64,000 nt of DNA. Origin: Mustelus asterias. Taxonomy: Eukaryota. Numbering within the stretch: position 1 is the first letter of the stretch; the number at the start of each line of letters is the position of its first letter. The notes beneath the pieces were generated by a model. It did no database searches. It was not told the origin of the DNA and worked only from the letters and a program-made list of their open reading frames with translations. The stretch lies in the NCBI RefSeq assembly GCF_964213995.1, contig NC_135821.1, forward strand, positions 46,128,001 through 46,192,000. Reading direction: 5' to 3'. Below are positions 1 to 64,000 of this stretch, in pieces. A program made the translations under genes and the position numbers.

Positions 1-1000
1 TTGTTGTTGGAGATCAGTCAGATAATTTCAGGATATTATTGCAGGAAGTGCTCAGAGTAGTTAGTATCATAGGCCCAAATGTCTACAGCTGCTTCTTCAA
101 TTACCTTTCTTACATCAGAAGGTCAAATCTGAGGACATTTGCTGATTAATACACAATGTTGAGAACCATTCTTAACTCCTCAGACACTGAATTTGTCCAT
201 GTCCAAATGCAGCAAGACCTGAACAATATCCAAGCTTGGGCTGACAAGTGGCAAGTAACATTCACGCCCACACTAGTGACAGGCAATGACCATCTCCAAC
301 AAGAGAGAATCTAACCATCATCCCTTGATATTCAGTGATATTACCATTGCTGAATCTCCTACTATCAACATCCTGGGAATTGCCATTGATCAGAAAATAC
401 ACTGCACTGCCCATATAAATACTCTGGCCCCACGAGCAGGTCAGAGGTTAGAAATTATATGGTGAGTAACTCATCTCTGACTCCCCAAAGCTTAACACAA
501 GTCAGGATTGTGATGGAATATCTCCTACTTGCCTGGATGAATGCAGTTCCAACACCATTCAAGAAGCTCGATACTATCCATGGACAAAGCAGCCTGCTTG
601 ATTGGCACCCCATCCACAATCATTCACTCCCTCCACCACTGATGCACAATAGCAGTTCTATGTATCATTAACCAGATGCATGACAGGAATTCACCAAGGT
701 TCCAGAGACAGCACCTTCCATACCAATCACCACTAGATTCCAGAAGGGCAAGGGCAGTAGATACATGGGACAGCAGCCCTTGGAAGATCCCCTTGAAGTC
801 ATCTTGGCATGGAAATATATCGCTGCACCTTCACTGTCGCTGGGTAAAAATCCTGGAATCCCTCCCTAACAGCACCATGGGTGTACCTACATCATCGAGA
901 CCACAACGGCTCAAGAAGGCAGCTCACCGCCACTTCTCAAGGGCAATTAGGCATGTGCAATAAATGTTGGCCCAGTCAGCGATGCCTACATCCCATGAAT
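1..1000 (+). mobile_element. Degraded CR1-group LINE 3' part (end of RT plus 3' tail)
   Basis: Remnant RT motifs (acatttgctgat, tgggctgacaagtggcaagta) and the tail gggcaattagg..caataaatgttggccc that recurs across the window. Confidence 0.75.
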
Positions 1001-1669
1001 TATTTTTTTAAAAACACATGGCAAATTGGAAGATGCAATGATACATTGCAGTCTCTGATTTATGGAGATTCACCGAGTTGTCACAGAATATTGGACAATT
1101 TTGGAAAGTTGCCTGGCACAAGCTACCAGGTTTATTTGGTGAGATTTGCTTGGCATGAAAATGACAACCTCCAGAATTGGCGCACGGGGTGGAAATAAAG
1201 AACTGTGAACAGAGCTCAGGAAACATTGCCTGGAGTGCTAAATGCAAACAATGGCAGCTTAGTACACTCTCGCTCCAAACTCTGGAGATGGAGGTAGGGA
1301 TTCCTGGGAAACAAGTAATTTGGCACGGGGAAGGAAACAAGAATATATAAGAAAAGAACAGGAATGAGATCAGAAGACAGAAAGGTGTAAACAGCAATAA
1401 AATTATAAATATGGCCAAACTTGCAGGCTCCAGATTGAGGAAAATGGCAAAAATGATGAATGAGTCATTCCATTATCTTCACATCAGTGTCTACAATGTA
1501 ACTAAATAAGGTTGGCGAAATGTCGGCACAAATTGCTTCATTGAATTATAGTGTGATTGTGTTAACAGATGTTTTACTCAAACAGAGCCAGAAATGGGGA
1601 GTTCTTATAAAAATGCTGGAAATACTCGGTAGATCAGGCAGTATCTGCGACAAGAGGAACAGAGTTATT

Positions 1670-1795
1670 GGGCAGAAGTTTATGGCCTCGCTCCTCCCAA
1701 AACTGCAAAATCCCGCCTGGGGTCAACAGACCTTCCCATTGTCCGCTCCTCGCCTGCTCTGAATCCCGTGGTGGGCGGGCGGTAAAATTCCAGCC
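1670..1795. mobile_element. ~127-bp MITE (PIF/Harbinger-like)
   Basis: Imperfect TIRs gggcagaagttt..aaaattccagcc, flanked by ATT on both sides. Homologous to the copies at 11228 and 52864. Confidence 0.65.
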
Positions 1796-2134
1796 ATTGC
1801 TTCAGGTTTGTGGTGTTTCATCAGAAAGGTCCTCAACCATAAATATTGGGCAGAATTTAGTGTGGGTGGCTTGGGGTGAGCCCGCTGGTGGAAGAACCAA
1901 TGGGAAATCCCTGTCAACTCTCCAAGGGACATCTAATGCTTTTTAAGTGCGTTCAGGCACTTAAGTGGACAGCATCAGGTTTCCGACTGAACTAAGGCCC
2001 CATTAAAGTGGAAATTCCACCTGAGAGCTGCTGGCCAATCAGTGCCTGGCAGTGCCACCAAGACCAGAGGCCGCTGCCAATAATTCAGTAAAGCCTTCAC
2101 CGGAGATCATCACTGGACCCCTGGAGACAGGTTA

Positions 2135-2435
2135 TTTTTAATTCATTCATGAGACATGGGCGTCACTGGATGGCCAGCATATATTGCCCCATCCCTATTG
2201 ACCCGAGGGCAGTTGAGAGTCAACCGCACTGCTGTGGCTCTGGAGTCACATGTGGGTCAGACCAGGTAAGGGCGGCAGATTCCCTTCCCTAAAGGACATT
2301 AGTGAACCAGATGGGTTAATTCCGACAATTGACAATGGTTTCATGATCATTAGTAGATTCTTAATTCCAGATATTTTTATTGAATTTGAATTCCACCACC
2401 TGCTGTAATGGGATTCTAACCCGGGTTCCCAGAAC
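2135..2435 (-). mobile_element. tRNA-headed SINE sharing the LINE 3' tail
   Basis: Reverse complement matches the element at 47588-48240 (gggttcaaatccc B-box, gaatctact.atga.catgaa body, LINE-like tail). Confidence 0.65.
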
Positions 2436-2589
2436 ATTTTTTAAATGTCATAGACTTTGATGGAGGGAACAACATTATAAAGTTTAAAGATGGTATGAAA
2501 CTTAACAGATTATCATTATCAGCATCAGGAAGACATAGAGAGGATGGTAAAATAGCTGAAGAATGACAAATAGACTTTTTTAAATTCAT

Positions 2590-4760
2590 GAGATATTGGC
2601 ATCTCTGGTGAGGAGAAGGTGATGTTGATCTGCCACAAGAAGGCTCTCCATTAAGCAGGGTATTCGAAGGTGTTGACCCAGTGATGATGAAGGAATTGAG
2701 ATATATTGCCAAATCTGGATTGTGTGTGACTTACTAAGAAATTTTGAGGTGCTGTTGTTACAATAAAACCGATCCCCTTGTCCTTGTAGATGGTGGAAGG
2801 CACGGGTTTGAAAGGTGCTGAAGAAGGAGCTTCGGCTGGTTGTTATGGTGCAACTTTAGATGGTACACACTGTTGCGACCATGGGCCGCTGGTGGAGGAA
2901 GTGTATGTTTAAGGTGGTGGATGGGGTGCCAATCAAGTGAGCTGTTTTATCCTGCTTGGTGCTAAACTTTTGAGTGTTGTAGGAGCTGCACTCATTTAGG
3001 CGAGTGGAAAGTATTTCATCCACTCCTAACTTGTACCCTGTAGACGGTGGAAAGATGAGTCACTCACAACAAAATACCCAACTTCTGCCCTGCACTTGTA
3101 TTCACAGTGTTTCTGTGGCTGGTTGAATTAGGTTTCTGGTCAGTGGTGACCCACAGGGATGTTGATGGTGGATTCAACAATGCTAAAGTCAGGGGAGATG
3201 TTTCAACTCTTTCTTGTTGGATGGAGATGGTCATTGGCTGGCATTTGCATGGGATGAATATTACAAGCCAGTTATCAGATCAAGCCTGAAAGTTAGTCAG
3301 GTCTTATTCCACTCAAATGGAACTGAATACTGTCATTGTTAATGAACATCCTGACAGTGGATGAAAGGTCATTGATGAAGCAGTCGCAGACAGATGGGCA
3401 CAGGACACCATCCTGAGGAATTCCTGCAGCGATGTCCAAGGATTGAGATGATTGACCGCCAACAACCACAACACCTTCCTTTGTGCTCGATATGATTACA
3501 GCCAGGGAGATTTTCCCTCTGATTCCCAATGATTTCAATTTTACAAGAATCTCTTGATGGAATATTTCATCAAAAGCTGGTGTGATGTCAATGACACCTT
3601 GGCACTTCTCGCTGAAGGTACTGTACTTACAATGCTTCAGCATTATCATTTTGGTTTCACATTCTGATCTCCCCCATTGGTGAGGATGAGGGTGTCTGTG
3701 CAGCCTCCTCCACCAGTGCACTGTTTAACTGTCCACCATCTTTCACGTTTGGATGTGGCTGGGCTGCAGAGCTTTGATCTGATCTGTTGGTTGTGGGGTT
3801 TCTCACTTCTGTCTATCGCAAGTTGTTTCTGTTGTTTAGTACATCTGTAGACCTGTGTTATAGCTTCACTCGGTTGACACCTCATTTTTCAATACACCTG
3901 GTACTGCCCATCGTGTGCTCCTTTACTCCCCATTGGACCAGGTTTAGTCCCCTGGCTTCATAGTAATGTGTGAGGACCAGATTGGGTCGTTATGTTCCCA
4001 ATTGTATTGGAATACAATTCTGCTGCTGCCGATGCACAGTGACTCATGGATGCCTTGTTTTGTGCTGCTATATCTGTCCTGAATCTATCTATTTAGCTTG
4101 GTTGCAGTGCCGCATAACACAATGGAAGTGTCTTCAGTGTGAATATGGAACTTTGTATCCACAAGGACTGTGCAGTGGTCATTTCTACCAATATAGTCAT
4201 GGACAAGTGAATCCGCAGCAGATGAGGATGAGAACGATAGGTGGTTCCCTTGCTTTGGTTCTCTTGCCACTTGCTGCAGATCCAATCTGACAGATCTGAC
4301 TTTCAGTACTCCAATTGGTGAGTAAGAGTGTTTTTGAACCATGATTGGTTGTGGACTTTGAAATCCCCCACCCAGAGGACATGTGGTGCCTTTGTGCCTC
4401 TTCTCACTGAGTTTCAACATGGAGAAGGACTGAGATTTGTCAGGTTTTAGGGAGGATGATAATCAGCAGGTTGTTCTTTTGTCCATGTTTGACCTGATAA
4501 CTTCATGATGTCCAGAGTCAATGTTGAGGACTCCAGGTCCAATCCCTCTGTATTGTATATCACTGAGCTACCACCTCTTGTGGTTCCATTTTGCCAGTGG
4601 GACAGGACATACCCAGGAATGGCGCTGCTGAGTCTCGGATTTTGGCTAAAAAAGGTATGATTCTATGAGTATGACTATGCCAGGCTGCTGCTTGTTTCAT
4701 CTGTGGGACAGCTCTCCTAATTTTGGAACAAGGCTCCAGGTGGTAGTTAATGAGCAGAAT
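2590..4760 (-). mobile_element. Degraded CR1-group LINE (endonuclease/RT remnants)
   Basis: Minus-strand ORF 3293-3721 contains DITPAFDEIFHQ..GIPQDGVLCP..FINDL, a degenerate RT motif set. Confidence 0.75.
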
Positions 4761-5679
4761 TTTACAGAGTTTGACACCATCCAGGACAAAGCATCCCTCT
4801 TGATTGGTGCACCTTTCACAAACATCCACTCCCTCCACCACCGACGTTGAGCAGCAACAGTGTGTATCACCCACAAGCCACATTGCAGGAACCTTCAGAG
4901 TTGACTGCCTAAGTCTGGCACTTAAGTCGATACTGAGCAGTGGGTTCAGTTTCATTCTTGTTTTGTAGCAGTTTGGCACAACCTAGTGGCTTGTTAGGCC
5001 ATTTCAAAGAGCAGTTAAGAGTGAGCTACATTGCTGTGGGTCTCGGCTTGCCTCTTGACGAGACCAGGCACTGACTAGAGATGTTTCCCTTAAAGACATT
5101 GGTGAACCAGATGGATTTTCATGATTACCCAGCAGTCTCATGGTTACTATTGCTTTTATACTAGTTTTCTTCAAATCAATGCAGAAAATGTGAAGTGAAG
5201 CACTTTGGGAAGACTAATATGGAAACATAGGATATGACAAGTGGCAAGATTTTTAAAATGTCTTCATGGGCAGAGAGATTTTAGTGTCCATAGAGCAGAG
5301 AAATTTTGGTGGCCTTATACACAAATACTTAAAGATGGTAGGGCAAGTTGATAAGTTGATTTAAAAAGCACATGAAATATTTTATAATTGGAGGAATCAA
5401 ATATATATACAAACATATGGACATTCAGGCATCCAAATTAGGAATAGGCGTAGGCCACTGGGTTCTTGAGCCTGCTCCACCATTTGATGCCATCATGCAT
5501 GATCTGATTGTGGTCTCAGCTTAACTTTCCTGTCCATCCCATAATGTCCTTTGTTCGTCAAGAATCTATCTACCTCTGTCTTAAAAATATTCAATGTTCC
5601 TGCCTCCACTGCTCAGGAAGAGCCACGGCCCTGTGAGAGAAAAGATTTCTCCTCATCTCCATCTTCAATGGGTACCCGT

Positions 5680-6515
5680 TTTGAAGGGATGTGGGCATCG
5701 CCGGCCAGGCCAGCATTCATTTCCCATCCCTAAGTGCCCTTGAGAAGTGGTGGTGAACTGCCTAACTGCCGCCTTGAATCACTGCAGTCGATGTGGTGCA
5801 GGTACGTCCACAGTGCTGTGAGGGAGAGAGTTCCAGGATCTTGACCCAGTGACAGTGAACGATCGGTGATATAGTTCAAGTCAAGACGGTGAGTGAGTTG
5901 GAGGGGAACTGGTAGATGGTGGTGTTCCTTGGTATCTGCTGCCTTTGTTCTTCCAGATGGCAGTGGTCATGGGTTTGGAATGTGCTGATGAAGGAGCTCC
6001 TGGTAGGTTCCTGCAATGTGGCTTGTGCGTGATACACACTGTTGCTGCTCAACGTCGGTGGTGGAGGGAGTGGATGTTTGTGAAAGGTGCACCAATCAAG
6101 AGGGATGCTTTGCCCTGGATGGTGTCAAACTTCTTGACTGTTATTGGAACTGCAATTGTCCAGGCAGAGGGAGAGTATTCCATTACACTCCTGACTTGTG
6201 ACTCCTGAATGGTTGACAGGCTTTGGGGAGTCAGGAGGTGAGTTGCTCATTGCGGTATTCCTAACCTCTGACCTGCGCTTGTAGCCACAGTATTTATATG
6301 GCTAGTCAATTTCTGGCCAATGGTAACCCCAGGATGTTGACAGTGGGGAATTCAGTGATGATAATGCTATTGAATATCAAGGGGTTGTGGTTCGATTCTG
6401 TCTTGTTGGAGATGGTCATTACCTCACACTCGTGTGGCATGAATGTTACTTACCACTTGTCAGCTTGGGCCTGGATATTAGCCAGGTCCTGCAACATTTT
6501 GACATGGACTGGGTC
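5680..6515 (-). mobile_element. LINE 3' fragment, same family as 1-1000
   Basis: Reverse complement is colinear with about 250-1000, including the tail. Confidence 0.75.
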
Positions 6516-9500
6516 AAAATGGAGGAGGAGATGGCCGAGTGGTATTATCGCTAGACTATTAATCCAGAAATTCAGCTAATGTTCTGGGGACCCAGGTTCG
6601 AATCAGGCCACAGATTTAATATCATCAACAAAAAAATCAAGACGGGTGATAAGGAGAAACATTTCACTCAGAATTGTTGACATCAGGGACATTCTGCCTG
6701 AAAGGTGGTGAAAGCTGATTCAAGAAATAATTTAAAAGTGAGTTGAACAGACACTTGTGGATGAGGAACTTACAGGGTTACGGACAAGATGCAGCCATAT
6801 GATGCTAAGCCAGATTGCTCCTTCAAAGAGCCAGAATGAGCACGATGGACTGAATGGCCTTTTCAGTGCTGGGAAATAGGATAATGGTTAAATGTAATAC
6901 TGGATGGGATTTTGTCCTTTGGATTGGGACCTGGACATCGGGGGTCAAATGGGAGTCACAATTGTGTGGGAAGCCGTCACCCGACAGTGATTTTACTGAA
7001 TTGATCCATCATGGCCAGAAGGCGGGCTAATCGCGGGCTGTGAGCCAATCTAGCTTGAAAGGAGATGAAGCCTGTCGTTCAGGTAAAAGAGAGGGTGGGC
7101 GTGCCCATTATGAGGTTCCTTCTCTCCAGTTAGTTATGGGGAGGGGTTGGAAACTTAGTGAAGTTCCCTCAGAGTTGACCAAGAGATTTTCAAGATGAGA
7201 AATTTTGGTAGACTCGATGGAGAATAGACAGAGAAAAATATTCTTTCTGGCAAGTGGAGAGGTTCCCTCTCACCAGCTTTTTAAACTTTTATGTTCAAGA
7301 ATTCCCTCAGTAACTGGGCCACCATTGTGTAGGTGGCGCCTTTCAGAGTGAGTTGTGACCAGGCGGGAAGCTGGAGCTGCAGCTGCACGTTAAACATGGG
7401 GCCTTGGATTAAATTGTTAAATTGAAACAAAAAAAACCTGCTTCAAATATGCAGGTTGCTTGGTAATGTATAACCTTGTTTGGATCAAAGTGAGAAGTAC
7501 TAATTCACACAGGGGATGGAGAAACCTTCATCCAGCTTTTGATTGGGCCTTTTTAATCTAATGGAACAAAATGATATTTGTCTGATCATCCTTTGTAGCC
7601 CTCGCTGATTGTTTCTCAAATTCTAATCTACAGTTACAGCCTTATTTATTTTTTTGGCATGTCATAATTCTGCTGGTTCCCAAATTAAACGTATTCTGCC
7701 TGTCACTGAAATCCTCTAGATTACAATCCTGCTGTATGGAAAGGCTTCTGATCACTATCCATGATTTCTTAATAAACTGTCAGTTAGCCCAGAATTGAAT
7801 CCCCCTCCCCATAGTGGGTTTTGTGGTGAGAGTGGGCGCAAAGGGTGGGTGACATTTAATTTGTGGGAGGCCAGTGGGTAGGGATTCTGTTGTCGTCTCA
7901 TATCTAGGGTGACTAAGTCCATTAGAGGAAGATCTGTGGAAGGCCGTCTTGCCCCACCACCAATTGAGACCCTGAAGTGGGCAATCGAGATTTTAGGCAG
8001 CAGTGTTAATCTCAATAATGGTGACCATGAAATTAACACTAATTATTTGACATTCTATTGGAGAATTGTCCAGAAAAGAGTTGGCAGGAATAACTCAAAA
8101 ACTGCAAGTTTGAAAATAATTAGTCAGTTTTGTATGTTTGACACTGTGCAGCGAGAAACTGCCAATTGACTCCCCAATATATCGTCCCAGTCTTTGTCGA
8201 AGTGAAATGAGGGCAACTCATTCCTGTTCCCATCCACTTACTGTAAAAGTAGGCGGAGAGTGAATCCTAATGAATGTCAAATTAGCACATGGAATTCATT
8301 GCATCAAGCCTGTAGGCACAATTACTTCGTTGCACTCAAAAATCTAGCCACCCAGGCCAGAACTTTCCAGCCGTTTACGCCGGCGGGATTCTCTGATCCC
8401 GCTGCAGTGAACAGAGGTTTGGCTAAGCACCAAATTCTCCATCCTTGCAGCGGCAATGGGGTGTGAACAGCCTCAGAGTCTGATTGAGGAAACTGGCATG
8501 GTGGGAGGTGGAGGGTGGGGCGGGGGGGGGGGTGGGGAGGCATAGAGAACCACCCCCCCTGCCTTTCCCACCAACCACTCCCCCATGACTCCCCTCCCAG
8601 CATGCCTCAATTGCGGCCTGAGCTCTAATGACATTAACAGGCCTAAAGTGGGTGTCGCACTGGCAGCAGCCACTGCCTCCTCTGTGCGGCACAACCATTG
8701 AATGGACCTGCTAGCCTTATTAGCCGACAGCTCTCGGCAGGCAGGACCTCTGCAGGACTCACTGCTGTCCAGCTAAGTGCCTGAGTGGCCTTCCTTCAAA
8801 GGGGGTGACAAAGATTTCCTGCCTGCTCTCCAATCGGCAGACCACATCCCTCTGGCTTCCAATGAATCTAGAACTCAGAGTGGGGAGATACTTCTGTCGC
8901 ACAGAGAAATTTAGATGGAGAGGCAAGGCCAATTTATGGAACCATAAATGTTGAATAGAACTGAAAAGGAAAAAAAAACAAAGGAAGTATTCTTCCCCAG
9001 AAGCTCAAGGCAAAGTATTTCACAGCCCTGGATTGTAGGAATTAGTCAAGGGTTAAAGTAAACAGGGCCTGAAGTCAGACAATTCATGCTGTTTGAATTC
9101 CTGGGAAAGAATTTAGTGTTGAGTAAGTGTGGAGTGCACTTTCTGCATTGCCACAACTCTTTTCTCTCGGTATTCTTAAAGGAGACAACTGGTAGTTGTT
9201 TGAGGAAGTATCAACTTGGAAAATAAATTGTTAATTAAAATGACATTTTCTTGCAGTCAGAGTCTAGTCACTTTGAAGCCAAATTTCCAAATCATAAAAA
9301 ATGCTTCAGTGGCCTGAACATGTTTCTTTCTGGAGATCTGCTCAGCTTCTGCCTGTCCCGTTCACAGGACAGAGCTGTCAACATTTTGTTAGAGAATTGT
9401 CCAAAAAAGCGGTAGCAGGAGTAAGTTAACAATTGTGAGTTTGAAAATAATTAGTCAGTTTTGTATGTTTGATACTGTGCAGTGAGAAACTGCCAATTGA

Positions 9501-10096
9501 TTGCCCGATATATCGTCCCATTCTTTGTTGAAGCTTGTAGAAGCTGATGGTTTTAGGGAAATGAGGACAACTCATTACTGTTCCCATCCACTTACTGTAA
9601 AAGTAGCTGGGGAGTGAGTCCTAATGAATGTCAAATTAGCACATGGAATTTGTCGCTATAACGCCTGTAGGCACAATTACTTAGTTGCACTCAAAGGTCT
9701 CCCACAGTTCTCCGCTAGAAGATGAGGGACTAATATTGCAGAGGCAATCTCTTTACCTAAAGATACAATAAAATAGCACAGGCAGTGACAATGGAAGTTT
9801 TTTTAATTTACTCTTTGATGGAATGTGGGCATCACTGGCAAGGCCAGTATTAGTTGCCCATCCCGACTTGTCCTTGAACTGAGTGACTTGCCATACCATT
9901 TCAGAGAACAGTTAAGTGGGCCTGGAGTCACATGTAGGGCAGACCAAGTAAGGATGGCAGATTTCCTTCCCTAAAGGACATGTGAACCAGATTGGTTTTT
10001 ACAATAATTAGTGATCGTTTCATGGTCACCATTGTTGAGACTAGCGTTTAATTCCAGATTTATTAATTGGATTTAAATTCCACCCGCTGCCATTTT

Positions 10097-10449
10097 GGGT
10101 GGCACGATGGCACAGTGGTTAGCACTGCTGCCTCTCAGCATGAGGGCCTCGGGTTTGAATCCAGCCATGAGTGACTGTCTTTGTGGAGTTTGCACACTCT
10201 TCCTATATTGGCGTGAGTTTCCTCCGGGTGCTCTGGTTTTCTCCCACAGTCCAAAGATGTGCACGTTAGGTGGATTGGCCATGCTAAATTGCCCCTTAGT
10301 GTCTTGATACGTGTAGGGAGGATTAATGGAGTAAATATGTGGGTAAAAACATTGGGTTACAGGGACAGGGCCTGGTTAAGATGAGTTGGTGCAGACTCAA
10401 TGGGCTGAATGGCCCTCTTCTGCACTGTAGGGTTTTATGATTCTATGAT
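10097..10449 (+). mobile_element. HE1/V-SINE-type tRNA-derived SINE, nested in an older minus-strand SINE (~9805-10520)
   Basis: tggcacagtggttagcactg A-box head, gtgagtttcctccgggtgctctggttt V-type core, CR1-like tail ending in (attctatg). Confidence 0.85.
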
Positions 10450-11227
10450 CCATTTGTCCCGAGAGCATTAGACTGGACCTCTGGAATACAGTGACATTAC
10501 CACGACACCATTGTTTCCCCCACAGTAGCACTAAGGACAATGCATGAAAATATCCAGTCACAGTAGCATTTATTCAGGTTGCCTGTTCATTTGGTGTTCA
10601 TGAGATGTGATGAGCTTTTGTCCTGGATGAATTTTCTTGCTCAGAAAGGAAGGACGTAAGACCAGAAAACCATACGAAATAGGAATAGGAGCAGTTCATT
10701 CAGCCCTTTGAACCTGCTCTGCCATTTAATAGGATTATGTCTGATCTAACACTCACCAAGTCCACTTTCCTGCCACATCAGTGCTAGGGAACCGAAAAAG
10801 TATTGCCATTTTTAGATACAGTTACGATCTGGATTAAATATGGCATAACTCTTCCCCATTTTCATTCATCCTGACCTCAACTCCAACAGCGTAATTTTCC
10901 CTTCTCCACATCAGCCATGCTTGTTTCCCTTTGAATGAAATCTCAAATTTGGAATCCATTTACACCTCATTCTATTGAGGACCTTTACAGTCATTAGAAG
11001 TAAAAGGCCTATGTTCTGTCAATCCCCTGGGGGTACGATTATAACTAGAAACTGATAAAAAGCATTGCACCCACAATACTGTCCTATTCACGAGTTACTG
11101 TACGAGCACTGACAGCAATTAAATATAGACATTTTTAAACAAACAGAAATATTCTAGTTAAATGATAGCTTTCATGTTGACTGTATTTCGAAGATGAATG
11201 GTCCAAGTCAGCAGGTAGGGAATCTTA

Positions 11228-11354
11228 GGGTGGGATTTTCCAGCATCGCTCGTCCCAAAGCCAGTTAATCCCACTCTAGTTCAACCGACCTTTGCATGGT
11301 CCGTGTCCCGCCGGCTATGATTCCCGTGGCAGGTGGGACGGGAACATTCCGCCC
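11228..11354. mobile_element. 127-bp MITE (PIF/Harbinger-like)
   Basis: TIRs gggtgggatttt..aacattccgccc with a TTA target-site duplication on both sides. Confidence 0.75.
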
Positions 11355-11837
11355 TTAGCATTCAATTCAGACACCCCTGGTTAGCTGGACTTCAGTTTAT
11401 TAGTTAGTAGGACGTCATTCACCTACACCTCTCTCAAACCCACACTTTCTCCCAATCCCTTATTTTATTTTTTGTAATCTGGTCATTTTGCTTGTAGCAA
11501 TAATCTTAGAATAGAATAAAATACACTGAAGAATGATTTGTCACCACTCATTTCAGTTATATTGTTAGCTGTTCGTTTCCAGCAGCTCATTCTATTGAAT
11601 GCTATGTTTAAAACAATGGCCTGGGGAATTCACTAAATTATGCTGGTTTTTGCAGTGCAATTCATCCAAAATCAACCAAACGCTCACGCAGGATTAAGGT
11701 ATTTCAAGCACAAACTATATCTGGCACAAATTGAGTGGCCACAGACTTTTTGCGAGCTTAAGAGAAATTCCACTGGAAGTTGACTCCATCCACAAAACCG
11801 GTTGCATTCTAAAACTGAACTAATCACATCATAATTG

Positions 11838-12200
11838 TAAAATTCTAACAAGATTAGACAGGATAGATTCAGAAAGAATGTCCTCGATGGCGGGGGAGTC
11901 CAGAACTAGGGGTTATAGTTTGAGGGTAAGGGATAAACCTTTTAGAACTGAGGTGAGGAGGAACTTCTTCACGAAGAGAATGGTGAATGTGTGGAATTCA
12001 CTCCCACAGGAAGTAGTTGAGGGCAAAACATTATGTGATTTCAAGAAGAAATTAGATATAACTCTGTGCGCTAAAGGAATCAAGGCTCTATGGGGGAAAG
12101 GCGGGATCATATTATTGATTTTGACGATCAGCCATGATTGAAATGAATGGCGGAGCAGGCTCGAAGGGCCAAATGGCTACTCCTGCTTCTCGTTTTTACG
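11838..12200 (+). mobile_element. CR1 LINE 3' fragment
   Basis: ESRTRGYSLRV..FRTEVRRNFFTKRMVNVWNSLP, the CR1 ORF2 C-terminus, followed by the 3' UTR. Confidence 0.9.
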
Positions 12201-14745
12201 TTTTAGTGCTTCTATCACCATTGCAAGTTTCTACTGATGGTATCCATTTGTCAATCTTTGAGGATGCTCTTAAAATTCAACCATTTTAATCAGTGCAGAG
12301 ACACTGATAGACCCATCTTGAAATTTCTTAAACATTAAAAACTTATTTCATTTCAATGACTGACTGGTCCACACCAATGGCACTAGTAAATGGTTGTGTG
12401 TATTTTTTTTAACTCATTTCCAACTATGTAAAATTAGGTGGTGGACAGGACACTCTGATTGAACTGTTAGTTTTTTGTGGTAGACGCTGTATTAATAAAA
12501 CTGCGCTAAGTTACCATTACTGCACACATTAATATTTTTAATGTAAAAACAATTATGCTTTAGAATGCTGCCCAAGTGCACCTGTTCATACAAGACTTTG
12601 CATTCAGTGATGTGCAAAGAAATTTGACCAGACGCTAGAGCAATCAGTCGCTTCTGAAAACTAGTTTGCATCTGAATCATCAAATGTGTCCAAAACAGCA
12701 ACTCTATGCCAAAGGACTATCTGCATCCATTTTATGTTTTTCCTCTTCAAAACAAACTCATTTTTATATTGAGAGTGTGAAGAAAGCAGGCTCATTATCC
12801 TGCGATTGAAGGCATTTGGTAAGCCAAAATGCGCATTACCTTCATGGGAGCTGATGAGAACAAAATTAAATTTCAAATTCTGTACCATAGGCAGGTGGTC
12901 TATGCACTCTGGAGAGATGAGAAGAACATGATCATGCAGACTGTTAAAGATGCTTGCAAAGACCATGTGAAAATACGTAGGGGGCGATTTAACCAAAAAA
13001 ATTCTAAGTACCGAATGAGCATGAAACCGTAAGAGTTTCAGACCCAATTTCTTGGTGAGAGAGAAAATCAAATCTTATGACAGTTAAAAAACAAAATGAG
13101 GCAAAGTGTGATTCTTGCCAGCAGGGGAGTGTTCTTTTAGTTATTTTCAAGTGTGTAAAATTAGATGGTGGACAGGACACTGATTGAATTTTTTTTTTGT
13201 GGTAGACCCATTTTCAGCTATATTAATAAAACTGTACTATGTCATCTTTCCTACGCATCTAAATAATATTTTCTCACCGGGAAGCTGACAGCTAACTGCT
13301 AGAGGACACAATTGCGCATGCACCCTGATCTCCCACTGCACTATGTACAAGAATAGACAGTGCGCTGGGAAATCTTCACATCCCACCCTCTCCGGACATT
13401 GCTTCCCCCAACCCTCCAATTGCGTTCTCTCCTGCCCCGGCCGATCACTACTGCCCCCCACCCCCATTGACTGGCATGATGAGCTGGTAAGATTGCCCCC
13501 GTATGGGAAGCATATTTCAAGGAGACTTCATTCTACAATCTGTTTCATTGATGCTATTACAAAGCTGTGACGTACGTTCTGTCAAATAAATTGTTTTGTG
13601 CTCATCACTAACTTGCCTCTTGCGCTGTCAGTGAAAAGTCAGACACCATTTCCAGTTTCAATATCTTTGATTGCCGTGCTGTCAATCACCCCAAGTGAAA
13701 ATGATCGAACTGCCATACTTTCGCGAAAGTTATTTCGGAGAAATCTGAACAAATCAATGCCCCAGTAATTTGGAACGAAAATCACTGAAGTGGACTTCGA
13801 AATACCAATCTGTTCCCAAGAGAGGGAAAGGACAAGCGAGTAAGAAGACAAACCAGCAGAAAGGAATTGAACAGAGATAATCAGAAAGCTACAAATGCGC
13901 TCAGTTCTCATAGAAATCCATCCCCTCCTCAGCAAAAGACTGACAGTAAGAAAGATCTACACCTCTGCGATGGTTAGGGATCTGACATTTATGAATGACA
14001 AGTGATGAGAGGCTCCAGTTGATTCATTCAAAGCTGACTGAGGGAACGTCATGTTTTTTCAATGCCAATGTGAGACACAGCTGAATCTTCCAGAACGGCT
14101 ACTCACCTTGTGATAGTGAAAAGCCCTTTTCATCTTCATTATTCTCGTTCACTTCCTGCACATTTTCAATTTTTTTAAGTAGATAATGCCTCAAAATATA
14201 TGCTAACGTCCTTCATTTTATCACGGTGTGACAGAATCATTGACCTCCATCAGGTGAACAGATGAGAGGAGACGACCATGTGTTATTTAAAAAATAAGCC
14301 ACAAATCTATGGCAATAGTTTCTTCTGCTATTGCATGGCTGTCTCGGGCGAGCCTCATTAATCTATCCTATTTCTTCCTCCACCTCCTGTCTTTCAGAGA
14401 CAAAGTTCAAAGGCTTGAGGACCATTCACACACTTTTTACTCTTCATGTTTGATGATATTTGTCTCCATCACCAGTCTACAATCTTCGATGACTGCTCAG
14501 TTGATATCAAGTACTTGATCAAAATGTTCTTCTTCGATTCCACACCAGCAATCTTGAAACCATCCTATACAGCTTTTCACAAAATCTCAGCATCACACTC
14601 CCCGACTCCAGTCCTGTTCGCGGCTGCCGGCTCAAACTAAACCTGAAAGTGCAAAAACTCAATGATCTACTTGGCTCTGATCTGAGCTTCATTCCTCACA
14701 TTCTGTCTCCAAGACCATTTATTTCCACTTTTGCAACATCACCTA

Positions 14746-14956
14746 TGTTGCATATTTAAAAAGGGTTGCACGCTTTACGCGCTGATCACATGATTTGATG
14801 GTGATGTCGTTCGGGTGCGTGCTCGGGCTGCTGTTTTACTTTCAGTTCTGTACTTGATGCAGAGCGAGAGCAGCTCCTCAATAAAACCTGCTGTGCGTTT
14901 GTTTGAATCTACATGTGCAAACCAGGTATTTTCTTTTTCCATTAAAACCCACAACC
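14746..14956 (+). mobile_element. Possible short solo LTR
   Basis: tgttg..caac ends, AATAAA near 14880, CpG-rich relative to flanks, ccta/ctta flanks. Appears to interrupt an L2-like remnant. Confidence 0.35.
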
Positions 14957-16584
14957 CTTAACATATTTAGGACATTACAACCTGCTTCCACTCTCTACTT
15001 TACATCAGTTGGCACTGATCCAAACCGTCACTTTATTACCCTTGTATTTTCTTTGCCAGTCTTTGGAGCTCCATGCTTCATAAATTGCAACTCATTCAAA
15101 ACTGCACTACTTTAATCTTGAGCCTTTCAACCAGCTTCACCCTGTGCTTGTCAATTTCTCTTGGCTTCTTCCCCAAGTTTAAAAATCCATGATCTCAGTT
15201 ACAGGTCACTCGATGGGGTTGTTCTTCGACATCTCACCATCTCCTTCTTGTCCGTAGTTCGGCCCATGCCTAATGATTTCGAACTCCTGCCTCTTTTGCA
15301 CCTCCCTCTCCTTCCATTCAAACTTTGGCAATAGATCTATCTGCTGGAATTTTACCCTTTCGACCACCCAAGGCTCGTAAAATTCCACCCGAGACTCGTA
15401 GAATTCCACCGGAGAATGCCATTCTACGAGCCTCGCTCACCCCGACTCTGGGGTGGGCGAGGCAGTAAAATTCCGGCCTTCACCTCTTTCTGTGATAGAC
15501 GCTGGATCATTCACTCTAAATCCCTCTGGCTGCTTATCTCTCTCTCATCTCCTTCAACTGCCTTCTCAAAGCTAGTTATTCGTTTCTAATGTTGCCACCT
15601 CTCTGTCCTTTATCTCAGCAAATGTTCTCTTATCCATCTTTTCATATGTTTGTATGTTCTGCCAAAGCTGCCCAAGTCCATCTTTTCTTTCCACGTTGGC
15701 GAAGTACTTTGAGCTTTTTGATGCATTAAGGGTAAATTAAGGAAGACTTGCACTCTTTAGCAAATTTCCCAAGCCCAGGACTGTAATGAAGTACTTTTGA
15801 AGTGCTGTCACTGTTGTAAAAGAGCCAGAATTTGTTTTCCTTGTCATAGTGAATTTAAAAAATGACTTGCTGAGATAAAACAAGTGAGTTATACTCCAAC
15901 ATTGCCAAGCTCAGATGCCAGGTAATCGTTTAGCCTGACATTCTGTACTGACAGTATTCTTGACAAAGTTGTCTCCTGAATTTTTTTCAATTACTCCCCC
16001 ACACTCTGTGTTGTATGATAATTAAAATAGACTGAATATTTTGACTTCGGAGCACAGACCATGATAAAAATGTTCATTATTCAGTGGTCTTTCATCTGCA
16101 TCATTTATTCAGGATTGGTCGGCTTTGCTTATTTCCTTCAATATGATTTATGCGTGAGCTATTAGGGGTTGCATTAAATTAACTTATACAATTTTTGTCA
16201 AATTAAAATAAATCATATAAATTATCGAGAATGAGAGTTCTTTGGGAAAATCACTATTCCAGCATTGTCACATGACAAACCTGTAAATGCTTCAGTAGTT
16301 TGATTTAAGGCTTATTATCCACAATCAGGCAACTATAGTGAAGATGTAGCAGAAACTCAGAAGATTAAAATTCGCCTGATGCAATATGACAAAAGAAAGC
16401 CTAGGAATTCACAATCAACCCGACATGTGTTCAAACATTCATAAGATGAGACAGAGCCATCCTCTAGTTTGGAAGCAATTGTAATCCAACATCTCTGCAT
16501 TGCTTGAAGAGGTAATAGAAGGGCTGGCCCACATTCCAATGCATTTACACACCAAGTCAAAATGCTCGATGGCACCAAAGTTTT

Positions 16585-17100
16585 AAAGTTTATTTATTCG
16601 TGTCACAAGTAGGCTTACATTGACACTGCAATGAAGTCACTGTGAAAATGCCCTAGTCGTCACACTCCGGCGCCATTTGATTTGCTTTATTATTGTCACA
16701 TGTATTAACATACAGTGAAAAGTATTGTTTCTTGCACGCTATACAGACAAAACATACCGTTCACAGAGAAGGAAACGAGAGAGTGCAGAATGTAGTGTTA
16801 CAGTCATAGCTAGGGTATAGAGAAAGATCAACTTAAAAGAGTTAGAATGAAATTTTAGAAGCATAGAACGAGAGTAAAAGATAGAATTAGAAGGTATGCT
16901 GGGCACAGCTTGCAAGAAGTCGCCTCGCTCCAACGCCATCTTGGAAGGGAGAATTCAGCATGGCCAATGCACCGTACCAGTCCACCTTTCGGACTGTTGG
17001 AGGAAGTCAGAGCACCTGGAGGAAACCCACGCAGACATGGGGACAACGTGCAGACTCCACACAGACAGTGACCCAAGCCAAGAATCGAATCTGGGTAAAG
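16585..17100 (-). mobile_element. V-type SINE (alternative 'B' tail) interrupted by another retroposon tail (~16675-16915)
   Basis: SINE core at 16945-17095. The tail gtcacaagtaggcttacattgacactgcaatgaagt matches the B tails at 20340-20410 and 29965-30060. Confidence 0.7.
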
Positions 17101-17321
17101 ATAGGACACTGTTGAAACCCATTTCATTGTTTGCACCCTCTTTGTGTGTTGAATAACTATGGACACACCAGAACTTGGCTAACTAGAAGAAAGAGCCACC
17201 CTCAGGCATTTTGGCCTCTGTTTGCTAAAGTTCGTTGAAAAAAAATTGGTGTGAGTATGAAGTGAGAAATTTGTGCCAAACCCATCCACCTAACACTATA
17301 CCACATGAAAATACTCAAAGT

Positions 17322-17636
17322 CACGGTGACACAGTGGTTAGCACAGCTGCCTCACAGCGCTGGGGCCCGGGTTCAATTCCAGCCTCAGGTCACTCTCTGA
17401 GTGGAGTTTGTACGTTCTCCCCGTGTCTGCGTGGGTTTCCTCCGGGCGCTCTTGGTTCCTCCCACAGTCCACAGATGTGCAGATTAGATTGATTGGCCAT
17501 GCTAAATTGACCCTAGTGTCAGGGGGTTAGCAGGGTAATTAAGTGGGATAATGGGAATAGGGCGTGGGTGGGATTGTGGTCAGTGCAGACTCAATGGGCT
17601 GATTGGCCTCCTTCTGCACTGTAGGGATTCTATGAT
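17322..17636 (+). mobile_element. HE1/V-SINE-type SINE
   Basis: Same head, core and tail as the other copies. Confidence 0.85.
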
Positions 17637-20109
17637 TAAAGACAAGTTAGATGCACAGACTTGCCTGGCTAGGAGTTCATTTTTTCAGGAAAATACTGTT
17701 CACACAATGAATATTTATTGGAAGTATTTATGTGTATAGGACTATTTTAGAATGGCTTATGTTTTGTTGCAAAAATGTAAGAAAATCCCTCGAGCTAATT
17801 GCCTGGTATTTGGATGGTTATCATTTCACTCTGCTGATTCAGTGGGAAGCTGCCCAGATCTGTGGCTTCCAGATTTCTCCTGACTAAGTATTCGGGATCA
17901 ATTGCTTACGTAGGATTAGATCCAGAAATTTGACTGTCTCCAAAATAAAAACACCAAAATTTACCCTGAATGTGAAAAATTATGAGAGAGTGCATTCCCT
18001 TTGCAGATAGTATTGGATTACATTTTTAAAAAATTCATTCGTAGGACATGGGCGTTGCTGGCTGGCCAGCATTTATTGTCGATAAGAAGACTCTTCAACA
18101 AAAAAAATATATTTGAGGGAAATTATCCATGTCCAGTTAGATTTTGCCCTTGTTTCAGAGCAATATAAATATATTGCATCATGGCTATATTAATGATGAA
18201 GAGTGTTTATTAATCTAGGTGGTGAAAATGTTATTGTTATTCTACAGTGACGCTACTATGCCTTTAAGAAGTGTATCTTCAATCATGTTCTCTGCAGTTT
18301 GTGAGCAAACCTTTTTTGTTACTGGCACCATGAGGTCTGCAGTGGCATCTTTTATTGTCGTTAGAGTCATATAATAGGCTTTTCATTTATTCTTAATCAG
18401 GGCCTAATGCAATATCCTGGAGTTTTCCAAGTTTTACGAACCTTTTGAATTGTTGGCGGGAAGAATGATTGACAGGTCAGGTGGGAAGAGTTCTTTCCTT
18501 TCAGTTTTGGTTGCTGGCTAGTTGGAAGATGTTTGAACTCCAGGCTGGCTGTGGTGTGTTTGTCTCTATCCCTGGTATTAGAAATTCTGCTGGCAAGTTG
18601 GAAGCAGTCTTTCTTACTTTTCTGAAGTGAAAATTTTGCTGCTGGTGCATTGTTAGCGAGAGGCAAGCAGTGGCTCTATCTCTACCATGAGGTGCTGGGA
18701 GCTACAGGGCTGGGAAATCAGAGTTTCTATTCTGTACCCAAAGGACTAACTCACAGCAGGTGTTGCAGAGCTGGAAAATCCAGCATTCTTATTTTCTGTG
18801 TTAAACCTGGGACAGGTGTATGTTTGTAACAGTGTTTGTTTGGAACCGTACATTGAGCTGTTAAGGTCTATGCAATATCAGGAATTTATTCCTTGTTTGT
18901 AATTGGTAGAAGTTATTGCTTATTGTCTTATCATATGTTAACTATATTCCGAAATAAATTTTGTTTGATAAAAGTTCCCTAGTGGATCATTTGAATTATA
19001 CCTGGACTGAAACATCTGATGCTTAACAATGCCAAAATTCAAAGTGCAAAACTTATGATCTAGGCTGGCTCCATAAAACCTCTTGGAATTTCTGACCTGG
19101 ATTATAATGCTACCCCAATACCTGCATTTCTAAAATGATGGCATTGCTTACGGCTGCATATTTTGATCAAGTTAAAAAAAATAAATGGACAGATTTTTAC
19201 GGCCTCACTCGAGCAAATCCAGAAATTCCCACCGGAGGTCAACGGATGTTTCCATTGTCCAGCCCTCGCCCGCTCCAATTCCGTGGCAGGCAGTGTTGTA
19301 GAACTCCGGCGCATAACTCAGCAGGTGGGAAGTGATGATCACTTTTTCTCTTTCATCTCCCAACCTCCATTGTTTATTTTTCACTGATATACTGCTCTAG
19401 TCAATCTCGAGCAACTTGTTATCGATCTCACTGTAACACTGCCTGACTCCTAGCTTACCTCAATGGAGCATTGTGTTGCTATATAGAGATTTTTCTCTCG
19501 GCAAAACACCGATAACAGCTTTGGACGAGTCAATCGTGACACTTTATTTTTTAAACCCGAGAATTGATATAAGCACCAATTGGGTTTAACATTCACAAAG
19601 TGTTATTGTCTTGTCTTCCCTCAAGCTGCTCCTACACCTTTCTCTCTGTTGCTTCGCCCACCCAAGGATCCGACCTTGACTCCCTCCTATTTCCCCTTTA
19701 CTTACTGCCCCTTGTCACATACAGTGTTCCTTTTGCATGTATGCTGACAACACGCTGTTTTGCCTCACCACCATCTTTCTGCACTCCTCTACTTATGTGA
19801 AACTGAAATGATCAGACTGCAAATCTGACATCCAGTACTGCGTGAGTATTAAATTTCCTCCAATTAGATGTAGAGAAGATGAAGCCATTGGGCGGTATTT
19901 TGTGTCAATGGACATCCGGCTGGGCCACCACGTCGTCTGTGGCAGGTCCCACCACGGCAGAGCCAGAAAATCCCCACCAATATCTTCGCCCATGGCTGCA
20001 AACTCAATTCCCTTGCAACCTTCTCCATCACTTCCCTGGCAACCATCTGAGATTCAATCAGATTTCACAATTTGCTGAGATGAAGTTCCGATAACACATC
20101 CTCGCCAAG

Positions 20110-20410
20110 GGGGTGGCATGGTGGCACAGTGGTTACCAATGCTGCCTCACAGCACCAGGGACCCAGGTTCAATTCCCGGCTTCGGTTACTGTCTGTGCAG
20201 AGTTTGCACGCTCCCCGTGTCTGCACAGGTTTCCTCCAGCTGCTCCGGTTTCCTCCCACAGTCCGAAATATGTGCCAGTTGGGTGCATTGGCCATGCTAA
20301 ATTCTCCCTTATTGTACCCGAACAGCCAAAGTGTGGTGACTGGGGGATTTTCACAGTAACTTTATTGCAGTGTTAATGTAAGTCTACTTGTGACGAATAA
20401 TAAACTTAAC
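20110..20410 (+). mobile_element. V-type SINE with B tail
   Basis: tRNA-like head and V core, then cacagtaactttattgcagtgttaatgtaag..aataaact. Confidence 0.8.
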
Positions 20411-20790
20411 TTATCATTAAGACGACCTATTTCTGCCTCTGTAACATCGCTCTACATTTGCTCATCTCAGCTCATCTCCTGCTGGAATCCTCTTTCATGC
20501 CTTTGTTACCTTTAGATCTGACTGTCCCAATGCACTCCTGACTAGTCTGCCCCTTGTAAACTTGAGGCCATCTAAAGTGCTGCCACCCGTGTTTTCACTC
20601 GCTCCAAGCCCTATTCACCTATTGCTCCTGTTCTCATTCACCTACAGTGGCTCCGTCATGCCTGACCATGGTTTTAAAATTCTTATCCTTGTTTTCAATC
20701 CCCGTGTGGCTTCATCCACTGCATCCCCACAAAAAATAAACTCTGTCACAATAACTTCTACAACCTTGAACTCTCAAAGATATCTTCACT

Positions 20791-21130
20791 CATAGAAATC
20801 ATAGAAACCCTACAGTGCGGAAGGAGGCCATTCGGCCCATCGAGTCTGCACCGACCACAATCCCACCCAGGCCCTACCCCCACATATTTACCCACTAATC
20901 CCTCTAACCTACGCATCCCAGGACTCTAAGGGGCAATTTCTAACCTGGCCAATCAACCTAACCCACACATCTTTGGACTGTGGGAGGAAACCGGAGCACC
21001 CGGAGGAAACCCACGCAGACACGAGGAGAATGTGCAAACTCCACACAGGCAGTGACCCGAGCCGGGAATCGAACCTGCGACCCTGGAGCTGTGAAGCAGC
21101 AATGCTAACCACTGTGCTACCGTGCCGCCC
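20791..21130 (-). mobile_element. Young HE1/V-SINE copy
   Basis: Complete element with (atttctatg)n tail. Highly similar to the copy at 51300-51640. Confidence 0.9.
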
Positions 21131-21197
21131 ATCTAATCCTGGTCTTTATATTCTTGCTCAGGATGTGAGCTTTGCCAGCAAGGCCAGCATTTGTTGC

Positions 21198-21709
21198 TGA
21201 GAGATTCTATGTACGCTTAGTCCTGCTTGCTTCAGTCTATGCAAAGACTTCAGCCTATGCAAAGACTTCATTTTAAGATATTCCTGCCAATGCAATTGCA
21301 TTTAAATGCTAGACTGTAGGTGTTAACTAATGCTGACTTGACTACATTTTAAAACTCAGAAGGCATGCTGGGTTAGCTACAAATTGACTGCATTCTTGAA
21401 GGGTACACAGCAGGCAAACAACCGCAGCTGCAAGGACTTGTTTCTCTCGACAGAGACAGCTTGCAGAAAACATTTCCAATAACGGGAGAGGGTTGAGATA
21501 TGTTGTGGATTTTGTGTGTTTGTGCAGTTTGTTTTCGAGAACAGTGTGTTCAAGTCTCAGCATAGGGGCTGGCAGTAAAAGCCAGTCCCAAGTTTGCTTT
21601 TTCTTTTTGCTTTTGTCATGTTAATTTCTGTTCAATAAAAGAAATTCATTTTAAAACTCAGTGCCAGTGCTGCCTCCTCGTCTGTTCAAAAGAATGAATG
21701 GACCCAACA
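21198..21709 (+). mobile_element. Solo LTR, 512 bp
   Basis: Starts TG and ends CA. Exact 5-bp TSD GTTGC at 21193-21197 and 21710-21714. AATAAA near 21634. Interrupts a recognisable LINE/SINE tail that resumes after it. Confidence 0.75.
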
Positions 21710-22059
21710 GTTGCTCTTCCCTAATTGCCCTTGAGAAGGTGGTGGTGAATTATCCCAATTTAATGGCTCCACCATTGCTATTGTCCCTTTAGCTCGCTAA
21801 GCCCTCAGCTTTGAAATGCCCTCCTTCAATCTCTCTCACTCTCTCCCTCACTTTTCTCCTTTCAGACCCTCTTTGAAACGTATCTCTTCAGTTACGTTTT
21901 TGGCCTTATGTGGCTCAATGTCTCATGTTGTTTAATAACGCTCCAGTGAATCACCTTGGGGTATGTTTAACATGACAGATGTTGTATAAATATAAATTGT
22001 TGTTCTGAAGTGCACAGTATATGGTTGCGAATGACTCATTCAAACATTCTTTCTTTCAG

Positions 22060-22134
22060 TTAAAAAGTTGATTGAACTGAAGTCCCGAGGAGTAAAGTTA
22101 CTTCCCAGCAAAGACAACCAGAAACCCTCAGTTT
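22060..22134 (+). CDS. CSMD2: CSMD2-like internal exon (linker after a CUB domain), 75 bp, phase 1 to 1
   Basis: ttctttctttcag| acceptor and |gtaagt donor. Encodes (V)KKLIELKSRGVKLLPSKDNQKPSV(L), resembling the CSMD-family IELKSRGVK linker as recalled. Splices in frame to the 33554 exon. Confidence 0.88.
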
Positions 22135-22237
22135 GTAAGTCGATCCGCTTTCTGTCTTCCAGTCTGAACTTTGACCTGAAAAGGAATCTAAGCTTTGTGG
22201 AGATTTTGTTTCACCAGATACACTTTCTTTTTTTAAC

Positions 22238-22410
22238 GGGAGAGAATAGAGCCAGCGTTTCGAATCGAGGTGACTCTTCGTCAAGTTCTGACGAAGGGTC
22301 ATCTAGGCGCGAAACGTCAGCTCTATTCTCTTCCCCACCAGATGCTGTCAGACCTGCTGAGATTTTCCAGCATTTTCTGTTTTTGTTTCACATTCCAGCA
22401 TCCGCTTATT
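22238..22410 (+). mobile_element. Penelope-type terminal repeat fragment with inverted arm
   Basis: Imperfect palindrome 22238-22336, followed by the gatgctgtcagacctgctgagattttccagc tail that also ends the Penelope element near 43860. Confidence 0.7.
22284..22322 (+). ncRNA. Minimal type I hammerhead ribozyme-like motif
   Basis: AGUU-CUGACGA-A-GGGUC-AUCUA-GGCGC-GAA-ACGU-C-AGCU. Stem II has one mismatch and stem III is the palindrome ACGU. Confidence 0.55.
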
Positions 22411-23230
22411 TCTTTCTTCCATGCTTTTCTAACTTTTTCTTTTGCTCCCCCCAATCCACTTTTGTAAGATTATTGTTTTCAATCCAAAAAATTGACAGGT
22501 TGATGCACCACCAACTCCTCCCCACTCATATCTGGACTCTGCTTTCCCCTTTGAACCCGGGTCTCTGGCGCTATGAGGCAGCAGTGCTAACCACAGTGCC
22601 ACCGTGCCACCCAATCATGGACCACACTTAGCAATTTGATTGTTTCAGTCTATATGAAGATTAAAGTCCCTCACAGCTAATACATTGGCTTTATTATAAG
22701 CTCCAATAATTTCTTGTTTCATGTTCTGACCAACTTTGATCTTTGATGCTTTGAACCTGTGATCCACTGTCTAATTATCATAGTTCGATTTAAAGTAATT
22801 TTCTGGATGTATCTATTTGTGCAACTTAAATTAAGTTGCACAAACTTGTGCTAATTATTTTGTATACATAATTCTGTAAGATGATCTCTCAGTCACTTTC
22901 TTTAAAGCATTAAAAGTCCAAGCATTTCCAGTTTTTTTACTTATAATGAAGGCCTTTGATTCTGGGAGTCTGCATTTTGCCTTTTCTCTGAACTGAATCC
23001 AGGCCCTGAAAGTCTCCCTTGTGTCTCGGTGACGAGAACTGAACACACTTTGCAAGGCGTGAATTGATACACATCTGAGCACAAATTCTTCTGATGTAGA
23101 CTGTCCTTTACATTTAGGATTTTAGAAGTAAAGACAGAAGTAGTACATCTGTACAAAACATGGATTGGGCCATAGTTTGAGTTTAGTGCGAAGATTTGGA
23201 CACTCCTCTAAAGGAAGGACATTCAGCCCT

Positions 23231-24012
23231 TAGACCATAAGACATAGGAGCGGAAGTAAGGCCATTCGGCCCATCGAGTCCACTCCACCATTCAATCATG
23301 GTTGATTTCAACTCCATTTACCCACTCTCTCCCCATAGCCCTTAATTCATCGAGAAATCAAGAATTTATCAATTTCTGTCTTGAAGACGCTCAACGTCTC
23401 GGCCTCCACAGCCCTCTGTGGCAATGAATTCCACAGACCCACCACTCTCTGGCTGAAGACATTTCTCCTCATCTCTGTTCTAAAGTGACTCCCTTTTATT
23501 CTAAGGCTGTGCCCCCGCGTCCTAGTCTCCCCTGTTAATGGAAACAACTTCCCTACGTCCATCCTATCTAAGCCGTTCATTATCTTGGAAGTTTCTATCA
23601 GATCTCCCCTCAACCTCCTAAACTCCAATGAATATAATCCCACGATCCTCAGACGTTCATCGTATGTCAGGCCTACCATTCCTGGGATCATCCGTGTGAA
23701 TCTCCGCTGGACCCGCTCCAGTGCCAGTATGTCCTTCCTGAGGTGTGGGGCCCAAAATTGCTCACAGTACTCCAAATGGGGCCTAACCAGTGCTTTATAA
23801 AGCCTCAGAAGTACATCCCTGCTTTTGTATTCCAAGCCTCTTGAGATAAATGACAACATTACATTTGCTTTCTTAATTACGGACTCAACCTGCAAGTTTA
23901 CCTTTAGAGAATCCTGGACTAGGACTCCCAAGTCCCTTTGCACTTTAGCATTATGAATTTTGTCACCGTTTAGAAAATAGTCCATGCCTCTATTCTTTTT
24001 TCCAAAGTGCAT
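23231..24012 (-). mobile_element. Young 5'-truncated CR1 LINE
   Basis: Uninterrupted 221-aa ORF2 C-terminus (LYKALVRPHLEYCEQFW..RTRGHSL) plus 3' UTR. Confidence 0.95.
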
Positions 24013-24403
24013 TTAGTGTAGATTCCAATGATTATGGCAATTATGGAAAAGTGCTGTTGTGAACAGAATCTTTACTTTCTAACTTTGAGTGGAATTTAAT
24101 CCGGGCGAAGAGATCCAGCCCTGCATCGCAGTTGAAGGAGAAGGTATGAATCACCAATTAGGCATTTTAGTAGCCACCATTCAGCCTTTCCCCAAAGAAA
24201 GGAACTCCCCTCTTAAGAGATGCCACCCACTGTGTACTACAACTTTGTTTTCTTCTGTGTCAGTGAAAAGAGTTTGTTCAGGTAATCTGTTGAGTAGCAT
24301 CACAAATTTTCCTGTTATTTATGCCAAACTTGATCCCACCATTATTCTTATTTTATTGATTTCCCTCAGTAATTACCTGTCTTTCCTACAAACTCTTTAT
24401 CTG

Positions 24404-27400
24404 GGCAGAGGGGGGAAGAAGGGAAGTAGTTTGCGGGAGGTAAAGTCCCAAGAACCTTAGTCCTTAAATCTTTGTAACAGATTTGAGGTTCTTGCCACCA
24501 GTGTAGATGGGAAAAATGACTGCGAGAAGGACGAGCAAACTGTCAGCAGTACCAGGGTGCAGGGTGCTGCTGCAATGGAGAAATCAAAGAGAAATGTAGT
24601 AGTAATTGGGGATAGTGTAGTTAAGGGCATAGACACTGTTGTCTGTGACCAGGAGAAGCAATACCGTAGGTTGTGTTGCCTGCCTGGTGCTCGGGTCCAG
24701 GATGTATCATCTGGGCTGCAGAGGAATCTGGAGTGGGAGGGTGAAAATCCAGTTGTCGTGGTCCATGTAGGTGCCAATGACATAGACAAAACAGGAACTA
24801 AGGATCTACAGAGGGAGTACGAAGAGCTGGGGAACAAATTAAAAAGCAGAACCAACAAGGTGGTAATCTCTGGATTACTACCTGAGCCACGTGCAAATTG
24901 GCGCAGGGTTAATAGGATTAAGGAGACGAATGCATGGCTCAAGGATTGGTGTGGGAGGAATGGTTCGAATTCATGGGGCATTGGCACCAGTATTTGGGCA
25001 GATGGGACCTGTATAGATGGGATGGTCTCCGTTTGAACCGTGCTGGGACCAGAGTCCTAGCAAATCGTATCACTAGGGCTGTAGATAGGGCTTTAAACTA
25101 ATTTATGGGTGGGGGGGGTGTGCAGAGGTAAGAAGAATTACGAAATCAATGGTAGAGGAGAGGGAGCGAGTGCAAGTGAATGAGGGCGTTCAAGTAGTTA
25201 AAGGAATAGAGGGTGAGGGAGAGGTTGATAGCGTTTCATCAAATCGGGTCCAGATAAAAGCTGGAATAAAGACACTTTGCCTGAATGCAAGAAGCATTCG
25301 GAACAAAGTTAATGAGTTGATGGTGCAAATCAGCACTAATGGGTACGATCTCGTGGCCATTACAGAAACGTGGCTGCACAGAGACCAGGACTGGGAGATG
25401 AATATCCAGGGGTATCAGGCATTTAGGAAGAATAGACAGGAAGGAAAAGGTGGTGGGGTAGCTCTGTTAATAAAAGATAATATCAGGGTAGTAGTGAGGG
25501 ATGACATAGGCTCTAAGGAACAAAACGTGGAATCGTTATGGGTAGAGATAAGGAATAGTAGGGGGAGAAAGACACTAGTAGGCGTGGTCTATAGGCCCCC
25601 AAATAATAATGTTGAGGTGGGGAGGGCTATAAACAAACAAATAATGGATGCGTGCAAAAACGGAACGGCAATAATCATGGGGGACTTCAACCTGCATATT
25701 GATTGGCTGACTCAAGTTGGAAGGGGTGAGATGGAGGAAGAGTTCTTAGAATGCTGTCGGGATAGTTACCTTGAACAGAATGTTACAGAACCGACGAGGG
25801 AACGAGTTATCTTAGATCTGGTAATGTGTAACGAGGTAGGTAGAATTAAGGATGTTCTTGTGAAGGACCCTCTTGGGTCAAGTGATCACAATATGGTCAA
25901 ATTTCTGATACAAATGGAAGAGGAGAAAGTAGGGTCCCATACCACTGTCCTCTGTTTGAACAGAGGGAAGTACGATAGGATGAGGGCTGAATTGGCTAAG
26001 GTGGACTGGGAGAGCAGACTGGTAGGTAGGACAGCTGAGGAACAGTGGAGGATTTTTAAGGAGATCCTTTTCAGTACTCAGCAACAATATATTCCGGTGA
26101 TAAAGAAGGGTTGTAAGAAAAGGGATAACCAGCTGTGGATAACGAAGGAAATTAAGGAGAGTATTAAATTAACGACCGATGCGTACAGAGTGGCCAAAAA
26201 TAGTGGAGAATCGGAAGATTGAGAAAACTTGAAGAAACAACAAAGAATGACTAAGAAAGCGATAAAGAAAGGAAAGATAGGTTATGAAGCTAGCTAGCTC
26301 TAAATATAAAAAATGATAGTAAAAGCTTTAACAAATATATAAAAAGGAATAGAGTGGCAAGAGTGAATGTTGGACCCTTGGAGGACGAGAGGGGGGATTT
26401 AATAGTGGGAAATGAGGAAATGGCTGAAACTTTAAATACGTTTTTTGTGTCGGTCTTCACAGTGGAAGACACAAATAGTTGACCAAATATTAACGATAGA
26501 GGGTTGGTAGGAGGACAGGTACTCAATACAATTCATGTTACCAGGGAGGCAGTGCTTGGTAGACTAACGGGACTGAAGGTGGACAAGTCCCCGGGCCTGG
26601 ATGGAATGCATCCCAGGGCACTGAAAGAAATGTCAGTGGTTATTTATCAAAATTCGTTGGATTCTGGGGTAGTGCCGGCGGATTGGAAAATGGCTAATGT
26701 TACGCCGCTGTTTAAAAAAGGAAATAGACAAAAGGCGGGTAACTACAGGCCGGTTAGCTTAACGTCAGTAGTTGGGAAAATGCTGGAATCCATCATTAAG
26801 GAAGAAATAGCAGGCCATCTGGATAAGAATGGTTCGATTAAGCAGACGCAGCATGGATTCATGAGGGGAAAGTCGTGCTTGACGAACTTGTTGGATTTTT
26901 ATGAAGATGTGACTAGTGCGGTTGATGGAGGGGAACCGGTGGATGCGGTGTTTTTGGATTTCCAAAAGGCGTTTGATAAGGTGCCTCACAAAAGGTTGCT
27001 GAAGAAGATTGGGTCACACCAAGTTGGGGGTAGGGTGTTAGCGTGGATTGGGGATTGGCTATCCGACAGGAAGCAGAGAGTCGGAATAAATGGGTGCTTT
27101 TCTGGTTGGCGGATGGTAACTAGTGGCGTGCCTCAGGGATCGGTACTGGGGCCTCAAGTATTTACCATTTATAGAGACGATCTGGAGGAGGGGACTGAGT
27201 GTAAGGTAACAAAGTTTGCAGACGACACAAAGATAAGTGGAAAAGTGAATCGTGTGGAGGGCGTAGAAGGTCTGCAGAGAGATTTGGACAGGCTGAGTGA
27301 GTGGGCGAGGATCTGGCAGTTGGAGTATAACGTTGACAAATGCGAGGTTATTCACTTTGGAAGAAATAATAGCAAATTGGATTATTATCTAAATGGAAAA

Positions 27401-28150
27401 AAATTACAACATGCTACTGTGCAAAGGGACCTGGGGGTCTTTGTGCATGAGATGCAAAAATCCAGTCTGCAGGTGTAACAGGTGATCAAGAAGGCAAATG
27501 GGATGTTGGTCTATATCGCAAGGGGGATAGAATATAAAAGCAGAGATGTCTTGCTGCATCCTCAGGGCATTGGTGAGGCCGCAGCTGGAATACTGTGTGC
27601 AGTATTGTTCCCCTTATTTGCGGAAGGATATATTGGCCTTGGAGGGAGTGCAGAGAAGGTTCACCAGGTTGATACCAGAGATGAGGGGTGTTGATTATGA
27701 GGAGAGACTGAGCAGATTGGGTTTGTATTCGTTGGAATTTAGAAGGCTGAGGGGGGATCTTATAGAGACCTATAAGATAATGAAGGGGCTGGATAGGGTA
27801 GAGATGGAGAGATTCTTTCCACTTAGAAAGGAAACTAGAACGAGAGGGCACAGCCTCAAAATAAAGGGGGGTCAGTTTAGGACAGAGTTGAGGAGGAACT
27901 TCTTCTCTCAGAGGGTGGTGAATCTCTGGAATTCTCTGCCCACTGAAGTGGTGGAGGCTACCTCATTGAATATGTTTAAATCACGGATAGATGGATTCCT
28001 GATCGGTAAGGGAATTAGGGGTTATAGGGATCAGGCAGGTAAGTGGAACTGATCCACTTCAGATCAGCCATGATCTTATTGAATGGCGGGGCAGGCTCAA
28101 GGGGCTAGATGGCCTACTCCTGCTCCTATTTCTTATGTTCTTATGTTCTT
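24404..28150 (+). mobile_element. Near-full-length CR1 LINE: ORF1 SGNH esterase plus ORF2 APE endonuclease/RT, inactivated
   Basis: ORF1 VVVIGDS..CCLPGA..VHVGANDI. Endonuclease LNARS, ITETW, GDFN, SDH. RT NYRPVSL, DFQKAFD, PQGSVLGP, FADD. Stops near 26220, 26480 and 27476 plus frameshifts. Tail (tcttatgt)n. Possible TSD ttatctg. Confidence 0.97.
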
Positions 28151-28907
28151 ATCTGCTTTGATTTGATTTGTTATTGTCACATATATTAATATACAGTGAA
28201 AAATATTGTTTCTTGCGTGCTTTACAGACAAATTGTTCTTGAGTTCCAATGATAGCCTATCGACTTTCTTGATCTTGGTGGACATCACATCACCTTTGCA
28301 ATCTCTGGGTTTCCCTTACTTAATTATTCTTCTCTCAAGCGCCACCCGCCCCGCTCCTTAATTGTATATCAGTGCGGTTTTCATGAATTTTATTACCCTA
28401 GATTTATCTCCTTTTATTTTTTTTCTTCACCTTGTGCTCTTAATTTAAGTTGTCCAATGTCTTTGGTACATCAAGTTCCATCCAGGCTTTGGGATAGTGA
28501 AGCACTTGAGGCTGGATTTTTGTAAAAAAAACCTTTCCCTATACATACTGATAGTGCCCAATAGTATCTGTAATCTAATTTAAATCTGTTGTAGACTTCT
28601 TGTTCTTCAGTGTTAATGCCCTGGAGTTTTGTGCAATCGAGTCAACATTGAAGCAATTTAAAATGGTGCACAAAACCCAGTTGCGGGACTCTCACCCAGT
28701 TGGTGGTGCCAGAGATGTTCAGTGGTGCAGGATAAGGGTAAAATTGGCAAGCCAGCACCCTGGCCAGCTCCATTGCAGGGAAAGGCATCGAGATTTTCAT
28801 GGAATTGGACCAGCTTCTCCACGATTTGTGATTTAAGCCCCCTCAGTGGAGTCATGAACCATAGTCTGGATTGGGTGACCTTTTGAAAGATAAATTCAAA
28901 AGATCTT

Positions 28908-29246
28908 AGGGGCAGCACAGTGGTTATCACTGCTGCCTCACAGCACCAGGGAACCCGGGTTCAATTCCAGCCTCGGGTGACTGTGTGGAGTTTGCACATT
29001 CTCCCCATTTCTGCGTGGGTTTCCTCCGGGTGCTCCTGTTTCCTCCCACAGTCCAAAGATGTGCAGGTTAGGTTGATTGGCCAAGCTAAATTGCCCATTA
29101 GTGTCCCAGAATGTGTAGGTTAGGGGGATTAGCAGGGTAAATATGCGAAGCTCTGGGGATATGACCTGGGTGGGTTGCTCATTTGGAGAGTCGGTGCAGA
29201 CTTGATGGGCTGAATAGCCTCCTTCTGCACTGTATGGGTTCTATGA
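28908..29246 (+). mobile_element. HE1/V-SINE-type SINE
   Basis: Head, core and tail homology to the other copies. Confidence 0.85.
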
Positions 29247-29964
29247 AAGCTTATCTTTGAATTTCCTCCACATCACTTCCATGCCCCCATGCCACCTTTG
29301 TAACCTCTCCATGGACTTCATGCCATCGCTATGCCCCCTCCATGTCCATTTACTTAGTGTGTACTATATGCAGAACCAATGAGCCATGTAATAACAATGG
29401 TTAGTGTTGAAAAACTAAGAAAATACAAATTCAGAAATCTTCTTTGAAAAAAAACAAGTTTCAATAAGACAGGGCAAGTATATCAGTGACACTGAGAAGG
29501 TTTAATAATTTTGCATCTCTTAATCTCATCCAAGTAAACATTTAGACAGTGACAAAAGAGATTACAGAAAAAAATAACATCTTATACCAGCATAAAGATG
29601 TCAATAAAACAAAGCAAACACACACTCAGATATAAATACAGTACCCCTGATGAACGAATGCATTTATGACTCTCAGAACTAAGTCAAGCATTCATAATGA
29701 GACCAGATGGAGAACATACATGTCTGGCCACCTGTTTCGACTGAAACAGTTTCCAGATGGCGTCATTATGAATTGGCCATAAGGGACGGGGGTGAGGGAA
29801 GGGGGCAGGTGGTGAGCGGGGTGAGAGCTAGTGTCTCTAACTGCTTTTAATACAACTGGAGCTGTAGACAAAGCTGGCCTTCAAACTAGTCTGCTTGGCA
29901 CTTTTCTGCCATCATGGCTACCTATGATCTGATCCTGGAATCAGCGGGCTCAATTCTTTCAATT

Positions 29965-30225
29965 TTAAGTTTATTTATTAGTGTCACAAGAAGGCTTACA
30001 TTAACACTGCAATGAAGTTACTGTAAAAATCCCCTAGTCGCCACACTCCAACGCCTGTTCGGGTACACTTCGGGAGAATTTAGCATGGCCAATGCACCTA
30101 ACCAGCACGTCTTTTGGATTGTGGGAGGAAACCGGAGAACCTGGAGGAAACCCACAAGGAGGGTATGCAGACTCTGCACAGGCAGTGACCCAAGCCGGGA
30201 ATCGACCCCAGGTCTTTGGCACTGT
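29965..30225 (-). mobile_element. V-type SINE with B tail
   Basis: Reverse complement matches 20110-20410. Confidence 0.8.
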
Positions 30226-30489
30226 ACCCCTTGCAACCCGCTCCATTGGAACAAAGCTTTGACATAATGGGGCCCTTTAAACCGAAGTGGATCTGGAATG
30301 TTGGTAAATTTCCTGACTTGAGTTAACTCCTTCAATAGCGCAAATCTGACCCTTTGTGCCTCGATACTACTAGATTGCTTTTGAAGGTCGGGAGAGCTCA
30401 CCGGACAAGTGGCCCCATCAGTTGATTGGAAGTTTAACACTGCTAAGGGAACAAAATATAACTTTCTAAGTTATAATTATCTCTGTGAC

Positions 30490-31055
30490 GGAAACAGAGA
30501 AAGCTGGAAAAACTCAGCAGGTCTGGCAGCATTCTTAGGGAGTGAAAATAGAATTAATGTGTTGAGTCCACATGACCCTTCTTCAGAGCTAAAGAGGGGG
30601 AAACGTGATAATATACAAGAGGAGCTGGGAGAGATTGCAACAAAAATGTAGCAAAGCTTGAGAACAAGTGACAGATGGCCTGATGGGGGAGGGGAAGGGA
30701 GGATTTTTTGCATAGGAACAAAAAAAATTGCTATATAATGAAGGTAAAAATGGAGGAGAAAGGCTACAGGCTAAAGCTGTTGGACTCCTGTTGAATCCTG
30801 AGGGTTGTAACGTGCCTAATCGGAAGATGAGGTGCTGCTCCTCCAGTTTGTGTTGGGTTTCACTGGAGTGTTGCATCAGGCCAAGGGGAGACATGAGAAC
30901 AAGATATTAAGTTGAAATAGCAAGCCACGGGAAGGTTGGGGGCTGAGTGAATGTGCTCCACCAAAAGATCCCCCAAGCTGGACTTTTGCTGCGTTTTTCC
31001 AGCTTTCTCTGTTTTTTGTTTCAGATTCCAGCATCCACAGTATTTTGCCATTATA
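30490..31055 (-). mobile_element. Penelope-like element 3' fragment with inverted terminal piece
   Basis: Minus ORF LGLMQHSSETQHKLEEQHLIFRLGTLQPSGFN matches the C-terminus seen at ~43650-43750. Degenerate hammerhead (CTGAAGA-A-GGGTC..GACTC) on the minus strand near 30550-30590. Confidence 0.75.
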
Positions 31056-32801
31056 GTTATCCCTGTACTGCTTATGCACACCCCAACCTCCCAAAGATGC
31101 AATATCATTTTAGGGTTCTAAACCCAACATTTGTTGAAATGTGAACAGAAAATATTAATTATTTTTCACTGCTGGATTTTTGCTGTTTTTTGTAGATTGT
31201 GACCAGTCATTCTCCAATAAATATTGCACTCCATGTGTTATTGTGCTAAAATCGAGCCACACAAATCATGACAATTCATTGAGAAAGTTGCCCTTTGTCC
31301 ACAATTAATTATGCATGAGTTTGAGCTGTACAAAATTTTGAATCAATGTATGTCAAAACTCATTTTTATATCCTTCATCATTCATCTATCTGCAAGTCGA
31401 CACTTGTTTCTGTGATTTGTCAGGCTCTGGTGTAAGTACGTCAGCAGCAGTTATGCTTGTCTGCTGCTAAGATGTCATTGAATCTTGCCGTTCTTGATGG
31501 TGGCAGTGGGCGGGAGGGGTGTGTCGAGGGCAGGGGATCCTTATGATTTTGTATTTCCCATTTTTCCCTTTTCAGTCAAAATTGGTTTACTCATTTTCAA
31601 GACAACAGAACTTTTATTCTCTTCTCACGTTTGCAATGTTGCCATCATTGTGCTAAAGTTGTGTTAGCATTGTCTAAACATTTCATGACTAAACCTGAAG
31701 GAGAATTCTCCAGCCTCCCAGTCGCGTGTTTCCCAGTGGAAGGTGGTGCATTGTTCACTGGCAATGGGATTCTCTGCTCCCACTGCTGTCAATGGGATTT
31801 CCCATTGATGTCTCCCCACACTGTTGCGTAACCCGTGGGAGGGGATGCGCTGCAGCGTGGCTGGAGAATCCCGCCGGCGTGAACGACCAGAGAATTCCAC
31901 CACCCCCCACCACCCCCCCATTCCGTGAAAACTGCATTCTGAATTTGCAGTTGTTGAAACTGAATGCTGGAAAGCAACATTTTGTAAGATGGTTTTCATT
32001 TAATTTTTAAAAGCCTCGAAATGTTGCTCTTTGTGTCTTTCCATTAATGGCCTTGATTTTTTTTCTAAAGCTTCGATTTTACACATGAATATGGAACAGC
32101 ATCTCTCACTGTATGGGAAAGTTCATTAACGTCCTTTCAGGAAGGCAATCTGTTGTCCTTACCCAGTCTGGTATACATGTGACTCCAGATCCACAGCAAT
32201 GACTCTTACATGCCCTGAAGGATGGGCAATAAATGCTGGTCCAGCCAGCGACACCCATCTCTCGTGAATGAATTTTTAAAAAGCTGTTACGGCAAACTCA
32301 GTTATACAACTATCCCATTCTATAATCTTGCAAAAACGTTGACTTCTGGCGAGAATTGAGCAGCACAGAAGAACTGGCCTCATCCTTTTTTAATATTAAA
32401 TGTTAAAACATTGCCAGGCAATGCACAGTTAATGACACCACTTTTATCACTGTGTATATTTGCAAGCCACTTTACCAGACTATAATGTAGATTTAAAAAA
32501 TAATATGTTTGCATTCTGATTATGTATATTGACATACACATAATAACTATGATACCGACTAATTCTGTACATTAAAATGCTCCTAAAAACTGACTGACGA
32601 AGTTAGTTCTTACATCGTTTAGCCTTTATTTCCATTTAGTTATCGTTTTAAATATCTTTATTATTCATCAGCCAAAAAATTCATACATAGCTTCGAAAAT
32701 CAGAAAATGCTGGAAAGATACAGTAGGTCAAGCAGCATCTGTGGCGATAGAAAGAGAGCTCATGTTCATGGTTGACAACCTTTTGCAGACCAGCGCTCTG
32801 A

Positions 32802-32930
32802 GGGCGGGATTTTCTGGCCGTGCTTGCCCCAAGGCTGGAAGTTCCCACCCGAGGTCAATGGACCTTTGCTGAATTTTCTGTCCCACCTGCTACAATTCCT
32901 GTGGCAGGTGAGACAGGAAAATTCCTCCCC
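32802..32930. mobile_element. 127-bp MITE family copy
   Basis: gggcgggatttt..aaaattcctccc ends and the internal cccgaggtcaatggacc motif. Confidence 0.65.
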
Positions 32931-33510
32931 TAGCTTTTTGCATTTCTGGCTTCCACAGTTCCATGACATTTGCGCAGTTCCTGAAATCTCGGGATTTAAC
33001 TTCCATTGGCTGTGCAATATTGAGTGAGTATAAGATTTAATTGTGCTTTATTTTTAGCCTTGCTGTCAGCCAATCTACTTTACATGGATTAATGGTGCTG
33101 TCAAAATGGTGCACAATTGAATATTACACTACCATGTAAAATTAAATAACCTTGAATCAATAACATGACCATCAAGTTTGAGTGCCCATTAGAAAAACTG
33201 TCTGATGTTGCAAGGTCAAACCTAATATGGAAATTTTGCTTAATAAATTGAATATTTACATATATTCCCTGCATAGTGGAGATTTGTGCAGTAAGTGCGA
33301 ACAGGATATTCTAACAAAAGAATGAAGGAATAATTTAAAAATGCAATTGATTCAATAGCAAGTGAGCCATTATTTAATTCGCCAGTAAGAGCTGGTGTTC
33401 CCAAGTTATTTCATTGCTGACAGGGCTTTAGAGTAATGTTGTAATATCCTATTAATAAATTAATGGCCATTGTTTGGAGGGATTGGAAGATAGATCACCA
33501 ACAGAATTGA

Positions 33511-33642
<132 letters not shown>

Positions 33643-33970
33643 TAAGAAGCTCCTGGATTGCAGTCAACAGGTTCTGTGCATGCGTGTGTTTATCATTTGA
33701 AATATTTGATCTGAGCGATTATTTCAGGATTCTTTCTAAGATTGCTTCAAATGCAAAAACTGTTCACTTTATTCAAGATGCAGAGAATGCAATGACAGTC
33801 AGAGAATTAAGTTGTGAAATATAGCAGGGTGAATTTGTGAAAGGGTGATCCATGTTGCATCCAACCTGCATTGTATTGGTGAGGTTTTTGAGAACACTGC
33901 AGACTATATCACTTCTAATGATGTGAGTCATTGACTTTTCTTTGTATCTCTAAAGATGCATTCAGACGTA

Positions 33971-34092
33971 GGGCAGGATTTTCTGGCCACACTCACCCAA
34001 AAACCAGAAAACCCCACTGGAGGCCAACGGACCTTTGCATGTGTGTCCCCCGCTACGAATTCCGTGGTGGGCAGGATGGGAAAATTATCCCC
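33971..34092. mobile_element. 127-bp MITE family copy
   Basis: gggcaggatttt..aaaattatcccc ends with gta/tta flanks. Confidence 0.65.
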
Positions 34093-35454
34093 TTAATCTC
34101 ACAGATATTTCAGGAAAAGTGCAGGCCGAAATGCCTCAAAGTTAAAAATTAATAAAGTATTTCATGTTCAATTTTCTTCTATAAATTACATTAAAACTAT
34201 GCAAATTGTGCTGTAGCATTAACACAAATACTGCTGGAAACTGATTTCCCATCACTGATCAAAGGTGATTTTTTAGAGAGTGAGAGAAAATCAGAATGTG
34301 AGTAGACCTCTGAGGGGGGAATAGTAGCCATATTCATAATCATACTCAGTGAAAGGGTTCAAAGAGGCACTCAAGCAAAGAAAGCATGTACACAGTTGAA
34401 CTGCAAGACAAGTACATCAGGGCACGGCACTGAAATGTGGGCTGTTAGTTTTCAGACAGAAATCTCTCAGTAAGACAAGGAGAGCCTGTCCAAATGACAG
34501 ATATGGCCTTCAGATAATGTAGGGAGGGGAACTCTGGAGTGTAGGTTTATTTATCTATCCGTGGTTCAATCTGAAAGAATTCATTAAATCAGACATCTGG
34601 ACATTGGAGAGGTATTTGATCCAGACTCACGCTCAGATGTTAAGGACAACAATTTGTAGCAGCAATGAATTTGGTCAGCGAACATGATTGAATCTTCATG
34701 CTGATGAGATATTATAATTAAGCAGGTGTGCAGCAGTGGTGATTGGTGTTTAACATTTTTATCTCATGTATGATGTAACTTTAATCAATAGTTGTGATTG
34801 GTAGAGATATCTCCTATATCTTGATTGGTATATGTTAATTACTTGGAATCGAATCTGAAAGCATATCTGCTTGTGCAATCCTGTGTCCTGGACTCTGGCT
34901 GGACACTAACTGGCTTTCCAGGGTCCTTGCCGTATAGCTTTTTTAAACTGCAGTTTGAAAAACTTTGTGACTTGGTCTGGCTACTTATAGGGAACAAAGT
35001 TGTACTAAATTTAGAAAGGCTGAACATTAAAAAGCCCCAAAAAACCTCCATCACCATTGTAAACTTTCTAGTATCCAGTAGCAGAGTATTATTAGCACAC
35101 ATGGGAAGAGGGCATTGCCCTGGCCTTCTAAAGTAGAAATGAGACATTCAAAGAGGAACTTGAAGGGGAAAAATAACTACAAACAACAAAGATAAATGTT
35201 ACATTGGCCCAAAAATTGTTGTAAAAGGTTAACCATCACAAATGACTGTCAATTACATTGGTATGTGTCCATGTAATGTTGATGGTATTTTGCCCTACAA
35301 GTAGGGGGAAGTATGAAATGGGAACAGTACAGCACTCTCAACAGAGCATTTGGGATCTGAATGAATGGGGTCAGCAATGCTGCACCTTCTGAACTACAGT
35401 AAGAAGTTTAACAACACCAGGTTAAAGTCCAACAGGTTTATTTGGTAGCAAATG

Positions 35455-35493
35455 CCACTAGCTTTCGGAACAGGCTGTCCCTTCGTCAGGTGG
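35455..35493 (-). ncRNA. Minimal type I hammerhead ribozyme-like motif (antisense arm)
   Basis: CCAC-CUGACGA-A-GGGAC-AGCCU-GUUCC-GAA-AGCU-A-GUGG on the minus strand. Confidence 0.65.
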
Positions 35494-35509
35494 CATGCAT
35501 TTCTCCACT

Positions 35510-35548
35510 CCACCTGATGAAGGGACAGCCTGTTCCGAAAGCTAGTGG
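35510..35548 (+). ncRNA. Minimal type I hammerhead ribozyme-like motif
   Basis: CCAC-CUGAUGA-A-GGGAC-AGCCU-GUUCC-GAA-AGCU-A-GUGG. Intact core, stem I CCAC/GUGG, palindromic stem III. Confidence 0.7.
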
Positions 35549-36119
35549 CATTTGCGACCAAATGAACCTGTTGGACTTTAACCTGGTGTTGTTAAACTTC
35601 TTACTGTGTTTACCCCAGTCCAACGCCGGTATCTCCACATCATGACTACCTTCTTAACTAACCATTCTGAAATGAACTAGATGATAAGATTGAAGAAGTT
35701 GAAAAGTGAGTTCAATGTGAAATAAGACACAGAAAGGAAAATAAAGAGAGAAAAAGTAGGATTGGATTGAGAGAGGGAAAACATATAGAAAAAATGTAAA
35801 ATACCAGTTTTACTGTCTAAGTAAAGAATCTTCACACTGCACGATACACTTAAACAGAGAGCGACACAGGAGATGCCATTTTTGTGAAGCTATAGAGCAA
35901 TGCATCTTAAACAGCAACTTCCCTTGTTCCACATTTAATCGCACTACTGCATCCACCTGAAGTTCCTGTGCCCTTTGATCAAAAGTACTGATGAGCACTA
36001 TCAGCCGTGCTGTTAATTGAATAACAATATTTGAGCTAGTATAATTCTTTTCTGACATTTGGCCAGAATCTTCTGGTCATTCATGCTGCTGGAATTCTCT
36101 GGTTCCACTGTAGTGAACA

Positions 36120-36633
36120 GAACAAAGAAAAGTACAGCACAGGAACAGGCCCCTTTGGCCCTCCAAGCTTGCGCTGATCATGATGCCTGCCTAAATTAAA
36201 ACCATATGCACTTACAGAGGCCATATCCTTCCATTGCCATCCTATTCATGTATTTGGCTAGTTGCCCCTTAAATGCCGATATCGTACCTGCTCCCATCAC
36301 CTGCCCAGATAGCGTGTTCCAGACATTCACCATCCTCTGTGTAAAAGAAAAATTGCCTCTCACATCTCCTCTAAACTTTTCCCCATGCACCTTGAACCTA
36401 TGTCCCCTAGTACTTCACTTTTATACCCTAGGAAAGAGCATCTTATTATCTACTCTGTCCACGCCACTCATAATCTTGTAAACCTCTATGAGGTCACTCC
36501 TCAACCTCTGTCGTTCCAGTGAGATCAAACCGAGTTTATCCAACCTCTCCTCATAGCTAATGCCCTCCAGACCAGGCAACAAGCTGGTAAACCTCTTCTG
36601 TACCCTCTCCAAAGCATCCACATCCTTCTGGTA
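36120..36633 (-). mobile_element. CR1 3' fragment inserted into a MITE (halves ~36060-36120 and ~36635-36720)
   Basis: HYQKDVDALERVQKRFT..LIEVYKIM. The flanks join into the MITE type seen at 8351-8470. Confidence 0.85.
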
Positions 36634-37174
36634 GTGAGACTGAGATTTGAATGAGCGCCGAAGTCTCCATCCTCGCTTGCAGTGGCAGCAAGGTGTGAAC
36701 AGCCAGAGAATTCCTCCCATTTTTTGATTGAAAATTCTCACAAAATCCTCAAAAGGATGATCTGATATGAAAAACTTGAGAAACATTGCCAACCATTTTG
36801 ATTCTACAAACAAGCAATACCATGATTGGACTGTAAAGCCTCTCCTTTGTTGCAGATTTGTAACTTTAGGATGGATTGAAACACTAATATTTCTAAAATG
36901 ATTGTAATTCTACCGCAGCTTCCATTTTTAACCTTTCTGTATTTATGGGCTGCAGGGTATGAACAATAGCAATTCTGTTGTAAGGTTTTGGGTATAGTTT
37001 GGTAGTTCTTATCAAGGTAGTCATAGTTTTAGGGAGTTCAAAAGTAAATGTTTGTTAACTACTAGAAACTATATACATAGGTACAGTAAAGGTCCGAACA
37101 AGGAGCTGTCTCCATGCTTGCTTCGACAGCTCTGTCCAACACTACACTGACCCCTAGGTGTGGGTCTTGTGTTA

Positions 37175-37540
37175 AGACCGTAAGATATAGGAGCAGAATT
37201 AGGTCATTCGGCCCATTGAGTCTGCCATTCAATCATGGCTGATAGGATTCTCATCCCCATTCTCCTACCTTCTCCCCGGAACCCTTGATCCCCTTATTGA
37301 TCTATCTAACTCTGTCTTTAAGACACTCAATGACCTAGCCTCCACAGCCCTCTGTGGCAATGAGTTCCAATGATTCACCACCCTCTGGCTGAAGAAATTC
37401 CTCCTCATCTCAGTTTTAAAAGAGCGTCCCTTCATGCAGAGGTTGTGCCCTCGGGTTCCAGTCTCTTCCACTAGTGGAAACACCCTCTCCATGTCCACTC
37501 TATCTAGGCTTCTCAGTATTCTGTAACTTTCAATTGAATA
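37175..37540 (-). mobile_element. CR1 3' fragment
   Basis: GTRGHNL..FKTEMRRNFFSQRVVNHWNSLP plus tail. Confidence 0.9.
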
Positions 37541-39005
37541 CTCCCTCCCTTCCCCCCCTCCTCATTCCCTCACCTTCCCCCGCTCCATTCCCTTATTCCT
37601 CCTCCTCCCCATTCCCTCCCCATTCCCTCCCCATTCCCTCCACCCTCCACATTCCCTCCACCCTCCACATTCCCTCCACCCTCCACATTCCCTCCACCCT
37701 CCACATTCCCTCCACCCTCCACATTCCCTCCACCCTCCACATTCCCTCCACCCTCCACATTCCCTCCACCCTCCACATTCCCTCCACCCTCCACATTCCC
37801 TCCACCCTCCACATTCCCTCCCCCCCCATTCCCTCCCCCCCCATTCCCTCCCCCTTCCCCCCATTCCCTCCCCCTTCCCCCCCATTCCCTCCCCCTTCCC
37901 CATTCCCTCCCCCTCCCCATTCCCTCCCCCTCCCCATTCCCTCCCCCCTCCCCATTCCCTCCCCCCTCCACATTCCCTCCCCCCTCCCCATTCCCTCCCC
38001 CCTCCCCATTCCCTCCCCCCTCCCCATTCCCTCCCCCCTCCACATTCCCTCCCCCCCCCATTCCCTCCCCCCTCCACATTCCCTCCCCCCCCATTCCCTC
38101 CCCCCCCATTCCCTCCCCCCCCATTCCCTCCCCCCCCATTCCCTCCCCCCCCATTCCCTCCCCCCCCATTCCCTCCCCCCCATTCCCTCCCCCCCATTTC
38201 GTCCCCCCCATTCCCTCCCCCTTCCCCCCCATTCCCTCCCCCCTCCCCCCCCATTCCCTCCCCCCTCCCCCCATTCCCTCCCCCCACCCCATTCCCTCCC
38301 CCTCCCCATTCCCTCCCCCTCCCCATTCCCTCCCCCTCCCCATTCCCTCCCCCTCCCCATTCCCTTCCCCCTCCCCATTCCCTCCCCCTCCCCATTCCCT
38401 CCCCCCTCCCCATTCCCTCCCCCCTCCCCATTCCCTCCCCCCTCCCCATTCCCTCCCCCCTCCCCATTCCCTCCCCCCTCCCCATTCCCTCCCCCTCCCC
38501 ATTCCCTTCCCCCTCCCCATTCCCTCTCCCCTCCCCCCTCCCCATTCCCTCCCCCCTCCCCATTCCCTCCCCCCTCCCCATTCCCTCCCCCTCCCCATTC
38601 CCTCCCCCCTCCCCATTCCCTCCCCCCTCCCCATTCCCTCCCCCCTCCCCATTCCCTCCCCCCTCCCCATTCCCTCCCTATTCCCTCCCCCCTCCCCATT
38701 CCCTCCCCCCTCCCCATTCCCTCCCCCCTCCCCATTCCCTCCCCCCTCCCCATTCCCTCCCCCCTCCCCATTCCCTCCCCCTCCCCATTCCCTCCCCCTC
38801 CCCATTCCCTCCCCCTCCCCATTCCCTCCCCCTCCCCATTCCCTCCCCATTCCCTCCCCCTCCCCATTCCCTCCCCATTCCCTCCCCCTCCCCATTCCCT
38901 CCCCCTCCCCATTCCCTCCCCCTCCCTATTCCCTCCCTATTCCCTCCCCCTACCCATTCCCTCCCCCTACCCATTCCCTCCCCCTCCCCATTCTCTCCCC
39001 CCTCC
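37541..39005. repeat. C-rich minisatellite built on a CATTCCCTCC core (12-18-bp units)
   Basis: About ten perfect 18-mers (ccacattccctccaccct) at ~37627-37815, then variable ccccattccctcc(c)n(t) units. Confidence 0.97.
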
Positions 39006-39009
39006 AATA

Positions 39010-40820
39010 AGGTGTTCTCTTACATCATTGTAAGAGTGATACTGTACTCAGTCCCATATTATCTCTTTACATACAAAACCCTTATACTGCACCTCCCCCA
39101 AGTCTTTATCGAGGATATTTACATTATCCCAGTTAACCCCATGTATTTACATCATTATTATGACCCTATTTCCCCACCTCCCTCAAGTCTCTGATTTCAT
39201 AGTTTCAAGTGATCTGGGGGCCTTATAACCCCTCCCTATCTTGTTCTCACTTCTGTCAGAAGAGTGATAATCAGCCAATAAACTTTGTTGAATAGGAGGT
39301 TGTTCTGTCATTAAGATGTCTTTTCATCCTCTTTTTTTTCCATGCCTTGATATTGAAGCATTCTTTGTTAACTCTCCAATTGTAATGTTGGGCAGTGATT
39401 GGTGTGGCCTGTATTTTACGGGCCGACGGATGTTGGACTCATTTCTGTAGTGTTTTTTCATTTTCTCCTTTCTGTGGCTCATCGTGACACACATTGGGAT
39501 GGAACATGGTTCTTCCTGTTGTGAGGCTGTGATTTGGGAGTAAACTCAACCTTGCATTTGGCTGAGTGGTGTGCAGGTCATCAGTGGATGGTTGCTATTC
39601 AGTTGCAGCATCATGGACGGTACTGTCATGCTGGGGGTGAGTTGCAGCCTGTACTCTGTGGTATCAGGGCTTATCCCTCCACCTGATGTCGGAGCCAAAG
39701 GTTGGGGCTGCACTCATTGCTGGTTTCTCTCTTGACTGTCACCTGCTGAGGTGTCATCATAACCATCCATGTGCGTGGCTAGTCTGACTAATGAATGGCT
39801 TCTGGCACCTGTAATGAAAGTGGGACAGACCTGCTCTTGAAAGAGAGAAGACAATTCAGAGCTCAAGTCCCAATCAAAATAATCTTTCTTAGTGGAGCTC
39901 TTCGGAACCTGCAGTTCTCTATAATTTATGGCAGTGATTGGTTTGACTTTTTCTGCCATTTTGAAGAGATTCAGGGCTACACGGGCATTTCAGCTCAAGG
40001 GAGAAAAAGACCGGTAATGGATGACATATATCAGATTGAAAATTTATTTGCCATCAAACTTTAATGGTTTCAGAATCGTGCCTATGACCAGAAGTCAGCT
40101 TTATCCAGGCTCACTAAGTAGTGCATCTGCTGAACGTAGCCAGAGGTTTCTCAGCCATGGTTCTCCATCCAATAGAAACATAATACTGGCTCGCATGTCC
40201 AATTTTAATTCGGTGAGATGGTCATTAACCAAGATGTCCGCATTCCAGAATGACAACCTCGGATCTTTGACCTCACCCAGAAAGCATGGCTGTGTGTTCT
40301 CTTGGCGTGCTGTCTCGACCTTCTGTGCACTTCTGGTGTTTTGGCTTTATACTTTTCAAAGTATTAAGTTACATTGAAAATATTTGTGTGAAATTGTGGG
40401 ACGTTGATCATGCCTGTGGGGGCACTTTTCTCCACAGCACTGACATGGTCACTCTATTGGTTGATTAGGGTTTTGCTGTCCCTGGACTATCGCTGTTTCT
40501 GGGCTGTTTCACGAACTGGGCGCTGGGGTTTTACTTTGTGCCACAACCTGCATCTTCCCTTTAACATGAAACTGGACTGCAAAATGGTTTCAGATTGCCT
40601 GATAATCTGGATGGCTTGCTCAAGAATTAGATCTTTCTTCACTTGAAATATGCCTGAGAGTGAGTCACCTGTCACGCCTACAATCGTTCTATCCCTGATT
40701 AGCTCAGGTCATTGTAATCACAGCCTTCAGCCATTCTGTACAGCTCATTAATGTAGGAGTTGACAGGTTCTCCTGACTGCTGTACACCTTCATTAAATGT
40801 ATTCTTTTTGACGGTTCTGT
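39010..40820 (-). mobile_element. Degraded Gypsy/Ty3 LTR retrotransposon remnant
   Basis: Minus strand reads gag-like VQQSGEPVNSYINELYRMAEGCDY..LIRDRTIVGV..DLILEQAIQIIRQSE, protease-like VNDHLTELKLD, and integrase-tail-like RTR*GGVIRPPDHL, followed by PPT-like gacttgggggagg. Confidence 0.7.
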
Positions 40821-40832
40821 TACTTTTTTTAT

Positions 40833-41980
40833 TAGTCATCGAGGTTTACAGCATGGAAACAGGCCCTTCGGCCCAACTTGTCCATGCTGCCCTTTTTCTA
40901 AACCCCTAAACTAGTCCCAATTGACCGCATTTGGCCCATATCTCTCTATACCCATCTTACCCATGCAACTGTCTAAACGTTTTTTAAAAGACAAAATTGT
41001 ACCCGCCTCAACTACTACCTCTGGCAGCTTGTTTCAGACACTCACCTCTGTGTGAAAAAATTGCCCTTCTGAACCCTTTTGTATCTCTCCCCTCTCACCT
41101 TAAACCCATGCCCTCTAGTTTTAGACTCCCCTACCTTTGGGAAAAGATATTGACTACCTAGCTGATCTATGCCCCTCATTATTTTATAGACCTCTATAAG
41201 ATTACCCCTCAGCCTTCTACGCTCCAGAGGAAAAAGTCCCAGCCTATCCAGTCTCTCCTTATAACTCAAACCATCAAGTCCCGGTAGCATCCTAGTAAAT
41301 CTCTTCTGCACTCTTTCTAGTTTAATGATACCTTTTCTATAATCGGATGACCAGAACTGTACATAGTATTCCAAGTGTGGCCTTACCAATGCCTTGTACA
41401 ACTTCAACAAGATGTCCCAACTCCTGTATTCAATGTCCTGACCAATGAAACCAAGCAAGCATGCATTTATTTAAATCAAAATCCATCTGCCATTTGTCAA
41501 CCCACTGGCCCAATTGATCAAGATCCTGTTGCAATCCTAAATAACCTTCTTCACTGTTCACTATGCCACCAATCTTGGTGTCATCTGCAAACTTACTAAC
41601 CATGCCTCCTATATTCTCATCCAAATCATTAATATAAATGACAAATAACAGTGGACCCAGCACCGATCCCTGAGGCACGCCGCTGGTCACAAGTCTCCAG
41701 CTTGAAAAGCAACCGTCTACAACCACCCTCTGGCTTCTGTCATCAAGCCAATTTTGTATCCATTTAGCTACCTCACCCTGGATCCTATGAGATTTAACCT
41801 GATGCAACAACCTACCATGTGGTACCTTGTCAAAGGCCTTGCTAAAGTCCATGTAGACAACATCAACTACACTGTCCTCGTCTATCTTCTTGGTTACTCC
41901 TTCAAAAACTCAATCAAATTCATGAGACATGATTTTCCACTCTCAAAGCCATGCTGACTCTCCCTAATCAGTCCTTGTGT
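40833..41980 (-). mobile_element. CR1 RT/3' fragment
   Basis: DFSKAFDKVPH..PQGSVLGPLLFVIYINDLD..FADD and LYKALVRPHLEY. Confidence 0.95.
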
Positions 41981-42289
41981 CATTTGCGGGATTGGGTGTC
42001 ACTGGCTGGGACAACATTTATTACCCACCTAACAGCCCTTGAGAAGCTAGTGGTGAACTGCCTTCTTGAAATGCAGAGGTCCATGTTCTTTAACATCGTC
42101 CACATTGTCCTTGGCTGAACTTTCTTCTTCACCAGTCGTATGATGGAGTTCTTCCTCAGTAGTAGTATGCTGGAGTTCTTCCTCGGTATTCGTATGCTGG
42201 TGTTCTTCATCTTTATCTTCCCAGAGATCTTCTTTGGATTCTATGATCTGACCCTGGTAGAGAGGGAGTACTTCTGAGGTTAAAATAAA

Positions 42290-43935
42290 TCACATCAACA
42301 ATTTCCAGTTCCCCGGCCCCAACCGTCTCCTCTTTACCATAGATATTCAATCCCTCTGTCCCTCCATTCCCCGTAAGAAGCCTCACAACACCAGGTTCAA
42401 GTCCAACAGGTTTACTTGGTAGCAAATACCATAAGCTTTCGGAGCACTGCTCCTTCGTCAGATGGAGTGGAAATGTGCTCTCGTTTCCCATTCCCCACCA
42501 TGATGGCCTGAGAGCTCTCCATGTCTTCCTTAAACACAGGCCTGAACACTCCCTGTCCATCACCACTCTCCTCCATTTGGCTGAACTTGTTCTCTCAATG
42601 AACAATTTCTCCTTTAACTTGTCTCACTTCCTCCAAATAAAAGATGTTGCTATGGGCACCCCCATAATGCTACTTATGCTTGTCTCTTTATGAGATATGT
42701 GGAACTTTCTTTTTCCAGTCCTACTCCGCCCCCTCCCTCAACTCTTTCATCGGTGCATTGACAATTATTTTGGTGATATTTCATGTTCTTGTCTGGACCT
42801 GGAAAATCTATCACCTTCACTTCCAATTTCCGCCCCTCTATCACCTTCACACGGTCCAACTCTGACACTCCCTTCCCTTTCTTGACCACTCTGACTCCAT
42901 TTATAGCGATGGACTGTCCACCAGTATCCATTACAAGCCCACCGACTCCCACACCTACCTTAACTACAACTCTTCACACCCCACTCCATCCCATTCTCTC
43001 ATTTCCTCTGGCGCATTTGTTGCAATGACGCCACTTCTCAAAATGGCGCTGCTGATATGCCTTCCTTCTCCCTTCATTGTGATTTTCCATCCACTATAGT
43101 TGACAGGGCTCTCAACCATGTCTGACCCATCTCCCGTGCCTCACCCCTTCCCTTCCCTCCCAGAAGCAGCATAGGGTCCCCCTTTCCTCACTTTTCACCC
43201 CTCCAGCCTCCGCATTCCAAGGATCAGCTTCCGCCATTTCCACCAACTCCAGCATGATGCCACCTCCAAATACATCTTCCCCTCACTACCCCTGTCAGTA
43301 TTCTGTAGGGACCATTCCCTCGAGGATACCCTGGTCCACTCCTCTATCACACCCAACATCTCACCCCCTTCCCACGTTACCTTCCCATGCAAAATCTGCC
43401 CCTTTACCTTCTTCCTGCTCACCATCCCAGGTCCTAAACACTCCTTTCAGGTGAAGCAGTGCTTCATATGCGCCTCCTTCTAATCTGGTCGAATGCATTT
43501 GCTGCTCCCAATGCAGTCTACTCTACATCAGTGAGACCAAACGCAGACTGGGTGACCACTTTGTTGAACACCTTCGGTCCATCCGCAATCATGACCCAGA
43601 CCTTCCTTCACTTGCCACTTCAACACACCTGCTCTCCTGTCCATATGTCCATCGTTGGCCTTTTGCAATGTTGCAGTGAAGCCCAATACAAACTGGAGGA
43701 ACAACACCTGACCTAATGAGATGTTTACAGCCTTCCAGACTTAACACTGAGTTCAACGACTTCAGAGCATGAACTCTCCCCTCCACCTTCATCCCATTTC
43801 CATCTATGTATTTATTTATTTTAAATTTTAATTTCTTCCACTGTTTCATTTTTCATGCTGTCAGACCTGCTGAGATTTTTCAGCATTTTCTGTTTTTGTT
43901 TCAGATTCCAGCATCCGCAGTATTTTGCTTTTTAT
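42290..43935 (+). mobile_element. Degraded Penelope-like element (RT plus GIY-YIG endonuclease)
   Basis: LLFTIDIQSL, ELVLSMNNFSFN, VAMGT, degenerate RYIDD and LYISETKRRLGDHFVEHL (GIY-YIG), then the C-terminal KLEEQHL. Confidence 0.85.
42429..42465 (-). ncRNA. Minimal hammerhead ribozyme-like motif within a 115-bp insertion (42373-42487)
   Basis: CCAU-CUGACGA-A-GGAGC-AGU-GCUCC-GAA-AGCU-U-AUGG. The insertion is flanked by the 9-bp TSD ccattcccc. Confidence 0.65.
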
Positions 43936-44338
43936 TTAAGTGGCTCAGTTGGGGTAGCCGCAACACCAGAGTTCCTGCCGTGGTAGCTGCCTCCCGATGC
44001 CATCCCCCACCATACAACCAGCCATCCCACCTTCGAGCATGCATCTATTGGATTGGGAAAGTTCAGTCCTGTGCTATTGTACTGCCCATTGTATGGAGCA
44101 CAAGTTTTCTTCAAGATTTCCTCATGCTGCCTTTTATATATTCTGGGTTTTATGGGAGAGCTTTTTTCCAAAGTTGTATTCTCCAGAATTAAAGTTAGAA
44201 ATGAAAAGGGTATTGGGTAAGATCCTTGCTTCTCAGATGACCCAGTTTTCAGGTTCCTATTCTATGCAATCAGCAGCCTGTGGAACTACTTGGCCCTTAT
44301 GTACTCCACAGATAAAGATTCCCTGTCTATTTCACAAG

Positions 44339-44598
44339 CTGTGGAGATGCCAGCGTTGGGGTGGACACAGTAAGAAGTCTCACAACACTGGGTTAAAGTC
44401 CAACAGGTTTATTTGGAATCACGAGCTTTCGGAGTGAGTCTCACATTCCAACCATTATCTTGCAATTGTGTCTTTGTCTATATATGCCGTGTTTGTGAAA
44501 CCTACCCCTCCACTCACCTGATGAAGGAGCAGTGCTCCGAAAGCTCGTGATTCCAAATAAACCTGTTGGACTTTAACCTGGTGTTGTGAGACTTATTA
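44339..44598. mobile_element. Penelope-derived mini-insertion with inverted termini
   Basis: Inverted arms at ~44375-44435 and ~44535-44594. Exact 12-bp TSD ctatttcacaag at 44327-44338 and 44599-44610. Confidence 0.8.
44514..44550 (+). ncRNA. Minimal type I hammerhead ribozyme-like motif
   Basis: UCAC-CUGAUGA-A-GGAGC-AGU-GCUCC-GAA-AGCU-C-GUGA. Intact core, perfect stems I and II, and a UC cleavage site. Confidence 0.72.
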
Positions 44599-44719
44599 CT
44601 ATTTCACAAGGTTTATGGATGAACAGCCAGATGAAGTGAAGCTACATGAAACATGAAGCTGCTCTCAAATACTTTCATAAGAGATCCCAACAATGTTCAG
44701 GCAGGAAACAACAAAAGAA

Positions 44720-45320
44720 AATAACACCTTTCTTGAGGATTGAAGTCCCAAAGCAATTTCACTGCAAATTAAATACTTCTGTCACTGTTCTAATGCAGGC
44801 AAACAATTTTCACACTGCTAGATCGCCCAAACTAATGGAGGTAAATGACCAGATAATGCGGGGGGAAATTTCCGTCTGCTTTTGCCGAGAGCTGGGAAAC
44901 GAGAATCTTGCCGGCAAGATCCCGTTTTCAGATATTCCCCCACTCTGCTAGTGATGTAACATGGGCCACATCTGCAGATATTTTTTGGCACCAGGTTCTG
45001 GGTAATCTACTGAGAAAAGTTGGCTGCGTAGCCGGTGAGCTGCAAACCGGCTTTCCTCACCTCTGCCATCACTTGCCGCAAAAATGGGAAAATTCCGCCT
45101 AATATGTTTTTGATGTTCGAGGACACAGGGAAAACTCTCCCGCACTTGTTCAGATAGTACGATGGGATCTTTGACGCTTAACTGAAAGGGCAGATGGAGC
45201 CTTGATTACAAGTCACAATTGAAGGGTGGCACTTCTCCCGACCTGGTTTGTATGCTGGATCGTGGGCTAAAGTTCTGTGGTGAGATTTGAACCTGTAATC
45301 TTCTCACTCAGAGGCTGCCA
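44720..45320 (-). mobile_element. Old Deu-domain (SacSINE1/AmnSINE1-like) SINE interrupted by a MITE (~44860-45100)
   Basis: actgaaagggcagatggagccttgatt..ggcac motif shared with ~51890-51950 and ~59705-59770. Confidence 0.5.
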
Positions 45321-46348
45321 TCAAGGCTATTTACAATAGCATTCCTCCTGGAGTTAAATCCTTTCTAAAGGGCTTTTCTAACAGTATTACTCTGAGGGCT
45401 GAAACAGGTTCTGCTTCATGAAGTGCAATCGAAGGCCATAGTTACACTGTGCAATGTTACGTACAGTTGGCAAACCAAAATCATGTGTTCACGTGCCTGC
45501 ACACAGCTCTACCTACAGAAGTGTTTTTTTTCCTCACACTCTTTAAAGTATTAAAGGCTTGCTTCCCTCCTAACCTTATCGATTCCACCCAAAGGGAAGC
45601 CTTTCCTTAATGCACATCCAAAATTGCAAAAAAGTGTTCTAGAATTTACCATTATCCACAAACTAATGAAGCACCTTAGTTTGGGTGCACAGCAACAGAA
45701 ATGGATGGGCAGTGGGATGACTCCCCAGGACTTAAATGGGAAATTCCTAATTGACCTCCCAGTAGGACTCATAGAATACAAGTTCTTGGATGATTGGTAA
45801 TTACTAAACCAGGTGGAACTCGTATCCTGAGCTCTTTATAAAGCAGTCCCCTGAGTGGGTCCATTATTGTAACGTCCCACTTGGGACTTGTATGTGTTCC
45901 CCACGGGCTTGTGGTTTTACTTTACTTTTGCTCTGTGCAATAAAGCACCGTTTCTTTACAGCTGACTCCTGAGTTATTATCGGTGGACAAGCAGTCAGCG
46001 ATAGGACTGCAATACTTAACTAACCTCCAATATTCCCTCTGAAAATGTTGAAATGAAGACTGTCTTCGAAGTCCTTGTCAAGAAACAATGTGTTTCTTGA
46101 CAAACAACAAAAGATGTGTTAATTATTTGGTAATTGAACTGAGTAAAAGTCTTGCTTAGACAGCTGATTGCAACACTGTGAAGTATGTTTTAGTATCTTT
46201 TATTTGCAAAAAAGGGTGAAAGTTGGGTGTGATTTGCTACATGCTGTTCTTCTTATCCTGTCTATCAAATAAAACTCGATCATGAGCCATGCTAAATTCT
46301 CACTCAGTGAACTGAACAGGTGTCGGAGTATGGCGACTTGGAGATTTT

Positions 46349-46672
46349 GGACGGCACATTGGCATGGTGGTTAGCACTGCTGCCCCACAGTGCCAGGATC
46401 CCGGGTTCAATTCGAGCCTCAGGTCATTGTCTGTGTGGAGTTTGTACATTCTCCCCGTGCCTGCGTGACTTTCCTTCGGGTGCTCCGATTTCTTCCCATT
46501 CTCCAAAGATGTGCAGGTTAAGTTGATTGGTTATGTTAAAATTGCCCCTTTGTGTCAGGGGGTTAGCAGTGTAAGTAAGTGGGGTTACGGGGATAGGGCC
46601 TGGGTGGGATTGTGGTCAGTGCAGACTTGATGGGCCGAATAGCCTCCTCCTGCACTGTAGGGATTCCATGGA
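46349..46672 (+). mobile_element. HE1/V-SINE nested in a B-tail SINE remnant
   Basis: Full SINE flanked by the two halves of the B tail (..ggcgacttggagatttt and catagtaacttcattgc..). Confidence 0.8.
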
Positions 46673-47587
46673 TTCATAGTAACTTCATTGCTGTGTTACT
46701 GGAAGCCTACTTGTGACATGAATAAAAATTTAAAAATATAGGAAAGCACAATGGTGCATTTTCATTATGAGCGAATTGAAAACATTCCTTGCCATTTTCC
46801 CGGCCTCAATACTTGCTTGAAACATTTTGCACCTGTAGCTTTTTCCAGTCTGGTGAAAGGTCATGGACTTGAAACATGTAACTGTCTGCCTCGCCCCAGA
46901 TGCTGCCTGACCTGCTGAGTATTTCCACCATTTTCAATTTTTATTTCGGACTTCCAACAAATCACCTTCAAACAGCATCAGCCCTTTCAACTTTCCCCAA
47001 CAGGTATGATAGTTATCTTGGTGGAGATGAAATCCTGTCACACACCCATAATTAGCCTGCTGGTGCTAATCCCAGTGAAGGGATTCTTAAAATGAACACT
47101 CTGAAGGGGCACAGGGGGAGCGATCCAGAGATTAATGTGCAAATAATAGGATATGGTTCTCAAATTGGAAAGGTGCAGTAAGTTACCACACCGGCCTTTC
47201 ATCCCCGTTTGAATCCAGACTGAACACAGCACGAGCTAAAATGACAAGTGAGCCTTTACTGAACTACAAATGTTCCTTTCCAAGAGAAGCAATTTCAGTT
47301 GCAATCTCCTGAAAACTGACACACTGGGGAGTTAGCACGATAAAACAACTGCAGGGATCTGAATCTGATAGCTAAGGCTTAGGAACCAAATAAAATGTGC
47401 AAAGGTAACAAGGAATCGATTGGAATCTGCCTGACAATGTTGTGGCATTGAATGTGCAGCTGAGCAATGTTGGAGAAGTGCCAGCGGCTTGTTACCTGGG
47501 AACAATAGCGTACCATTGTGGAGGAGGCTGAGCAGAAGAACTCGGCTAACTGTAGCAGCTGCTAAATGGCCTTCTCATCGGACAAAG

Positions 47588-47893
47588 AGCAGTGGCCTTA
47601 GTGGTATTATCGCTAGACTATAAACCCAGAAGCTCAGCTAATGATCTGGGGTCCCGGGTTCAAATCCCGCCACGGCGGATGGTGGAATTGGAATTCAAGA
47701 AACAATAATCTGGAATGAAGAATCTACTGATGACCATGAACCCATTGTTGATTGCTCTTTATTTGAGGTATGCACTGATTCAGTCAGGTGCAAGACTGAC
47801 CAACAGGGTGCAGCATTGGAAGAAGCTAATTGCCCAGGGGTCACCTGACCCACACTTCTAAAGGGGCAGTCCGCACCCCAAACCTCAACATAC

Positions 47894-47933
<40 letters not shown>

Positions 47934-48240
47934 TATAGCACAGAACCAATCCTTTAATTGTCTCTGCCTTGATCTTGTGGCTGGAAATTATCCTCAGTCT
48001 TGGTGTCTGGAATCCTGTTCAGCATAATCAATTGTTCCTCACCTGGACTAATGCCTTTCAGGGAAGGAAATCTGTCGCCTTACCTGGTCTGGCCTATGTG
48101 TTGGCCACTCAGTTGCGTCAGGCACTGTGGGTCAACCCACAGCACATGGACTGCAGCATTTCAAGAAGGCGGCTCACCACCACCTTCTCAAGGGCAACTG
48201 GGGATGGACAATAAATACGCATCACCCATGAATAAATGAA
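47588..48240 (+). mobile_element. tRNA-headed SINE with LINE tail, interrupted by a templated insertion
   Basis: Head tagtggtattatcgctagact..gggttcaaatccc (also at ~6535-6610). The body resumes at actaatgcctttcagggaagg. Confidence 0.7.
47896..47930. repeat. (TA)n microsatellite
   Basis: About 17 TA units. A mirrored copy lies at ~48766-48800. Confidence 0.95.
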
Positions 48241-48762
48241 GAGAAAAATTTAAACACCCATCCAAATGGGGGTGAGGGGGAATAAGGTTTGCCAGAATCT
48301 CCCCCTCACCAAGATCACAAATTGGTTTCTCATTGACCGGAAGTGGAAGCTACCAACTGAATAGAAACTGACCTTGTTTGGAACCATTGCCAGAGATGGA
48401 ACAGTATTGATCGCTGGAAAATTGATTGGTGGAATTTTCCAGTCACGTGTATATTGAAATTTCAAACAGTAGAACAAAGTTTGACTTTTCAAAGACAGGT
48501 TGTATCGAAAGAGGCTGTGATATACGCTTTAGAATTTAGGAAAAGGTGATTCTGAAATCAAGGAGCTGGATTCTCCTTTTTAGGATGGAGGTGCAGCAAG
48601 ACAGACATCCCCCGACCATCCAACTCTGCACCTGCCATGGTCCATTTCCCCAGGTGAGGAACAATTGATTATGCTGAACAGGATTCCAGACACCAAGACT
48701 GAGGATAATTTCCAGCCACAAGATCAAGGCAGAGACAATTAAAGGATTGGTTCTGTGCTATA

Positions 48763-48802
<40 letters not shown>

Positions 48803-49611
48803 GTATGTTGAGGTTTGGGGTGCGGACTGCCCCTTTAGAAGTGTGGGTCAGGTGACCCCTGGGCAATTAGCTTCTTCCAATGTTGCACCCTGTTGGTCAG
48901 CCTTGCACCTGACTGAATCAGTGCACACCTCAAATAAAGAGCTCTCACTGTTCCTACCAAACCTACCTTGTGATTCTTGATGCACCATTAGTCCATAGGG
49001 GCATACATAACAGGTTCCACTAAAGTTCTGATGAGTTATAAGTTTAGTTGTTGAAATCTAATACAACCTTGCTAATTTAGAAAAGATGTCAACGTTCAGA
49101 AGCATACTAGGCTCCAGTTTCTGTCTGTGAGACAGGCTGGGGCTGCTTTGTGTGGATTAAGCTGAACATTGTTGATCTTCATCCTTAGATTTTGAAGCTG
49201 TGTTGGTGACCTGTGGCTCATCCGAACCAGGCTAGTGGCAGGCTGAGAGAGGCCTCTGCAAGTGCGAATGGGTTTTGATAGTCCAATTCTCGTACCAAAG
49301 GAGACACTTCAATTAAACTGCAATAAATCACTCAATATTCACAGTTTTTGGCTCGTGACAAGGGTTTGAGTTACACAGTCGGGGCAGGGTAGAGGGATGG
49401 TACAAACCTCACGTGACTGAAATGCCTCAATGTTGTGTCTTGGTGCAAAGGAGAATAGTTCATGCCTCAGTTTTACCATCTGTCATTTTAATGAGAGAAC
49501 GCATCAGAGAAAAAAAAAGATTAAAAGAAGCCTATCTTTAAGTTGGAAGTTATAAATGATTGAATCCTTCCAGCAGTTGGCAGTGCTACATCAGGTGAAA
49601 TCGCACCTTGA

Positions 49612-49941
<330 letters not shown>

Positions 49942-50604
49942 TGAAAAATTAATCATTTTGAGTAGATGGGTGGCCATAATAGAAGAACCGCGGAAGGAAT
50001 TTTACTTCAAAAGTTGACAAAAATTGTAAAGTTGAGGAAGCATATTGTCTGAACAGCTACTCCTAGCTGTAATTAAATGCTGTGACAGTCAATATTGTTT
50101 TGAAATTTATTGCCTCGCTTCTGACAATTGTGCAACAATCTTCCAATCCAAAAAAAGGGATTCTTTATTTTACACCTGTAAGGTCAACTGTAACGCATGC
50201 AAATAGCTTTATTAAATATCCACAGTATTGTTTAGGCATTGCATTTTCAGCAACACATGGGATGTTGTCCCTTTCAGAAAGCAATGAATTATCCAATGAT
50301 TTGAATTATACATCAAAGTGGAACTGGAGTGCTCCAAAATGGGAATTAGCAGCTAATTTGAATTAAGTGACATTGAAGTAAGAGGGACAAAGTTGTATCT
50401 GTATGCATTTCTTGTCTTCTGGCAGAATGCAAAATTAATGATTGGCTGTGGTGTATATATTACGCAGGGACAGATGAATCTGTGCCACATTTCTACAGCA
50501 AATATTTATTTTTATTCGCTCTCCTCTAACTTGAATGTCCTCCTCTTATTGTTGGTTGAGTCGATTGAGAGGTGAACTTCTCCCAAGCTTCTGCAAATGG
50601 ATAG

Positions 50605-52060
50605 AACTTACATTTATATAGCGCATTTTGTGATCTCGGTGCCGCAACGTGCTTCATAACACATGAAGTATTTTTGAAGTGCAGTCACCGCTGTAATGTA
50701 AGGTGTAACATATTATACTATAAGGGGCAGCACGATGGCACAGTGGTTAACTGCCTCACAGTGCCAGTGACCCAGGTTCGATTCCTGGCTTAGGTCACTG
50801 TCTGTGTGGAGTTTCCATGTTCTCCCTGTGTCTGCTTGGGTTTCCTCCGGATGCTCCAGTTTCCTCTCTGAGTCTGAAAGATGTCTACAAAATAATGAGG
50901 GGCATAGATCAGCTAGATAGTCAATATCTTTTCCCAAAGGTAGGGGAGTCTAAAACTAGAGGGCACAGGTTTAAGGTGTGAGGGGAGAGATACAAAAGGG
51001 TCCAGGGGGGCAATTTTTTCACACACAGGGTGGTGAGTGTCTGGAACAAGCTGACAGAGGTAGTAGCAGAGGCAGGTACAATTTTGTTATTTCAAAAGCA
51101 TTTAGACAGTTACATGGGTAAGATGGGTATAGAGGGATATGGGCCAAATGCGGGCAATTGGGACGAACTTAGGAGTTTTTAAAAAAATGGGCGGAATGGA
51201 CAACTTGGGCCGAAGGGCCTGTTTCCATGCTGTAAACCTCGATGACTCTTTGTGCTGGTTAGGTGCAGTGACCCGAACAGGCACCGAAGTGTGGTGACAT
51301 GGTAGCACAGTGGTTAGCACTGCTGCCTCACAGTTCCAGGGACCTGGGTTCGATTCCCGGCTTGGGTCACTGTCTGTGTGGAGTTTGCACATTCTCCTCG
51401 TGTCTGCGTGGGTTTCTTCCGGGTGCTCCGGTTCCCTCCCATAGTCCAAAGAGGTGCGGGTTAGGTTGATTGGCCATGCTAAAAATTGCCCCTTAGTGTC
51501 CTCAGATGTGTAGATTAGAGGGATTAGTGGGTAAATATGTAGGGATATGGGGGTAGGGCCTGGGTGGGATTGTGGTCGGTGCAGACTCGATGGGCCGAAT
51601 GGCCTCTTTCTGTACTGTAGGGTTTCTATGATTTCTATGACTAGGTGAATTTCAGACTAACTTGATTGCAGCGTTAATGTAAGCCTTAGTTGTGACTAAC
51701 AAATAAAAAACTTTAAAACTTTCAAAAATCTTTGATAACAGTGGATAATTTGTGTAGTGCAAGGTGCCACAAACAGCCATGGAATTAATGAGCAGACGTT
51801 TTAATGATGTGGGTTGATAGGTGAAAGTTGGCCACGGCACTGTGAAAACTTCCAGCTCCTTCTTTAAGCTGTGCTAATGGTACTTCTGTGCCCACCTGAG
51901 AGAGCAGACAGGGCCTCAGTTTAATGAGACCTGAAAGTTGCAACCTCTCAGTGCCGCACTGAAGTATCAGACAGGATTATGTACTCAAGTCTCTGAGTGG
52001 GGATTGAACCCAAAACCTTGTGACTTGGATATGAGAGCCCTTGCACTGCGTAAAGGCTGA
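50605..52060. mobile_element. Nested cluster: Deu-domain SINE (-) containing a B-tail SINE (+, 50724-51716), which contains a CR1 3' fragment (50885-51248) and an HE1 SINE (~51300-51640)
   Basis: Each host sequence resumes after the inner insert. Deu-like cacctgagagagcagacagggcctcagtttaa at ~51893. Confidence 0.75.
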
Positions 52061-52404
52061 CACTCATTGATTTTCATCTTCAGCTGATTGTTAAAAAACA
52101 GACCTGCGAATAATTAATTTCCCTCTATCATTGTGCACCCACTGGACTTGAATGAATGAGTTGTTTGCCCTCTTGTTCCTTGCTGTTAGCATTCAGGATA
52201 AATTTTCTTGCATATTCATGGTTCAGAGACACTCCAATGTCTAACGAAAATTTCAGAAATATGCTGATAGACTTAAATTTAGAGAAATCCAGTTTCTGAA
52301 GATCAATTGAATTTTATCCCAATCAGGATCATCACAGACTATTTTCAAGGTATAAATATAATGATTGTCAGGTTCATCTGGAGACTCCATGCACAATTTG
52401 CAAA

Positions 52405-52718
52405 GGCGACATGGTGTCACATTAGCACTGCTGCCTCGCAGCGCCAGTGACCCAGGTTTAATTCTGGCCTTGGGTAACACTCTGTGTGGAGTTTGTACGT
52501 TCTGCCCGAGTTTCCTCCGGTTTCTTCCCACACTCCAAAGATGTGCAGGTTAGATTGATTGGCCATGCTAAATTGCCCCTTAGTGTAGATTAGGGGGATT
52601 AGTGGGGTAAATATGTGGGGTTGCAGGATAGGGCCTGGGCAAGATGCTCTGTTGGAGATTCGGAGCAGACTTGATGGACCAAATGGCCTCCTTCTGCATT
52701 GTAGGGATTCTATTCTAT
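52405..52718 (+). mobile_element. HE1/V-SINE-type SINE
   Basis: Head, core and tail homology. Confidence 0.8.
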
Positions 52719-52863
52719 GCGTTCATACATGTAGGTCAATGAACCAGTGAATGGCACTTTCTCTTGTATATTTTTTAAAAGATTTAATAATATTACAGGC
52801 TATTCCAGTCGAACTTGAACTGAATGCTAAAGCCTGTTGAACACATTTGATCAGGCATCCAAT

Positions 52864-52990
52864 GGGTGGAATTTTCCCATATTGCCTGCCATGGGAATCA
52901 TAGCAGGTGGGACAGGGACCATGCAAATGTCTGTTGACCTCAGGCGGGATTTTCAGGTCTTGAGGCGAGCGTGGCTGGAAAATCCCACCC
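52864..52990. mobile_element. 127-bp MITE (opposite orientation)
   Basis: gggtggaatttt..aaaatcccaccc TIRs with an AAT TSD on both sides. Confidence 0.75.
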
Positions 52991-54075
52991 AATGTGTTTT
53001 TTTCTCAATGGTGTAGCAAAAGGGAATCACCAAGGGTGGGATTTCCTGGTGCCCTCGTGATGTGTTTTCTGGCAGCAGAGGCAGCTTGCCATGAGCTGCC
53101 GGTAGAACCAGAAGATCCCGCCGATGTCTATGGTGTTTTGCGTGGCTCCTTCATCCTGCCAATGGGGGGGGGTCACCTTCGGTGAAGGGCCAGAAAATCC
53201 CTCCCTGTGTTTTTGTTCCTAGATTTAGCTTTGTATCTGTCTACATATACTGTACACCCAAAAGCAAACACTTTTCTCTGCTCTCAATGTGGATGGGGAG
53301 TCATTCTTATATTGTTAATGAGGAAGAGTCTTCACCCCAGAGCAAAGAGGTTCAGAGAAGTCTTACTGATGTAGAAAAAACCATAAAGTTAAATTAATCC
53401 CACAGCTGGGTTTTCAATATTTAATGTGTCTCTGAAAGATTATAATAATTATAAAGAAACCTCTCATTTCCTACATGGTGATGACCATTAATTAATGGTA
53501 ACGCAATAAGCTTAAAATATCAGGTGTCCATAGTTCAAGTGGAAAATAACGACCATTTTATTTAGCTAAATTGAAAGCAATATAGGTAATGTTTTCTGAC
53601 ATACGTTTCTCTGCTTGATAGTTTGCAATACATGAACTGTGGAGTACGATGTTTCTGACTTGGAGATTCAGAGTTCAAATTTATCATTGACTGCAGATTT
53701 GCTTGCTTAGTGGGTTGGAGAATTCCCCTCACACTTCAGGGTCATTGGTTTGAGGCAAGGACCGAAATGATGAGTCAATAAGATTTCTCTCAATGTTGGC
53801 AGTAAAAGTCTTATAGATTAAAGCCATCTCAGTTGAGCTGCTAGCCTATGGCACAAAACGGACAAGTTCCCTTAAATATACAGGAGCTGTTGTTGGGGTG
53901 TGCTATCGAATTTCGGCTTGCCAGATGTGCCTGGCCTGGGAGTGCCCGATTCTCAGTGCCTGAGATAAAATTCCGATCTTTAAAATAGATTCCTTTGGAG
54001 GCTTTGTTTTAGTTAATCGGGACCCATTTCCACTGTGCCATCTGAGTGAGAGGATTGTTCTTTTCCCACCTATCA

Positions 54076-54715
54076 GACCGTAAGACCATGAGACATAGGA
54101 GCAGAATTAGGCCACTTGGCCCATCGAGTCTGCTCTGCCATTCAATCATGGCTGATTTTTTTTCTCATCCCCATTCTCCTGTCTTTTCCCCACAACCTCT
54201 GATCCCCTTATCAATCAAGAACCTATCTAAGCCTGTCTTAAAGACACTCAATGACCTGGCCTTCACAGCCTTCTGTGGCAAAGAGTTCCACAAATTCGCC
54301 AGTCTCTGGCTGAAGAAATTCCTTCTTATCTCTGTTTTAAAGGATCATCCCTTTGGCCTGAGGTTGTGCCCTCTGGTTCTAGTATTTCCTATTAGTGGAA
54401 ACATCTCTCCACATCTACTCTATCCAGGCCTCGCAGTATCCTGTAAATTTCAATAAGATCCCCCCTCATCCTTCTAACTTCAAATGAGTAAAGATCCAGA
54501 GTCCTCAACCGTTCCTCATACGACAAGCTCTTCATTCCAGGGATCATTCTTGTGAACCTCCTCTGGACCCTTTCCAAGGTCAGCACATCCTTCCTTAGAT
54601 ATGGGGCCCAAAACTGCTCACAATACTCCAAATGGGGTCTGACCAGAGCCTTATACAGCCTCAGAAATGCATCCCTGCTCTTGTATTCTAGACCTCTCAA
54701 CATGAATGCTAACCT
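54076..54715 (-). mobile_element. CR1 3' fragment
   Basis: RGLEYKSRD..LYKALVRPHLEYCEQFWAPYLRKD. Confidence 0.92.
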
Positions 54716-56965
54716 AATGAACCTAAATGATTGTATCGATGATCTTCCTGGAGGTGCTTCCCATCTTGACCACCCTGGGGAAAAACGCGATAGACGTTCT
54801 TGACAAATCTGTGACACGGACAAGTGAGGAGTTGGTGGGAAGGGTTGGGTTTGGGGAATGAATAGTAACAGATCTGAACTAAGTGGCGCCTGTGGACCGG
54901 AGCCGTCCCCGTGTTTCTCTCCAAATTCCATGCCGGGATGTCATCTTAAATCCAATCTTCAAAATAACTTGTGCTTAAGTTATTGCAGTTGGTGCATGAC
55001 GTTGATTGCAGTTGCATTATTAATGTGAAAATCACTTGAATAAAAGTCTTGCGTTTCCACGTTTTGGCCTAATTAATATTATATCTGGCTCTGTTTGAGT
55101 CAGTAATACTTGATTCGTTTTCAAGGAGCGCAATATTACAATTGCTGCTTTGTTTGCTCCCATTCAACATTTTGAAATTTGCACAGCAGAAATACATACA
55201 GTTATCTGGCTGTTGCAAAGCTGGCAAGTGTTCAATTTCCCTGTCCCAAAGCTCCTTTGATCAAGAGCGACTGGCAGAGTTCAGAGAAGAAATGGTAACT
55301 TGTTTTAATTTTCGCTCGCTCCCCACAAGGAAGCTTCCCTTTTTCTGGAAGCGATACTTGAAACCTGTGATTAGACTTAGAGAAATTAGTTTTATTCATG
55401 CCATAGGAGCTGATTCAGCTCATGTAGTGTACCTGAAGGGATAATCACAGCTGGCCTCATTCTTGCCAGGGTGAAACGCCCACCACATGTTGTAGTATTC
55501 ACCGGCTAAAAGGAACACTAGGTTGAAATGGAGAAATGAAAATGGACAAATCATTTGTCAGTGAGAGGAGAATACAAATGCCGCACCGATTGCTGTCCTT
55601 TTCAGCCCCACTGGTGACAAAGCCACACTTTCCCATGCGGACAGAACTCGAGCCCCTGTCTTCCAGTTTATGGAGCTGATGAGTGACATAGGAAATGAAT
55701 CGACCCTTGGATGAACTTGAAAACTTGCATCATTTGTGTGGCATGACTGGAACAATTCAATCATAACCGTTTGTGTTCAACCATTTTGTTATTTTGCAAA
55801 TTAATGTTAGGGGAACAAGACTAGAAAAAAAAACCCATTGGAGTCCACTTGGTCAATCATAGAAAGTACTGATTCTGCAATTATATCTGCAACAATTACA
55901 CATGGGGAGTGCACGACAGGTGATAGTCAGTGCATAGGATGTGATTTTCCAGCCACTTGTTCTAGTGGGTGGGAATTCGCAGACTGCATGTCAGTGAATT
56001 TTCTCGATGTTCCCCCTTTAAAGCATTGCAGAATTAGCCTATTTTTCTATGACGTATACGCTTATTTCACCAAGCAACTTACTTGGCTAGTTCCATCTTG
56101 AATTGGTATGCACGGGCCCTTTGGGCATCCTGTTGTGCTCAGGTCCTAACCCCTGTGTGAACCTAAATTGTTGATTTTCCCGCTTTTGAATTTGCCGATA
56201 TTACGGGGGTTAGGGGTACATTTTTCTAAAACCCTTAGAACTGATAAACTCTGAGTATGTCTCTGTCATGCTCCAGGGTAAACCATGGGGTGAACAGGAT
56301 CAAAGGTTATGGGGGAAAGCAGGATTAGTCTGTTGAGTTGGACGATCAGCCATGATCGTGATGAATGGCGTGGTAGGCTCGAAGGGCCGAATGGCCTCCT
56401 CCTGCTCCAATCTTCTATGTTTCTATCTGAGCTTTTTTAATCCCTGCACGTAGCTCATGGACCTAAATCTTGGTATCAGTTTAATTGTCCTCCTCTGTTC
56501 GCTCTCCAAAGTAAAATTGTCTCATTGAAGTTCCTTTTCTCAGATTTTCTCACAAGAAGTGGTCACGTGTTGTCATTGTACTAATTTCCTCGCTGAACCA
56601 GAAAACAATCTCCCGTCTAATTCCTTGAAATGAGTTTTGATCCTGAGAATTATTTGTTTTAAAACAAAACAGCACAAGTCGTAATTGCTATGAGGGCAAC
56701 GATTTAATGAGATGTGTCGCGTCTTCTCTTGTTGAAGTTGACAGCACTGCCATGCCTTTGCAAAACGTATCAAATCTATTTTGAAAGTTGCCACCAGCCT
56801 TAGTCACACACGTACTGTGTACTTATTCTCCTTCAATTTAAGGGAATTGAGATAAAATTTACCATAAATTGACTTTAATGATATTTCTAATGGTATCAAG
56901 ACTTGCGTCCATTCACGGCATCAGATAATTCTTCATACTAATTGAACACAGTTCCACCGTTCTGA

Positions 56966-59035
<2,070 letters not shown>

Positions 59036-59464
59036 ACTGGCTGAATCGCATGCCTTTTTCTGACAAAAGGAACTATGTGCTCCGAGCACCTCATGACCAT
59101 TTCGAAAGTGAAATGAATCACTAACACCAGATAATGGGGAGCTAACAATTCCACTTTGTTTTTATTCTTGGATGGAATTTTCCCAGCGCTCCCCCCCTCC
59201 CCCCACAATGGGACCTTCGGGTCCTACTGAAGGTGACCCCTGCCTCAGGTTCATTGGTGGCAGGATGGGTGAACCATGCAAAAATGCCGTATACTTCAAA
59301 GAGACCGGAAGATCCCACCTGCGGCCAATGGCAATCTGCTTCCCCCTCCCCCACAGGAAAATCTGCAATGGAGAGGGCTGCAAATTTTGCCCGATGAAGA
59401 AATACAAAAATGATGTATTTCTCCACAGTGCCCCCCGCTTGCAAAATCCATTACTGTTAAGAAG

Positions 59465-59830
59465 GAAGACTTGCATTTTTACAGCACCTTTGATAACCTC
59501 AGGATTCTCGAAAGTGTTTTACAGCCAATTATGTACCTTGTGAAGTGTCGTCGCTGTTGGATGTAAGGAACACAGCATCCAATTATCATACAACACAGGT
59601 CCCCAAAACCAACGTGTTAATGCCCAGCTAATAATGTGATTTCAGAGATAAATATTGGCCAGGACACTGGAGAAAACTTCTCTGTTGTGGAGTATTTTAC
59701 TTCCACCGAAAGGGCAGATGGGGCCTCGATTTAATGTTGCATTCAAAGAATGGCACATCAGACAGCGCAATATTCCATCAGTAATGCTGTGAAGTGTCGG
59801 CATGGGTCATGTACTTATGGAAAGTATGTG
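59465..59830 (-). mobile_element. Old Deu-domain SINE
   Basis: gacttgcatttttacagcacc tail and gggcagatggggcctcgatttaa core. Confidence 0.55.
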
Positions 59831-59907
59831 TTCACCTAAAAAAAATAGTCATTTAGTTGTACAGAACTTGCATATTGCAGAAAAAAGACATTTCGTCAAC
59901 ACTGAGG

Positions 59908-60256
59908 GATGGCAGGGTAGCACAATGGTTAGCGCTGCCTCACAGTGCCAGGAACCCGGGTTCAATGCTTTGGGTGACTGTCTGTGTGGAGTTTATACGT
60001 TCTCCCAGTGTCTGCGTCAGTTTCCTCTGGGAGCTTTGGTTTCCTCCCACACTCCAAAGATGTGCAGGTTAGCTGGATTGTCCATGTTAACCTGTCCCCC
60101 TAGTATCCTAAAATGTGTAGGTTAGGTGGATTAGTCATGATAAACGTACAGGGTAACAGGGATGGGAGGGAAGGCCTGGGCAAGATGTTCTTTCGGAGAA
60201 TCGGTGCAGACTCGATAGGCCGAAAGGCTCTTTCTGCACTGTAGGGATTCTATGAT
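59908..60256 (+). mobile_element. HE1/V-SINE-type SINE
   Basis: Head, core and tail homology. Confidence 0.8.
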
Positions 60257-61015
60257 CTTGTATTCATCAGGGCAATTACAAGGGTATCAAAGTTGGGAAA
60301 GCAACAACTTTATACTGTATGAGAAGAGCATGGTGATTAGTTGGCAAATGGACACTGATTGGCCAAGGCATTTTCATGGAAAATTCACCAGTTGTTAGTG
60401 ACCGCTAATTAACTGCCAAGCATTGTTTGAGCATTTTTAATCAGGCAGCTTGACTGATTGGCCAAGGCATTGCCCTGAGGAATGAACCAGTGAATGGCTA
60501 TTACTTATTTTGTTTAACTGAAACAGGCACAAGGTGGGTACAGGTTCTTCCTGTCTGCAAAGAACAATGTCCTGTATATTGATATTTGTAGTTTCCAGTG
60601 CATGCAAATGTGAGCCTGACTGACAATCTTAAATTGGTTGTCAAAGTAATTATTAGCACACTAAGGATTATTTCATGAATGTTGCCCACATACGAATCAC
60701 ATCCAACGTGGGACATTGTGTTGAGTTTTAAAAGCACAGCATGATCTGTACCTTGCCCATTGTAAACAGCACAAGGGAAATGCTGTTTGATACAATCCTC
60801 CAGTCATTTGGAATATATGGCTTACTGTGAGTCAGCATTAACTGGTGAAATCTCCATGGCAACAACTCTGCCAATCAGAGTCCACTTGCCAACCAATCAA
60901 CACATGCTTCTCATTAGGTATAGAGTTGTTGTTTCCCCTGACAGTGGTATTCTTGTGATTGTCCTGCTGAGTGAAAGATGAAAAGCTTTGACAAAACGTG
61001 CCTTTTCAGCAACAC
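60257..61015 (-). mobile_element. Penelope-like 3' fragment (distinct family) with inverted terminal repeats
   Basis: Minus strand HLHALETTNINIQDIVLCRQ resembles a PLE C-terminus. ~60257-60392 and ~60840-60980 are diverged inverted copies, each with a hammerhead-like CTG(A/C)TGA. Confidence 0.6.
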
Positions 61016-62429
61016 TCCAGTATGATACATCAGATGTGTCTCAAACATCATGATTGTACATTGTTTCAACCAGCTTCTATGATATTTCTCTGCCACCCCC
61101 TCGATCATTTGTGTTCTGACACTCTTCATGCTCCCTCTTTCTTCCCATAAATGTATTAACTCAGAGGTGGAAGATGGTTCATAAGTGAATTCTAGATAAT
61201 CAACAGTGATATGTACCTTTATCACTGTTGATAAACTAGAATTCACTTTCCTCCTAATTATTAAAATCAATTCAGCATTGTATGTAATGATAGATACAAA
61301 CAGATTATATAAATAACTTCATTAATAGGGGGATGTAATTTTTGTTCTAAAAGTGACTAATTGGTTTGAGATTATAGCAAAATGTTTGTGTCATTGCGCA
61401 TGTAAGTTTGCTTCTATATATGTATATATGTTAAGACGCAGTCTGCAAGGGGCACTTATAAGTAATTTTCTCTTGTTACACTAACATTAGAACAAACTGT
61501 CATCTTTGTACTTTAGTCACATTATAAAGTTGCTGTCACTTTTGTCCAATGATAGAAACTGTTCCTTTTCCACTAGACGCCAAAACATTTCTTCAAGAGC
61601 TACAAACCTTCAACTCTCATCTCCCTAAACTCATCTGGCCTTTTCTTGCAATGGTTATTAATATTCATTAATCAGGGGGTGGTACTTGCAAAAGTAATTA
61701 ACTTGCATTCCCATGGTTACATTTGGGTTTCTAAGCTTTTACACTGAATCTCGATGATGTGATTGACCTACATATAATAATTAGTTGCACATTACTCAAC
61801 ACTGCAGGATTGTTTATGCATTTTTAAAATTTCTACACCCTACCTTTTGACAGAAACTCTTTGAAATCACCTTGTTGAGTTACTTACTCTGATGTCTCAA
61901 CTTAGCCATTTTAATCATAATGGCAACACCATTATTTCCTGTTAAATGAATAGTTTTTGTTTTATAACATTTTATTCATTTACCAGGAAACTTGAGAGAT
62001 CAATATTTGTTTTAGGTTTCCAGCATCCAAATTATTTTGCTTCCTTTCTGTTTTGTTCACAGTATTGCCAATACTATTTTGTAATGGAAAGCTTTCTAAG
62101 TGTCCGACTGGTATCGCACATCTTTTTTCTCATTTTCTGCAGCTTATTGTATTAAAATATAAGTGATAAAGGAGGAAGGAGCTGCAGATTTCTGAGGCAT
62201 TGGAAGCAGTTTTGGGGCAGGGGCAGTTGCGTACAAACGAGACAGGTTGCATGAGACCAAGGCTTGGACCAATGTCTGTGCAGAGAGTTTAACTGTGTGG
62301 GAGAATTCAAACTAATTTTGGCAGAGGGAGGAGCACCAGCAGAAAGAAAATTGGGAGTGACAAACAGCAATAGAACAGAAAATAGGCTAAAGTGAGAAGA
62401 AAGTAAGCAGGCCAAAAGGCAAAGCAGAT

Positions 62430-64000
62430 GAGCATGTGGTTGGAATGCAAAAAGGGCAAAGCATTCTGAAAATGTACACAGGAGAACTTCCATAATATGT
62501 TTCGTGTCCAACGATCTGGCTCTAGGGAAAGAAACATAACAGCTGGAGTGTGTTTCAGTGGAAGAACAACTGGGTAATAGTGATCATAATATAAATAATA
62601 TAATAATTTAAAGTAGTTTTGGAAGGGACAAAGGCAAATCAAAAGTGAAAATATCCAACCTGAAGAAAGCCATTTTTTGTGATTTGAGAAGAATCTTGCA
62701 CAGGTGGAGTGGAAAATAAAAGGATTGGCCAAGAAAACAATATGTGAGCAAATTCTTGTCAATCCTTGTTGCAAGCCAAGTAAATTGCCCATATGGAGGA
62801 AAGATGGAGGATCTGAAGCTAGATCTCGACAAATTACAAAAGAAATAGAAGTTAAAATTAAACAGAAAAACGGTTTAAGACAAATGCCAGATACGGAATA
62901 CAGTGGAAAACCAGATGGAGTACAGAGTGAAGGGGGACATTTAAAAAGGCATATAAAAAGATCAAGCAGAGAGTACGATAGAATATTAGTTAATAACATA
63001 AAAGGGAATTCACGCATCTTCTATAAACACAGAAAAAGTGTAAAATAATAATTAAAACAATGGTATGATTGATTAGGGGCAAAAGAAAAATCCTCTTGTG
63101 GAGACAGAAGGCAAGACTAATGATTACTTTGATTACTTTGTCACAGTCTTCACCGTAGAAGAGAATTGAGTTTTTGTCAAAGTGGAGTGGTGGAAGCAAT
63201 CGAAATGTTGAATAGGATAAAAGCATTTTGAAAAGAGATGTTCAGTCAGCTGGCGCCACTCAAAATCAGCAAATTACCCAGTCCAGGTAGAATCCATACT
63301 GTGTTGCTGAGGGATCTCCGAACACCATCTTTCCATCATCTTTGGATATTGAAGTGGTGCCAATGTACTGGAGGATTGCAAATCATTGAATCCTACAGTG
63401 CAGAAGGAGGCCATTTGGTCCATCAAGTCTGCTCCGATCACAATCCCACGCAGGCCTTATCCCCATAACCCCATGCATTTACCCTAGCTAGTACCCCTGA
63501 CACAAAGGGGCAATTTAGCATGGTCAATCCACCTAACCTGCACATCTTTGGACTGTGGGAGGAAACTGGAGGACCCAGAGGAAACCCACGCAGATATGGA
63601 GAGAATGTGGAAACTCTACACAGGCAGTGACCCAAGCCAGGAATCGAACCTGCGTTCCTGGCACTGTGAGGCAGCAGTGCTAATCACTGTGCCACCGTGC
63701 CGCCCTTATGTTTGCGTCAATATTCAAAAAATGGAAGAGAGATAAACGTGGTAACTGCAGGACAATCAGTCTAATATCAGTGGCGGAGAATTTGCAGCAG
63801 ACCATCGTTAGGGACAAAATTAATCCTCATTTGGAGAAGCAGGGCCTCATAAGGGACAGCTAGCACAGACTTGTTCATAGCAGATGATATCTGACTGACC
63901 TGACTTGAGTTCCTTGATGAAGTCACAAAGAGCAATAATGAAGGTAGTGCATTGCATGTTGTACACATGTATTTTCAAAAGCATTTTGGTAAAGTACCTC
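62430..64000 (+). mobile_element. Old degraded CR1 ORF2, interrupted by an HE1 SINE (63383-63705, minus)
   Basis: ctgggtaatagtgatcataat (LGNSDHN), NIKGNSRIFYKH, and gtattttcaaaagcattt (DFQKAF-like) at the window end. Confidence 0.7.

What the first reader, a model, noticed from the sequence alone, without database searches (positions are those of the whole stretch)
22284..60995. Covarying hammerhead motifs recur across the CSMD2 introns
Seen: stem I covaries between copies around a conserved core: UCAC/GUGA (44514), CCAC/GUGG (35510), CCAU/AUGG (42429, minus), AGUU/AGCU (22284) and UUGUC/GACAA (~60959-60993, core A6 mutated). Stem III is palindromic in all five (AGCU, ACGU or AAGCUU). Degenerate copies lie near 30550-30590 and 46850. 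Compensatory change argues the fold was selected in the source elements. At least three copies with an intact core are sense to the pre-mRNA. Inference: they could cleave intronic RNA co-transcriptionally, possibly by pairing between copies through the palindromic stem III.
Basis: partly seen in the sequence, partly recalled or inferred. Interest (0 to 1): 0.7.

Follow-up and report, generated by a model that had tools for sequence, protein, structure and literature searches.

The report
Penelope ribozyme relics in shark introns
These tiny self-cutting RNA motifs are real, but they are leftover ends of a very common jumping gene, no denser in this shark gene than elsewhere, and the copies facing the gene's direction are predicted to be zipped into hairpins, so they likely do not cut its RNA.

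Summary
The five motifs are at the stated places and beyond chance (strict descriptor: 4 hits, 0 in 30 shuffles). They are minimal type-I hammerheads in the terminal repeats (pLTRs) of Penelope-like retroelements (PLEs), described in 2014 with the same extra base, palindromic helix III, dimer model and covariation. One core pattern matches 145,556 times in this genome (2.5 per 64 kb), so the window is not enriched (P about 0.2). Covariation is real between subfamilies, but single copies lose core bases as fast as neighbouring bases (1.9% against 2.0%). One insertion is absent from a relative. Only 35510 and 44514 could pair as a dimer. Co-transcriptional cutting of this pre-mRNA is unlikely. 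One weak lead remains: unpaired family-A ends in the gene run 3 sense to 12 antisense (p=0.035; 3 to 8 outside the discovery region, p=0.23). The scan has found such inverted PLE stubs before on other DNA (58 notes). No raw RNA reads were available.

The parts
22060..22134 (+). CSMD2-like exon (host gene)
   Evidence: Match to P0121 and AG/GT ends in frame with the next exon
22238..22283 (-). Antisense twin arm of family-B pLTR; its own hammerhead is dead (C3 and U16.1 changed)
   Evidence: 36 of 46 bases match the sense copy
22284..22322 (+). Family-B minimal hammerhead: core intact, stem II damaged, helix III strand ACGU
   Evidence: predicted buried in hairpin with 22238-22283
22323..22408 (+). 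Rest of family-B pLTR end; possible 10-bp target duplication 22224-22233 / 22409-22418 (T-rich, weak)
   Evidence: (3,052 first-look candidates)
30492..31048 (.). Decayed inverted family-B insertion with degenerate hammerhead (30550-30590, minus), an endonuclease fragment (30830-30884) and an 11-bp duplication with one mismatch
32696..32790 (-).
33554..33641 (+). CSMD2-like exon
35384..35660 (.). Head-to-head family-A insertion: arms 35396-35493 and 35510-35607 (95 of 98 identical), one-sided tail to about 35647, 13-bp target duplication 35384-35396 / 35648-35660
   Evidence: empty site in organism H
35455..35493 (-).
35510..35548 (+). Intact family-A minimal hammerhead, sense; predicted cut 35544/35545
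   Evidence: P(unpaired) 0.0 at all 15 core positions in context
42373..42471 (-). Unpaired family-A pLTR end with intact hammerhead 42429-42465, antisense to the gene
42490..43770 (+). Decayed PLE ORF remnant (reverse transcriptase thumb to GIY-YIG endonuclease), many stops and frameshifts
   Evidence: tblastn to PLE proteins, best E 1e-12
43855..43935 (+). Family-B pLTR end following that ORF, hammerhead deleted
   Evidence: 62 of 64 identical to 22342-22405
44327..44612 (.). Head-to-head family-A insertion: tail on the left, antisense arm 44369-44434 (63 of 66), target duplication of 12 exact bases (14 with one mismatch)
44514..44550 (+). Intact family-A minimal hammerhead, sense; predicted cut 44546/44547; AATAAA follows at 44556
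   Evidence: GAAAGCUC half fully paired with the arm
46845..46960 (+). Degenerate family-B pLTR end
49665..49789 (+). CSMD2-like exon (Sushi)
56991..57112 (+). CSMD2-like exon (start of CUB domain)
   Evidence: Pfam CUB E 1e-7; 98% to CSMD2-like
60255..60506 (-). Second, older family-C copy, hammerhead-like motif cut short
60824..61021 (+). Family-C repeat end holding the 60959-60993 motif (A6 changed to C; stem II only 2 bp in the family)
   Evidence: 1,205 candidates; 661 exact intact-core copies

Best explanation
The motifs are minimal hammerhead ribozyme sequences in the ends of Penelope-like retroelements that inserted into this shark gene at the genome's background density, and they are likely inert here. 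Shown: family A lies about 200 bases after a 682-aa reverse transcriptase plus GIY-YIG frame elsewhere in the genome; insertions have target duplications, one-sided tails and head-to-head arms; subfamilies keep the core and change stems in compensated pairs. Inferred from published work: in an active element two neighbouring pLTR ribozymes would pair through the palindromic helix III, probably helped by the element's protein, to trim the element's RNA. Predicted: in the CSMD2 pre-mRNA the antisense arm is made first and would zip up the sense ribozyme in a long hairpin, so it cannot fold or find a partner. After insertion the copies appear to decay without selection.
For: ORF link: L080-L083, with RVT_1; homologues carry RVT_1 and GIY-YIG, closest named ones are shark proteins. 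Abundance: 50,819 exact 28-mers and 145,556 core-pattern matches, reversed controls 0. No enrichment: 30 strict hits in 799.6 kb of 80 evenly placed stretches, 2.4 per 64 kb; window 4, P=0.22; 7 in 204 kb around the window against 7.7 expected. Covariation: 4 of 9 pairs change on both sides, 26 cells against 4.8 shuffled. Neutral decay: core 10 of 539, downstream bases 30 of 1470, Fisher p=0.86. Hairpins: stem I probability 0.0 for 3 of 3 sense intact-core copies; 71, 28 and 33 kcal/mol to free them. Empty site in a relative for 35384-35647 (2 of 2 runs of organism H, one sample). Literature: PMC4209133, PMC8557442, PMC11167929.
Against: No cleavage assay or raw RNA reads were available. Equilibrium folding ignores kinetics, proteins, helicases and A-to-I editing that could open hairpins. 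Isolated 35510 and 44514 are dimer-compatible (11 of 12 intermolecular pairs). The right end of the 44327-44612 insertion seems shared with organism H (a contig starts 27 bases inside it, under the 31-base rule). Unpaired family-A ends in the gene lean antisense (3 against 12), which hints that unpaired sense copies are not fully neutral. Both rates in the decay test are biased low by the way copies were collected. Family C has no linked ORF (0 of 30 loci; the one PLE hit was a family-A fragment).
Confidence: 0.9

Rival explanations
1. Unpaired sense copies do harm a host pre-mRNA (by ribozyme cleavage, or by the AATAAA signal just behind the ribozyme) and are purged, while head-to-head insertions are tolerated because the hairpin would hide both signals. 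The window's copies are then survivors, not regulators. This can hold together with the best explanation.
For: In 804 kb of this gene plus 80 kb of a paralogue, unpaired family-A ends are 3 sense and 12 antisense (p=0.035); with intact core 0 and 5 (p=0.06). Family B (16 against 14), a SINE and a LINE end show no antisense lean. A preprint reports retrozymes depleted from Xenopus introns (10.64898/2026.07.22.740005, passages).
Against: The idea came from the 204 kb around the window; in the other 680 kb the count is 3 against 8 (p=0.23). A looser pairing rule gave 1 against 10, so the count depends on the rule. Family B shows 19 against 9 in stretches with no defined orientation, a swing of similar size. 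The paralogue gave no unpaired family-A end. Ribozyme and polyadenylation signal are confounded.
Confidence: 0.25
2. One reading: sense copies cut the nascent CSMD2 intron by pairing between copies through helix III.
For: 35510 and 44514 lie in one intron 9 kb apart with intact cores and can form 4+3+4 intermolecular pairs. PLE hammerheads cleave as dimers in vitro.
Against: Both are predicted to be buried in hairpins. Even free, the heterodimer is 4.5 kcal/mol above the two folded monomers. 22284 pairs with neither (2 of 4 helix III pairs, 1 stem I pair) and lies in another intron. Published activity is low even in tandem dimers; the anole PLE ribozyme needed the element's protein and left no matching RNA-seq ends.
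Confidence: 0.05
3. One or more copies were domesticated as host regulatory elements, like the conserved intronic hammerheads of amniotes.
For: Precedent in RECK and other genes (review passage). One insertion may be shared with a relative. One lies about 100 bases after a splice donor.
Against: Background density, neutral decay of cores, an empty site in a relative, damaged stem II at 22284 and a mutated core at 60959.
Confidence: 0.03

Closest known systems
Minimal type-I hammerheads (min-HHR) of metazoan Penelope-like elements (Cervera and de la Pena 2014, PMC4209133; read parts 1-2 of 4)
   Same: Core CUGANGA/GAAA, extra base between 9 and 10.1, G10.1-C11.1, stem I of 4-5 bp, palindromic 15.2-16.2 without loop 3, covarying families, opposite-strand pairs 100-700 bp apart, place in pLTRs.
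   Different: The parts read name no shark; the highest vertebrate count there is about 9,000 (Xenopus), against about 140,000 here by other methods. Family C has a 2-bp stem II and no extra base.
Complex insertions of EN+ PLEs, Neptune/Nematis type (Craig et al. 2021, PMC8557442; Arkhipova et al. 2013, PMC3846280; passages)
   Same: 5' truncation, inverted pLTR head to head, 30-40-bp one-sided tail, target duplication, RT followed by GIY-YIG, CX2-5CxxC linker (C-x4-C-xx-C at residue 544 of L081).
   Different: Window insertions are ORF-less stubs of about 180-290 bp, or decayed. Neptune was not separated from Nematis by a tree.
PAc, Poseidon element of the green anole (Frangieh et al. 2024, PMC11167929; passages)
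   Same: pLTR hammerhead and tail; copies extend past the cut site, as expected if uncut RNA is the template.
   Different: Other PLE clade; activity was tested there and not here.
Conserved intronic hammerheads of amniotes, e.g. RECK (review passage in PMC6155905)
   Same: Type-I hammerheads inside introns.
   Different: Those are conserved across species; these are minimal, repeated about 140,000 times and at least partly lineage-specific.
Animal non-LTR retrozymes (bioRxiv 10.64898/2026.07.22.740005; passages)
   Same: PLE-derived, hammerhead-bearing, non-coding; present in one cartilaginous fish.
   Different: Retrozymes are direct tandem arrays; these are single or inverted ends.

Membership tests
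PLE minimal type-I hammerhead | Conserved core C3-A9, G12-A15.1, U16.1, H17 | tested here: met
   Met at 22284, 35489, 35510, 42429, 44514; not at 60959 (A6C); 41 of 49 aligned family-A copies intact
PLE minimal type-I hammerhead | Extra base between A9 and G10.1; G10.1-C11.1; stem II of 5 bp or more | tested here: met
   Family A, pairs 96% kept; family B relatives pair, the window copy has one mismatch
PLE minimal type-I hammerhead | Palindromic helix III with no stable loop (dimer type) | tested here: met
   AGCU, ACGU, AAGCUU
PLE minimal type-I hammerhead | Compensatory changes between families of copies | tested here: met
   reflects a few inherited events, and relatedness inflates the shuffle test
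PLE minimal type-I hammerhead | Self-cleavage as a dimer | not testable with these tools
   No assay; only contigs among the listed runs
PLE minimal type-I hammerhead (family C) | Stem II of usual length with G10.1-C11.1 | tested here: not met
   Only G.U and U-A pairs possible; stem I pair 1.5 does covary (UA 12, CG 8 of 30). Filed as hammerhead-like only
EN+ Penelope-like element | ORF with RT followed by GIY-YIG endonuclease, next to the pLTR | tested here: met
   Family A: L080-L083 (Pfam scored RVT_1 only, GIY-YIG seen as motif and in homologues). Family B: window 42490-43935, L041, L051
EN+ Penelope-like element (family C) | ORF next to the repeat end | tested here: inconclusive
   0 of 30 loci of 3 kb; copies are old, 65-80% alike
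EN+ Penelope-like element | Inverted pLTR, one-sided tail, target duplication | tested here: met
   35384-35660 and 44327-44612; duplication confirmed by the empty site
Neptune/Nematis clade | CX2-5CxxC linker before GIY-YIG | tested here: met
   L081 residues 544-552 (definition)
Neptune clade | RT phylogeny with named references | not tested
   No named clade references fetched
Domesticated intronic hammerheads | Orthologous conservation across species | tested here: not met
   35510 insertion absent in organism H; 44514 possibly shared, sequence not recovered

The most novel reading that the evidence does not exclude
Shark genomes carry over 100,000 intact-looking dimer-type ribozymes, and genes tolerate them because the element's head-to-head insertion muzzles itself: the antisense arm is transcribed first and hides the ribozyme and the polyadenylation signal. 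Unpaired sense copies are purged from introns, which would be population-genetic evidence that PLE ends act on host pre-mRNA in vivo.
Probability: 0.2. Interest if true: 0.5.

Novelty: new member of a known kind. Interest (0 to 1): 0.17.

Why it matters
As a CSMD2 feature it matters little: it is retroelement debris at background density. The wider use is as material. About 140,000 copies in dated subfamilies allow a strong covariation model and a genome-wide strand test of whether PLE hammerheads act in vivo, which is open in the papers read (low activity in vitro, no ends seen in RNA-seq). The 2-bp-stem family C is a candidate for a still smaller variant.

Tried and rejected
Rfam scan: no hammerhead family at E up to 1. 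Enrichment in the gene: rejected. Chance origin of the 60959 motif: rejected, it is a repeat family. The longest frame (942 aa) was satellite fused to a truncated ORF. RNA evidence: no RNA holder listed; all 24 runs are contigs, which cannot show ends or strand. Family C link to a PLE ORF: not found. The dimer rows for 60959 were mis-registered and are not used; the 22284 homodimer there was scored without stem II. The paralogue sample (80 kb) held one pair and no unpaired family-A end, so it did not test the strand lead. The 2016 dimer paper by Lunse, Weinberg and Breaker was not held; I saw only its citation and a summary in a review. Searches for prior reports: 'hammerhead ribozyme + shark + Penelope' gave 1 paper, irrelevant use of 'shark'; 'CSMD2 + ribozyme' 1 unrelated listing; 'hammerhead + intron + antisense bias + retrotransposon' 0; two searches gave listings only. 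Supplements of PMC4209133 and of the retrozyme preprint were not seen and may list cartilaginous fish. R-scape was not available.

Full report
Observation. All five motifs are at the stated coordinates with the stated stems and cut sites. A strict descriptor (core, stem II of 4 bp or more, palindromic helix III, stem I with 3 of 4 pairs) found 4 motifs in the window (35489 minus, 35514 plus, 42461 minus, 44518 plus, numbered at C3) and none in each of 30 shuffles. The 22284 copy fails it through a stem II mismatch, the 60959 copy through its core change. Rfam gave no hammerhead. The host gene has + strand exons at 22060-22134, 33554-33641, 49665-49789 and 56991-57112. The last is 98% identical to a ray protein named CSMD2-like, the best of 3 hits. 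CUB and Sushi exons of the gene span at least C21:45.03-46.80 Mb. Paralogue identity rests on that one name. The organism is a shark by the closest named proteins.

Three repeat families. Family A holds 35489, 35510, 42429 and 44514; family B holds 22284 and the degenerate copies near 30590, 32740 and 46850; family C holds 60959 and a shortened copy near 60270. Each has many dispersed copies: 831, 3,052 and 1,205 first-look candidates.

What they are. Upstream of family-A copies lies the end of a GIY-YIG frame; a 68-aa piece of it had 43,715 first-look candidates. L080 and L081 hold a 682-aa frame with RVT_1, a C-x4-C-xx-C linker, and the hammerhead about 200 bases after the stop. Of the best 120 of 1,828 homologues, most carry RVT_1 and some GIY-YIG. 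Family B follows a decayed PLE frame in the window (42490-43935). Insertions show the PLE layout described in PMC8557442 and PMC3846280 (passages): head-to-head arms, a one-sided tail, and target duplications of 13 bases at 35384/35648 and 12-14 bases at 44327/44599. PMC4209133 (parts 1-2 of 4) already describes these ribozymes: extra base at 9/10.1, palindromic 15.2-16.2, short stem I, covarying families, opposite-strand pairs, dimer action and low activity. Family C has no ORF in 30 of 30 loci and a 2-bp stem II, though its stem I pair 1.5 is U-A in 12 and C-G in 8 of 30 (loci were picked by an intact-core pattern). I file it as hammerhead-like.

Not special to this gene. One exact 28-base pattern matches 50,819 times and a looser core pattern 145,556 times in 3.68 Gb, evenly on both strands, reversed controls 0. 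In 80 evenly placed 10-kb stretches the strict descriptor found 30 motifs, 2.4 per 64 kb, or about 138,000 genome-wide. Four in the window has P=0.22; the 204 kb around it holds 7 against 7.7 expected.

Selection in the source, not in the host. Family-A copies were collected by a downstream anchor without ribozyme bases: 73 anchors, 57 passing a filter for a retained upstream region, 8 more dropped by eye as truncated, 49 aligned. Stems I and II are 93.6% paired; 4 of 9 pairs change on both sides; 26 such cells against 4.8 in shuffles; slid controls give 26-50%. These are a few inherited events, so the shuffle test overstates them. Six subfamily consensuses differ at 15 of 39 columns and at none of 11 core positions. 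Within subfamilies the core differs at 10 of 539 sites and the anchor at 30 of 1470 (p=0.86): decay without sign of selection, with both rates biased low. A relative about 8% diverged (organism H, two runs of one sample) has contigs running from 35383 straight to 35648, so that insertion is lineage-specific. For the 44514 insertion its contigs start 27 bases inside the right end, a weak hint of sharing.

Can they cut the pre-mRNA? Each sense copy with an intact core follows an antisense twin that is transcribed first. In context stem I has probability 0.0 in 3 of 3; the whole core of 35510, the GAAAGCUC half of 44514 and 12 of 15 positions of 22284 are paired. Without the arm, stem I rises to 0.72 for 35510 and 0.25 for 44514. 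Freeing the ribozyme costs 71, 28 and 33 kcal/mol. In a dimer, stem I forms between copies, so partners must match there too: 35510 with 44514 gives 11 of 12 pairs but lies 4.5 kcal/mol above the monomers; 22284 matches neither. These are secondary-structure predictions without tertiary or kinetic terms. The anole PLE ribozyme cut only with the element's protein, was not needed for insertion, and left no ends in RNA-seq (PMC11167929, passages). Twins are common: 13 of 30 strict hits in the sample have one upstream within 3 kb. No raw RNA reads were available.

A lead. Around the window every sense family-A end was paired. I then counted 804 kb of the gene and 80 kb of a paralogue. With one-to-one pairing, 60 of 75 ends are in 30 pairs; the unpaired ones are 3 sense and 12 antisense (p=0.035), 3 and 8 outside the discovery region (p=0.23), 0 and 5 with intact core (p=0.06). 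A looser rule gave 1 and 10. Family B, a SINE and a LINE end show no antisense lean, but family B swings 19 to 9 in unoriented stretches, so chance is not excluded. An AATAAA follows the ribozyme (44556), so polyadenylation could explain a real bias as well as cleavage. My searches found no report of this.

Earlier notes. After forming my reading I looked it up: 58 notes in at least 10 genomes match, and the 8 shown describe inverted PLE stubs in shark introns, some with the same hairpin argument. None lies near this window. They agree but are not independent evidence.

Verdict. Observation confirmed; interpretation partly supported. New members of a known kind, likely inert in this gene. Interest 0.17.

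Noticed in passing
window 47749-48947: Inverted repeat with 305-base arms, 97% complementary, 589 bases apart, each arm holding a (TA)n run; looks like a young non-autonomous DNA transposon (label inferred).
   Followed up: no
window 4768-6131: Inverted repeat with 127-base arms, 98% complementary, 1,110 bases apart.
   Followed up: no
window 37537-39005: 1.4-kb C-rich minisatellite, 18-base unit, about 80 copies; G-rich on the minus strand.
   Followed up: no
window 24461-28052 and 23347-24012: LINE remnants with endonuclease and reverse transcriptase frames (CR1-like by recall), in both orientations.
   Followed up: no
window 10103, 17322, 20117, 28908, 46355, 51298, 59931 and others: Many copies of a tRNA-like SINE; used as an orientation control.
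   Followed up: partly
window 42373-43935: A family-A end sits head to head with a family-B ORF remnant: a nested or chimeric insertion of two PLE families.
   Followed up: partly
window 60255-61021; L178-L207: Family C: old repeat with CCAAT-like and TATA-like motifs upstream of a hammerhead-like core with a 2-bp stem II; 661 exact intact-core copies; the two window copies face head to head about 600 bases apart. Parent element not found.
   Followed up: partly
L101, L112, L125, L132, L153, L175, L176: Several family-B copies share the same altered core start (UUUGACAA in place of CUGANGA), suggesting a subfamily that spread without a standard ribozyme core.
   Followed up: no
L078 and another locus: Family-A insertions lie inside arrays of a short-period satellite, which may be a preferred target.
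   Followed up: no
window 22234-22408: The family-B hairpin starts about 100 bases after the splice donor of the 22060-22134 exon.
   Followed up: no

Follow-up and report, generated by a model that had tools for sequence, protein, structure and literature searches.

The 251-bp insert described here, which lies in a stretch of 64,000 nt from Mustelus asterias (the whole stretch is referred to as the window), works like a truncated insertion unit of an EN+ Penelope-like element (PLE) and, judged by its sequence, is one. It consists of a head-to-head pair of 5'-truncated pLTR ends, which were probably produced in one event in which both nicked strands of the target primed RT. This layout is already published, and dead stumps of this kind number tens of thousands, so that the insert is nothing unusual in itself; the value lies in the population of approximately 190,000 pLTR ends. 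How PLEs make the second strand and what role their weak hammerheads have are open questions in the available parts of PMC4209133 and PMC11167929, and both can be tested by counting such ends.

Structure of the insert

A repeat search of the window revealed two inverted arms of 98 nt (35396-35493 and 35510-35607), which are 97% complementary and spaced by 16 nt, and the insert region folds with -193.5 kcal/mol (z = -25; none of 200 shuffles was as good), which confirms the original prediction of a hairpin with arms of about 97 bp. A TSD of 13 bp had also been proposed; a direct repeat of 13 nt (35384-35396 and 35648-35660) is present, but it contains one mismatch and matches at 12 of the 13 positions. 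The 16-nt "loop" is made up of 13 nt of additional pLTR sequence, which is found in the right arm only, and a 3-nt junction that is unique among 27 aligned copies. Only three mismatches separate the two arms. The untailed arm is 99% identical to a direct copy of the same subfamily (L157) and the tailed arm is 96% identical to another pLTR copy (L179); the insert is therefore pLTR sequence and not an independent element. It is an inverted pair and a single unit, with no tandem arrangement and no promoter head. The features are listed in Table 1.

Table 1. Features of the 251-bp insert and its flanks (window coordinates)
Feature	Position	Strand	Description
Left TSD copy	35384..35396	+	13 nt; final A also matches the element; direct-repeat search
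Untailed arm	35397..35493	-	Inverted pLTR 3' segment, ends at the proximal site ~36 nt before the ATG
Minimal type I hammerhead	35455..35493	-	Predicted cut 35459/35458; motif scan
Junction	35494..35496	.	3 nt belonging to neither arm; comparison with parent pLTR
Tailed arm	35497..35647	+	pLTR 3' segment that begins 17 nt upstream of the core and reaches the ORF start
Minimal type I hammerhead	35510..35548	+	Predicted cut 35544/35545; motif scan and fold
Hammerhead stem I	35510-13/35545-48	+	
Hammerhead core	35514-20	+	Extra A at 35521
Hammerhead stem II	35522-26/35532-36	+	GAAA at 35537-40
PLE tail	35607..35647	+	~40 nt, on this end alone; ORF start codon 35642-35644
Right TSD copy	35648..35660	+	First 3 nt are shared with the ORF continuation

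The parent element

A Penelope origin had been proposed for the insert and is borne out by other loci of the genome, in which the same sequence continues into a pLTR and an ORF with RT and GIY-YIG. A 34-nt pattern taken from the right end has 2,188 matches in the genome and runs into a reading frame in about one third of 30 retrieved loci; two of eight extended loci contain an uninterrupted frame of approximately 890 amino acids between direct repeats 3.1 kb apart. Locus L064 has a full pLTR-ORF-pLTR arrangement with an open frame of 892 amino acids. Its protein matches RVT_1 with an E value of 6e-10, and its C-terminal 193 amino acids give a match to GIY-YIG above the cut-off, with an E value of 5e-5; no GIY-YIG match was reported with the whole protein as query. 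The pLTR is hence that of a one-ORF element with RT and, at its C terminus, GIY-YIG, as expected for an EN+ PLE, and the order of RT, linker and GIY-YIG in one ORF is that of the Neptune clade. A CX4CxxC linker was read in the L064 translation; it falls within the CX2-5CxxC pattern between RT and endonuclease that the accessible text of PMC8557442 gives as a mark of Neptune and Nematis and not of Poseidon. The Atlas neighbours of the protein are unnamed RT/GIY-YIG clusters. Going by these domains, both arms are the 3' end of the pLTR of an autonomous Neptune-type PLE, whose linker is shared with Nematis.

The genome-wide search for arm sequences suggested in the original prediction yielded copies with TSDs and a linked autonomous PLE (L064). 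The 23-nt core has 191,088 exact matches in the genome. The stem II variant of the window copy has 153, and 30 loci retrieved with this variant are mostly longer pLTR copies reaching the 3' end of the ORF.

A continuum of sizes and not a discrete family

The insert had been assigned to a discrete retrozyme- or SINE-like family, whose members would be transcribed as whole palindromes and mobilised in trans; copies of varying length were named as the observation that would speak against it. This is what was found: insertion lengths are continuous, centres differ and the ribozyme is incomplete or missing in many copies. An unselected sample was formed from the first 100 listed plus-strand core matches (96 arms from the first 2.7 Mb of one contig). 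An inverted core is located within 1.5 kb of 57 of these 96 arms, 46 of 96 are tailed, 70 of 96 span the whole ribozyme and 26 of 96 stop short of its 5' edge. The 52 TSD-supported pairs of the sample are between 123 and 1,398 bp long. Across the genome, the numbers of head-to-head pairs with a centre gap of 0-30, 31-60, 61-90 and 91-120 nt are 4,755, 3,042, 5,556 and 5,142, respectively, counted for gaps of up to 120 nt and with an anchor that excludes older subfamilies; the gap of the window copy is about 98 nt. Both ribozyme cores lie within 30 nt of each other in 6,827 pairs, and the centres among those listed are nearly all different.

Three observations agree with a discrete element. The best 40 of 3,493 candidates match the full 251 bp over nearly the whole length, one perfect centre is shared by 8 of 27 aligned copies, and the size class of the window copy forms a mode. 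However, the candidate list is ordered by likeness to the query, which shapes its top 40; the mode is only a broad one; and the recurrent centre is found on different arm haplotypes, which indicates a favoured joining site. Together with the range of lengths, the lack of a tandem arrangement or promoter head and the unique junction of the window copy, this makes a discrete element very improbable. Neither the fixed length and internal structure of a SINE or other non-autonomous element nor the direct tandem repeats of a non-LTR retrozyme, each with a hammerhead, were found. Non-LTR retrozymes resemble the insert in that they contain a type I hammerhead and are derived from or related to pLTRs (available parts of PMC7229834; bioRxiv 10.64898/2026.07.22.740005), but they form direct tandem repeats that give rise to monomeric linear and circular RNA, whereas the insert is an inverted pair flanked by a TSD (PMC7229834 and PMC6155905, as far as their text is available).

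A retrozyme-like array, which to judge from its sequence is derived from the same PLE, is present at L061:4320-5071 (G000:C1 near 152,232,000). It is a direct tandem of 3.5 copies, 99% alike, of a 214-bp unit consisting of the pLTR end with the hammerhead and approximately 58 nt of the ORF start.

The positions at which the arms end do not point to a sharp transcription start or splice site upstream of the ribozyme, as only a broad bump was observed, which corresponds to the size mode of the window copy: of the 72 arms at risk, 16 stop in the first 20-nt bin upstream of the core (0-19 nt), about twice the rate of the neighbouring bins (10-13%). A cap-like extra G was not evident at the arm ends. 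Every subfamily seen has a conserved AG or CA, preceded by a pyrimidine-rich stretch and located approximately 14-17 nt upstream of the core, that could function as a splice acceptor or initiator, and the antisense of stem I and the core resembles a splice donor in some subfamilies.

If transcribed, a duplex of 98 bp would be a substrate for Dicer or ADAR. Such a duplex and weak matches to Rfam miRNA models would suit a hairpin that the host has selected, for instance as a source of miRNA or siRNA; this can practically be dismissed, since the Rfam matches are far below the gathering scores, the insert is one of more than 18,000 similar short hairpins and its three arm mismatches are as expected for a young neutral insertion. 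ADAR scarring of the window copy, in which one of the three mismatches is A-to-G, was rejected.

One tail per insertion

In the available sections of PMC3846280 and PMC8557442, insertion units of EN+ PLEs are described as having an inverted, 5'-truncated pLTR copy at the 5' end, a palindromic junction, a tail of 30-40 bp at one end and a TSD, all of which are found in the insert. In contrast to these units, both of its arms are the last 100-150 nt of the pLTR and no ORF lies between them. None of the structural terms that apply to the insert was found in the available part of PMC12602865.

A second difference concerns the tail, which the same sections of PMC3846280 and PMC8557442 call "optionally" or "often" present at one side, whereas the rule is nearly absolute here. 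A TSD of at least 9 nt (mode 12-14) was detected in 212 of 241 candidate pairs, with one mismatch allowed; shuffled flanks reach 9 nt in 10% and 11 nt in 2% of cases. Among these 212 pairs, 210 have one end near the ATG and the other near -37; one of the other two is two-tailed and one is unclear. Two of the pair sets were chosen for the tail and a few loci are possibly counted in two sets, but the sets assembled without tail selection have exactly one tail in 51 of 52 pairs (chosen by the common core only), 43 of 43 and 18 of 18. Microhomology between target and template averages 1.5 and 1.3 nt, values which are biased upward by the definition of the TSD.

The closest described system is Poseidon_Ac of the green anole. 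According to the accessible text of PMC11167929, it likewise has two ends that bound the tail, a minimal hammerhead at the junction of pLTR and ORF, and a template that is mostly uncut. The Poseidon protein, a predicted dimer, nicks and extends both strands in vitro and starts at the two tail-bounding sites; its cut is placed 26 nt downstream of the ORF start and its RT start sites 111-118 nt downstream, whereas here the cut is located about 97 nt before the ATG and the ends are near -37 and 0. Since the start site did not differ between strands in vitro, the available part of that paper alone leaves a strict one-tail rule unexplained. The rule constrains the model of integration.

Origin of the inverted arm

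In the favoured sequence of events, the GIY-YIG endonuclease of the element would make staggered nicks about 12-14 nt apart. One target end would prime at the distal site near the ATG and give rise to the tailed arm; the other would prime about 37 nt further upstream and yield the untailed arm. Both cDNAs would stop early, in the window copy just upstream of the hammerhead, and would be joined by microhomology or short inserts. Most insertions would use one RNA or RNAs of one subfamily, and the two hammerheads would be passengers from the pLTR.

Priming of both target strands is favoured by the combination of one end near -37 with a tailed other end, and by the fact that either arm can be the longer one. 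Among 123 pairs, the untailed arm is longer by more than 5 nt in 38 and the tailed arm in 18, while the arms are within 5 nt of each other in 67, many of which come from sets chosen for symmetry. Some tailed arms barely exceed the tail and have an untailed partner of 100-270 nt. A copy cannot exceed its template, and the frequently longer untailed arm therefore favours two primed cDNAs, barring later central deletions; a later deletion across the centre of the palindrome could also explain why either arm may be the longer one.

The same Penelope origin is assumed by a second, unlikely explanation, in which a single cDNA folds back at a short palindrome and primes itself, and the product is resolved by endonuclease cleavage at the proximal site, as in the self-priming view given in the available part of PMC3846280. 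Many centres are perfect or near-perfect palindromes, and fold-back copying also yields exactly one tail. The likeness of the arms and their similar lengths are predicted by it too and count against priming of both strands: lengths are often matched, and the arms mostly have subfamily and private variants in common, with 0-1 diagnostic differences in 78 of 98 pairs as opposed to 14-41% of shuffled pairs. However, the untailed arm is more than 30 nt longer than its partner in 18 of the 123 pairs and the tailed arm in only 8, and the untailed arm is the one that ends exactly at the cut site in 8 of 30 loci (see below). Furthermore, the arms of a few pairs (L028, L128, L015, L018 and L175) differ at linked diagnostic sites; in L128 both bases of the first stem I pair differ between the arms, and in L028 five sites do. 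By their sequence, such differences would mean a second template or gene conversion.

Two insertions 1.8 kb apart, L087 and L088, have different TSDs and tails on opposite sides and share the same junction and a private change, possibly by local gene conversion. Several complex copies (L040, L043, L047 and L051) follow the ORF up to approximately +92 to +100 and then switch to pLTR sequence, perhaps at a third priming or jumping site.

Hammerhead ribozymes in the arms

The original prediction placed one hammerhead in each arm, and a motif scan confirmed both (+ strand from 35510, - strand from 35493), with CCAC, CUGAYGA, stem II, GAAA GC UA and GUGG. The predicted stem II of 5 bp stands, or has 6 bp if the next A-U pair is included; it is separated from the core by an unpaired A. 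The scan found five hammerhead-like patterns in the window, two of which are the arms of the insert. The motif has the features of a minimal type I PLE hammerhead, namely the core CUGANGA, GAAA, U16.1-H17 and stems I and II with covariation. It also shares a short stem I, an extra nucleotide before stem II, a G-C as first stem II pair and palindromic positions 15.2-16.2 with the minimal PLE hammerheads in the available part of PMC4209133, which mentions opposite-strand hammerhead pairs 100-700 bp apart as well.

The retrieved loci contain 254 motifs, which were searched for by the core itself. Position N17 is occupied by A, U or C in 251 of them; stem I opens with a C-G pair in 169 and with a U-A pair in 75. 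In 17 haplotypes, 95.4% of cells are paired and three pairs are changed on both sides; these pairing figures come from related sequences and are to be read as support and not as a probability. A search of the insert against hammerhead models, which had been proposed as a check, was negative: Rfam gave no hammerhead match, only sub-threshold matches to miRNA hairpins. Minimal variants probably fall outside the Rfam models.

The isolated arm is predicted to fold into stems I and II. Within the complete insert, stem I is predicted to form with a probability of about 1e-46 (+ strand), which bears out the expected competition from the long hairpin. Because of the head-to-head layout, transcription of either strand yields the complementary arm before the ribozyme, and both ribozymes are predicted to be trapped in the hairpin in read-through RNA. 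The claim that either strand yields a ribozyme thus holds for the sequence but, on the predicted fold, not for RNA of the whole element, and the window copy is unlikely to act as a ribozyme. It has no ORF, its ORF-derived sequence stops at about +9, and the copy is therefore most likely dead. Minimal PLE hammerheads cleave weakly and only as multimers, according to the accessible text of PMC4209133 and PMC6765202.

Chimeric ribozymes were seen at L161/L162 and L179, in which the 5' part and the part after the cut belong to different subfamilies and the switch falls in the GAAA-stem III segment.

A possible footprint of cleavage

For a single young subfamily, arms were counted by the base at which they start, on condition that the three preceding bases do not match. 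Arm starts at the predicted scissile bond are two to three times commoner than at two neighbouring offsets: 1,188 arms start at the predicted cut, 366 two bases upstream and 353 one base downstream, which become 2,816, 868 and 1,255 when scaled for the capturable share, and 1,915, 555 and 879 after subtraction of ambiguous or spurious classes, whose shares were taken in part from listings by eye. The excess refers to three offsets in one subfamily and is raw with respect to microhomology. All of 30 retrieved cut-site loci are true truncations, 22 in tailed and 8 in untailed arms. The 26 partner arms that could be measured extend no more than 2 nt past the cut, while 83 of the 96 arms of the unselected sample extend more than 5 nt past it; however, the -1 and +2 control sets also contain partners that end at or before +4 and +9, so short partners occur away from the exact cut site as well. 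The control and cut-site sets have two insertions in common. Among 50 listed junctions inspected by eye, 9 contain an arm that ends exactly at the cut, in three subfamily contexts. A peak at the cut site did not reach significance in a small unselected sample, where 7 of 213 arms end within 1 nt of it.

The addition of a non-templated nucleotide to ends at the cut site was considered, as a G precedes 39 of 100 listed matches by eye, and was rejected; in many of these, the G is the last base of a partner arm.

The majority of arms continue across the cut site. This agrees with the available part of PMC11167929, in which uncut RNA is the main template and no RNA reads end at the cut; the part of PMC4209133 that is available contains no in vivo evidence of cleavage either. 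The cut-site excess is a possible genomic footprint of cleavage in vivo, and a report of such a peak was not found in the open-licence literature. If the excess survives a full analysis, the ribozyme would act in vivo on a minority of templates. We tentatively consider, with slightly more doubt than confidence, that the stumps are a fossil record of RNA ends: a subset of the templates would be cut by the hammerhead in the germ line, both cDNAs would run off at or before the scissile bond, and both arms would be made by a paired enzyme that uses each of two start sites once. If true, the genome itself would provide evidence for in vivo cleavage by an animal Penelope ribozyme.

Other elements in the window

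A second head-to-head insertion, of an older subfamily and with a 14-nt TSD, is located at 44340-44600; its arms are approximately 160 and 61 nt long, and only one contains a whole ribozyme. At 42373-42471 (- strand), an untailed arm from a different subfamily stands alone and contains a complete hammerhead motif. An abundant dispersed repeat of 340 bp, which is unrelated to the insert, occurs at 10092-10448 and in about 12 other places.
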